Source of the DNA: Lytechinus pictus
Taxonomy: Eukaryota
Assembly: GCF_037042905.1 (NCBI RefSeq)
Contig: NC_087252.1
Coordinates: 3,474,001-3,538,000 of the forward strand
Length of the DNA: 64,000 bases
Direction: 5' to 3'
The notes below the pieces were generated by a model. It was not told the DNA's origin. It made no database searches and saw only the letters and a list, made by a program, of their open reading frames with translations. Below are positions 1 through 64,000 of the stretch, piece after piece. Positions within the stretch are counted from its first letter, which is position 1; the number at the start of each line of letters is the position of its first letter. A program made the translations under genes and the position numbers.

Positions 1-455
1 TAGCATTATTCCCCACTTGTTCTTTTGTATTTTATTATATAAAATGAGGTTTATTCAATATTTTCCTGTCAAGAACCAAAACAGTTGAATTGACAATTGA
101 TTTAGTCCATTAGATATTTTTAGCTGCAACTTATTTCATTATAAGGGAGACATATCATTCATTCTGGTTTGAAAAAACATGAAGCAACTTTGATTCCACA
201 AGGAACAGCTAGGATAGTGGGGATGTGACAGCAGCAGCCCACCTATCAAATATTCATGACGACATGCGTATTTCCATTTTCATAAAATATTGCTAAACTT
301 TAGAATTAAATAACTTAACTAATCGTTATCAGATTTTGAAAAAATTTATTAATTTTGATAAAATGTATTTGATATAAATATTTTCAGCCAGGAGTACCCC
401 CTCAAATCAAGTTGCGTATCTGAATAAACATGCGTGCGCGTGTTTAGAGTTAGAC

Positions 456-2985
456 CAACGAACGTAGAGGGCAGCAACACACAAGCGTGTAAGCGTGTTG
501 CTCTAAGGAAGGTCAACTCCGCTCGAGTTTTGTGACCACTCTAAAAAATAAGGTGGGGTTTTGGGAAATTTGTCGAGTTGATTTTTTTTCATTTGTTGAT
601 TTCAAATATTTTTTAATGAACAATTATTAGATCAGTTATTCTGGGTAGAAATATTAAAATATTACTTTTATTTTTAAAGAAAATATTTAGCTTGAATAAT
701 CATTATTTTGACATTTTCCCTCATTTTGGAATATTAAGTCTATGACGAGGATACCTCTCATCTCTTATTTTCTTCTGCTGAATTTCGCTGCACCACTAAT
801 AAATGCATAGACATCCACCGTAATAATCGAGGTCATTTTTCTGGCCTGGGTACGCCGAGTCTGGGCCGGTCGCGCAGCTAGCTAGTGACGTTGAAGATGC
901 GCTGGGGCTTCATGCGACTCGTCACAGATCTTCTAGCAACATAGACAATGACGTCTAATTTGCCTAGTCTGATTTGAAGTGCAATGGCTTCAGGGCTGAT
1001 GTTTATCAACGATGATTGTTCAAGATTAGATTTTAATTTTTTAATTTCATTCGACTTTTAAATCTATAAATCTGAAATAAAGGCGCTGTTTCCCCGAAAT
1101 CCGGGTCTAAATTTCAGCTTCGAGTCCGAGACAATGGACGGCGAAAAAAAACCCATGCATCGGATGCATTGCATTGGCTGCGCGCTGCGCTGCAGCTGCA
1201 CAGCCAGGCTGCGTCGCGTCGAAGGTCGATTGAGCAACCAAACTTCCAAAGCCAAATTTAAGCTTTAATAAACGGCCACCTATCCACATTTTCCCGGGTT
1301 TTCTTCAATAATTTCTAAGAAAAATCAGCCAATTGATGGAAACTGATTGCAATGTTACATCGTTTTGCGTTAGACCTAACCCAGTCTGCCAAAGTTAGGG
1401 TAGGCCTGGACTAGGGATGGGGGCTAGATTAAACCATCTTAATTTATGATTTTGGGCAGAAAGTTGATTTGATAGACAGCATCCATATCTTAATTTGACC
1501 ATTGATTCTCTGCAATCAATGTTTAAAGACTTTTACATAATTTGTTTGCCATATTGCAATTGGTTAATTTTCCTGGGCCTGGCCTGTGCTTGGCCGGCAG
1601 AACGCGTAATTTTTGTTTGAGAAATTTCAAAATCGAAAGAGCAAAGTGACTGAGCTCGTCCTGATTTTATGCATTTTCTAAAGTGAATTTCAAGGATTTC
1701 ATGTCTAACACTAAGGCCTAACGGTAACTTGTCAACCATATAATCTTCTAACTTTGTTAGATCTAACAGTTAGACTCAAGGAATTTACCCTGTAGGCATT
1801 TAACGGACTAAAAAAATCATAACCTCCTAGTGGCTAGCCCATGCAGGTTGGTCTTAATTAAACCAAAGTTAGCTTGCATGGATCAACCCTCAAATGGTGT
1901 AGGTTTCGGCGTCCTTTATATAGACAGGGTGAAATCCGTCTGTTTTGAGTTTGTTATTATTATTTTATTATTTTTTTTTTTTTGCATAGACTATCTCATA
2001 CCAACAAGTCGTGCTAGATCTATTCTAGATCTACTTAAAGTATAGATATCCAGTGTGGAACAACATCTTAACAGATTGAGACTGGTCAAAGCATTTGTCT
2101 ACTTAGACTAATAAAGTTAGATCTTTAGACTTGGGTCTATCGATCAACTAGACAGGAATAACCGTCGTTTATGGGGATTTATTCAACAATTTCTGACATA
2201 TTACTATAATCTCCATCGGTGAGAGTGAGCCAGCGCAGTTCAGCAGAACAACCAAAATACAGAAACTGAAGCTTTGTGTCTATCGATCAACATGATCAAG
2301 ATCTAAGTTAGATGTAGACTTCACTTATTACTGATTGGAATGTATTTCTAAATTTATAAGTTTTTGGGAAAATGGTGAAAAGAAATAACATACTACTGAT
2401 AGATGCACGTAAATAAGTTTGTTTAATACCCATTGGCATTACTGCCGGTTCTAATAAATAAATGAGTCACGGCCTATGGGCTGCAGATAAATGCTGATCA
2501 AGTACCAGTGCTAGACTAGGGGTACGGGTGAGATCTAAATCCCGAAATGCTTTGCGAGTGGTCACAAAATCGTCTCGGCGCAAATCACCTAATACAGCCG
2601 TCTGGTGAAATCGCTGATAACAACAATCACATATGCCCAAGAAAGAATACATGGTGTACCGTGAAATCTACTACACTAACAATCACCGATTTGGTAATGA
2701 TTTTAGTTTCCTGAAACTTATATTTGTAAAGTTTTAAATATCAAAGTATGTTTTTAAAAGTATGTATATTCCTCAACATATTTTTAATGTTATATTTGAT
2801 ATCGTTGTAGTCATATTCTTTCATATTCGTTTCTTGATCGCTACTAATTTGTTGTTGTATTGGATCGGCATTTGATTTCGTTGGCATGAACAATAAAATA
2901 TGCGCGCAGCTCAGCTGCATGCGCGTATCGAGTTGACCTTCCTTAGAGCAACACGCTTGTGTGTTGCTGCCCTCTACGTTCGTTG
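456..2985. mobile_element. Non-autonomous DNA transposon, 8-bp TSD (P- or hAT-like)
   Basis: TIR caacgaacgtagagggcagcaacacacaagcgtgt...aaggtcaactc at 456-519 (with an internal 8-bp duplication) and its reverse complement at 2930-2985. Exact TSD agttagac at 448-455 and 2986-2993. No transposase ORF. Confidence 0.85.
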
Positions 2986-3974
2986 AGTTAGACCTAGTAT
3001 CTGGGCAATCTAAATACATTTTTTATTATAAAAATCAATAATGCGAGCGCGAAGCGCGAGCAGAAAATATTTGATATTCCGATCTGAAAAAGGGTGAATT
3101 TAAACACTTTTTCAAGTAATGTGTCGGAAAATTCTGAAGTGGGGGGGGGGGTCTTCTAAACGTCGTTTATTTTCATTACATTTCTGTCATTTATCATACC
3201 TACCACTAGATTTCTAGGAGGTGCGCTGCCTATGGAAAATAACATACGCAGCACCCCCTTCATCCCCAGCACCCCCGCTTCCCAGCACGTAGGGCCATGG
3301 GGCAGGGCGAAAAAGACTGTGAAATTTGATTTCTATTGTCTGACTTGTAATTTTTGTATAGAATACACGGGCGGTCGGGCGCGCGCTCACTTGATTCGAC
3401 ACAAAACCTGGAAGTTTCAAGTCCAACCACCCCATGACCCTCCCTGCTATCGAAGAGTGTGTATGGTTATCACGTATTGCGCGCGACGACGCACAGTGGG
3501 CCGGGGCCAAGCCCCCGAAGCTACCGCCATTTTGTTTAATCCATTAGAAGCTAAAATAAGTCCTCATTAATATTAATTTCGTACGATGCTCCCTCGTCGA
3601 CTGTGGTTTTGTACGTGTATTAGACAATACGCACATCAGCGCAATGACAAAGGTCAACTTGGCAAATTCATTAATGTATTCATTTTGTTACGCGCTCGTG
3701 ACGCGAAGGATTCAGCGAATCAAGCAAGCGCAAATCTGAGACGATACATTGCGCTCAATAAAGTATCGATATCACAATCGATATTACTTAAAAACAAAGC
3801 ATTGTTTGTATTGTGTCTTATAGGCCTATAAAGGGAAGATGAAAAGAGTAGTCTTCAAGTCGTGATTAGTTAAAGAGGTCTCAAGTGCTTTTGCCATCCC
3901 CAAATTGTCACATGTTAAGATATACAGCAATCTTAGTTTTTAACAAATGTAAAGAATCAATATTAATCAATCAA

Positions 3975-4188
3975 TATTAGGGGGGCCTACATTATACAAG
4001 CTCTGCTTTTCAGTTGGCCCTCCCTCCCTTTCAATCATTTATATTTCGATTTGATAATTGTCTATTGTAATCTTATAATGTTGTCAATTTTTGTATGTAC
4101 TTCAATTGTGATTATATGTTACTTTGTCAATTGTATCATAATTGTAAATATGAAATTGAAAGTGGAAAATAAAATAATTGAATTGAAT
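3975..4188 (+). mobile_element. 3' UTR fragment of an L2/Crack-type LINE
   Basis: gggggcc...tacaagctctgctttt...ggccctccc hairpin, then aataaa and an (attga)n tail. The same hairpin type occurs in the LINE 3' UTR at 62715-62762. Confidence 0.55.
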
Positions 4189-4499
4189 CTAGACTCTAAA
4201 TAGCCGGCAGAGGCCGCCGAACGGATCAAAGGGGGCTGTTGCACTGACCCAAAAGTCTTGGTTTTTTTGTTTTTTTCTAGGGGGGGGGGGGCGGGTGGGA
4301 GCAGAACATGGTTATTACAATTTGATGGTAATTTTCACTGGTTGAGTATGGTTACTGAAAAAAATAACTGTCACCACTAATAGAGTACATTTCTTGTTAC
4401 AAATTTCGAGAAGCAAAAAAAAAATCTTTTGTTCAAGGTATAATACGTAAGGGGCCGGCCCCGGCCCTCATGGATCCCCGTGCCTGTTTTCTTCATCTG

Positions 4500-4658
4500 G
4501 CGTCCGTTTCATAATGAATTACAGCTATTTATTATTGTGATTACCGTGGTAATCTAGATTATGATTGGTTATAGCAGTTACCATCGTAGTTAACTACGAT
4601 GATAACGGCTATAACCAATCATAATTACCATACTTGTAACTCATGATGAAACGGGCCC
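4500..4658. mobile_element. Small palindromic MITE (Harbinger-like)
   Basis: Inverted ends ccgtttcataatgaattaca / tgtaactcatgatgaaacgg; flanks ctg / cag. Confidence 0.6.
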
Positions 4659-7140
4659 CAGTTAATCATGTTTAATACGTTTCCTGTCCCCTCTATTCTC
4701 CAGCATTTCTTGCTCTGTTTTTCCATTTAATAATTTTTCCACTCACGTTATTTTGGTGCCGCCTTTCTCCTACATATATTTCCTTCTTCTTTTCCCACTT
4801 GTTATCTGTCTCCTGGTTTCCATAAATCTCGTCTTATTTCTCTTCCACCCCTTTGTTCCTACTTCCCACCATTCGTGCTCTCTTACCCCCCCCCCCTCTA
4901 AATTATCTCTTCATATGTGCCCCTCGATTTCTTTCTCATCTCTTTTCAACCCCCTTCTCATCACTCTTTTTCTCTCTCTCGATCTCCATCTCATTTGAAT
5001 TTGCCAATTCCAAATCCCTTTCATTTTAGCTCTGTACAAATACTATATGAATACAAATGAAAGACATGAAGGCATTTTCTGGTTAGTTGTGAATTTTATT
5101 AATAGCCAGAAAAATATCACATTATCAGAGGATTTAGCCTTACTTTTTTTCTTAAGCGTATGTTAATACTTTGAATCGAACGAAAATGTTTTTTGTATGC
5201 AGGGGCAGCGATCCTGGGGGGCACAGTTCCCCCTACTTTTTGAAGCACTGAAAAGTGCCTTTAATTCTATGTAAGAAAAATGTGTACTGTGTCCCTTTCA
5301 CCTGACGAGAACCTGTTTTAGGTGTTACCAAGTGCTCTTCCCTGCAAATTTTTACCAAAAAATGCCCCCCGAACGTGTTCTGTGCCCTTTCATCTGAGGG
5401 CCCGTTTTAAGTGTTAAAAAGTGCCCCCTCGCCTTCTTGTAAGTGCCCTTTCTCGAATAACTGCCCCCTTTTACCCAAGAAAAGTGCTCCTAAAGAATTT
5501 GTTCTGTGCCCCTTTCACCTGAGAAGGACCCGTTTTATGGTCACCATGACGAGTGTCCTTTGAAACAAGAAAACAATAAGGAAATCCTTTGTGCATTAAG
5601 TTTAATAATTCATGTGAGTGGGGGTAGATAAGCAGTTTCGTACACTACATATGGAGGGGGGGCTTGAAGGACTCTTGCCCCCCCCCCCCCCCAAAAAAAA
5701 AGGGTGAAATATATCATTCTGAATATTTTGTCGAAATCTATCACAAAATTGGATTTTTCTTTTTAAAAATGTCAAAATTTTGCTCTCTCGCAACTTCTTT
5801 AAAATTTCACATAATACAGCATTTTCCCTGTGCCCCCCCCCACACTTTCAACTTCACTTCGCCGCTCCTATTTGTATGTTTATAGCTTTTCCTTTTGCAA
5901 CCAGTTTTAATGAAAATCGACAGGAAATGTCATACTTCATGAATTTGGGGTTGTGATGAAAATTAAAAAAAAAAAAATTGGACTTGAAAAAAAAAAAAAC
6001 TTTTCCATCTTTATCAAGTGCTTCCTAAGCTAAGTCACTCTTCAATTTGTTGGATTTCTTGAATGAAAACATCTGTTACACCAGTCCTGCAGATTGAAAA
6101 AATAGAGAAAGAAAATCAATGAATTTAAATTAAAATTGTCATGATTTGTAAAACATAAATGTTTTAAGAAAAGTAAGACTATACATACCGGTATATAAAT
6201 TTCTTCATCACATAACATAGGAAATCTTACTTCTACTAATATATAAATTATATATAATAGTCAGAATTAAAGATGATATGTTTTGTTGCACAGAATATTT
6301 TGATCTGCGAATAAAAACGACACCTATCTATAACCTAAAAACAGAATTGAAATGTTTTTTTCAAAGGCAGGTCTATTTGTTGCCTAAAAATATTGTGAAA
6401 ACCCCCCATAATTATTAAAAATAATCACTTATTAACTCACTCATATAACTGCTGTAGGTTGTATTTCTCTTTGTGGTCCTATCACTGTTCTATTAGGCCT
6501 ACTTCACCAATTGTTTATCATCATCAATCACCTCCATGGAAATTGTAGAGCTGCATCATCCTATTGGACAAAATGTAAAATAATAAGATTTAAAAAAAAT
6601 TGAAAATCTACAAATATGAAATATGAATATCACACTAAAGAATGAATAAAATGAATTTTATCAAATATAAAACATGAAAAATAAATATTGCTTTGTTTAT
6701 AAACAAATAGGAAATAAAAAGGCCATTTAAATAATAGTAGATCAAGGACATGACCTTATTTCATAAATTTGCCCAAGGTACATAACTTTTGGCATTGGTT
6801 CTATTTTAGACTCGAGAGAGTCGAGAGCCTGTATATATAAGAAGTGTATATTCAGTATAAATCCTACCTCTTAGCAGTGGCTCAGGTTATTTTTATTTAA
6901 TGTAAACATGGTTAACATTCATTTCAATGCATGTAATGTATCTGTAATTTTTTATGGGTTAGTTTAACTTTTATACCTGGATGAGAATCTGCAAAATGAT
7001 ACATGCACTTATGATCATCATGTTTAACCATAGGTACCGGGTAGACCTCTACTGTTTTTCTTGTTCTTCAAACTCAACCTGTTTGTGAAAGAAAAGAGAG
7101 AACAATAAGTGTCAAGTGATCTCTTTCATGGCCGTATGTA

Positions 7141-7427
7141 CACTGTTAAAAAAACTGATTTTACAGGAAAAAAACAAGATTTTGCAGAAAGCAATAACAG
7201 AATCATTCTGTAAATTCATAAAACAGGAAGTTTTCTACAGAACAGATCTGTTTAAAAAGAGGAAAATGGTGTTTTATTTAAGGAAAATAAGGAAATACAC
7301 CAAATACCAATTTCCTGTAATTTTACATGATATAATGTAAGATTATGCAATCTGGTAAAATTACAGGTGTTCTCGAGACTCTGCTGCAGGAACTTCTTTT
7401 ATTTTAAGAATACATTTTCTAACAGTG
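7141..7427. mobile_element. CACTG-ended MITE (CMC/EnSpm-like) with TA flanks
   Basis: ta|cactgtta ... taacagtg|ta, with internal ttacag/ctgtaa subterminal repeats. Confidence 0.7.
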
Positions 7428-7998
7428 TAGGGGGAGGGGTTTGGGTGGGAGCTGAAATGTGAAAACCTTCATTAAAAAAAAGAATTGCATGAAATCCTTC
7501 AATTTTACTTTAGAAAATGCAAAAAACAGCCCTAGGCAATATTGGTAGGTTCGGGCCCTCACTTTCTGAATTTCAGGTTTCTCTAAAAAAGTTTCACATG
7601 TCTGCCCCCCCCCAAAAAAAAATAATAAATAAAAATCTGCATCTTTTTATTCCGAATCTTAGTTCATTTGATTTTAACAACATAATTTAATAATCTCATG
7701 CACTAGGTCTAGATCTATTTGTAAGAAAGTATAGATCTAGTCCAACCAGAATCAGTGCTGCGTGACAGCATTCATGTAGGCCTATCTTAATAAGGTCTAG
7801 ATCTAGACTATCGATAGACTCTCGATCTATCTAGACCTAGAATGTAAAGCTAACCCTTCGGTGACTTTACCTAGATGTATATCGATTTAGAAATTTTTGA
7901 TGTCTGACTTTTATTCCTGGCTAAACCTTCATTGCCATTATTGACCGAGAGTAGATCTATCATCTAGGTCTAGTCCTGACCTTGGTCCACCGACAGTC

Positions 7999-8043
7999 TA
8001 ACCCAGGGAGCTCCCGCTGCGCGGGCGGGAGCTCCCTGGGTTA
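7999..8043. mobile_element. 45-bp hairpin insertion with 9-bp TSD (minimal Academ-like MITE)
   Basis: Perfect 19-bp stem taacccagggagctcccgc / gcgggagctccctgggtta with a 7-nt loop. TSD ccgacagtc at 7990-7998 and 8044-8052. Confidence 0.75.
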
Positions 8044-10599
8044 CCGACAGTCATACTCGTATCGTACATGTAAATGTAGTCGTGTAGGCCCAGACCTACA
8101 TCTAGGCCTAAAATTATAGACCTAGATCCTAAGCCCTGGGGGTACGTGTCGAGGGTTGGGAAAGTATAAGTTAGATGACTAGATTTGAATTAGGTAGGCC
8201 CAGATCTACGTACAATCATCGATGGATAAAAGTAAAGTAACATAAACTGATGAATTAAAATTAAGAAGAAAGACTAGGCTCTGTTAACCAGACATTAGAT
8301 CTTGATCTATTGAAAATAAGAGTGAGACAAACATACAGAGCAGCATGTTATTTCTAAAGTAATACCGAGTCTAATTAACTATATAAATAACAATAAGAAT
8401 TAAAATGGGTGGGGGCTAAATGCAGAAGAAGCCTGAACTTGAAGTTATGCAAAATAAATTTGATATCTGAAACTGACGAGAATCTAGTGAGGATTGACAC
8501 AATGATGACAGGCATATCTTCTTCCACACTCCGCTTCACAGTATTCCTGACTGAGTCTCGATTTACTGAAGATAGATGCAGATCTCCCTCTAGATCTAAC
8601 GTTATACAGTGTACAAAAAGAAACTTCATTCTTCTTGTTTTAATCAATCGTGGGCTCCCGGCCCGATTTTCTCTCGATGCCCAGCCGGCTAGGAGCCCGT
8701 ACAAAATACATGTGGTTGACACAGCGGCATAACCACTGAAAAGCAACATACAGGCTGCACTGGGCCGGGCGACGATGACAATCTAACTTCAATTTCAAAG
8801 ACCAAATTCTGCTTTTCTTTAACAGAAGAATGATAGCAAAGTCTCTAATTAGTTAAAGAAATAACCTAAGATCACAAAATACAGTGTGAAATGTGTAAAT
8901 AGTCCACAGAATTAATGTGGTTATATCAATTTATACGTACTCACCGGAGTGTTCGTAGGTCCATTTTTGTGTGGAAAGAAAAGTTTCATAATGAATAAAT
9001 TAGATGACGTAATGAGGTCAAATGAATAATTAATTCTGTAACACGATACCACTAGTATCGATGACAAAGAATCGGGGAAATCGCGTATTAATGACGCTCT
9101 TAGCCAATGAAAAGGCCGGATTATGAATATCTTCATGCTCATGAATGTCAATGAGGGCTTATTTTTGTCTTCAAATGATCGCGGTAGGCGGAGCCTAATC
9201 TCATTTGTTTTGTGCTGAACGCGCACGCAGCTTTCGGTCTAGTAATATATTATAAGGTCTTTGGCCGGGGCGAAACAAAAGTGCGCCAAAAGTCATTTTG
9301 GGCAATTTCAGATTTTTATTTTTTGTTATGCCCAGCTGAAAGACAACACTTTGAAGAATACTTCAGCAAAATATTTCATTCCGAAATTTGCATAAAGGTT
9401 GTTAATTTCCAACCTCAAATCGTAAAATGTGACATTTTGCGAAATGTCGCGTATATGACAACCTAGTTAAAAAACAGACAATTTCCCAGGAGGTTTTTCA
9501 TGTAGGAATCTGAAATGGCTCCAACATAATCCTGATATATTCTTTTTTGTGTGTGAAAGGGTTCAAAGTAGATAAAAGACACCTTTCAGGAGGTTTATAG
9601 TATGATTATTCCTCGAAATAGGCTGAAAATCCATGTTTTTTGCATTTACATTAGAAACGTTTGGATTTCCGTAGATTTCCGTCTAATTTCTATCATCATC
9701 ATTTTTTCTGATGTCTTAGCTTTAAGACGATACCAAATTTAGCTGCCCGTTTTTGCCCGTTGCCATGTGAGAGCCGATTTTACTTGACACAACACCCCCA
9801 AAACCTGTTCAAAAGCGGTAATTTTATACCGCGCAGTCATCGTAGCGCACCGTATGGGTGTACATTGCCGTTCGCTTTTGCACGGCGAGGACGATTCCCC
9901 TTCCATTCCATGAAAATGACATGAATTCCGGGCAAAATGTAAACAAAATAAAGGTTGCTAACGCAAATAAGGGCTATACTCACAACTCTTCCAGAGTTAA
10001 AACTTACTTGTAGAATAATTTCAGCCAAAAACCCTCCTCATAGTGATACATTCTTGGTGCTAAATACATTTACACAAGTAAACACAGCTTCATAAAGCAC
10101 GGTTAATATTTTTCAGATTTTATTTTTTCTTTTTATAAATCTAATTAATGATCATTTTGATGCTATAAAATTATTTTCAGGATCTCATACACACTTTTTA
10201 GGCATGTGAGAAGCCTAAACCAACATTCACTCTGGTCAATCTTAAAGTAGCACATAACACAAAATTTATATACTACACATTGTCTAGCGTAATTTGTCTT
10301 CACAGATATGTTTTAAGTAGCCAATCAAAATTTGGTATCAAGGTGACGTCAAATCGGCTTTAGATTATGTTCAGTCGATTCTACGCCCAAAATTACCCAT
10401 AGTCAACATGTTAAAGTAAAAATCTAACACGGAATATAATTTTGGCGCACTTTCAACTCATTCTGGCCCACTGTGCGACGTCTGTATCGGATTGCTGCCC
10501 CACTGGAGCTTGATTGAGTCGCGTTATAGGAGGGATGTTATTGGAATATGTGAACGACTATGTGAATGATTTGCGATTGTCGGATGTGATAATTATGTA

Positions 10600-13500
10600 C
10601 AGTGCCGGCCGCGGGAAACGTCACAGTGCCCCCTAGGGCGAACGCGGTAGCCCGTAGCGGACATTTGAGGGGAGCGGACGAGGGAAGACGCCCGCGTCCG
10701 CTCCCCTAGGACATGAGTGCCCTAGGGGAGCGCCCGAGGGTAGTCCCGCGTCTATCCTAGGGTGTTTCTGCAGGATGTTCGGCCGTGCATTCTTGGTCGA
10801 AAGAAGAGGACTGATTTGACACATTCAAGACTGCATGTGATTTTTATCTCATATCAAGCATAAGTTTTCGAATATTTATCGTGGATAAAATCTGTTATGA
10901 AAATTACAAAGTTTGGGGTTGATAACTGGGATTTTAGGCTTTTTCACCGAATTACTTTGTTCGATTACACACTGGGACCAGCATAAAGGGTCCTTTCCTA
11001 TATATTAATATTCTTTCCGTGGTGTCCGTTATTTCATTCACTCACATGGTTAGTCGTGATTGTAAATGAGTTTCTGACAAAGGAGCAGGTATTTGTCGAT
11101 GTTGACCTTACATTTCGGAGGTCGTCCTATAACTATTTACTCTATTGTTTCCCTGCATGGTCATCCTTTTTATATACCCTGACATTCCTTTCAGGCGCGG
11201 ATCTACGAGATGCAGATAAAAGGGAGAAGAAACCAAAAATGAAAGAAAAGGCGAATATGAAGGGATGGATTGAAGACGAGAAGGAAAGAGATAAGAGAAA
11301 TAGAAAAAAGTGAGAGAAGGGGAAAGGGGAGAAAGAGAAAATAGGGGGGGGGGCGAAGAGGAGAAAGAGGGAGAGGGGGTAAAGAAAAGAAATAAGGAAA
11401 AGGTGAAAATCGAGAAGAAAACAGAGGGGATAAAAAAAGGGAAGGTGAGACAGAAAGAAAATAGGGAAAAGGAAAATAGATTGAAAATCGAAGGGGAGAA
11501 GAGTCAAAGGAAGAAAAGGAAGGACACAATGAGAAAGAGAGAATGATAAGGAGGGGGATATTAAATGAAATGAAGAAGGGAGACATAATAAAATTGTCCA
11601 GTTTTTCATATCAGAAAATACGTTAGTAACTCGCATCTGCCCATTTTTACGCTGATGACAAGTATTAAACATTCTTGCGCTCAATCTTGTAATTATTTTC
11701 TCTCACCTTGCTCACAATCTCCTGCTCTCGTTGCATCAATTAAAAACTTATCCCGAATTAACATCCGCTCATTCAAGAAAGACAAATTTAAGAAAAAGGC
11801 AAATAGGAAGGGATGGAGGGAAAATGAGAAGGAAGATAGAAAAAGTGAGAGAAGCAGAAGGGAGCGAAGAAAAGAAGGGGAAAGGGGAGAAAGAGAAAAT
11901 AGAGGGGGCTTATTGTTTCATGGTAATATGGATACCATATAGTTCTGCGGTACTTAGTTATGAAACTTGTTTTACTCAGTAATGCTCACACGTGATGATT
12001 AAAAGGATTTTCGACTATATAGAGGTGAACCGGGACGGGGCTTTCATTCTTTAACTTGGCTTGACTAATTCCGTTGTTCCCCGAAAAGAATTGTTAGATT
12101 TGATAGTTAGCGTTTGCGTGAGCACCCACCAAAACTCTTAACAAAAGAATGGTTTGTATAGCTCCATTCTTGCTTTGTCGGCAAGTGATAATTTACTCGT
12201 TAAGTACCCATTCCACACACTACGTCATAGTAGCTTTCGAAAACATACTTTTACTTGGGTATGTGTTTAAACATTGAAGCTAAATGTGCTAGAATTTTTT
12301 TAAATAGTTACATTATGTAAATAGCTTTTGCTGCTTTGCTCTGTAACGCATTGAGCATCCAATAAAGATGGAAAGTGCGCTTTACAAATGTCATGTATTA
12401 TTATTTTTAGCTGCCATATAACACTGAATTCTGTATTATTCCAAGTTGTGACTTGGTTTTATCATTTCCAATTCATATAACAAAAATATATTTCGAAGGA
12501 AAATCTTGCTTTACTGAAATAAAATTAATAAATAAACAATGTTTATAACTTTAATTGATGTCCGACAAATCTAACAATATAAAACCGCAGTTCGTAAATA
12601 TGATAGTTTAATCTTTACTTCGACGTCAATTATTCGTGTTATTATCATCATGTAGGTGTATCAGGGATATTAATATTCGTTTTAATCCCATCTATAATTT
12701 TATATAAACTTGCGCGAAATATATGTGGTTGTTCTCACTATGAAGCTGCAACCCCTCTTCATTTTTCTCATCCTCCTCTTCCTTCTTCTCCTTTATTATT
12801 TCCACCACTTTCATCTCTTCCCAATTCGAATATCTACCAATGTAACTTAAAAACCGCAATAGAGAGCAGGTAATGTAATCAGATGTTTTAGCAAAAAGAT
12901 AAATCTGTTACATCTATTGCATTTAGGTAAATTTATATTTTTTATAGGGTGAGGGTTTTAGAGACCCGATTTGAACCGAAATGAAAAGAACATCCTCATT
13001 TATTGTTGTTAGCGTATCAACAAATTAATCCCCCCTTTTCATTTCTATGAACATCCTGTCATAAATTGGGAAGCGGATGTGATCAAAGGAGATCAAATGT
13101 GTGGGCGGGGAGCAAGACTCTACCAGACTGTTGACAATAACAAAAGAACCAAATAAAAAATCGATGAGCACAATCAGTTTTGCTGGTGTTTGCTTTTTGC
13201 ACGTCTACTTTGTATGATCTTGGTCATACTAGTATTCGTTTTCACCTTTCATTCCCTTTATTAGGGTTGTATCAACCATGTCAACGAATTGACGATCCCA
13301 ATATTGACCGCACGTTTGTTTTAACATAATGAGAATTCGCAAATGCCCTTGATATTCATAATTCTTTTTTATTTTAAGTTTGTCATTAATGTTTGTTAAC
13401 ATTCACTCTGTTAATAACTTGTCAATTTTGATTTACAAAAAAAATCAAGTCTGCCTTTTATCTATTTTAATTATTTTTTTTGTTGATATCCCTTTCTTTC

Positions 13501-14646
13501 TTCATTCCGGATTCCACCCTGTGCACCCCGTTAAACTCAGGGAAGAATGCTTCAAATGTTTTCTAGTTCTTACACTGTTCACAATAAGGAGATGGGATTA
13601 GGTGTATTGTTTACGCTGAAGGGAGAGGAATGGGTGCGTATGGAAAAAAAATATCCCAAAAGATAGAGAATTGATCTCCATGACATTAAATCACAATTGT
13701 GTCCTATTTTTTAAAAACAAGTTTGTATGATACATGTATGCCTCCCACGTAAGGCGTAAGGAAAATAAGTTTACCTAATGCATCAAATTAGATTAATTGA
13801 TTAGATTCATTGCGGTAAATAAAATACAATAAATTCGATGTTCCAGCCAGGGTGACCAGATTTCACAAAATTAAATACGGGACAATCGACAAAGCACTAT
13901 GTACCATCGGATCGACCGAGCCAGGCCAAAAAAATCAACAAAAAGGCTACACAATGTTAGACTTGTTAACAAAATATATTAAGAAAGGGGAAGGGAGGGT
14001 GAGCGGAAGAAAGAAAAGAGAAAATAATGAGGAAACAAGAAATGAATTGAGACGAAAGAAAAAAATAAGGAAAAATTAAAAGGAAAAAAGTTTGAATAAA
14101 AGAGAGAACGGTTTCCGTCATTACTTGTAATGAATAAAGAAAGAAAGAATTAAAATAAAGGAAGGGAAGATGAATAAATGTGTGAAAGAAAAAACATAAG
14201 GAGAGAAAAGAGAAAAGTAAGAAAAATGGAGGAAAAGAGAAATAAATAAAAAGAATTCCTTCATTATTTGAAAGAAACAAAGACAGAATAAAACATGAAG
14301 GAAGAAAGTGAAAGAGGGAATAAGGGAAAACAGAATTAAAAAAAAAGAAAAAAATAACATCTACAAAAAAATAATAATCTACAATAGATTCCGATCACGC
14401 TAGTTTAAAAACAGAATGGTCTATCACAAGATAACCAAAGTACATGCACATGTAAACATAATGCAATGTACGTACCCTAGGGCACCCGAGGATAAGTGCG
14501 GGCACGGCCAATATTATATAGCACGCAGGAAACTGCGGGCCCGGGAAAACGCCCTCGTCTGCTCCCCTTGAATACCCTCGGTTAGACGCAAAAGCCCCCT
14601 AGGGTGTTTGCGTGCTCGGGCGTGACGTTTCCTGCGGCCGGCACTG
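10600..14646. mobile_element. 4.05-kb non-autonomous TIR element with TA TSD (Tc1/mariner-like), copy 1
   Basis: TIR cagtgccggccgc(g/a)ggaaacgtcac at both ends, TA on both sides. The empty site aattatgtacattataac at about 15221-15238 confirms the TA duplication. Purine-rich, non-coding interior. Confidence 0.9.
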
Positions 14647-14769
14647 TACATTATAACATATTAAATAAAATACAGGGGGAACCTGATTTCGTGGGGGTGC
14701 TGCCTATGGAAAATAATACACGCAGCACCCCCAGGATAATTTCTGGGGGTGCTTCAGCACCCCCAGAAA

Positions 14770-15347
14770 TTGTAGAATAATTTCAGCCAAAAACCCTCCT
14801 CATAGTGATACATTCTTGGTGCTAAATACATTTACACAAGTAAACACAGCTTCATAAAGCACGGTTAATATTTTTCAGATTTTATTTTTTCTTTTTATAA
14901 ATCTAATTAATGATCATTTTGATGCTATAAAATTATTTTCAGGATCTCATACACACAAAATTTGGTATCAAGGTGACGTCAAATCGGCTTTAGATTATGT
15001 TCAGTCGATTCTACGCCCAAAATTACCCATAGTCAACATGTTAAAGTAAAAATCTAACACGGAATATAATTTTGGCGCACTTTCAACTCATTCTGGCCCA
15101 CTGTGCGACGTCTGTATCGGATTGCTGCCCCACTGGAGCTTGATTGAGTCGCGTTATAGGAGGGATGTTATTGGAATATGTGAACGACTATGTGAATGAT
15201 TTGCGATTGTCGGATGTGATAATTATGTACATTATAACATATTAAATAAAATACAGGGGGAACCTGATTTCGTGGGGGTGCTGCCTATGGAAAATAATAC
15301 ACGCAGCACCCCCAGGATAATTTCTGGGGGTGCTTCAGCACCCCCAG
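14770..15347 (+). repeat. Tandem duplicate of 10008-14766 lacking the 4-kb insertion
   Basis: Near-identical to 10008-10599 plus 14649-14766, with a deletion of about 130 bp. Carries a second copy of the Transib right end and its cgacg TSD. Confidence 0.9.
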
Positions 15348-16147
15348 CACCCCCACTTCTCAGGTCCCTATAACCAACCAACCAACCAATCATAGCAAGC
15401 CCATCCATCCAACCAGCGCAGCCCATCCAACCGAATAAAACAAGTTCATTTTGAACTTCCGTCATGTACATCATAAAAAAAAAAAAGTACAAATCAAATA
15501 TGCACCAAATGCATAAACACAAGTGCACATCAATTGTAATTGCAAATCAACTATAGACAAATTATGAAAATTTGTGCAATTGTATTAACAAGAACTTGTT
15601 TGGAAATGAGGGGATCCACTAAAAGCCCTGCTTGTAGAACATGAAACCCTATGATAATAAATAACCAATCATATCACCAAACAAACCAATGCAAGTCTAT
15701 CCGCCAACAAGCTAACCAAGCCCATCGAGTCAACTAATACAAGCCTACGCAACCAATGCAATTCTATCCAAACGCATGTCCAGCGAACCAACCAAAATAA
15801 ATCCATGCTATCACCAACCAAAATATAAGGTTATTTCAATCAACTGTAACTGGCACAACTTGCACTTAAACAGGCTCATTGAGCAATCTCAAGCCGTTTT
15901 TTTTTTTTTTTTTTTTTTATATTCGCTATTGCCATATTTAGATTGATTAGCACAATCGCCTTTTACAGATTTGAATAATTATAAACAAAAAATACTACAG
16001 AATTATTAACAACCATATATTATATCATCCAATCTTTTTTTCATAACATGTGTACCACGTTTTTGGAGGCAGAAACAACACCCTCCGACCCTGACAATAT
16101 TATAACCAACCACTCACAACCATCATTAAAATGGGCGGGAGGGAGGG

Positions 16148-16516
16148 CAAATTAATGTCTTGCATCCCCCAGAGCTGAGTTGAGAATGAACATGTGCTTC
16201 CAAATCTGTCGCGTATTGCGCACGTCCCTGAATTCTTTCAATGCATTTCATTGGTTCTTTTTGCGTAGAGGCTGTGCCCCCGTTGCCGTTGCCTGGCTGT
16301 CACCAAGTGCGCTGTGTGACGGCGCCGCCCATGACATGCACAGCCAATCACAGACCTGTTGCTGGGGGCGTGTCCTTGGAAAATTCCCGCGGAATTGCAG
16401 GGGCGCGCTTTGTTTTCGCGGGCCGTGTATGGCCTGCCAATAATTTTATGAGAAGACTTGTCTTCTCTCTATCTAATCGCTTAACTATCTAATCGCTTAT
16501 TCGAATAATCTTTATT
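16148..16516. repeat. 370-bp direct repeat, copy 1
   Basis: Near-identical to 25401-25764; the ORF track gives the same short peptides in both. Confidence 0.95.
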
Positions 16517-17287
16517 GCGAGAATAAATACAGATCGAACATGAAATTGCCGTTTCTCAACTTTTATTGCCTCTGGGGGATTTTCCCAGAATCATTAAAAC
16601 GACATTTACAATTTGTTAGCAAGTACAGTTTGTAAACAATATTCATCAAGCCACAATCAACCAGATTTTAAGGGGGAAACCGGGTCACGTGACCTCCCAG
16701 AAGGAAGCGATCCAATGGGATCCCAGGACAGGTATTTCCTGGGGTGCGGATTCCCCTCTTTACATTGATCATCTATTCAATACAAGATTATCTCATGTGT
16801 GAAATAAAATTGGGGGAGAGGCTTCAAGACCAGAACGTGAATTCTTGGAAGCGGAACCTGCCGGAAGCCATCCAGCCGGACTTCCAAACCAGGAGACTTT
16901 GGAAAGATGGGTTCCCCTGTTCCGATTTTCTTGACATAATTAGTATACAGTGCCTCCCCCTGGTGTTGAACTTTGACCGATATCAGAAAAAATACCCACC
17001 AAAAAGCGAAAGGCCCAGAAACATTTTTTTTTTCCCCTGACAACTTGGCAAACACTATTGGATTGGGAGTCCCATGTCAAGTCATGTCAAGGCCATCCCT
17101 CCCAAACCATCGCATCTGGTTTCTTGGTTATAACTCATGGTTTCGGAAACCCATAAATTATGCCCTCTCTCACATGTCCTCTGCACTAAGACCAAATAGG
17201 ACCTAGGACGCCATTATACTAGTATGAGAATTCTATTTTGTGCATATATCGTATAATAATACTCGATAAAATAGGGGCCACCCTTAA

Positions 17288-18145
17288 GGACGTTCCACAG
17301 TTATGTTTGTGCGCATTATGATCTGCGCATATTTAACACTCCGCGCGCTGACGTCACAATGGATGAACAGGTGATTAATTAGCTGTGGGTACGAGCTGAT
17401 TTTTCTCATCATCTGCATCCTAACTGCACATCCGATGCGTTATTTTATGAAGCTAAAAAAATTGAATTATTCCATAGACCATTAAAAAAAATATCTCTAC
17501 AATTTCAAAATACTTTACTCTGCAGTACTGCCAAGAATCACGAATATGACCCCGAGTTTGAATAAATGGTAGAGTGGTTTTGATTTTTCTTCACATAGAT
17601 ACAAAGCATTTGGCGCATTTTTTGTGTTTTAAAAAGCACGTTTGCTCATATAAAAACTTTGCAAATTTAGGTGAAAATGACATGGATTTTGAATAAAGTG
17701 CAGCATTTATTGTACTTTTGTAGTCTGTTATTGAAATTTCACATTTTTGAGATTGGGTTTTTGTTATCTTTTACGCCATTTTTAAGAACTGACTGTGCTG
17801 TTAGACTTAAAGTTGCAAACAAATAGCACAATAATTAGATTCTCTATTCTAACGATACAATTATTAACTCTCTTGCGAAATTTGAAGACTTTTTCATGTA
17901 TTTTGACTGAGTAATAGAGGTTTAAACTCATTGTAGTATTCTTGCGAGGTCTAAAAATGCCAAATTCTTTTGAATGCGCAATTCTTAAGAACATCAATTT
18001 GGGTGAACTTTGAAGCTCTATAGCAAAAAATCAAGCACATGGACTTATGTTAATTTTTGCATATTTCGAATATTAAGGTTCTTAAGTATCTATGTGCAAA
18101 GTTTGGTGAAAATGACATGGATTTCACTTTAACTGTGGAACGTCT
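17288..18145. mobile_element. Kolobok-like non-autonomous element
   Basis: ttaa|ggacgttccacagtta ... taactgtggaacgtct|ataa: purine-purine termini and a degenerate TTAA TSD. Confidence 0.7.
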
Positions 18146-19057
18146 ATAAGCCCCCCGATATCATGACTAAGGGAGGATTTGGTCCCATATTCTGCCTCCT
18201 CGGTGGCGACCCTAAATGGTAGAATAGAGGGCCGTGCACCGGTGCCATCGACTTTAAATTAAATTATCCTATTTGCTTCCCCTAGACAGCTGATGTCAAA
18301 GCTACCGATAATAATCAGTCGGTAATTCTGTCACCAAGCCCAACTAAGCCATAAGTTCAAAAGTTAGTTTTCACGCTCGACAACCCAGCCAATTCAATAA
18401 TCAGGGACAACAACAACTAAGTTAATGATCAATAAACCATGCCAGCCATCGGAATGCATAGTCAACAATCAACAAATTATTCAATACAAAGCAACCTCAT
18501 GCGGTCAACGAATGGACGCATCATATACCATACTCTTCGTATATACCTCCAAGTGGTTATAAATATCTCTACATTCATTGGATATTGGCCAACCATTTTC
18601 ACTCTAAACCATTAACAAGCTTGACAACATCGCATCCTTGCTTATTTCATTCCCCCTGCGAATGAATGTTGCATCGTAAGTTTGAGCCCTCTTTGCACTA
18701 AACATAACTCATGCAATGAGAGCTGAAACTAATTCCACGTCAAGTAGGTCCAGGGTAAAAAAAACAGACTCTGAGATAAAACTCGGTGAGAAGAAAATCT
18801 GGAAAACCTTCGGATCCACTTTTGCGGAAATGTGAAACAACAAACCAACAATGTCTTGGCACACCTTAAAAAGGAGTACCCTTCTTTCAACTAATTTCAA
18901 CTTAATGTCAATTAGGGGATCATCAAACTGACTCTAACATGAAATGATACGAGGCCAAATATATCAAATTAATGTATAGCCAAACCCTGCTAGTAATTCT
19001 TTCATTATTGTACAACCCAACCGTTTGATGAAGTGCCATACAAAATCAATCTCCACA

Positions 19058-20956
19058 CGGCCGTGATCAGGCAGAACTACGTATCTCCTTTTATGCGATT
19101 CCGAGATATTCGAGTTTAAAAATTCAAAATTGCTTCTTTAGCTTTCTTTGAAAAAAATGGAGAATGATGTATCGGACTTTTTTGTTTTCCTTTGTCCTGT
19201 GGAACATATTTAAGGAATTGGAACAATTTTTTTTTTGATTTCTTCATTAAATCTTGTAATTTTCTTCAATATTTAAAACGTACGTACTTTTACCAGATTA
19301 AATCGACGACTACACTCCTAGCTTTTATCAGGCAAAACTATGTATGTCCTGCGCATCGCAAAGTTTATCAGGCAAAACTACGTATGTCCTGCGCATTGCA
19401 AAGTTTTATCAGGCAAAACTACGTATGTCCTTGCGCATTGCAAAGTCTTATCAGGCAAAACTACGTACAATGGATTGTATTACCAGGGAGTCCCTGGTAT
19501 TATAGTAAACAATTATGAATTCAATATCAAACAAAATAGTCTAATAAAATTCATCAAACTTTCACCCAAAATACACAAATAAAAAAAAGTTGCAAAGATC
19601 GCCGAATCCGTTTGTTCTTTTTTTACAATGTCAGCTTCCAATCGCACCCCCTTCGCATATGAAATATTTGGTCGCTTGAAAAGGATGTATTACCGCATGC
19701 GTGATTTTTATGGAAAAATTGAGACTGAAACAACAAAATCAGTGATTCAGTCTATCAGTAGATCTACTTTGTATATAAGACAGAGTATATAAGGCCTGCT
19801 TTTACAAACTTTGCTCATTCTCCTGAGGACGACAAGAACACACTTGTCGAGATTGGGTGGTCCTTTTCAGGACCAACATATGCCCAAGAAAGATACATGG
19901 TGTACCGTGAAACCTACTACACTACACTAGATCTACTTTGTTAAAGATCTAGATCTAACAGTAAAATTATAGCTAAGATGGATCGCTATCATGTCTTTTT
20001 TATAAAGACTTTGTATAAAATTAAGTTAACTTGTAATGTTTCATATTGCTTATTCTAAATGTTAATTCTTAACGTAGGCCTAGGCCTACTGTGTCAGGGC
20101 AGTGTTTCTAGCCAGAGTTACATAGTCTTGACGCAAACTGTTTTTTTTTCCCTTTGGAAAATATGGCACAATGGCGACAAATTCTAATTACAGTGTAGAT
20201 CTATAGTCTAGATTTAACTCAAAAGTTATATCAAAATTCATATGCATATAAATCTACAGGAAGTAGTTTATAAACCCTTAATTACTAGGCCTACCTTAAA
20301 GTTTAGAAATGATGATCGGACGGTGTTAGACCTCTAACGTATGCGTATGATCTAACGTAGATCTAGTCTTTGATAAAATCTCATGTTTATTATCTAAGCA
20401 ATAAAGTATACTAAATAGTTTAGCTTACCTTGTTTCATTTGGGAAATTTTGATTTTCTCTATAGTTCAAATTCAAAATCCGTTTCCCTCTCCTGCCTCAC
20501 GAATTTGAAGCCATGGCACCACAGTGACCGTGGGAAGTTTAAATGGCGGCTCCTTATTATAAGCAACATTAGCTAACTGCGCGTAATGCGGTTCTCCCGA
20601 CAGTTACAATGCAGAAATGTGGGAGATACGTAGTTTTGCCTGATAAATCAACTCCTTCTTTCGAAGATAATGTTCTAATAAAACTATGTAAGTAGACTTA
20701 CGTAGTTTTGCCTTTTCATTTTCGTCAAAAATTGAAAAACTACTTTTGTAAGTCGACTTACGTAGTTCCGCTGCCTTTTAAATCTTCTGATTTTTTAGAC
20801 AATTTTACAGAAACAGGTTTTCGAATCTAAAAAATATAGTTATAGTTAGAACTTGACATTTTGCTAGATGAAAGAGCACATTTAAAACTATAAGAAACTC
20901 CAAAAAACTGAAAAACACCAAAAAATGACTTACATAGTTTTGCCAGATCACGACCG
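19058..20956. mobile_element. 1.9-kb non-autonomous DNA transposon with CACA TSD and subterminal repeats (superfamily unresolved)
   Basis: TIR cgg(c/t)cgtgatc(a/t)ggca(g/a)aacta(c/t)gta. caca at 19054-19057 and 20957-20960. Tandem atcaggcaaaactacgta units of about 40 bp at 19320-19470, with inverted copies at 20625-20770. Confidence 0.8.
19800..19929 (+). mobile_element. Penelope-like terminal fragment with a decayed minimal hammerhead motif
   Basis: tctc-CTGAGGA-cgacaag(aacaca)cttgtc-gaga. The downstream catatgcccaagaaag..tacatggtgtaccgtgaaa..tactacacta segment also occurs at about 2629-2678. Confidence 0.4.
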
Positions 20957-22055
20957 CACAACTATTTGATAAATGTGTATTACTTTTCAAGTGAACAAAC
21001 TGTGGCCTCCATATCCGTTAAATAAGACCATTTAATTTCATCGTCCCTTGTAACAAGTTCATGCATTAGGAAATTCTATATGATTTTCTCACGTGTAATG
21101 TTTATGTAGGAATGCCTTCCTTCAAGCTAAGAACCGGGATTTGTGTTATTTTTTTTCTATTTTGGTCTCCAGTCTGAATCGAAACAATAGTATCCATTCC
21201 ACATCGATTAATCAAGTTAAATGGGGGCACAAAAATCAAGGCGTGCATCCCCACATTCAAGTTGGCATCATATATGAGATCGCCTCTTACAACAGGTGAG
21301 GTTATGTCTTAAGAGACATATATAAGCACCTAAATGCACTAGAGGGACATACCTCACAGTCTTTGTTTATATTCTTGGTTATCGATGCTTCAACCGACTT
21401 TGCTGGCTGCCCAGAATTGCAAATAGATACACACTGAAGGTGTTCCTATAATGTCTCTTTCTTCCGCGGAATATTTAGGGTGCGTTTATCCGTCACTTTT
21501 TTACCCTAGAATCATGATTTGAATCATGATTCAAATCATGATTCTGCAGAATCACGATTGCGTTTAGTCGAAATTGAATATAATCATGATTAGAATCACA
21601 AACATGAAACACGAAAAAAGGGGCGTTTGGAAAGACGTTTCTGCAGAATCACGTACGAAAATGTTCGAATAAACGATATCGTGATTACAATCATGATTAT
21701 ATGACCTCACTGTTTTGTCGGGCTACTTTCGGTTTGACTCTTGCCAAGCTCAAGGCGCTCTATATGCTCATTGTATGTACATGACTTATGTACTATGAAT
21801 TCATTTCTTGTCATGTTCAAGTTCTGTGTTGGTCATCGCATCGTCCACTACTTTTCATTTTTTGGTCATGTCTTCAACTTCAAGTTCTAGTAAATGAATT
21901 AACTGGACAGACAATGATCTCACCGGAGTGTTCGTAGGTCCATTTTTGTGTGGAAAGAAAAGTTTCATAATGAATAAATTAGATGACGTAATGAGGTCAA
22001 ATGAATAATTAATTCTGTAACACGATACCACTAGTATCGATGACAAAGAATCGGG

Positions 22056-23029
22056 GAATTTGAAGCCATGGCACCACAGTGACCGTGGGAAGTTTAAATG
22101 GCGGCTCCTTATTATAAGCAACATTAGCTAACTGCGCGTAATGCGGTTCTCCCGACAGTTACAATGCAGAAATGTGGGAGATACGTAGTTTTGCCTGATA
22201 AATCAACTCCTTCTTTCGAAGATACTGTTCTAATAAAACTATGTAAGTAGACTTACGTAGTTTTGCCTTTTCATTTTCGTCAAAAATTGAAAAACTACTT
22301 TTGTAAGTCGACTTACGTAGTTCCGCTGCCTTTTAAATCTTCTGATTTTTTAGACAATTTTACAGAAACAGGTTTTCGAATCTAAAAAATATAGTTATAG
22401 TTAGAACTTGACATTTTGCTAGATGAAAGAGCACATTTAAAACTATAAGAAACTCCAAAAAACTGAAAAACACAAAAAAATGACTTACATAGTTTTGCCA
22501 GATCACGACCGCACAACTATTTGATAAATGTGTATTACTTTTCAAGTGAACAAACTGTGGCCTCCATATCCGTTAAATAAGACCATTTAATTTCATCGTC
22601 CCTTGTAACAAGTTCATGCATTAGGAAATTCTATATGATTTTCTCACGTGTAATGTTTATGTAGGAATGCCTTCCTTCAAGCTAAGAACCGGGATTTGTG
22701 TTATTTTTTTTCTATTTTGGTCTCCAGTCTGAATCGAAACAATAGTATCCATTCCACATCGATTAATCAAGTTAAATGGGGGCACAAAAATCAAGGCGTG
22801 CATCCCCACATTCAAGTTGGCATCATATATGAGATCGCCTCTTACAACAGGTGAGGTTATGTCTTAAGAGACATATATAAGCACCTAAATGCACTAGAGG
22901 GACATACCTCACAGTCTTTGTTTATATTCTTGGTTATCGATGCTTCAACCGACTTTGCTGGCTGCCCAGAATTGCAAATAGATACACACTGAAGGTGTTC
23001 CTATAATGTCTCTTTCTTCCGCGGAATAT
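22056..23029 (+). repeat. 974-bp duplication of 20501-21474
   Basis: Almost identical (only two substitutions spotted). Includes the right TIR and TSD of the 19058-20956 element. Confidence 0.95.
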
Positions 23030-25400
23030 AGGGTTGCTTCTCAACAACTTCGAGATTATTCATGTTTCCTCTTCAAGTCTGGACTTAAGGATTTTGATCA
23101 CTGCATTTCTCAACCTCGATCTCGTCTATTTAGATCATTACGTTAGACCATAAATCCGGCCTATTCAAATAAAACCGGGTTTCTCATCCTGGGGTCTGAA
23201 AACCATTGCAACCACTGTCATCCAATGTGGACCATAGCAAGCCAAGTTTAAGCCCTGTCCCTTCGTACACCAGTCCACTCAAGCCAAGTCTCCTCGTACA
23301 TCAGTCTGGGTCTAGGCTTGATCACTTGTGCCCTGGCCAATTCACTTCAGACTCCACGTCCCTGGAGAGGTAAAAAACAAACAAATCTTCCGGCAGAGTA
23401 TTGTTCAACACAACGTAACAAGAATGTGTGCAAGGAATTCCATACCTGTTCCCTTATACTTTCCACAACTAATCTCCTTTAACTTGCAACGCTCCGGAAT
23501 TGCAATGAAAGGGGATTTTCCAAAACATGGTAATAATTGGGTTTTTTCTTGGGCTCTTTTGAGCATTTCGGGGGCACAAACGCCCTCAACTTACCCTCCT
23601 CAACTGGAATGATACAATTAACATATATTTTATTGTGGTTATGCTTTACGCCATCTTGTAAACTCGAGGCCGGCGTGAAGGGATAAGCGGTATGCTCTGG
23701 ACACTGCATGGGCATACATTGACTAGATTTCCGAACTGAAATTTGGTAATAGAGGTCTGTAGAAAATGACGTATCTTAGCATTCCCCAACCTCATCAAGC
23801 AACTAAACTGCCAGTTAATTCATGTAGGTCCAGAACAAGATGAAGTTGACCAAGCAAATAACTATTATTACACACGCCCAATGGACAGCAAAATACGGTA
23901 CATTGACCTATACCTCTACCATCTATCTCTATGAATAATATCGTTTTAGTACCAGTAGGCGAATGCCGTTTATTTCATCGTATTTGTCGTATCCCTGTTC
24001 ACACCGAAGGCAGCCACCCCTAGTTTCATTTATAGGCCCTATCCTGTTCATTTTGGGGAATGTGGTTACAAAATACCAGCTGATCAATGCATGAGCTCAA
24101 ATTATCGTGGGAACCAGCTTGGTGTGTGGAGCATCGTTTATTTCTTTTTTTTTGTGTATTTTGTAGCATAAGCCCGGACTCAGCTGGCGAAACAGAATGT
24201 TGATCCTTTAATTAGATCCAATACCGAAAACTCATATTGTGATAGGTGTTTACCTAATATTTGATCATTCAACTCAGTTCACTGTTCAACGCTGCCTTTG
24301 GCGAGTGGGGCGCGGCGCCAAGCCCTCGAGAAAATGTAAACCCTAACTTACGTGTATGTAATTTACCGTACAAAGTTATACAGTGTCTACGATGATTTGA
24401 CCCTTTAATACCAAGGCTCTCATAAAGTCATATTGAATCAACTTAACTCATGGACCAACTCATTACTCAACTCCCGTCGCAAACCATGCCAGTCGAAGCT
24501 AGCCTAGGTCCCTCAGTGTTCATTTATCCTGCATGCCCGCAACCACCTTAATATGGAAAAGTGTTCGGTCCTATTAGATCGATATCGTATATCATAGTAG
24601 GCCCTAGATCCAAAGCCAAAGGGGTTATAGGGATAGATCCAGGCCCATAGAACATTTAGTCTATGTTGGAACTGGATTTGGTCACTAGATATAGATCTAG
24701 TAGGCCTATCACAAGTTACATAACGTTAGAGTTCCGGGCCCTGAGTAATAGCTATAATAGCGGCCGGTTCAGGCCAAAATCATTTAGGGTCTAGGTCAAC
24801 ATGTGCAACTACAAGTACAAACATGGATCCAAACACTCACCGGGTCAGGATACACTGTGGTCCGGGCCCTAACTCTACTCCATTCGCATCAACACTCAAT
24901 TAGATCCAGCTCCATCGAACTCGAAGCGTCGCCGGCATTTCATCACAGGCACAGCCTCAAAAGACAATCGGCCTAGGCCTAGTTGTACTCGTAGGAGATA
25001 AACAACTCCGGCAAATATCCTCATTCACGGTATTGGTCAGAGTAGGGTGTCGATAGACCGTGGCAAAATAGTGGTCGATCTAACGATAGACCTCTAAGGA
25101 GAACGGTGATCCCGGCCTTACTGAGATAGTCCTTGTAGCGAGTGTATGGGTTCGATAAGTATCCGTCCATCCCTTCAATGCAGGTCCACCAGCGTGTCGT
25201 TAGTGAGATCTAATTCTGAACGGCTAGCCATGCATTCATAATGTTGATAAAAACGCTGAAAATTAATTTACCCGGGATCCATTTTATCCTGACATCCCTG
25301 TGACCAGGGATGAGCAACACTAGTACTTGATTTGTTTGTATTAGCCTGCTAAAGTGAGGGCTAATCTATGATGATCCAAGAGCGGTTTGATAGCGAACTA

Positions 25401-25764
25401 CAAATTAATGTCTTGCATCCCCCAGAGCTGAGTTGAGAATGAACATGTGCTTCCAAATCTGTCGCGTATTGCGCACGTCCCTGAATTCTTTCAATGCATT
25501 TCATTGGTTCTTTTTGCGTAGAGGCTGTGCCCCCGTTGCCGTTGCCTGGCTGTCACCAAGTGCGCTGTGTGACGGCGCCGCCCATGACATGCACAGCCAA
25601 TCACAGACCTGTTGCTGGGGGCGTGCATGTCCTTGGAGAATTACCGCGGAATTGCAGGGGCGCGCTTTGTTTTCGCGGGCCGTGTATGGCTTGCCAATAA
25701 TTTTATGAGAAGACCTGTCTTCTCTCGCAAACTATCTTATTCGCTTATTCGAATAATCTTTATT
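25401..25764. repeat. 370-bp direct repeat, copy 2
   Basis: Near-identical to 16148-16516. Confidence 0.95.
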
Positions 25765-26235
25765 TTGTTTTAAATGTGTACTATTACTTCGATTACATTT
25801 GTTGATTTTGTTGAACGGAAATAAATAAATCTAAAATCTAATCTAATCTAGGAAAAAAAAATGACAAGCAAAAAAAAGGGGGGTGGAATCAACCCAAAAT
25901 TTAGGGGGGGCGCAAGAAAACAAATTTAGTAAGCAAAAAAAAAGGGTTATCTACCCAAAATTTAGGGGGAGGTGCAAAACAAAATAAATAATCTGACAAG
26001 CAAAAAAAAAGGTTATCAACCAGAATTTTAGGGTGGACCACAAACATTTTAGGGGGGTCCACCTGAATTTAGGAGGAACGCAGGTAAACAAAACTGACAG
26101 GCAACCCCCCCCCCCAAAAAAAAAAAAAGGGGTTATCAACATAAATTTTAGGAGGGGGGTCTGTCCCCCACTTAAAATTTAGGGGGGACAGGATCCCCCC
26201 CCCCCCCGCTTCCGCTGCCTATGCTATGAACAAAC

Positions 26236-26692
26236 CGCATACATTCGTAATTCCGAAGGTTCGCAAGTCTGAAAACGAAATGAGGTTCGTAATTCCGAAG
26301 GTTCGTTAGTCCGAAAACAAAGTGAGGTTCGTAATTCCGAAGGTTCGTTAATCCGAAAACGAAATGAGGTTCGTAATTCCGAAGGTTTGTTAGTCCGAAA
26401 ACGTAATGATTAACGAACCTTATTTCGTTTTCGGACTAACGAACCTTCGGAACAACGAACCTTATTTCGTTTTCGGATTAACGAACCTTCGGAACAACGA
26501 ACCTTATTTCGTTTTTGGACTAACGAACCTTCGGAACATCGAACCTTATTTCGTTTTCGGATTATCGAACCTTCGAACGAACCTTAGGAATAACGCCACA
26601 AATGTTCGGATTAACGAACCCTTTTACGTTTTCGGATTAACGAACATCGAAGTATAGGCACTTTACGTGTTTCGGAATTACGAAGTGTAACC
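26236..26692. mobile_element. Foldback MITE made of inverted tandem arrays of about 40-bp units, 8-bp TSD (MULE/Merlin-like)
   Basis: (gttcgtaattccgaaggttcgttagtccgaaaacgaaatgag)n followed by its reverse complement. TSD gaacaaac at 26228-26235 and 26693-26700. Confidence 0.75.
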
Positions 26693-27289
26693 GAACAAAC
26701 TGGGGAGAGGATAATTGAATAGGGTGGGTGTGACAGACGGACAGAGGAACACTCTTAAAATTCGAGTCCCCCTCATGGAAAAGATTATTTGAATAGAGAG
26801 AAAAAACACATAATGCTGAAAATTTAATCAAAATCGGAAGTAACATATGAAAGTTATGACAATTTTAAGTTTCACTTAAGCGATGATATTTTCATTGTGA
26901 TGCTTGTTTGATTTTTCTCTTTTTATTCCAATCAACTCTCTTTTGGGGTGGACTTGTTCTTTAAATAAAAGGGGGTTTCAAGCCCAGTGTTATAAGCCCG
27001 CATAACATAGAAAGTCCTCGCCCTATCCCTAAGATGTTATTTGGCAATGCCTCCAAATACCCCTAGACAAGTCAAGGATTTCATCCATTCTTCCTCAGGT
27101 GAGAAAAACACCAACCCCTTCAAAATTACGTTGAACAAACAAGTCAATCTACCATATAACCAAAACCGTATACAAAAAGAAAAAAAAATTGTTTTTTTAC
27201 CTCCCAGCATACAACTTGCCTGCCGACCTGTTTCCGCACCTGCCATGCTCCTCTTTGCACCTCTAATTGTACCTGCACCCCCTCTCTCT

Positions 27290-27560
27290 CCCTACATTTG
27301 CCTCTCTGTTCCTCTCTCATTATCACAATTATTGTAACCATGTTGTTATTTTTTATTATAATTATTGTTATTACTATTATCATTTATTCTAATTTGGTTC
27401 ACTCTTTCGTTGTTACCTTCGATATTTTGTATAGCCTCCTTTTAAACTGTATTCCGTCTCTCCTTTATACTTTAGTTTTGTAATATACGTATTGAAACTA
27501 AGTTACGGGGGCTTGCCTCCTATACAAGCTTCGCTTTTCTTGGCAAGCCCCTGCGTTCTG
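27290..27560 (+). mobile_element. 3' UTR fragment of an L2/Crack-type LINE
   Basis: Hairpin ggggcttgcc...tacaagcttcgcttttcttggcaagcccc. Confidence 0.45.
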
Positions 27561-27629
27561 TTTTATATAGTTATTATAGTCAAAGTTACCTAAGTTTGCA
27601 TTAGTTCTCATTGTTTATATATATATATT

Positions 27630-29430
27630 TTTTTTAACAGTATAGATAGGTTACATTTTAATTTTAAAAAATACATACAAAAACAACAAAGGGAAAAGAA
27701 AAGAAACATAGAGAAGCAATACAGGTCTGTTCGTCTACATTACCCAAAATCTAATAGACTCCATTTTTTTTTAAATCTATACATAGTAGAGTCCCTATAA
27801 GCAATACACTTTTCTGTTTGGTACACTTGTTTTAATTTACTGGTAAACAAATCAAAACAAGGAAGGATATTAATATATCTACACAGATATAAAGTTTTCT
27901 TTGCTACAATAAGGCAATGATTCAATAACACATCTTGCTTGTTTTTAATTCCGAATAAAATCTCTTCATCCTTTACTTGGATAATTTCTTTTTTAAATTT
28001 AGTATGCCACCATCTTAGAAATTTATTCCAAAAATATCGAGTATGCGAACATTCTACCAACAGGTGTTCAATTGTTTCCTGTTCTTGTTTACAAAAAGAA
28101 CACATCTCATTATCTACAACTTTCTTTTTCTTTAACTTTGCATTTACCAGTAGGCATCTTGTATTTATTTTATATTGAAATATTCTTGTTCTTGTATCTG
28201 GAATAACTTTAAAAGGCAACTCGTAAATAAAACTAAAATCATCTTCACTTATATCATACCTTGATCTCCAATATATTTCAGAAGTAGGGGTTCGGTATTT
28301 ATCTTCTTTTAATATCATATTTATGATCTTGGTTGATAATTTTGATATAAATATTTTTTTATTACCAAAAACTATAAAAATATCTAACTTTTTTAACAGA
28401 TGTCGCCTCTCGAAACAACGAGCTTTAACTGTCTGTGGAATAGCAGAAACAATTGAACTCCAAAGAAGATAGTTTTTAAAGCCAATTTGTTGCCACTTTA
28501 TAAAAGGGATTAATTGACCATTTTGATCAAATAAATCTTGTACAAACCAAACACCAATATTGAACAATTCCTTCACAAAACAACTGACACCAGCTGTTTT
28601 TATTTGTCTATTATTCCAAATAATACTTTCATGAGAAAATGCATCATGGTTACTCAGATCTCTTAACTCAAAATAGGCATATAAAACCTCTTTATAAAAA
28701 GAGGGTACACATCTTAGTTTTAAACAATATTTTTTATCAAAATAACAATAAAGTAAAAAGTGACCACCATATTTTCTTATAAAATGATTAAAATATATTT
28801 TCCATGAAGAAAGTCCTTCATCAAAAAATCTTACTATCCATTTTATTTTGAGTGCCTTAAACATTGAACGAATATCGATCATATTCAGTCCCCCTTTAGA
28901 ATAAGGGGCAATCAGTGTTAACTTTTTTATATAGTTCTTTTTTCCATTCCATAAAAAGGCATGTATAGTTTTTTCAAGTTCTTCCACAACGTGTTCAGGG
29001 ACAGACAAAACTGAGGCACAAAATATGAACTTTGACAATGCAAAAGTTTTTAAGATTTGTATCTTTCCTATCAGAGTAAGATTACGTTTTCGCCAAATAT
29101 TTAGCAATACCTTTACATCCTTGATACATCTGTCAAAATTAAGCTTTAAAGCTAAATAAGTATCATAAGAAAAAAAAATTTCAAGACCCTTAATTGGGTT
29201 TTCTGGCCACTCAATATCAAAATATTTATCTTGAGATTCTCTAAACGAGTCCAACCACATGGCTTTACACTTATCTCTGTTTATTTTCAAACCAGAAAAA
29301 GAGGAAAATTTATCTATAACTGAAGAAGCTTTCTCTGCGGACTTTTTGTCCGCTAAAATCAATGTCGTGTCATCGGCATATTGGGCAAGTTCAATCATAT
29401 TTTCATTTATAAGAATTCCTTTAATTTCAT
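27630..29430 (-). mobile_element. 5'-truncated L1/Tx1-clade LINE; ORF2 C-terminal part (RT palm/thumb plus CCHC zinc knuckle), open frame 27740 to about 29430
   Basis: IKGILIN..IELAQYADDTTLIL, FSGLKINRDK, WRKRNLTLIGKIQILK, FLWNG, KGGLNMID, CSFCKQEQETIEHLLVEC. The first ~85 aa of the 649-aa track ORF are read-through from an adjacent unrelated repeat. Confidence 0.93.
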
Positions 29431-31424
29431 TCACTCGTCTTCCTCCTCTTATTTTCCTCTTATTCTTTTTTCTTCTGTCTTTCTTCTTCTTTTTTTTTCT
29501 TTTTTCTCCCTTTTTTCTTTTTTTTTTTGCTCTGCCAATTTTTTTCCGGGGGGGGCACATGGGGGGGGGGACACCAAATCTCAGGGGGGAGGGGGCATGT
29601 GCCCCAAGGCCCCCTGTAGCTACGCCACTGTGTCCGAGCTGAAATATATTTTGTATATTGACTTCAAAACTTGATATTTTAAGCTCCATATCAGCTTATT
29701 GAGCAAGATATAAATCTCATCGATCTGGCAGTTCGAGCACGAAGCGTGAGCGAAAATTTTATTTAGTAACATGATTTTTTTTTTGCAAGTCTTCCCCCAA
29801 TATTATCTTATTCATTCGTCCTCCTCTTATTTTCCTCTTCTTTTTTTCCTTTTGTCTTACCCCTTCTTCCTTTTTTCTTTACTTCTCTCTCCTTTTAATT
29901 TTGCTCCGCCAATTTTTTTCAGGGGGGCACCGGGGGGGGGGACACACCAAGTCTCTGGGGGGGGGCATGTGCTCCCAGGTCCCCCGTAGCTACGCCACTG
30001 CGTCTACACCCTTAGGGGTGATCGTAAAGGGACAAGGTAAGGTGCAGATGTACACCCCCAAATAGGAGTGCGCTCTGTACACCCATATTCGGGGTGCACG
30101 TGTGCAACGCTAGGGGTACTCGTATAGTACTCGTATAGGGACAGCCTGTGCACCCGTAGGCATGCTAGGAGTGTAAAATTGACGAACCCGAATTTCGTAG
30201 TGTGTAGGATGGGCGACGAGACGACTGTCGCCTATCACCCACCCCGGATCGCATCCACTGGTCGGTATTACTTCACAATAAGGCTACAGTGAAAAATGAC
30301 TCCTCCAACATCGACGTGACTACGACGATAGTTATTGTTTATTCTTTTTTGTTGTTTAAGTCCGCGGTAAGTTTATTTATTACCTTTTAACTTATCAAAC
30401 TTAAAAAAAATTGTATCTACCAGGGTAAAATTTGTTTGTGATTTTATCTGAAAGGCTATGCTCCTCCTCCTGAAAATTTTCACAAAATTTACGAAAAGCA
30501 TGCACAAAATCCTTCAATTTTACTTGGCAAAAAGCAACAACGCTTCAATTACAAGCTCTGTCGCTTCGCTCACTCGCTTTTGATTTTTTAAAGGTGTATG
30601 CAAGCTGCCACCCAATCGAGAAATGTCTGCGTACGTTTTTTAAGTCAGCTAACTTAGGTCAGGTCTAAGATCACTGACATGTGTACAAAGGGGACAGTAA
30701 CAGTACAAGAAATTTACATCACTTGAAAGGGTGTAAATGTAAATACACTTTAATCTTACTTAAATGCAAAATGCAATGCGATACTAAAATTCGGTCTCCT
30801 GGCTCTCCAAACATATTAGATGTATCCTTAGTAGTGAGGTCTAGCTCAAATAATGAAAAGGAATATTTTCGACACAAAACATTTCAAGCTAGCGAAGAGA
30901 GAAAAAAGAAATCCATGCTTACAGCGCATTCCTGCCTAAAAAAAATATTTCTAAGTTACGGTAAAAAAACCCTTTAAAAAAAAAAAAAATTTAATGATTT
31001 TTTTAAAATTCACAATACATTGGAAGCTTCTCGATTATGACGTCGCAAATAAAATCCAAATGAATTATGAAATCTTTATAACTCTTATTTGATTTTCCTC
31101 AAACTTTCGCCTATATTTTTTTCTGCTATATTTACAATAAAGTTTGGCAGGTGAACTTTCCCTTCAATACAATCGGGAAGTACTACAAGCGCGTGCAAAA
31201 AGTCGCGTGACTAGTCGACGATCGATATTAGCGAAAAAAAAGGAGTTATAATAATTATTCGGCGAATGTGGGGCAAATTTCATTATGAAAAAATAAGCCA
31301 ACCCTCCATATAAATAAAATAATTGGATATATGAATTACGTTTTATTTTTTGGGGGAGGGGATTACAGGGCGTAATAAAAATTGTTCGGTTCCGCCTATT
31401 TGATAGGCCTACCTTAAAAAAGAC

Positions 31425-31491
31425 ATGGCGTCTTCGGCTTCCATGTTTGTTCTGAAGCTTATAGTTGCAGCAATGCTTCGCTCGAAGACAG
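31425..31491 (+). CDS. IgSF V-C1-TM gene, candidate exon 1 (signal peptide)
   Basis: gacATGg context; MASSASMFVLKLIVAAMLRSKT; phase-1 donor cag|gtattg. Joins exon 2 in frame to give ...KTGTNA-QIRSF, a plausible cleavage site. Linkage across 21 kb is inferred. Confidence 0.6.
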
Positions 31492-31792
31492 GTATTGATA
31501 TTTTAGTTCTCGATATAAAATAGCCGGATTTTTTTTAATTCAGTTTTTAATTTATGTATCTATTAGATAATACCGGGAAATGAATTGGAAATATTTTTGT
31601 ATGTCATGTACACTGTAAAAAATGAAGTGCTAATTTAGCACTTACAGTGCATGTAACGAGTGCTGATTTTCTAGTTTAAATTTAATTGGAGATAGACGGC
31701 TTTATTCAGAATTATTGGTGGGGAAGGTTTGGCAAGCTTATCCGGAGTATAATTTTGCGCTGATTCCAGAAATCTAACTCTTATTGACCGTA

Positions 31793-34700
31793 CTCACGAC
31801 ATTTTGGACATTTTGGCTATTTTTTTAAACCAAAAATGACCAATAACATAAGTTCATTTTATCCAAAAATACTTTGAATGTTACCAGAACTGCTACAAGG
31901 GTGTGCTGTGACACTTAAAATTGGTGCATTAATCCTATAAAATAAACATTTCAAAAGTATTTTGACCTCATGTACTCCGTCAGTTTTGACCTATGAGGGT
32001 CATTTGGGTACTTTAGACATAACTGACCAATCTTGCAGTTTTTGCATGATAAACTGTGCAAATCGGCAAGAATTTGAGGTCTTCAGTGTACTTTATCTTC
32101 TTCCTTTATAAGAATAGGAATGCATTCATAGTCCTTCCTGTGTAGAATTTATTGCTGATTCCGAATATGTCAGTCCTAATGACCCCATTTAAAAGATTAT
32201 GGTCATTTTGGCCACCTTTGGAACCCCAAATGACCAATACCATCTGTTAAATGCTTCAAATTATCCAAAAATGAATTACTAGAATCGTTACAAGGGTGTG
32301 CCGTGACACCTTACACTGGTGTATTAATCATTTAAATTGAGTGTCCCAAATATATTTTGACCACCTTGGTCATTTTGGCCACATTGGCCCCTGCCCAATG
32401 TGTATACTAAATCAGCCTACAGCGATCATGGTGAGGAGACATTTCAGGATTTTGTTACTGTTAGCATCAATTAGTGTTAAATAGGAAAAGTTTGAAAGCT
32501 TTGGGGTGCAAATCAATGCAATGATTCCATATAAACTAATGGTATTGGCCAAACTATTGGACCCTGTGGTCATTTTGATAACTTTTTCCTCTATAATGAC
32601 CTATGACCATGCACACAGTATTTGATTTAAAAAGGGCTCAAATGTTGTTTAATATCAATATCCTTAAAAAGCTGTGTGCGCTATGAACGCCTTGAGCACC
32701 TAACAAGGTGGATATGTGTGCAATATAAATACCCTATATATTATTATTATCAGCCTGAGCTACGACACGAATAATCAAGAGTGTTAATTGAATGTGAATA
32801 AATTTTTAAAAACCTTCACATCAAGTTACATAAGGTTGTTTGACCATGCACTTTGGTAATTGTCATGACTCTAGGAACATTGACCATTTTGTGAATATTC
32901 ATGGAAACAAATATTGGATTTAGACATTTTTAGCATCATGATTTAATGTTAGATAGGACATATTAAAAACCTTTCTGAAGTAGAGTAATACAATTATTTC
33001 AAATATATTAGTCGTAATGACTATTTACTAACTAGTGGTCATTTTGCTCCCGTTTGGTCCCTACAATTAGCAATGACAGTTGCATGTATCAAAAGGATTC
33101 CAGTGTTGTTGCTCTGTATTTGTTTTTTGTAAGATGTGTTATAGCAATCATAATCAGTGACAAATTATTTAATTCAATATGATATTACTAATAGCACATA
33201 ATTAAAATGTGACCATTTTTATTTTGGCTACTTTGACCATTTATGCAATATGTGAATTTTGAAATAAACATGACTGAGCAGCAATTGTATGTCTATGAAA
33301 TGCGTTCAATCCCTTTTGATTGGAAATATTAAAGGCTCACCTTGACTAAGAATTGTGCCAAATATCTTGTGACTGTCTATTGTGGCCCCTTTGGTCACCA
33401 AATGGTCCTAAATAGCCAGCATTATTTTCCTTCTTAAAATTCAAAATATACTGAGAATCATTACAAAGCAAAGTTGGTCACAGTGAAGTTCACTAAGAGT
33501 TTTGACTATCATTCATTTTTCAATTCAATTCAATTCAATTCAATTCAAGTTTATTTTGCTCTCTGCATAAAAATGAACACAAGTGTGGTAAAATACATAG
33601 GAACAAAGTTTACATAACATCAAAGACATAAAAAAGCATTGAGAGGGAAGCAGCCAAAAAGGAAAAGAATATCCTTATAAAAAGGCCGACCCAACTTACT
33701 TTAAAAAGAATAATAATTATTGACAATATCAAAAGTAAAAAAAAAAAACAATTAGAAGACAATACAAAGGCATAGATACACAAATGGTAAGATTTAGATT
33801 ATATATATATATATAAATATTTACAAACAGGTTTAATTATCAAATATAAAGTTTCTGAAGTTACGTTTGAAAATATTAAATGAACAAGATGTTTTCAAAT
33901 TAACCGGCAAAGAATTCCAAAGTAGTGGGCCACGAAAGAAAATAGATTTATGAGAAAGGCAAGTTCTTATTTTAGGAAGGTGGAAGTTTGCAGCATTTCT
34001 AGTAGGGTATTCATGAATATTATAATTTAATTTAAAACAGTTCAATAAAAAAGAAGGTAAAAGTCCTTTAGAACATAGATACATAAAAAGTCCCATTTCA
34101 TACTTGTACATATCATAAATATTTAAAATTTTAAGTGAATGAAAAATAGGGGAGTTGTTTATAATTCTGACTGCACGTTTTTGAAGTTTATGTAATCTGT
34201 CTAAATAAATATTCGCAGCACTTCCCCAGGCAAGAATGCCATAATTTAAAAATGGTGAAATAATAGCATAATACAGCATCTTTAAAATATTTGGTGGGAA
34301 ATTATGCAATTTGTACATTATGCCTATGTTCTTAGATATCTTATTGCAGATGGCATCAATATGATTTAACCACGTTAATTTATTATCGATTATGACACCA
34401 AGAAATTTTAAAGATGAAACTTCTTTTATCATTGAACCACACAATTTTATATCAATTTCATTGGAGTTTATTTTCTTATTTGTAAATATCATAAAGTTAG
34501 TTTTAGAGACATTGAGGGATAACTTGTTCAAGTATAATTTTGACCATCTGTGTGGTTTTTTTTTACAATGCTTCACAAACCTCACATTGACATGATTGGT
34601 GAGCAGCAAATTTACTCTTAATTCTCTTGAAGAAATCCTGGGTAATAAAACACATTATATACATGAAATTATTCTCTGTGCCGATTTTTGGCAACTCTTT

Positions 34701-35935
34701 ATCAATTTAGGGCAAGTTTTCCACTGTCAAGTTCACAAACAAGGTCAATGTGAGGTGTGAGTAATGACGCATCTTTGAATTGAAGATTAGTGCCTTCCTC
34801 TAGAACATAGTCCTCTGTATAATTTAAATCAAGAAGGGGGGATGATGTTATCGCAATTTAAGGACCATATACAGTGACCAATTGGACCACATTAGACACT
34901 GGTGAGGTAGTTGACACAATTTTTACTCAAGGTGAGCTTGCAATATTTCCAATCGAAAGGGATTGAACGCATTTCCACAATTGCTCCTCAGTCATATTTA
35001 TCTACAATGTCACAAATTTATAAATGGTCAAAGTGGCCAAAATGACCAAAATGGTCCCAACATTTTGAATACGTATAACGTACTGTTACCATATTATGTT
35101 GAAATCAATAATTGATATAATACATTTTATCAACAATACGGAGTGACAACAACATTTGAATCCTTTTTAATACATGCAAATGTGATCGGTCATTGTCGAG
35201 ACCAAAAGCGACCAAAATGACCATTAGCTCATAAATGGTCATTAAGACTGATATATTTGGAATCGTTAATCTACATTAACTTGGAGAGGGTCCTAACATT
35301 ACATGTAAATGATGCTATCAAATGTGGTCAAGGTGGCTAAAATCATGTAAATGACCACAGTGCATGGTCAAACAATCTTATGTATGCTCGATGTAAAGAA
35401 TTTTATCACATTAATTTTTATCAACACTCTTCACCGATTATTGGAAGCTCATGCTGCCATGATACTGATCAACATTTGAGCCCTTTTTTAAATCATAAAA
35501 GCATGTGTGTTCACTGGTCAATAATGACGAAAAAGTGGTCAAAATGGCGACAGGGTCCAATATTTAGGCAAATTACACTGGTCTAAGTAGAATCATTTCA
35601 CCCAAAAGCTTTCAAACTTTCCCCATTTAACAATAATTGGTGCTAATATTCACGCAATTCTAAATTTCTCCTCATTATGTTCAATATAGCCTGAATTAAG
35701 AAACACAATGAGCAGGGCTAAATCGGGGGGGGGGGGGGGGGGGTCAAGGTGGCCAAATGACCAAGGTAGTCAAAATACTTTAGGGATGCTTAATTATAAG
35801 GATTCAATCACCAGTGTCACAGCACACTCTTGTTACGATTCTGGTAACATTCGAAGTAATTTTTAATAAATTGAACTGATGTTATTGGTCATGTTTGGTA
35901 AAAAATTGACCAAAATGGCCAAAATGTTGTGAGGG
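31793..35935. mobile_element. Old foldback-type element with kb-scale diverged inverted arms
   Basis: 31793-31915 mirrors 35812-35935, and 33280-33360 mirrors 34910-34995; intermediate blocks also mirror. A LINE is inserted in the middle. Confidence 0.75.
33520..34530 (-). mobile_element. 5'-truncated L2/Crack (CR1-group) LINE
   Basis: NKLSLNVSKTNFMIF..KFLGVIIDNKLTW..LNYGILAWG..LQKRAVRII..GPLLWNSLP; stop at 33833; 3' UTR hairpin, aataaa and (ttgaa)n tail at 33520-33555. Confidence 0.92.
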
Positions 35936-35974
35936 TGAATTATCGGATGGTTTAATACCACTGTGTTTTTTTAT

Positions 35975-36410
35975 CGGCTCGTCCAACTTCATATAGTCTA
36001 AAGTCATTTTGTCTACAAGTTCGTCTAATATCCAATTTGTCTATTTCCCATTTGGTCTAATATCAAATTCGTCTAATTCTCACTTGGTCTAATATCCAAT
36101 TAGTCTAATGAGCATTTGTGCTAAAGACATTTAGTCTAATTTCCAGTTGGTCTAACACCTCCTAACTTTCACTTCGGCTAATTTCCACTTAGTCTAATTT
36201 TCGTTTCGTCTAATTTCCACTTGGTCTAATATCCAATTGGTCTAATGATCAATTGGTCTAATAGCCAAATGGTCTAATGACCACTTGGTCTAATATCCAA
36301 TTGGTCTAATGACCATTTGGTCTAATCTCCAATTGGTCTAATTCCCAGTTGGGCTAATCGTTACTTGGTCTAACTTTCATCTGGTCTAATTCACACTTGG
36401 TCTAATCAAT
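35975..36410. repeat. Tandem array of 15-16-bp units (ttggtctaatNNccaN)
   Basis: More than 20 degenerate gtctaa-containing units; probably one arm of a repeat-filled DNA element. Confidence 0.85.
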
Positions 36411-36802
36411 TTATTCTAATTTGACATCATTCGTTATTATTTATTTTATCTAGAATTAACAAATGTGGTACGTAATGAATACATACTATGCATCAGTTGA
36501 TATTATAGAATGGATGAGAAAATCCCTGCAATCTGATTGGTTGAGAGCTATGCAAGTATTTTTCCTGGGCTGCATGAACGATATTCCGATCATCAAAACG
36601 ATATCCACTGTAAACAAGCTATCGCCCGAAAAGGTCATTGTTGGTGGATATACACATTGGTGTTAAACATGCTACTATATAGGGAAGGAAAAGATGATTA
36701 ATCACATTATTCTTTTAATAAAATATCTGATATTTGCTTACAGCAGGACTAAAAAGAGACCACCAAGTCCTAACGAAATTAGAAAAAAGATATTAGAAAA
36801 TG

Positions 36803-37376
36803 GGCTCGGTGTAAAAATGGCAAAGGTAAAAATGTCAGAGGTAAAAATGGCATAGGTAAAAATGGCAAAGGTAAAAATGGCAGAGGTAAAAATGGCAAAG
36901 GTAACAATGGCAGAGGTAAAAATGGCAAAGGTAAAAATGGCGGAGGTAAAAATGGCAGAGGTAGAAATGGCAAGATTTAAAAAGCTACTAAAATTATTAC
37001 GTTAACGGGGACGGCATTTGCGAGCAGTTTTCCCCATATATGGTGTAATAAAAATATCAATGAAATGTCATTTAAAATAAAATAAAATGGTTTTAATTGA
37101 ACCTTAAGTTTATTGACATACAAATAATTTCACATCCGCTCCTGAAAGGTTTTTTATTAGCAATCATGAACCACTGATTAAAAAAGATTGAAAAGTAGAT
37201 ATTTTGGTGCATAAATCTTTCTGCCATGTTTACCTCTGCCATTTTTACCTCTGCCATTATTACCTCTGCCATTTTTACCTCTGCCATTTTTACCTCTGCC
37301 ATTTTTACTTCTACCATTTTTACCTTTGCCATTATTACCTCTGCCATTTTTACCTCTGCCATTTTTACCCGGCACC
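36803..37376. mobile_element. Foldback MITE with inverted 15-bp arrays, GG..CC ends and 8-bp TSD (MULE/Merlin-like)
   Basis: (gtaaaaatggcagag)n at 36811-36972 and its reverse complement at 37221-37369. TSD agaaaatg at 36795-36802 and 37377-37384. Confidence 0.85.
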
Positions 37377-37764
37377 AGAAAATGAACGTGAAGAGAAAAT
37401 TTGAGCAGTAACGCGGGGGTAAATAAGCAAACAATTCAAAGAAATGGGAACATTTCTTTACAGGAATATAGAGGCGACAGAGCTCACGAGATTATGTTTG
37501 TTCATTATGGTGTTTTTCCTGTTTCAAACGGAACGCGGGCACCGTATGCAAGGGCGTATGAAGTGTGTGAGTGTTTGAGGGTGTGAAGTGTGGGGGTTTG
37601 CCGAGGGAAGGGGTTGGGTGGGTAAGGAGGGGGTAGGTACAACGCATATACTTTTATAAGTTGTTTTCTCTGATATTTGTTTGTTAAACTCATGTGGTAG
37701 TGGTACGATGCAGTATCTTAGAATATTATTTCATGATGTGCATAATGTATTAGTTTTCAACAAT

Positions 37765-38670
37765 CAAGTAATGCGAGCGCGAAGCGCGAGCTGAATTTTT
37801 TTACATTTCTACATAAAAAATGTAAAATTTTAATCGCTTCTTGTAATCGTAACAGGATAGGAATAAAACTAAACAATTTATTGATGCGAGCGCGAAGCGC
37901 GAGCGGAAAAAAAATCGACATTTAGACCTAAAAACGGGACACTCTATTCATATTTTGTAAATAATGAAAAGAATGAGTAATTGGAAATCATCCTACATTA
38001 TTATTGTGAGCGCAAAGCGCGAGCAGAAATTTTTAATATATGTTTTGATCTGATAAAAAAAAAAATATGTTAACGGCTGCTTGCAGTTAGCCCTGAAGAT
38101 GTTATATATTTCAACAATCAAATAATGCGAGCGCAAAGCGCGAGCTGAAAATTTTGACATTTCTATCTGAACAATGAACATTTTGAGCACTTTTTGTAAT
38201 TGCGAAAAGGAGAACTATGTATCTAAGAACAAGAACATTATGTCATTATATGAAAATGATGACTATATTTTCTTATTCTTCTTTCTAAGTGCGAGATTAA
38301 ACTTGTCGATATTCCATTCTCAAAAAAAGGAAAATTTGATTATTAAATTAATATTTTATTTATTAATCTAATAAGCCTAATGTGAGAGCGCGAAATTTAT
38401 GTATTTATGAATAAGATGCATGAGTTAATATATTTTTAATCATCAATGCGAGCGCAAATCGCGAGCTGAAATTTTAATATTCAGACCATAAAACAGAAAG
38501 TTTTACAGAAAACTTTTTTAAAATCAATTTGTAAATCCAACAAAATAACGAAAGTTCGATTTCCGAGCTAAAATATGTTTTCTATGTTGACTTCAAATTT
38601 TGACATTTCAAGCTCCATATTGATATGTAAATCACCTAACAAGCAATGCGAGTGCGAAGCGCGAGCGAAA
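37765..38670 (+). repeat. Degenerate periodic repeat with the gcgagcgcgaagcgcgag motif
   Basis: The motif recurs about every 110-130 bp; the same family occurs at 3040-3065, 29735-29755, 38920-39160 (inverted) and 58830-60000. Confidence 0.75.
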
Positions 38671-41600
38671 TGTTTTTTATAGTGACATGAAAGATTTTAA
38701 AAATTATTTTCCCAGTCTTCCCTTCATCTTATTTTATTTACTCGGCTTCCTCTTTTTGTGTTTCCCCTTCTTTTTTCTCCTCTCTTTTCTCTTTTTTTAT
38801 TTTTTTCTTTCTTTTCGCCCCCCCCCCCCCCCTTGGATCCGCCTATGCATACATATCCCATTTATAATTACAAATAGTGCTTAGAATGTCAATTCTTTAG
38901 GTCGACATGTCAAAAAGTTTTAGCTCGCGCTTCGCGCTCCCATTATTGAAATAAGTACCGTATTCGTGGGTAGCTGTAAACAGTCTGTTTCCTCTCATGT
39001 TAGAACGTTTATTGAAAATATCTGCTCGAGCTTCGCGTTTGCAGTAATTATCTTGTTACATCTGCGTCTTGTTCAGGATCACAAACAGTGCCCAGAATGT
39101 TCAATTTTAATGACGAAAAAAATGAAAGAAAAAAAAATCGCTCGCGCTTCGCACTCGCGCTTTTTATATAGGGTTTATGAGATTATTTAATATTTACGTT
39201 GTTTTACAGTGCCGGCCGCGGGAAACGTCACAGTGCCCCCTAGGGCGAACGCGGTAGCCCGTAGCGGACATTTGAGGGGAGCGGACGAGGGAAGACGCCC
39301 GCGTCCGCTCCCCTAGGACATGAGTGCCCTAGGGGAGCGCCCGAGGGTAGTCCCGCGTCTATCCTAGGGTGTTTCCGTAGGATGTTCGGCCGTGCATTCT
39401 TGGTCGAAAGAAGAGGACTGCATGTGATTTTTATCTCATATCAAGCATAAGTTTTCGATTATTTATCGTGGATAAAATCTGTTATGAAAATTACAAAGTT
39501 TTGGGTTGATAACTGGGATTTTAGGCTTTTTCACCGAATTACTTATTGTGTTCGATTACACACTGGCACCAGCGTAAATGGTCCTTTCCTATATAATAAT
39601 ATTCTTCCCGTGGTGTCCGTTATTTCATTCACTGACATGGTTAGTCGTGATCGTAAATGAGTTTCTGACAAAGGAGCAGGTATTTGTCGATGTTGACCCT
39701 ACATTCCGGAGGTCGTCCTATAACTGTTTACTATTCTTTCCCTGCATGGTCATCCTTTTTTTATATACCCTGACATGCCTTTCAGTCGCGGATCTACGAG
39801 ATGCAGATAAAAGGGAGAAGAAGAAAATAAAAATGAAAGAAAAGGCGAATATGAAGGGATGGATTGAAGACAAGAAGGAAAGAGATAAGAGAAATAGAAA
39901 TTGTGAGAGAAGGGGAAAGGGGAGAAAGAGAAAATAGAGGGGGGGGCGAAGAGGATAAAGAGGGAGAGGGGGTAAAGAAAAGAAATAAGGAAAAGGTGAA
40001 AATCGAGAAGAAAACAGAGGGGATAAAAAAGGGAAGGTGAGACAGAAAGGAAAATAGATTGAAAATCGAAGGGGATAAGAAGAGTCAAAGGAAGAAAAGG
40101 AAGGACAGAATGAGAAAGAGAGAATGATAAGGAGGGGGAAATTAAATAAAATGAAGAAGGGAGACATAATAAAATGGAGTAAAAAAGCGAAGGAGGGAAG
40201 AGAAGGAAGGGTGCAGGAAAAGGTAAGAAGTACAGGGGACAATAGAAGTGGGACTAAAGAAATGGTAGAGGAAAAGAGAGAAAGCGGGAAGAAAAATATG
40301 GGAAATTGTCCAGTTTTTTATATCAGAAAATACGTTAGTAACTCGCATCTGCCCATTTTTACGCTGATGACAAGTATTGAACATTCTTGCGCTCAATCTT
40401 GTAATTATTTTCTCTCACCTTGCTCACAATTTCCTGCTCTCGTTGCATCAATTAAAAACTTGTTCCGAATTAACATCCGCTCATTCAAGAAAGAAGAAAG
40501 AAAAATGAAAGAAAAAGGCAAATAGGAAGGGATGGAGGGAAAATGAGAAGGAAAATAGAAAAAGTGAGAGAAGCAGAAGGGAGCGAAGAAAAGAAGGGGA
40601 AAGGGGAGAAAGTGAAAATAGAGGGGGCTTATTGTTTCATGGAAATATGGATACCATATAGTTCTGCGGTACTTAGTTATGAAACTTGTTTTACTCAGTA
40701 ATGCTTACACGTGATGATTAAAAGGATTTTCGACTATATAGAGGTGAACCGGGACGGGGCTTTCATTCTTTAACTTGGCTTGACTAATTCAGTTGTTCCC
40801 CGAAAAGAATTGTTAGGTTTGATAGTTAGCGTTTGCGTGAGCACCCACCAAAACTCTTAACAAAAGAAATGAATGGTTTGTATAGCTCCATTCTTGCTTT
40901 GTCGGCAAGTGATAATTAACTCGTTAAGTACCCATTCCACACACTACGTCATAGTAGCTTTCGAAAACATACTTTTACTTGGGTATGTGTTTAAACATTG
41001 AAGCTAAATGTGCTAGAATTTTTTTAAATAGTTACATTATGTAAATAGCTTTTGCTGCTTTGCTCTGAAGCGCATTGAGCATCCAATCAAGATGGAAAGT
41101 GCGCTTTACAAATGCCATGTATTATTATTTTTAGCTGCCATATAACACTGAATTCTGTATTATACCAAGTTGTGACTTGGTTTTATCATTTCCAATTCAT
41201 ATAACAAAATATATTTCGAAGGAAAATCTTGCTTTACTGAAATAAAATAAATAAATAAAAAATGTTTATAACTTTAATTGATGTCCGACAAATCTATCAA
41301 TATAAAACCGCAGTTCGTAAATATGATAGTTTAATCTTTACTTCGACGTCAATTATTCGTGTTTTTATTATCATGTAGGTGTATCAGGGATATTAATATT
41401 CGTTTTAATCCCATCTATAATTTTGTATAAAATTGCGCGAAATATATGCGTTGTTCTCACTATGAAGCTGGAACCCCTCTTCATTTTTCTCATCCTCCTC
41501 TTCCTTCTTCTCCTTTATTATTTCCACCACTTTCATCTCTTCCCAATTCGAATATCTACCAATGTAACTTAAAAACCGCAATAGAGAGCAGGTAATGTAA

Positions 41601-44600
41601 TCAGATGTTTTAGCAAAAAGATAAATCTGTTACATCTATTACATTTAGGTAAATTTATATTTTTTATAGGGTGAGGGTTTTAGAGACCCGATTTGAACCG
41701 AAATGAAAAGAACATCCTCATTTATTGTTGTTAGCGCATCAACAAATTAATCCCCCCCCCCTCATTTCTATGAACATCCTGTCATAAATTGGGAAGCGGA
41801 TGTGATCAAAGGAGATCAATTGTGTGGGCGGGGAGCAAGACTCTACCAGACTGTTGACAATAACAAAAGAACCAAATAACAAATCGATGAGCACAACCAG
41901 TTTTGCTGGTGTTTGCTTTTTGCAAGTCTACTTTGTATGATCTTGGTCATACTAGTATTCGTTTTCACGTACCTTTCATTCCCTTTATTAGGGTTTTATC
42001 AACCATGTCAACGAATTGACGATCCCAATATTGACCGCACGTTTGTTTTAACATAATGAGAATTCGCAAATGCCCTTGATATTCATAATTCTGTTTTATT
42101 TTAAGTTTGTCATTAATGTTTGTTAACATTCACTCTGTTAATAACTTGTCAATTTTGACATTTTGAATTTTATCAAAAAAATAAAGTCTGCTTATTAATG
42201 CCTTTTATCTATTTTAATTATTTTTTGGTTGATATGCCTTTCTTTCTTCTTTCCTGATTCCACCCTGTGCACCCCGTTAAACTCAAGGAAGAATGTTTCA
42301 AATGTTTTCTAGTTCTTACACTGTTCATAATAAGGAGATGGGATTGGGTGTATAGTTTACGCTGAAGGGAGAGGAATGGGTACGTATGGAAAAAAAATAT
42401 CCCAAAAGATAGAGAATTGATCTCCATGACATTAAATCACAATTGTGTCCTATTTTTTCTAAACAAGTTTGTATGATACATGTATGCCTCCCACGTAAGG
42501 CGTAAGGAAAAAAGTTTACCTAATGCATCAAATTAGATTAATTGATTAGATTCATTGCGGTAAATGAAAAACAATAAATTCGATGTTCCAGCCAGGGTGA
42601 CCAGATTTCACAAAATTAAATACGGGACAATCGACAAAGCACTATGTACCATCGGATCGACCGAGCCAGGCCAAAAAATTAACAAAAAGGCTACACAATG
42701 TTAGACTTGTTAACAAAATATATTAAGAAAGGGGAAGGGATGGTGAGCGGAAGAAAGAAAAGAAACAAATAATGAGGAAACAAGAAATGAATTGAGAGGA
42801 AAGAAATAAATAAGGAAAAATTAAAAGGAAAAAAGTTTGAATAAAAGAGAGAACGGTTTCCGTCATTACTTGTAATAAATAAAGAAAGAAAGAATTAAAA
42901 TAAAGGAAGGGAAGATGAATAAATGTGTGAAAGAAAAAACATAAGGAGAGAAAAGAGAAAAGTAAGAAAAATGGAGGAAAAGAGAAAGAAAGAAAGAAAA
43001 ATAATTCCTTCATTATTTGAAAGAAACAAAGACAGAAGAAAACATGAAGGAAGAAAGGGAAATAGGGAATAAGGGAAAAGAATTAAAAGGGAAAACAGAA
43101 TTTTAAAAAAAAAAGAAAAAAAATAACATAAAAAAAAAATAATAATCTACAATAGATTCCGATCACGCTAGTTTAAAAACATAATGGTCTATCACAAGAT
43201 AACCAAAGTACATGCACATGTAAACATAATGCAATGTACGTACCCTAGGGTACCCGAGGATAAGTGCGGGCACGGCCAATAATACCCTGATAGCAGACAC
43301 GGTCGTAATGACGTCATTAACTGATCGTAAAGTGGTAATACTCGTCATGTCGTCGTATTTATGACGTTCTTACGACGTCATTTTGACGACTTTACTGACC
43401 AATTTACGACAAGTAAATTTGCTCGCTTATATGACCAGATTATGACGTGATTACGACGTCATTTACTGACCAATTTACGACAAGTAAATTTGCTTTCTTA
43501 TATGACCAGATTATTACGTGATTACGACGTCATTTATCGACCAATCTGCAACAAATGAATTTGCATTTTTATATGACCACATTATGACGTGATTATGACA
43601 TCATTTATTTACCAAACAACGACAAAGAAATTTTCGTTTTCATGTGACCACATTACGACGTGATTATGACATCAAATTTTACCAATCAACGACGAGGAAA
43701 TTTACAAGTTTAATTTCAAAGCCACATACTATTTTGCCATTTTTTCAACCTTGCCATGTTAGCAAGGCTATTTCTACTTATAAAAGGAAAAGTAAAACTA
43801 AAAAAAAATAGTACAGAATTTTTTTTATTTTAGGTAAAGTATATAATTCTTCAAAGAAAAAAAGTTTCAAAAGCAGTGGCAAAAATAATCATTTCTTAAC
43901 TGGTTGCCAACCAAACCAAACAAGAGGAAGCTTTATATGTCAAAGAAGTTTGTATCTATTCTAAAACTTTTTTTTCGCAAGTGGTGTCATGCCCCGGTGT
44001 CATGCAAACCCCCTATCTAGTTAGCTCACCCCCCCCCCCATGCACGCCCCCCGGGCTCACCCCCTATAAAAAATTCATGATCCGCAGAATTAATTCGCCG
44101 CCGGGCGTCGAGCCTGCGCATGCGCGCTGCAATGCATGCAACTGGCGCAGTCTAGTCGCAACCATTTAATTTGAAAAAGGAATGCGCCCGTTTTTCGCCG
44201 TTAAATGTTGCAGCCTAATTTTGGATCGAGAATTAAGTGCGACGAAGATGGCCGTTAATAATAGTTCTACTACTTTAAGAACACGGTTCAGATTTGGATA
44301 ACGACTTCGAAGGCATTCGCAGGAGACCAAACAGTAAGTTAGATAACCATCTTCTAAGATTTTCTTTTCGGAGCGCGGCTTGCCTTTGGCGTTAGATTTC
44401 GTGCACTGACACTGCTCGGCCGGCCCGGGGTGGCTGCCCCGAGCGCCGGCATGCTGAATAGGACAGGCTGCGCTGGTGGGCTCAGGGCCCAAGTCTGCAC
44501 AGACACAGTGTTGTGGTAACGATATCAAAATGAGTTCGTACAGAATCCAATGAAATGACCACCAAAGTGTCTGTCTATATTTATAAATAATATACGGTAT

Positions 44601-44886
44601 GTGCCAAAGGATTCTGGAAGAAATTGTGTAATTGCTGCGAAATAAGCAAAAAAGCACAGGATTCGGATCAACTCGAGCCAAGGCAAGCGTCGGGCCGACA
44701 TTAATCAGAGCAATAATAACTGTCCCATGTGCTCTTATCTGTGTTGGTGATCTTCAGTTTGAACATTTTTCAGCGTAGATTTCAAGATTTCACAAAGTTC
44801 AGTTTATGTAACTGTACCAGATCTAGGCCTACATCTTTGTACATGTACTATGTAGATCTTCGATGATATACCGTACTGACAATTTT

Positions 44887-45927
44887 TTAAATCCTAAATC
44901 TACCGGGGTATTTTGATTCTTGTCATTCCCGGGGGGGGGGTATTATTGCCCCCCCCCCCCTTATAAGATCTCGGCCGTGGATTGCACGATCACAACGAAA
45001 ATTTGCATGATGGTAGAGAATGACGTAATCTACGTACCGTAGTTGCATTGGTAAATTTCACTGAATTCATATTTTTTTATTTTATATGAATTAATTATGC
45101 TAATTTATTCATGAAATCATACTTTTTGCTCTGATTCACTAAATAAAGCTCCTAGAATGCTATTTTTTGGGTGAAAATATTCTTTATAGCATTCCTAACA
45201 ATTGTGAATGAAAAAAAATCTGGTAGGATCGGGTGTCCGGACACTTTATATTTTTGAAGCCTTCTTTTTTGTCTTAAGATTACACTAAAAATATGAATTC
45301 AATAGTTGTAATCATTAATCTTAGTAATCATCTTCTATTTTGTTCTCTATAATATTTTCTAAAATTTTGTACTAAAATTTGATGAAACTTCGATTGTAAT
45401 TTTTTCCAAATGACTTTCTAAAATTGATCGTCCGGACACACAACCTGTCTGGACACACAACAACTGGGTATATACCAAGACCGATTTCTTATGTATTTTT
45501 TTTTTTTTAAATCATGTATTTCTTTGTTTTTTTACATTTTGTTTTTTATTGTATTTTCGATGGAAATCGTTCTAGACTTAATTCTTATCATAAACAAGGC
45601 AAAATTAATTAAGTTTAATCAGTAAAAGTAAAAATAATGATAAATTTATGAATTTTGGCTAAATACACAATTTGCATTGGATTTGTACATGAAATCATGT
45701 TTATGAGCAATTTTGGGTCCGACATGCACTTACATAATGTTGCGTAATGTCGTAACCGCGTACCCGGGCGTCACAAATTTGGTCTCAAAATTTGCGCGAG
45801 ACTTGAAAGTAAAAAGTCAGTGAGCGGCGCGATCAAAATTTTTTGCGCGACAGCGTAGTGATGAAATTTGTTGAGGGGGGGGTCAAATTGACCCCCCCCC
45901 CCCCCCCCCCAGTTTAATAAGGGTTAA
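44887..45927. mobile_element. piggyBac-like MITE (degenerate left end)
   Basis: Right end ...taataaggg|ttaa, with G-run/C-run hairpins near both ends. Left end ttaaatcctaaat is imperfect. Confidence 0.45.
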
Positions 45928-46029
45928 GGCCGTCACATGAAATGCCCTATATTCATTATTTTTCTACCAAAAGCACCATTTTGAGTAAGATTTTTAATGA
46001 ATAGATCTGTATTCTGTTTGACATTTCAG

Positions 46030-46220
46030 GAGAAAGAGAGGGAGACACAAAACCACCTGTCTCGGTGTCACACATGAGGAGTTGAGGAGGAGATGAAGTC
46101 AGTGAATATGACCTGGCCTGGGGGAGTTTCCAGAAGAAGGCCCAGAATCGCTGGATGCCAGGAGTGGAGATCCTTCGTTGCTGCCCTACATGATAGGAGG
46201 CATCGGGCAGTAGGTAAGTT
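46030..46220 (+). mobile_element. RTE-clade LINE extreme 3' fragment
   Basis: Frameshifted RRKRGRHKTT...EEEMKSVNMTW...QEWRSFVAALH followed by a gtaggtaagt tail, typical of RTE ORF ends. Confidence 0.75.
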
Positions 46221-47389
46221 AGAAGGCTATTTCAGATTTAAAGCCTTTTTTTTGGGGGGGGGGGATCATTGGGAATCTCTATTATCAGAATCACGCAGAT
46301 TTGGGTGTGCACAAACTCGGGGCACCTTATAATCTGTTAATGGTCCTGACTGTACTTCGAGGACTCTGTGATATTTTTTCATTGTATTTTCATTCACGGA
46401 GCCTAGACAAGTCTCTGTTGCCTGTAGAACTTTGTACACTAAGATGGATTTCCCTAGAAAATCCACCCTTCCCACAATAATTTTGGGGCAAACATTTAAT
46501 TTGTCCAATTTGTAAGCTTTTGTACTCTAAACGCATACAAAGGCTTAAAAAATGTTAATTGTTGGAAGGTAAAAATTTTGAAGGATCACTTTCTTACAAT
46601 TCTCACGCTATATAACGCAATGACATGAACTTTAACTCGAGTGACGTACGTATGCAAGAAATACAGAATTGGTGCACATGCATAGCTGATTGATTCATTG
46701 TGCTAGTACTGGTACTAGATCGGTTTGGACGTTCTTATTTCAATGACAAGTTTAGATGGTAAATTGGCGCTAATAAAATTTTGCATTGGTCGATGTCGCG
46801 ATGCCAGAAAACTAATTCCACCTCAAAATTTGTCAGATTTTTTTTGCAAAATATATATTTAATTGATCCTTGACCTGAATTTAAGCCAAATCAGGCATAG
46901 GGAATGGCTGTATTTCAGCCTCAAAGTTCGAATTCTCGGTCCTGACAGTCCTGGTTACCCCATAACCATTTAAAACACATAAAAAAGGCATGAATTAAAA
47001 TTGTAATTATAAAAAATAATATTTTTATGTGTCAAATAAATTGATTCTAAAATTTCCTTCCTTATACAGAGATGGTTAAAGGTCTTGAGGGCATCATGCC
47101 CCCCCCCCTCGACTTGACTTAACATGTTAATATTTGAAGTATAAAATATGTAACAAACTCCACATCGTTTTTTAATCATTTAAAATAAATTGGAAATTAA
47201 TATTGAAACCATCTAGTTTTTAATGAAGATTAATAAATAGTTTATGTAGAAAAAGTTTTTATGTTTCTCCTCTTCTGTTATTTTTGCAGATGCTGTAATT
47301 TGAAACGGAAGGTGTCCTGCCAATAAATTTTCATCCCACCTGAACTGCCTTGCCTGCCTGCACCCAGTCATCTGTTCCTGAGCATTTTC

Positions 47390-48007
47390 ATTTTCCTCTA
47401 TTTTTCATCATCGTTTGTTTCGGCCTGTATGAAGTGAATTTCACATTGATTGGTGGAGCTGCTAAGTTGGCATTACAGGGCCACGCCGGGGTATGATCCT
47501 TTGGGTTGAACATCATGACTGCTAGTTGGTCTGCAAAGGTGATGGGATCGATCAATGTCACATGGAGTAAGATCGATACCAATCTGCTTTGCTACATTTC
47601 GAACAATCTCATACGGATACAGATATTATTGCGACAGGAGTACTGCTCGATGTGGTCAAGCCTATTTGACAAAGCATTATGGTGTTAGTCATGTTATCAG
47701 AAACCGATTTTTCAAAATCACGGAGTTGCTTCAATTTAGTATCGATAGATATTTCAAGAACGTGTAGACTAGTGATCTTTTCATCAAGAATTTCACGCAA
47801 TTTATTTTCGCGCTTATCCATGTCATCATTGAGTTTTTGTCTCTCGCGTTCCATTGCCACGGCCACCGCTCTTTGAACGACTTAGATATCAATATAATCT
47901 AGGTATGCTGGGCTTTGTTTAGATCCAGTTAATGATGAAGCAGAGGATTGTGTACATGCGTTAGCCGAGTGCAAGGGGCCTCTTGATCTGGTGGATATCT
48001 TAGACAT
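47390..48007 (-). pseudogene. Decayed LINE ORF1 (coiled coil plus L1-ORF1/Transposase_22-like RRM)
   Basis: ATG at 48007; coiled coil MERERQKLNDDMDKRENKLREILDEKI; after a frameshift LDHIEQYSCRNNI; then PINVKFTSYRPKQTMMKNRGK. Confidence 0.75.
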
Positions 48008-49107
48008 GTTAGAGATTACGTAATGATATAATTGAAAAGTGGGATGGGCTGTGCATCTGCCAACTCACCAGTCAACCAATTAGAGACGGCCTTCCAAAGT
48101 GACACAGCACGAAAATATCAATATGGGACTGGTCTAGTCAACACATAGATCCTGAAAAAACCATGGAGACCGCAGACGCAAAATGACTTCCATACATAAA
48201 GATATGATGCACAATTTCCAGTGGGTTCAAAACACTGAACACATGCTATGCTGATACACAGACTATTATAAGAACTTTATCAAGCAAAGGAAATCTGGTA
48301 TGAAATCTCTCAGCTCACATAAAAAGCCTACGTAGCTACATGTAGGGAAGAAAATGCGTAATTGCTGAGAAATGAGCAAAATAAGCATGTAATTCTATCA
48401 AATGTCAGGTATTTTTCGAATCGATTATAATACACTGTCCCACATATGCTTTTCTGTGTTTACAGCGATCATCAGAATTATCGATTAAGTTAAAAAATTC
48501 ATGATTTTACAAAGATACAAGTTTACATTAATGTACCAGATGTAGATTATGTACAATATATTGACAATTAACTTTGATTTTATAGATTTTCTCAAGAAAT
48601 AATTGTTTGCTGCAACTACTGTCTTTTCCTTCTAAGTGATAGTGTAATACAACAGTTCCACAAACTATTTTCATCAGACTTATTGATGCATGATTCTTTC
48701 ACCCAAATGCAAGCTTCCATAAATCCTGAAAACTTTGCAACTCAGGTATTTTTTTTTTTACATACAGTATATTTTTTCCTACATTACATAGTTGCCTTAA
48801 GTTAATAGCGCACCTCTAGTAGTAACTATCTTAAAATGAGTTCGAACAGAATCCAACAGAATTACCAGCAAAGTGTATGTATATATAAAAGATGTGTGCC
48901 AAAAAGCTCGGGAAGAAAATGTGTAATTGCTGAGAAATATACAAAATAAGCATGTAATTCTATCAAATGTCAGGTATTTTTCAAATCAATCATAATACAC
49001 TGTCCTGTCCCACATATGCTTTTCTGTGTTAGTGATCATCAGAATTATTGATTTTAAGATCAAAATTCATGATTTTACAAAGATACAAGTTTACATTAAT
49101 TTACCAG

Positions 49108-49378
49108 GGCCCCGTCTTACAAAGAGTTATGATTGATCCGATCAATCGCAACTATGGACGGTCAGCAACGTTAACATCTATTAAGCATGTTTGTTCAAAA
49201 TATTTTCTAGCTATGATGTATGTTCATGCATTCATTGTTTTCTCAAAAATTCGCTGCGCTTCTCTTTGCATACAAAGGACATTGTGCAAATTTTTCGTAG
49301 AAAAAAATTATGACACTAATGGATTTCCATAGAGTTATGATTGATCGGATCAATCGTAACTCTTTGTAAGACAGGGCC
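49108..49378. mobile_element. Harbinger-like MITE with CAG TSD
   Basis: TIR ggccc(c/t)gtcttacaaagagtta(t/c)gattgatccgatcaatc; cag on both sides. The empty site taccagatgtag is in the adjacent tandem copy at about 48534-48545. Confidence 0.9.
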
Positions 49379-51184
49379 CAGATCTAGATTATGTACAATA
49401 TTTTGACAATTAACCTTAATTTTAAAGACTTTCCGAAGAAATAATTGTTTGCTGCAACTACTGTCTTTTACCCCTGGCCCTAAGTGATAGTGTAATACAA
49501 CCCAAACATTTCATAAGAATTAATGTACATGTATGATTCTTTCACCCAAATGCGAGCTTCCATAAATCCTGAAACTATTCCAACTCGGGTATTTTTTTTT
49601 ACATACAGTATATTTTTACCTACATTACATAGTTGTCTAAAGTTGAAGGTATATTTAATTACAATTTCAACGAAAAAGCTTTATTCTTGGAGATCATTAT
49701 GCCTCTGTTATGTATTAATGTGTATTTATACATGTACAATTGTATGTATTGGTATAACAAACATTGTAATTTCATTCCTTTGACCCTAAAACTGCATTTT
49801 CATAGAAAAGTGTTTTTTTTTTCAATCTATTTAGAGTTTTCAACATTTTGTATTCCTTTTTTTTTTTGCTGGTAATATGTTATGCAACTTTTATTTATTA
49901 ATAGAATATTTGCCACGATTTCGTAATTGAAATGTGTACATGTATTTGATTTCGTTTTCCATTTTTGTATATATTCTTTTTCGGGGGGGGGGGTCATGTT
50001 CTTGAGACCGAGACAAGTTATGTAAGGCCCTGGCATGGAGGATCATTATATTGTTACTGGGAATGCTGGACATTGTCAGACCACCTCAGTATTCACCAAA
50101 TATAGATAATCCTCAATGACAAGGTCTTTGAAGTGATGTGTGTATGTACATTGCATGTAGAATTTAATGTTTAGGTCATTATCACGTCAGAATACGTTAA
50201 GATATCATAGTTGACTCCAAAAGACGTCATATTCATTTCAATATGCGACGTCAATATGACGTCTATTACTAGTCAGCAATATGTTGCAAAGTCGTCATTC
50301 AGACGTCGTAGTTGACTTATAAAGACGTCAGGAATACGTCGCAAAGTTGTCATTAAGACGTCGTAGATGACTTTTAAAGACGTCATAATTACATCAATAT
50401 GACGTCTAAAACCGGTCAGGAACACGTTGCACGGATGTCATTAAGACGTCGTTGTTGACTCTCGAAGACGTCATAATCACGTCAATACACGACGTCAATC
50501 TGACCCTTGATACTGGTCAGGAAAACGTTGTAAAGACGTCATTAAGACGTCGTAGTCACTCTTGGAGACGTCATAATGACGTCAATATACGACGTCATAA
50601 TGACGTTATTCGCGGGTGCAAGATCCCGTCAATAAGACGTCATGTTACGACGTCAAAATGACGTGACACTCGTCGTTAAACTGACGTAATTATGACGTCA
50701 TTTTTACCAGTTTCTGCTATCAGGGTATATAGCACGCAGGAAACTGCGGGCGCGTCTAAACACCCTAGTCTGCTCCCCTTGAATACCCTCGGTTAGACGC
50801 GAAAGCCCCCTAGGGTGTTTGCGTGCTCGGGCGTGACGTTTCCTGCGGCCGGCACTGTATAAGAATAAAGTTAAGAAGTGACTGATCGGGGAAAATATAG
50901 GTGAAGATAATTTCGGGCTCCACCCCCAGTCGGATCTGCCCTTGTGACATAGTCTATACACACACACAGAAAAAAAATGTTGCCCCCCCCCCCTTGAAAA
51001 ATCAAGGACCCCCCCCCCCCCCCCCCCGGAAAAAAATCCCAGCTACGCCACTGGTTGCTGGGATTACTTGATGGCAAAGATGGATGTATTGTTAGGCTGT
51101 TTATAAGAGCCGTTGGTTCCACCAGTTTAAAGTTGCAATTGCGGGAGGCGTTCTTCTGTTCTATTTCTGAACTAAATAGAACCA

Positions 51185-52127
51185 TTTTTGTCCCACCTGC
51201 ATAGCAGAGTGAGACTATAGGCGCCGCTTTCCCGACGGCGGCGTCGTCAACACCAAATCTTAACCGAAGATTAAGTTTTTGAAATGACAGCATAACTTAG
51301 AAAGTATATGGATCTAGTTCATGAAACTTGGCCATAAGGTTAATCAAGTATTACTGAACATCCTGCTTGAGTTTCATGTCACATGACTAAGGTCAAAGGT
51401 CATTTAGGGTTAATGAACTTAGACCATGTTGGGGGAATCGACATCAAAATCTTAACCTAAGGTTAAGTTTTTGAAATGTCATCATGACTTAAAAAAAAAT
51501 ATGGACCTAGTTCATGAAGCTTGGACATGATAGTAATCTAGTATCACTAAACATCCTGTGTAAGTTTCAGGTCACATGATAAAGGTCAAAGGTCATTTAG
51601 GGTCAATGAACTTTGGCCAAATTGGGGATATTTGTTGAATTACCATCATAACTTTGAAAGTATGTTGGTCTAGTTCATAAAACTTGGACATAAGAGTAAT
51701 CAAGTATCACTGAACATCCTGTGCGCATTTTAGGTCACATGACCAAGGTCAAAGGTCAATGAACTTTGGCCATAATGGGGGTATATGTTGAATTACTATC
51801 ATAACTTTGAAAGTTTATGGATCTGACTCGTGAAACTTGGACATACGAGTAATCAAGTATCACTGAACATCCTGTGCGAGTTTCAGGTCACATAATCAAG
51901 GTCAAAGGTCATGTAAGGTCAATGAACTTTGGCCACGTTGGGGGTATTTGTTTGAATTACCATCATATCTCTGTAAAGTGTATTGGTCTATTTCATAAAA
52001 CGTGGAAATAAGAGTAACCAAGTATCACTGAACATCTTGTGCGAGTTATAGTAGTTTTCAAAGTCAGCACTGCTGCTATATTGAATCGCGTGATGCAGGT
52101 GAGACCGCCAGAGGCATTCCACTTGTT
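51185..52127 (+). mobile_element. Helentron-associated non-autonomous element (HINE/DINE-like) with internal tandem repeats of about 135-140 bp
   Basis: 5' ttttt-gtcccacctgcat and 3' atgcaggtgagac sub-TIRs, short GC hairpin/microsatellite, repeated aggtcaaaggtca units, ends cttgtt. Confidence 0.75.
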
Positions 52128-52617
52128 CCACTATTCCTTCAGATGGCCCAGACGCCATGAATCGACGGCGGGGTCAGCCTGCGATTACCAGATCTTGCGT
52201 AGGGAACCAATGACCTAGGTATCTGTTTCCCGGGCCTCTGGGATGACCATAGTCTCCCTGATGGTCACGTCACTTGTGACCCTTCGGTTACCATATGTTT
52301 TTCTTTTTATTACCATGGTATCGCAGCTTGTTTCCCGTCCGTCATTGCAATAAATAATTAGGGAAATTACTTTATATGATTTCATATATATCTTCCATGG
52401 TGATTTGTCAAATTGAAGATACGGATTATTGAAAATGTTTTACATGATTGCATATTAATTATATTGTTATATTGAACTTGAATATGCCAACTCAAACAGA
52501 GACATAAAAAAAGAGGAAACGGCAGTATCAAGCATTCCCATTGCATTTCTTATTAAAATTGGCAAAAGTAGTATACAATAGTCCTTAAGTTTTTCCATTC
52601 ATAATTTTTTTTTTCAG

Positions 52618-52944
52618 GAACGAATGCTCAAATAAGATCTTTTCCGGCAGAGCTAAACAGAAGCGTAGATATACCATGTGGTTGTACTATTTGCCCGGAG
52701 TTAACCTTTCGAGTTCAGTGGTACTTAAGCAGTAACCAACATGTTTTCCAAAAGGATGGACATGCTGTAGCGTGGTGGTCTGTTGGACGGAATGGCAGCA
52801 CCAAGGGGTTTGATATCAATGCTGACTTCTCAATGAAGATATACTACCTTACACCCCAACACAACAAACAGCTATTCAGGTGTTTGGTTGTCCCAGCTGA
52901 TGGTTCTGAAGATTGTACCCATGACGCTACATTACACATCTATG
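52618..52944 (+). CDS. IgSF gene exon 2: V-like Ig domain
   Basis: Polypyrimidine-cag acceptor, g|gtaaat donor, phase 1-1, stop-free: TNAQIRSFPAELNRSVDIPCGCTICPELTFRVQWYLSS...DFSMKIYYLTPQHNKQLFRCLVVPADGSEDCTHDATLHIY (B-strand C, C-strand WY, DFSMKI, F-strand FRC). Confidence 0.88.
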
Positions 52945-54690
52945 GTAAATACTTAACACTTTTTCCTGAATCATCCAGCAATTTCAATGATCTAAAAGAA
53001 GTAATATAAATTTATATGTTTATGTCATAGCTCTAGCTGTGACATTAAGTGCCGTCCAGGGAATCGAACCCTGGAATTTCATGTGTGTAGTAAGATTCTT
53101 TAGATCCCTCGACAACCCCGCCGTTTCGCAGCCATTAGAATTCAAATTTGGCGTCTTGTGCGCTTTATCGGTGAGGCTTTTATTAAATTCACTTAAGAAC
53201 AGCCCTTTGAGCACTTGATTTACAAATTAGTTTGGGAGGGACTAGAAAGCTAAAGACAAATATTATATCCACAAACTTTCATCCCATTCCATTCTTGAAA
53301 AATAGTTTAATATAAACAAGCAAAATTACACATGTATTTTATGTCATATGCTTCACATCACATCAACCGTTTTAAGGCCCCCTCACACCTAACCGAATTG
53401 CCTGAAATATGCCTTGCGATGGCTGGCGAAAGGCATTTTTTATTAATCGTTTTCAATGGTAACTGATAGTGAATCATATTTACCCTTCGTGTTTGGGTTC
53501 GCACACCTTCTGAACTAACAGCTGCGATTATTCAAATTCGGGCGGAAATTTTGAACATGTTTGAAATTTCCCGACGAATTGAAAAATCGTTAGCGACCTG
53601 TTTGAATTCGCATCTCTTATTTAGTCTGCGGTAATCGTTTATCATGCTTATCGTTCGTGTTTTATTGTCGCGCATAGTCCCTCATCGCGCTTTTGCCAAA
53701 GTTCGTCTTAGTGGGTTATATTAACCCTTCGCTCGCCTTCAGCTGCAATTTACTCAAAGAGGTGAACCGAAAATTGATATCCTTTGGAAGTCATATTTAT
53801 CCTTCACTTACCGTTCGTTGATTAAATTTTGCAATAGATACTGATCGCATGATTTGACGGAAATTTCATTTGAATACGTTTAATTCGTGTGCATTTCGTG
53901 TTTTTCCCCATTCTTCACTTTTTTTTTACAATTTCGGGTAATACGATGTAAAAGCATTAATGCTTTGTAACATAGAAGAAGTTCAATGAGTACATTTTCC
54001 CAACTTGGGGACCGCTCTAACTTTCTGAGAGAATGATTTGATAAAATACCAAGAGATATCAAATTGCATCATTTAAAATTGATTTTAGAACATCATCTAA
54101 GAGTAGTCTTTGATTCTGTAATAACCACCTTTCGCAAACCTCTACAACGCGACATTAGAGCCCGGTAACACAAAAGTTAACGATTAATCATATAGACTCG
54201 ATTTTCTAGATTGATTGTACATTATACTCAATACAATCGAACGTAGAAAACTGTTCTACAATCATTGCTAAGCTTTGTGTTACAGGACCTATAGATCTTG
54301 CTTTTCGTGTGCAAATTTTTTCATACGCTACCAGCATGCCATGCCATCTGCCTGCCTGCCTGAGCTCGCGGAGGGACTGTACTATCATGACTATCATGGC
54401 TCCAGCTGGCTGGAGACATGCGAAGTGTAGATTGTGACATGGATAAGAAAGTGGTTTTTCAAACAAATCGAGTACATATTGAGTGAGGAAAACTTACTGA
54501 ATTCAGACTTAGATATAAATCATTATTGTCCATCGAATCTATGTTGCATCTAATGTGGATTATTGGTGGATCACTAGCAATTGATTCCATGGGTCAGATC
54601 ATCTCTCCAGCTGAACCATTTCGCATGCGCTGATATGTACACAGCATTATGCAATAGGCTTATTCGTCCGAAACTCACCAAACTTTGCTC

Positions 54691-55588
54691 TAGCCTCAGT
54701 CTTGTCGAGGCCCTGTCGGCTGCTTTCCGAGCGAACATGGCGAAGCAAGGGCGAGAGCGAAGCAGAGCGCCGCGAGACAGGGCCTCTTGACATCTGGGCC
54801 GAATTGAACGAACTTTCTTTTGTTATTTATTGTTTTTACCAATATACCGACCAAAAACTGGTCGGTGAAAATCATCCAATGAGAGCGCGTGCTGCTATGA
54901 CGTCATGTTGAATATTCATGAGCTCATCTTTATAGCGACCCGTGGATTCTTGGCGAAAAGTGACGACGAAATATCAAAGAGCATTGAATATGCCTCTAAA
55001 ATGCCGAATATTGACCGATTTAAGGATTTGCAAGTCGATAAAATTAAATCTGTACTGAAAGGACGAAATGTTTTTGTAAATCTACCCACAGGATATGGAA
55101 AAAATGTTATCTTTCATGCGATTCCACTATGTGTCGATTATCGTTCTCCGCGGTGCAATGAGGGAATGCTGGAGTAGAGTTGTTTCCCCTTGACTCGAGT
55201 CAGACCAGCGGCTGATCAGTATCTCCCGGGAAGTTTCGGGGCGGTGATGGGTCTTTACGGACAGTACTAGTAGTAATTTTAGTAGTACCACTGCTTGTAG
55301 CATTTTGCTGGTTATATCCCATTTAGTGTCCCGCAATTAATTGAATCCCCTGCAGAATAGTGGACTACTATAGTATTCCGAACCCCGGACGAGACATTTC
55401 ATTGGTTTACTAGGTGACCGGTGATATTACAACTCATGTATATTCATTAGGAAGACGTTCCTCATGAATATATAATTCAGCTCAGATGTCAAGAGGCCCT
55501 GGCTCGCGCCAGGCCTAATTCGCTTCGCGCAATAGGAAATCCCTCGCTTCGCTCGGGAAGCAATCGCCAGGGCCTCGACAAGAGGCTA
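54691..55588 (+). mobile_element. AcademH-like non-autonomous derivative
   Basis: tagcct..cttgtcgaggccctg / cagggcctcgacaagaggcta termini, long bipartite TIRs, 9-bp TSD actttgctc (54682-54690, 55589-55597), internal RecQ-like fragment. Confidence 0.85.
54905..55177 (+). pseudogene. RecQ-like SF2 helicase N-terminal fragment (Q motif plus motif I)
   Basis: FKDLQVDKIKSVLKGRNVFVNLPTGYGKNVIFHAIP; no downstream DEAH motif, so truncated. Confidence 0.8.
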
Positions 55589-56190
55589 ACTTTGCTCCGG
55601 CTCCGAGAACCGCGGCTAGCTATTAATGCATATGCATGATCATGAACGGACCCCCGGTTCTATACTCTCTGATTGGCTAATATTTTGACGTGTGCTTGTT
55701 AGGAAATGCGGTCAAATTTTTTTTCATCCACGGTCAGTAATCAGGTAATGGTTTTTTTTTTATCGGCTGTATGTTAATGAAAATATGACATCACACCTCA
55801 CTAACCGTTTGTCCGCCGATGCGTGTAAAGTTTTTGTAATGTATTACAACCAATTTGGAATTACTGGATATTTGTATGACGATTAATGTGGAAGTTTAGA
55901 CAGGGTGCATGGATACTTAAGCAATTCCGATATCGAGCTATATTGGGGTCAAGCACCAATCCAAAGTTGGATTGAAATTTTCAATCTAATAGATTTAGAA
56001 TTCAATAATTTTCGATTGAGACTTGCAACCCAATTTTGGATTGGTCCCTGTATAACCACAACCTATTAGATGTACATAATTATTTTCAACTTTACTTCAT
56101 GAAATCGTGTTAATTTGGCACTATGGGAATGTACATACAATTCATTCATTCGTTCGCTCATTTCATTTCATTTCACTTCATCATTGGTAG

Positions 56191-56526
56191 CTAAACCCGA
56201 AGAACCACCTGCCATTGAATACACTCGACATTCTGACCAAACTGGTGGCTGCAATGTGACTTGTTCCATATCACACGTTTTCCCTCTGACCTTCCCAGTA
56301 TTTGGATCCAAAGAAGAAAATGGAAGTAAAGGAATCCTACTGAATAATGACGGCACGTTCAACACAAATGTGACGACATACTTTTCAAGGGTAGATGGTG
56401 ATACCACCATAGAATGTCTGTACTCATTAAGGAATTTTAAGAGCAAGTCTTCTTTACGAATCGTTGATTATGGTGACATCAGTGAGCGAGATGGGGAAGA
56501 AGATTGCGTGGATAAGAATAATACTG
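56191..56526 (+). CDS. IgSF gene exon 3: C1-like / CD80-type C domain
   Basis: tag acceptor, g|gtaatt donor, phase 1-1: AKPEEPPAI...NVTCSISHVFP...NNDGTFNTNVTT...IECLYSL. Confidence 0.88.
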
Positions 56527-56988
56527 GTAATTATAGCCTACTATTATTCGATAAAACAGAGTCTAAGATGCCCTTAGAAAAAAATGATCAAATTAATGTG
56601 CATTTATCCACGTTTAACATGTGATAAGTAGATTCGATTTAAATCATTAAATGCATCATTTAAAAAAGAAACATAATAAAAAAATAAATTAGCTGTTTTG
56701 CAAAACACTAATAAGTATAACAAAACAAGTAAAACTGAAATTTCATTTCCGAAAAAATTGTTCGTGTATGTTAATTATACCTTAGGTCTGTAATTTAAAG
56801 TAACTTTCGGCACATATAATGCGGAATATTTGATCTCTGCCTGAATTTGAAATCCAGTTTTAGGTGTGTCAGTAAGAGTTGCTTATGGCTGTTTTAGTAG
56901 ACAAAATACCAGTCCTATTTTCCGTAAAGTGAAATACATTGCAGAGTGGAAATGTACCTTTTTTGTAGTTTTTAATTTTACTTTTTCA

Positions 56989-57300
56989 CATTGGCGGCGG
57001 AAACCAAAAAAATAAGGGGGTCCACCTGAAAGTGTGGGATGGACACAGGTAAAAAATTTGACAAGCACCCCCCCCCCCCCCAAAATAAAAAAAAGGTCAT
57101 CAACCTAAATTTTGAGGGGGACCACAAACATTTCAAGCGGGGTGCACGTTAATTTAGGAGGGGCGCAGGAAACAAAATTGACAAGCAAAAAAAAAACGTT
57201 ATCAATAAAAAATATAGGGGGACCGTCCCCCTCACCTCAAATTAAGGGGGGACACGTCCCCCCCCCGCCCCCCCCCCCCCCCCCGTTTCCGCCGCCTATG
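56989..57300. mobile_element. hAT-like MITE
   Basis: TIR cat(t/a)ggcggcggaaac; 8-bp TSD ctttttca / cttcttca. A related partial copy lies at about 25850-26223. Confidence 0.7.
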
Positions 57301-57404
57301 CTTCTTCATGCTCTTGCGAAGTAGAGTAAAAATCGCAATAGAAATACATATATAATGACAATCCAAACATGTTTTAAGCTATTACGTCTACTTTTGCTGT
57401 ACAG

Positions 57405-57506
57405 ATTCCAACTTCAGATGCAGAAGTCCAGGATTGTGGTTGCTATGGACAATACTGATAATGGAAGTCCTATTAGTGGTCCTTATCTCCTACACGATAA
57501 TGATTG
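57405..57506 (+). CDS. IgSF gene exon 4: transmembrane segment
   Basis: cag acceptor, g|gtaggt donor, phase 1-1: DSNFRCRSPGLWLLWTILIMEVLLVVLISYTIMI. Confidence 0.8.
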
Positions 57507-57718
57507 GTAGGTACTTTTCAAATTATAATATGCCCTAAAACTTAGTATTTGCCGTTAATGCAAACAACGTTTTCTTATACCTTGGTCACATTTGCTCTAC
57601 GGCCGCCGTACGCCGAGTCGAAAACAGCCGTTTTATGCATTTTTATTCAAACCACCTATATATAGCTGGTACATAAAATGTTAGAACGGCTGTTTACGAC
57701 TGGCCGTTATGTAACCAT

Positions 57719-58362
57719 AGTATACAAATATACTTTGCCTTGAGAGTTTCTGGTTAAAACTATGGGCAAGAGGTGACTCCAGAATAGAACTATTCACTGA
57801 GGGGCGCAGCCCCGAAGTGAATGGTACTATTGGAGGCACCGAGGCCCATAGTTTTAACCAGAAACTCGAAATTATGGCAGAGTATATTTGTTTTATATTT
57901 TGGATCAAAAATTTTAACAAAAGGAAAAAACAGAATAATGGCTTACCTTTTATACCCTCTTGTCACTCTCATGGTCTTATGGTCTTTTTAAAAATCATAT
58001 CCAATTTTAATGAAATCCAAGTTTTAATAGTCAATGAAAATGTCTGAAAAAGGTCAAAGCAGAAACTGTAGTCTAAAAACGTAGCCGCGACGTCGCGAGT
58101 ATCGCCCATGGTAAGCACTCGAGCTCTCGTATACCCCGCTGAATGTTGGTGATTTTGATATCACGCGCATCAGGCGTATGGCGCCGTGACGTCATTTCCC
58201 CAAATAGTTTTACTATTTGGGGAAATGACGTCACAAAAATGACATAATTTTCTCAAATAGTATCCCTAGCTGCCAACATTCCAAAATAGTTGAAAATACA
58301 CATAATCACGTGAAGCTCTTTTAGCCAATGACCGGAGGATAAATTTTTGATCCAAAATATAA
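57719..58362. mobile_element. Crypton-like non-autonomous element
   Basis: Long hairpin 57720-57895 centred on attcactgaggggcgcagccccgaagtgaat; inverted tatattttggatcaaaa / ttttgatccaaaatata; no TSD found. Confidence 0.45.
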
Positions 58363-58453
58363 TAGAGAATAAAGCAATAACATATTTCACGTTTTCCGAT
58401 GACAGATGATAACATAATTGTTTATTTTTGTTTTTATACTACCCATTTCACAG

Positions 58454-58692
58454 GTCGTCTCCTCTTGAGAATTGCTAATCGCGACTCAAATCATGCGGAT
58501 GACAGGCTTGGGCATGGTGGAGCAGCCAATCTTGAATATGACGATACCACTGTGGCAAATTTGAATAGCAATAGTTCAGAAAATAGAGAGAATACGTTAA
58601 TTTCTAGAAAGCTGTTCCATTATTTCTTTGCAGCCATTATTTCTTTGGTTATCCACATGTCTATCCTAATCATGGTAATAATACTCTTATAG
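58454..58692 (+). CDS. IgSF gene exon 5: cytoplasmic tail (3' boundary uncertain)
   Basis: tttcacag acceptor, phase 1: GRLLLRIANRDSNHADDRLGHGGAANLEYDDTTVANLNSNSSENRENTLISRKLFHYFFAAIISLVIHMSILIMVIILL then TAG. Confidence 0.7.
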
Positions 58693-58829
58693 TTGGATAT
58701 CTAGCGTATACTAGCGCGTATGCAGGATTTTGCAGTTTTGGCGCCCCTGTGAACTTTCCGAAAAACGGCACCCCCAGCCAAGTAAACATAAGTACCTTAA
58801 ATGCAGTATGAGTAGCTATCTAAACAATT

Positions 58830-60000
58830 AATGCGAGCGCGAAACGCGAGATGAAAAATTTTGATATTCTGACCTAAAATTTGGACATTCTAAGCACTCT
58901 TGGCGAATATGAAAAAATTGGTATCTATAAATAATTTTTAATTTTGATATTCCGACCAAAAGCTGGACATTCTAAGCACATTTTTTAACCATGAATAGGA
59001 TGGGTATATGAACAATAGTGCGAGCGCGAATGGCGAGCTGAAAAAGGCGTGATATTCTTACATACATTTTGTATATTCCAAGCATCTTCTGTAATCGTCA
59101 ACAAGATGGTCATCTCACTATAAATTTAGGCGAGCGCGAAGGGTGAGCAGAAAGTTTTTGATATTTTGCCCATAAAAGCTTACCATTTTTGATATTCCGA
59201 CCTAAAGTTGGACATTCTAAGCCTATCTTGTATCCATGAATATGCTAGGTATCAATCTAAACAATTGAAGCGAGCGCAAAGCTGAAAAAAATATATATAT
59301 ATTCTGATCTCAAATTTGTACATTCCACGAACTCTTGTTAATCATGAATAGGATGAGTGTCTAACAAATAATTGTATGCGACTGCAAAGCGTGAGCTTAA
59401 AAATGTTTATATTCCGACCTTAAGCTTAACATTTTTGATATTCCAACCTAAAGTTGGACATTCTAAACATATTTTTATCCATGCATATGATAGGTATCAA
59501 TTTAGGTAACAATTGACGCAAGGGCAAAGCGCGTGCTGAAAAAAAAATAATCTGATCTCAAATTTGGACACGCTAAGCACTTTTGGTGATCATGATCTTA
59601 TGCTAGCGCGAAGCGTAAGCTAAATTTTTTATATTCCGACACAAAACTGGCCATTCTAAGCACATTTTGTAGTCATGAACAAGATTGGTCATCGAACTGT
59701 AAAGCAATTGATGCAAGCGCGAGGCACGAGCTGAAAATTGTTGATATTTGAGCCTTAACCATTGGACACCATGAACACTTTATGTAATCATGAACAGGAT
59801 AGCATCGAACTAATTGATGCGAGCTCGAAGCTTTAAATAAAAGTTTTTCATTTTTCGACCCAAAAATGGACGTTCTAAGCACTTTTGTAAATATGAACAG
59901 TATGAGTATCTATTCAAGCAATTGATAGGCGACCCACAGTTGGACATTCTAAGCAGTTATCTAACCATGAATAGGACCGAATAGGACCAATTGATGCGAG
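58830..60000 (+). repeat. Degenerate tandem array (gcgagcgcgaa...gatattccgacctaaa..ggacattctaagcac)
   Basis: About ten diverged units of roughly 110 bp. Confidence 0.8.
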
Positions 60001-60046
60001 TAGAACTAGATGAAAAAAAAATTGACCTAAGATTTAGACTTTCTAA

Positions 60047-61644
60047 AGGCCACCGCACACCTTAAGCCCCTTTCACAATTGACGTACGACCTGTTTACGA
60101 CCGCCTGCAACAGTTTTTTCTTGTTGTTGCACGATCGATCTCTTGGTGTCTTGCGAGCACTCGCAGTGGTTGTAGACGAACGCACGAATTTGAGGTGGTC
60201 GGAGGTGGTCGTGACTGGTGGCATCTGAATTTGAACATGTTCAAAATCCAAACGCGATCAAATACGATTGATTTACTCGCATCAGGTCGTACCATCGGTC
60301 GGGCGATCATCGTGTGAGTGTTGTTCAACGTTGTACGACTTGGTGCGAGAGGTGACACAACTACGTATAGTCGCATTTATGCGACTGGAGGTCGTACAAC
60401 ACTTGCACATGCGCTAGATACCTACAGAGACCAGTCTTGCGACTGGTTGCGATAATATAAGACTGTTGCAAGACCGATCGAAATTACGGCTTACAACGTT
60501 CCACTACCGTTGCATTCGCATGTATGCGACCGTACAGCCCCTTTCACAATTGACATCCGACCAGTTTACGACCGCCTGCAACAGTTTTTTCCTGCTGTTG
60601 CACGATCGATCTCTTGGTGACTTGCGAGCACTCGCAGTCGTTGTAGACGGTCGCACGAACTCGAGGTGGTCGTGACTGGTCACATCTGAACTTTGAACAT
60701 GTTCAAAATCCGAACGCGATCAAATACGACCGATTCACTCGCATCAGCTCGTATCCGGGGTCGTACCATCGGTCGGGCGATCATCGTGGGAGTGTTGTTC
60801 AACGTTGCACGACTTGGTGCGAGAGGTGGCACAACTAAGTAGTCGCATTTACTCGACTGGAGGTCGTAAAACACTTGCACATGTGCTAGCGACCTACATG
60901 TACAGAGACCTGTCTTGCGACTGGGTGCGATAATATGATGGGCCATAAGACTGTTGCAAGACCGATCGCAACGGCTTACAACATTGCACTACCGTTGTGT
61001 GCGACCGTTCTCCTCGCAATCCCTCGTGCAACACTCGCATGTGATCGCACGAGCACAATAGGATCATAAGCGACTTACTCGTGCAACGGGTTTTACTGGT
61101 TGTTTTTGTTGTACGACAGCTGTTGCAACTGTGAAAGCCTCTTTGCGATATTATGAGATGACTGGCGATTGATGCCTGTTGCAGCCTGTCGCACGACCAA
61201 AAGGTCGCAAGTGGTCGTACGTCAATTGTGAAAGGGGCTTTACGACCCGACTGGTCGGCGACTGGCTTGCGACTGAGAGAGGGGAGATGAATCGCAAGGC
61301 AGTCATAAGCCACGACACCGCACACCTTGCGATCCGATTTGCGACTCACGCATGCGCTTTTTGCTTTTTGGCATAACAACAAAGAGAATGCGTTTACTAC
61401 TGCGTATGCGCGTTGTTTATCACATACGCGTCGTGCAACTCTGCTGTCTGATTGGCTGGAATTTGGATTGAGCTTGCGATCCAGTCATAAGGATTCGACA
61501 TGTCAAATCCTTCCGATTTTCCTTGCGACTTGTCTCTGACCGGTCTGCGACTCTGAAGCTGACATGCGCTGTGACGTCACATCTCCCCTCACTCAGTCGC
61601 AAGCCAGTCGGCGACTGGTCGGGTCGTAAGGTGTGCGGTGGCCT
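60047..61644. mobile_element. Harbinger-like MITE (outer), TAA TSD
   Basis: taa|aggccaccgcacacctta ... taaggtgtgcggtggcct|taa; the left TIR resumes at 61243. Confidence 0.88.
60065..61239. mobile_element. Harbinger-like element (inner), TTA TSD, with a duplicated left half
   Basis: tta|agcccctttcacaattgacgtacgac ... gtcgtacgtcaattgtgaaaggggct|tta; a second left TIR lies at about 60536. Confidence 0.88.
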
Positions 61645-61669
61645 TAAGAAATGTGGTAATCATGACCAG

Positions 61670-61814
61670 GGGTCCGTTGCAGAAAGAGTTGCGTTTAAAC
61701 ACAAGTCAAACAATCAATCGCAAGTCTAAATTGCGCGTTGTTGATTGGTTAAAAATCAAGTTGCGCATGATTTTTAGAGTTGCGTTTGATTGCAACTCTT
61801 TCTGCAACGGGCGC
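61670..61814. mobile_element. Harbinger-like palindromic MITE, CAG TSD
   Basis: ccgttgcagaaagagttgc / gcaactctttctgcaacgg with cag flanks. Confidence 0.75.
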
Positions 61815-62554
61815 CAGAATGGCCATCTAACTATGCATTTGATTGGAGAGCTAAACTCATGTGAAATATTAATCTGTTGCCCCGGTCAAACATCGATTTT
61901 GCACAAACAAAATTAAGGTCAGTTTGGGGCCCCTTCATTTCAGATTAATTTCGCCCCCCCCCCCTCCCCCCGTAGGGCATTAATTTTGCGCCCTTGTTTC
62001 AGGATAATGTAGCACCCCCGGTCTAACATTTATTTTTGGAACCCAGAACAAACATCAAATTAGCGCCCCAAGGTTGAACATGAATTGGCGCCCAAGGACA
62101 AACATCAAATTGGCGCCCCTATGTCGAACATCAATTATGCGCCCCTAGTTAGAACACCAATTCCGCTCCGATATGTCGAACTTTAATTATCAACTGGGCG
62201 CCCCCCCCTCCCCCCCCCCCCCCGTCGAACATAAATTCGGCGCCCCCTATATCGAACGTTTTACCCTAAAGCAAAATGTGTTTGCTCCCTAAAAGGTTCA
62301 TATATGCACCGTATTTGGTGCAAGTGTACACCCTTGATGGTGAATGGGTGACGTCATCAGTCTGCTCATTTGCATACCGAACAGGATGTGCATATAATTT
62401 TTTTTGGTGAAAGTAAGCGAGACTTTAAAATATTACATTCTAATTCTCCATCCGATTTGATGAAACTTTCAGTGTTATGCTTGTTGGATTTTTCTCATTT
62501 TATTCAATTCAACTTTATATTGAGGAGGAATTGTCATTTAGGGTTTATCAATGT

Positions 62555-64000
62555 AAGTTCATTCATTTTTTTTCATTCATTTATTGATTCCACTTTTAAA
62601 ACAAATAACATAATATACATAACAAATGTATTCGTAAACATAGTGTATCAAAGATCAAATTAAATATCTAACATAAGTACTTAAACATAAGGTACACTAC
62701 AAAATGTAAAAAAAGTGAGGAGCCTAAATAAAAAGCAGAGCTTGTCGAAAATTAGGCTCCCATTGGGAGAAAATATAAGTTGTTACTTTGGGCGAACAAA
62801 TGTGAAAAAGGAATACATATTTATTACATTGAATGTTTTACACAAAATATATCGAAAGGCATCAAGTAACCAGAAAATGATGAAGTAGAAAAAGAATAAC
62901 AATAGTAAGATAAAATGAAATTGGAAAACGACCAAAAGATGGAGGGGGGAGTCAAGGGATAAATAATAGAGTATAATAAAGAAAGAATAGAAAAACATAA
63001 TTATAATTATAATAATTATTATTAATATTATTATTATTTGCAGTCATCAGTACGATCCAGCATTGTACCTCTCTAAGAGGTATAACTTAAGCTTGTGTTT
63101 GAAACAATTGAGAGAGGGGCTATCAACCAGTTCGTTATCTAGGCTGTTCCAGAATTTGGGTCCTGTTGTTGTAAAAGTGCTATTTGCAAAAACGGTTCGG
63201 GTTTGTGGGAGGTGGTAATGATTAGCTTGTCTAGTTGAATGGGAATGTAAAATGAAATTGCGTTGAAATAATGGCGCAAAGGCATCTGGTAAATTGTCAT
63301 TCTTAAGTTCGAACATAAATATACCAAGATTGTACAAATATAAATCAGATAGTTTCAAGATTTTGCAATTATAAAAAAGATTGTTTGTTTGAGCACGAAA
63401 TCCAGCGTTATTGATTATTCTTATGACACGCTTTTGGACAATGTTAATTTTTTCCAAGAGGGTTTTGGAGCTATTGCCCCATGTTAGAATACAGTAATTG
63501 ATGTAGGGCAAGATTAGAGCAGAATAAAGTATACGCAACACATGAAAGGGTACAAAGTGTTTCAGTTTGTTTATCACACCAGTGTTACGAGATAATAATT
63601 TAGATAAGGAATCAATCTGTACCCGCCATGTTAGCTTACTGTCGATATATATACCTAAAAATTTGGTAGAATCAACCTGGGAGATGTTTTTATTATTTAT
63701 AAGTATACGACCGGGTAAAGTGGACACCGAGTTGCTGAATAGCATAAAATTAGTTTTATCAACGTTAAGGGACAATTTATTGGCCTGTATCCAATCAAAA
63801 ACAGCTGTTAATTCAGTATTAATGATATTTAAAAGAGTATTTGGGTTATGATGGGAGCAAAAAATATTGGAGTCATCAGCAAAAAGAATAAAAGATAACA
63901 CTGAAGAGGAATTCTGTAAATCATTGATATATAAAATAAAGAGGAGCGGGCCTAATAATGAACCTTGTGGGACTCCACATCTAATGGTTTGAGGGGTTGA
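62555..64000 (-). mobile_element. L2/Crack (CR1-group) LINE, RT C-terminal half and 3' UTR; continues beyond the window
   Basis: Open frame from the window edge: GVPQGSLLGPLLFILYINDL..LFADDSNIF..NKLSLNVDKT..GPKFWNSL, stop at 63047. 3' UTR hairpin 62715-62762; aataaa and (tgaa)n tail near 62560-62585. Confidence 0.93.

What the first reader, a model, noticed from the sequence alone, without database searches (positions are those of the whole stretch)
31425..58692. Invertebrate V-C1-TM immunoglobulin-superfamily gene with antigen-receptor/B7-like exon layout
Seen: five exons join in frame, one domain per exon, every intron phase 1, giving leader + V-like + C-like + TM + tail (356 aa). The second domain has CxxxxxFP and NNDGTF. 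Known: those motifs typify C1-set and CD80/tapasin/butyrophilin-type domains; C1-like domains are rare outside jawed vertebrates, though V-C1-TM genes have been reported in sea urchins. Inference: a fast-evolving immune or recognition receptor. It is the only host gene in the window and is largely invisible to the ORF track.
Basis: partly seen in the sequence, partly recalled or inferred. Interest (0 to 1): 0.7.

Follow-up and report, generated by a model that had tools for sequence, protein, structure and literature searches.

The report
Two-pass B7-like sea urchin receptor
A real, spliced sea-urchin gene encodes a surface protein with two antibody-type domains resembling human B7 and SIRP immune proteins, which is predicted to cross the membrane twice and likely serves cell-to-cell recognition rather than acting as an antigen receptor.

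Summary
The gene is real. Five GT–AG, phase-1 exons give 356 aa. Public contigs join exons 2–5. Exon 1 ranks 1 of 330 candidate first exons against sea-urchin homologue leaders. NCBI's Lytechinus pictus model LOC135155027 is this gene without the leader and most of the V domain.

It belongs to a small family found only in sea urchins among named hits. Family profiles match CD80 best (E 5e-6); domain 2 alone matches SIRP domain 3 (E 7e-6). Domain 2 keeps two C1 motifs in 9 of 9 members but lacks the core tryptophan in all 9 and passes no Pfam cut-off: C1-like, not proven C1.

The layout is V–C–TM–loop–TM, without a J motif or conserved tyrosine motif. Best reading: a B7/butyrophilin-like recognition protein with a two-helix anchor. 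V–C1 receptors are already reported in sea urchins; I found no report of the two-pass form. Folding attempts failed.

The parts
31425..31491 (+). Exon 1: leader (22 codons + 1 nt); signal peptide predicted, cleavage probably early in exon 2
52618..52944 (+). Exon 2: complete V-set-like domain (B-strand Cys, C-strand Trp, F-strand Cys, spacing 68), three extra Cys, no J motif
56191..56526 (+). Exon 3: C1-like/C2-intermediate Ig domain lacking the core Trp (about 56193-56465) plus start of an acidic, glycosylation-site-bearing stalk
57405..57506 (+). Exon 4 (102 nt, symmetric): end of stalk and predicted TM1 with two invariant Trp and Glu264 (codon 57464-57466)
   Evidence: 102-letter gap in two spliced contigs; hydropathy and conservation
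58454..58692 (+). Exon 5 coding part: basic juxtamembrane stretch, about 45-residue acidic loop with one Tyr, and predicted TM2 (about 58612-58689, His345 at 58654-58656) ending at the stop
58693..60116 (+). 3' untranslated region, at least to 60116, made largely of degenerate repeats
   Evidence: X1 record 7 covers 58453-60116 in one piece; self-BLAST

Best explanation
This spliced sea-urchin gene encodes a leader, a V-type and a C1-like Ig domain and two hydrophobic helices, and the protein likely works as a B7/butyrophilin-like cell-surface recognition molecule whose V domain would bind a protein on another cell while a predicted two-helix membrane anchor holds it and would recruit a partner inside the membrane. 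Shown: exon structure, splicing of exons 2-5, the small paralogue family, the motifs, conservation of the TM1 acid and of a second hydrophobic segment. Inferred: (1) signal cleavage and N-out topology, with the loop in the cytoplasm (basic residues flank both of its ends) and the C-terminus facing out; (2) TM1 and TM2 pack as a hairpin, with Glu264 and His345 each about 11 residues from the outer end, so able to pair or to form a polar face for a membrane partner; (3) because the loop is short, variable and has no conserved tyrosine motif, the protein acts as a ligand or as the binding subunit of a larger complex rather than signalling alone; (4) an immune-cell context, from weak expression of paralogues in coelomocytes.
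For: Whole-family profile against PDB: CD80 first (E 4.9e-6 over both domains), then SIRP alpha/gamma domain 3, with CD86 and B7-H6 further down. Domain 2 profile: SIRP alpha/gamma domain 3 at E 6.6e-6 and 1.6e-5, next hit E 0.44. Atlas: V-set clusters for domain 1; herpesvirus glycoprotein C, butyrophilin C2-set_3 and C1-set/C2-set_2 clusters for domain 2. Second hydrophobic segment in 5 of 8 family proteins that reach TM1, a sixth ending 12 residues into it; exon 5 aligns without gaps through the stop in a second organism; the two helices are the only confident part of the AlphaFold model, pLDDT about 80. TM1: two Trp in 8 of 8, Glu/Asp in 7 of 8; one TM2 column is His/Gln/Lys/Asn in 4 of the 5 complete TM2. 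Loop Tyr in 2 of 8, an ITIM-like string in 1 of 8 at the membrane edge. S. purpuratus paralogues LOC105441778 and LOC105438103 are listed as markers of a phagocyte and a colourless-cell cluster (PMC13043383 supplement). Precedent for extra membrane segments in B7-related proteins: Skint-1 has IgV, IgC and three TM (PMC4861494); MOG has a second hydrophobic domain (PMC5420591).
Against: No ligand, partner, localisation or function was tested. PDB matches are weak, and NCAM, FGFR2 and Beaten path also appear in the list, so closeness to B7 may reflect only a shared V-C layout. No family member passes a Pfam Ig cut-off. Two of 8 models (P0002, P0016) lack TM2, and P0002 keeps the TM1 Glu without it; in P0008 the TM2 His sits five columns away. 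TM2 identity is only 7-30%. Coelomocyte counts are low (0-36 reads in 29 libraries for three paralogues, against 2-444 for Sp-B7L3), the marker table lists about 33,900 rows so a marker call is weak, and these data are for another species' paralogues; no other tissue was compared.
Confidence: 0.5

Rival explanations
1. A non-immune adhesion or neural/gamete recognition molecule of nectin, ICAM, Kirrel or Beat type, with the B7 likeness due to shared V-C architecture.
For: Pfam ICAM-1/3/5 D2 is the commonest weak hit for domain 2 (8 of 9 members, best E 0.0034); NCAM and Beaten path Vb in the PDB list; very low bulk coelomocyte counts; the gene called Sp-B7L3 is annotated by NCBI as kin of IRRE-like, showing how loose 'B7-like' is in sea urchins.
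Against: Best full-length and domain-2 PDB matches are CD80 and SIRP; no relatives outside sea urchins among named hits, and several divergent paralogues, whereas core adhesion molecules are usually traceable across phyla (own knowledge).
Confidence: 0.25
2. An activating innate receptor that binds non-self ligands through its V domain and signals through a separate tyrosine-motif adaptor held by the charged TM residue, the nearest thing to the first reader's antigen-receptor idea.
For: Conserved mid-membrane acid in 7 of 8; short loop without signalling motif; V plus C1-like ectodomain, one domain per phase-1 exon; paralogues in coelomocytes. Charged TM residues assemble TCR-CD3, Fc-receptor and DAP12 complexes (recalled).
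Against: No J motif in 12 V domains, V in a single exon, no recombination signal nearby; the family found is small, about six loci in S. purpuratus and two in L. pictus; a polar residue in the protein's own TM2 could satisfy the acid; ligand-binding chains of TCR and DAP12-coupled receptors usually carry a basic, not acidic, residue (recalled).
Confidence: 0.15
3. The C-terminal hydrophobic segment does not span the membrane: it is a re-entrant, MOG-like membrane-associated helix, or an alternative anchor used when the symmetric exon 4 is skipped (single anchor or GPI-type signal).
For: Exon 4 is 102 nt and skipping keeps the frame, giving 322 aa; one database model of a paralogue (P0017) lacks the TM1 stretch and keeps TM2; the window protein ends exactly at the hydrophobic segment; two models lack TM2.
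Against: Both contigs that bridge exons 3 and 5 include 102 letters between them; P0017 is a chimeric prediction with an HSP70 piece; TM2 is long and hydrophobic enough to span (Kyte-Doolittle 19-mer maxima 2.35-2.94) and is followed by polar tails in four relatives.
Confidence: 0.2

Closest known systems
Sea-urchin IgV-IgC1 transmembrane receptors of S. purpuratus (as summarised in PMC3308324; passage read)
   Same: V-set plus C1-like ectodomain, membrane-anchored, too divergent for routine domain searches, echinoid.
   Different: The passage mentions no second membrane segment. The primary paper was not held, so whether this family is the one described could not be checked.
Vertebrate B7 family (CD80, CD86, B7-H6)
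   Same: Leader-V-C-TM order, one domain per exon; CD80 is the best PDB match of the family profile (E 4.9e-6).
   Different: Second hydrophobic helix, acidic TM1 residue, domain 2 without core Trp, extra V-domain cysteines; orthology not shown.
SIRP alpha/gamma membrane-proximal domain (C1-set; class label recalled)
   Same: Best match to domain 2 (E 6.6e-6), sharing the B-strand Cys-x5-[FY]-P and the N-x-D-G-T-[FY] hairpin.
   Different: In the alignment the family lacks the Trp and about eight residues after it; one C domain rather than two; no ITIM tail.
Skint-1 and MOG (B7/butyrophilin-related)
   Same: Ig ectodomain followed by more than one hydrophobic segment (PMC4861494, PMC5420591; passages read).
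   Different: Skint-1 has three TM, MOG a single V domain; MOG appears only at E 0.41 and Skint not at all, so the likeness is in topology and is probably convergent.
Sp-B7L3 (SPU_020457, LOC762504), phagocyte marker
   Same: Sea-urchin IgSF gene named for B7 likeness and expressed in coelomocytes (PMC5695280, PMC13043383).
   Different: A different gene id, annotated kin of IRRE-like, and not among the named relatives found.

Membership tests
Ig V-set domain (exon 2) | B-strand Cys, C-strand Trp, F-strand [YF]xC with about 65-75 residue spacing | tested here: met
   Spacing 67-70 in 8 of 8 complete V domains; Atlas V-set clusters 0.95
Ig V-set domain (exon 2) | Pfam V-set score above cut-off | tested here: inconclusive
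   Window exon no hit; 4 of 15 proteins hit at E 3.5e-4 to 1.8e-3, 19-21 bits against a cut-off of 26
   9 of 9 aligned domains
Ig C1-set domain (exon 3) | Conserved C-strand Trp packing on the disulfide (PMC12227049 passage) | tested here: not met
   0 of 9 have Trp in that stretch; Cys-Cys spacing 49-53; SIRP and MICA alignments show a 7-9 residue deletion there
Ig C1-set domain (exon 3) | Pfam C1-set above cut-off and preferred over C2/I-set models | tested here: not met
   C1-set 1 of 9 (E 0.0076), C2-set_3 1 of 9, ICAM D2 8 of 9, none above cut-off, no I-set hit
Ig C1-set domain (exon 3) | ABED/GFC strand topology with a D strand (PMC7916673 section 7) | tested here: inconclusive
   Single-sequence models had pLDDT 46 and under 50 in this domain; fold searches uninformative
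Rearranging antigen receptors (Ig/TCR) | J-type [FW]GxG motif in the G strand (motif recalled) | tested here: not met
   0 of 12 V domains
Rearranging antigen receptors (Ig/TCR) | V split into segments flanked by recombination signal sequences (consensus recalled) | tested here: not met
   Whole V in one exon; one weak look-alike in the window, at 58751 on the minus strand with an 11-base spacer, far from the V exon
B7/butyrophilin/Skint | Leader-IgV-IgC ectodomain with closest sequence similarity to B7 members | tested here: met
   CD80 top hit at E 4.9e-6, CD86 1.4e-3, B7-H6 9e-3; weak, and non-B7 proteins are interleaved
B7/butyrophilin/Skint | Orthology by tree or MHC-paralogon synteny | not testable with these tools
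   No genome held; no vertebrate sequences fetched for a tree
B7/butyrophilin/Skint | Single TM (B7, butyrophilin) or three TM (Skint-1) | tested here: not met
   Two hydrophobic segments after the ectodomain in 5 of 8 proteins
S. purpuratus IgV-IgC1 TM receptors of the 2006 genome survey | Identity with the gene models listed there | not testable with these tools
   Paper not held; only a review passage seen

The most novel reading that the evidence does not exclude
Sea urchins have their own B7/Skint-like recognition family in which a true C1-type fold (older than jawed vertebrates, or independently evolved) sits on a two-helix membrane module with a buried acid-polar pair that switches partners or transmits binding, with exon-4 skipping toggling between two-pass and single-anchor forms on immune cells.
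Probability: 0.15. Interest if true: 0.75.

Novelty: new variant of a known kind. Interest (0 to 1): 0.45.

Why it matters
Reviews still state that C1 domains are limited to jawed vertebrates (PMC7916673), while others report V-C1 receptors in sea urchins (PMC3308324). This family gives a concrete, expressed test case in a laboratory sea urchin: its domain 2 is closest to SIRP's but lacks the core Trp, so one structure would say whether a C1 fold exists outside vertebrates. The predicted two-pass anchor with a conserved membrane acid is an unusual design for an Ig receptor and points to an unknown membrane partner. The work also extends the truncated public gene model by 94 N-terminal residues, which supplies the leader and binding domain that any experiment needs.

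Full report
Observation. None of the five exon translations hits a Pfam Ig family. The product is identical over 262 residues to NCBI's uncharacterised Lytechinus pictus protein LOC135155027 (XP_063959441.1), which starts at an internal Met in the V exon and so lacks 94 N-terminal residues of this model.

Splicing. Six runs were listed for 52400-58900, none on record as RNA; four were laid on 52200-60400. From the table of pieces: X1 record 1 joins exon 2 to exon 3 with no other letters; X5 record 16 (a second organism) carries exon 2, exon 3, 102 unlisted letters and exon 5 in order; X6 record 25 carries exon 3, 102 letters and exon 5; X1 record 7 extends exon 5 to 60116. X2 listed no exon-joining piece. 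Exon 4 is inferred from the 102-letter gap, which equals its length. Exon 1 lay outside the laid stretch. X5's match runs three letters (CAG) into the upstream side, with 68 further letters unplaced; of 274 candidate donors in 52.6 kb only two end in CAG, and the 31425-31491 exon is the best of 330 candidates against the leaders of P0004 and P0016 (37 versus 17; 7 of 2000 shuffles reach it). BLASTP of the 22-mer alone found no match to P0004. I take exon 1 as likely, not shown.

Family. A search of 1.84 billion representatives gave 15 hits: the protein itself, 13 relatives and one bacterial repeat protein that I dropped. A profile search added four sequences. Named members are five S. purpuratus loci (LOC105437411, 105438103, 105439297, 105441778, 105444876) and L. 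pictus LOC129267368; the rest are unnamed. No named hit lies outside sea urchins. Identity to the window protein is 38-54% over complete V domains and 38-60% over domain 2. Four DNA-derived ORFs read out of the V exon at the same point as the window does, so that exon boundary is shared.

Domain 1. V-set features are present (spacing 67-70 in 8 of 8 complete domains); the Atlas lists V-set clusters at 0.95; four relatives reach Pfam V-set just under cut-off. No J-type motif occurs in 12 V domains, and no recombination signal flanks the exon. Two extra cysteines, one two residues after the B-strand Cys and one in the G strand, are both present in 7 of 8 complete domains and both absent in the eighth, which suggests a second disulfide; a third extra Cys in 5 of 8 has no evident partner (pairing inferred).

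Domain 2. The domain profile's only clear PDB matches are SIRP alpha and gamma domain 3 (E 6.6e-6, 1.6e-5); the single sequence weakly matches MICA alpha-3 (E 0.47); the Atlas gives herpesvirus glycoprotein C, butyrophilin IgC and C1-set/C2-set_2 clusters at 0.91-0.92. Against this, the core Trp, described as the conserved pin of Ig domains (PMC12227049, passages read), is absent in all nine, the Cys-Cys spacing is 49-53, and Pfam's commonest weak hit is ICAM D2 (8 of 9) with C1-set in 1 of 9. Structure prediction failed. The domain is C1-like in the broad B7/SIRP/butyrophilin/ICAM-D2 sense; membership of the C1-set is not met on two tested features and open on topology. The two-domain profile matches CD80 first (E 4.9e-6), with NCAM, CD86, B7-H6, light chains, Beaten path and FGFR2 following.

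After a stalk, exon 4 encodes TM1 (about residues 253-279); exon 5 encodes a loop and a second hydrophobic segment (about 331-356) that ends at the stop. Of 8 family proteins that reach TM1, 5 have the second segment, one ends 12 residues into it, and two models lack it. TM1 has two Trp in 8 of 8 and Glu/Asp at one column in 7 of 8; the exception (P0016) also lacks TM2, but P0002 keeps Glu without TM2. One TM2 column is His, Gln, Lys or Asn in four proteins; in P0008 a His lies five columns earlier. In the window protein Glu264 and His345 are each about 11 residues from the predicted outer end. The loop is 13-45 residues, 0-18% identical to the window's, with Tyr in 2 of 8. Exon 4 is symmetric and its skipping would keep the frame, but both bridging contigs include it. 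In the second organism exon 2 differs at 20 of 329 letters, exon 3 at 10 of 336, exon 5 at 29 of 272 and the UTR piece at 29 of 343; V versus C p = 0.06, C versus UTR p = 0.003.

Expression. In S. purpuratus coelomocytes three paralogues have raw counts of 0-13, 0-36 and 0-3 across 29 bulk libraries; LOC105441778 is a listed marker of cluster 4 (phagocytes) and cluster 10 (colourless cells), LOC105438103 of cluster 10, with log fold changes 0.8-1.2 in a table of about 33,900 rows that was cut when stored (PMC13043383, passages and parts of supplement files 2 and 6). Sp-B7L3 is another gene, LOC762504, with counts of 2-444. This shows presence in immune cells, not specificity.

Mechanism. The most likely reading (0.5) is a B7/butyrophilin-like recognition protein: V domain binding a protein on another cell, domain 2 and a glycosylated stalk as spacer, and a two-helix anchor whose polar residues pair with each other or with a membrane partner, since the loop has no conserved signalling motif. 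All functional steps are inferred. Rivals are a non-immune adhesion molecule (0.25), an adaptor-coupled activating receptor (0.15), and, on topology alone, a non-spanning or alternative C-terminal anchor (0.2; compatible with any function).

Known and new. V-C1 transmembrane receptors in sea urchins are reported (PMC3308324, passage read), against reviews that confine C1 to jawed vertebrates (PMC7916673, passages and section 7 read). Whether this is the family of the 2006 survey could not be checked. Extra membrane segments occur in Skint-1 (three TM; PMC4861494, passages) and MOG (second hydrophobic domain; PMC5420591, passages), without sequence evidence of kinship here. Ten searches listed no description of a two-pass V-C receptor in echinoderms; the library is incomplete. 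Earlier scan notes had nothing by sequence, words or nearby place and one unrelated IgSF pair elsewhere in the genome. Verdict: real gene, new variant of a known kind, interest 0.45.

Noticed in passing
window 27740-29695 (-): 651-codon open frame with RVT_1 and zf-RVT hits, a LINE retrotransposon piece about 1.7 kb upstream of exon 1.
   Followed up: partly
window 33833-34654 (-): 273-codon frame in intron 1 that looks like the C-terminal part of a LINE protein (resemblance recalled; no Pfam hit).
   Followed up: partly
window 54869-55177 (+): DEAD/DEAH helicase motif fragment (E 0.0011) inside intron 2, in a stretch with high contig depth in all four runs, so part of a dispersed repeat.
   Followed up: partly
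window 10598-14516 and 39205-43284: Two copies of a roughly 4-kb element, 92-95% identical, beginning with the same sequence; one lies in intron 1.
   Followed up: no
window 20501-21481 / 22056-23034; also 8940-9079, 10008-10194, 10326-10601, 14645-14766 and their copies: A 99.6% identical 980-base duplication and several 100% identical 120-280-base pieces: very recent duplications or assembly artefacts.
   Followed up: no
window 26244-26575 and 36811-37369: Pairs of short tandem arrays (42-base and 15-base units) in opposite orientation, foldback-like.
   Followed up: no
window 58693-60116: The 3' UTR is at least 1.4 kb and built largely from a degenerate repeat of about 245 bases.
   Followed up: no
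P0005, P0017, P0007: Database models of relatives look faulty: P0005 ends in an unrelated stretch without TM, P0017 starts with an HSP70 piece and lacks the TM1 stretch, P0007 has a long non-leader N-terminus and no TM.
   Followed up: partly
window 52618-56526: Two cysteines without an evident partner in the ectodomain (residues 48 and 152) and two in the stalk (237, 249) could allow disulfide-linked dimers.
   Followed up: partly
P0005 and P0016: Two S. purpuratus paralogues are both recorded on a contig of 53,101,916 bases, so probably the same scaffold; clustering not checked.
   Followed up: no
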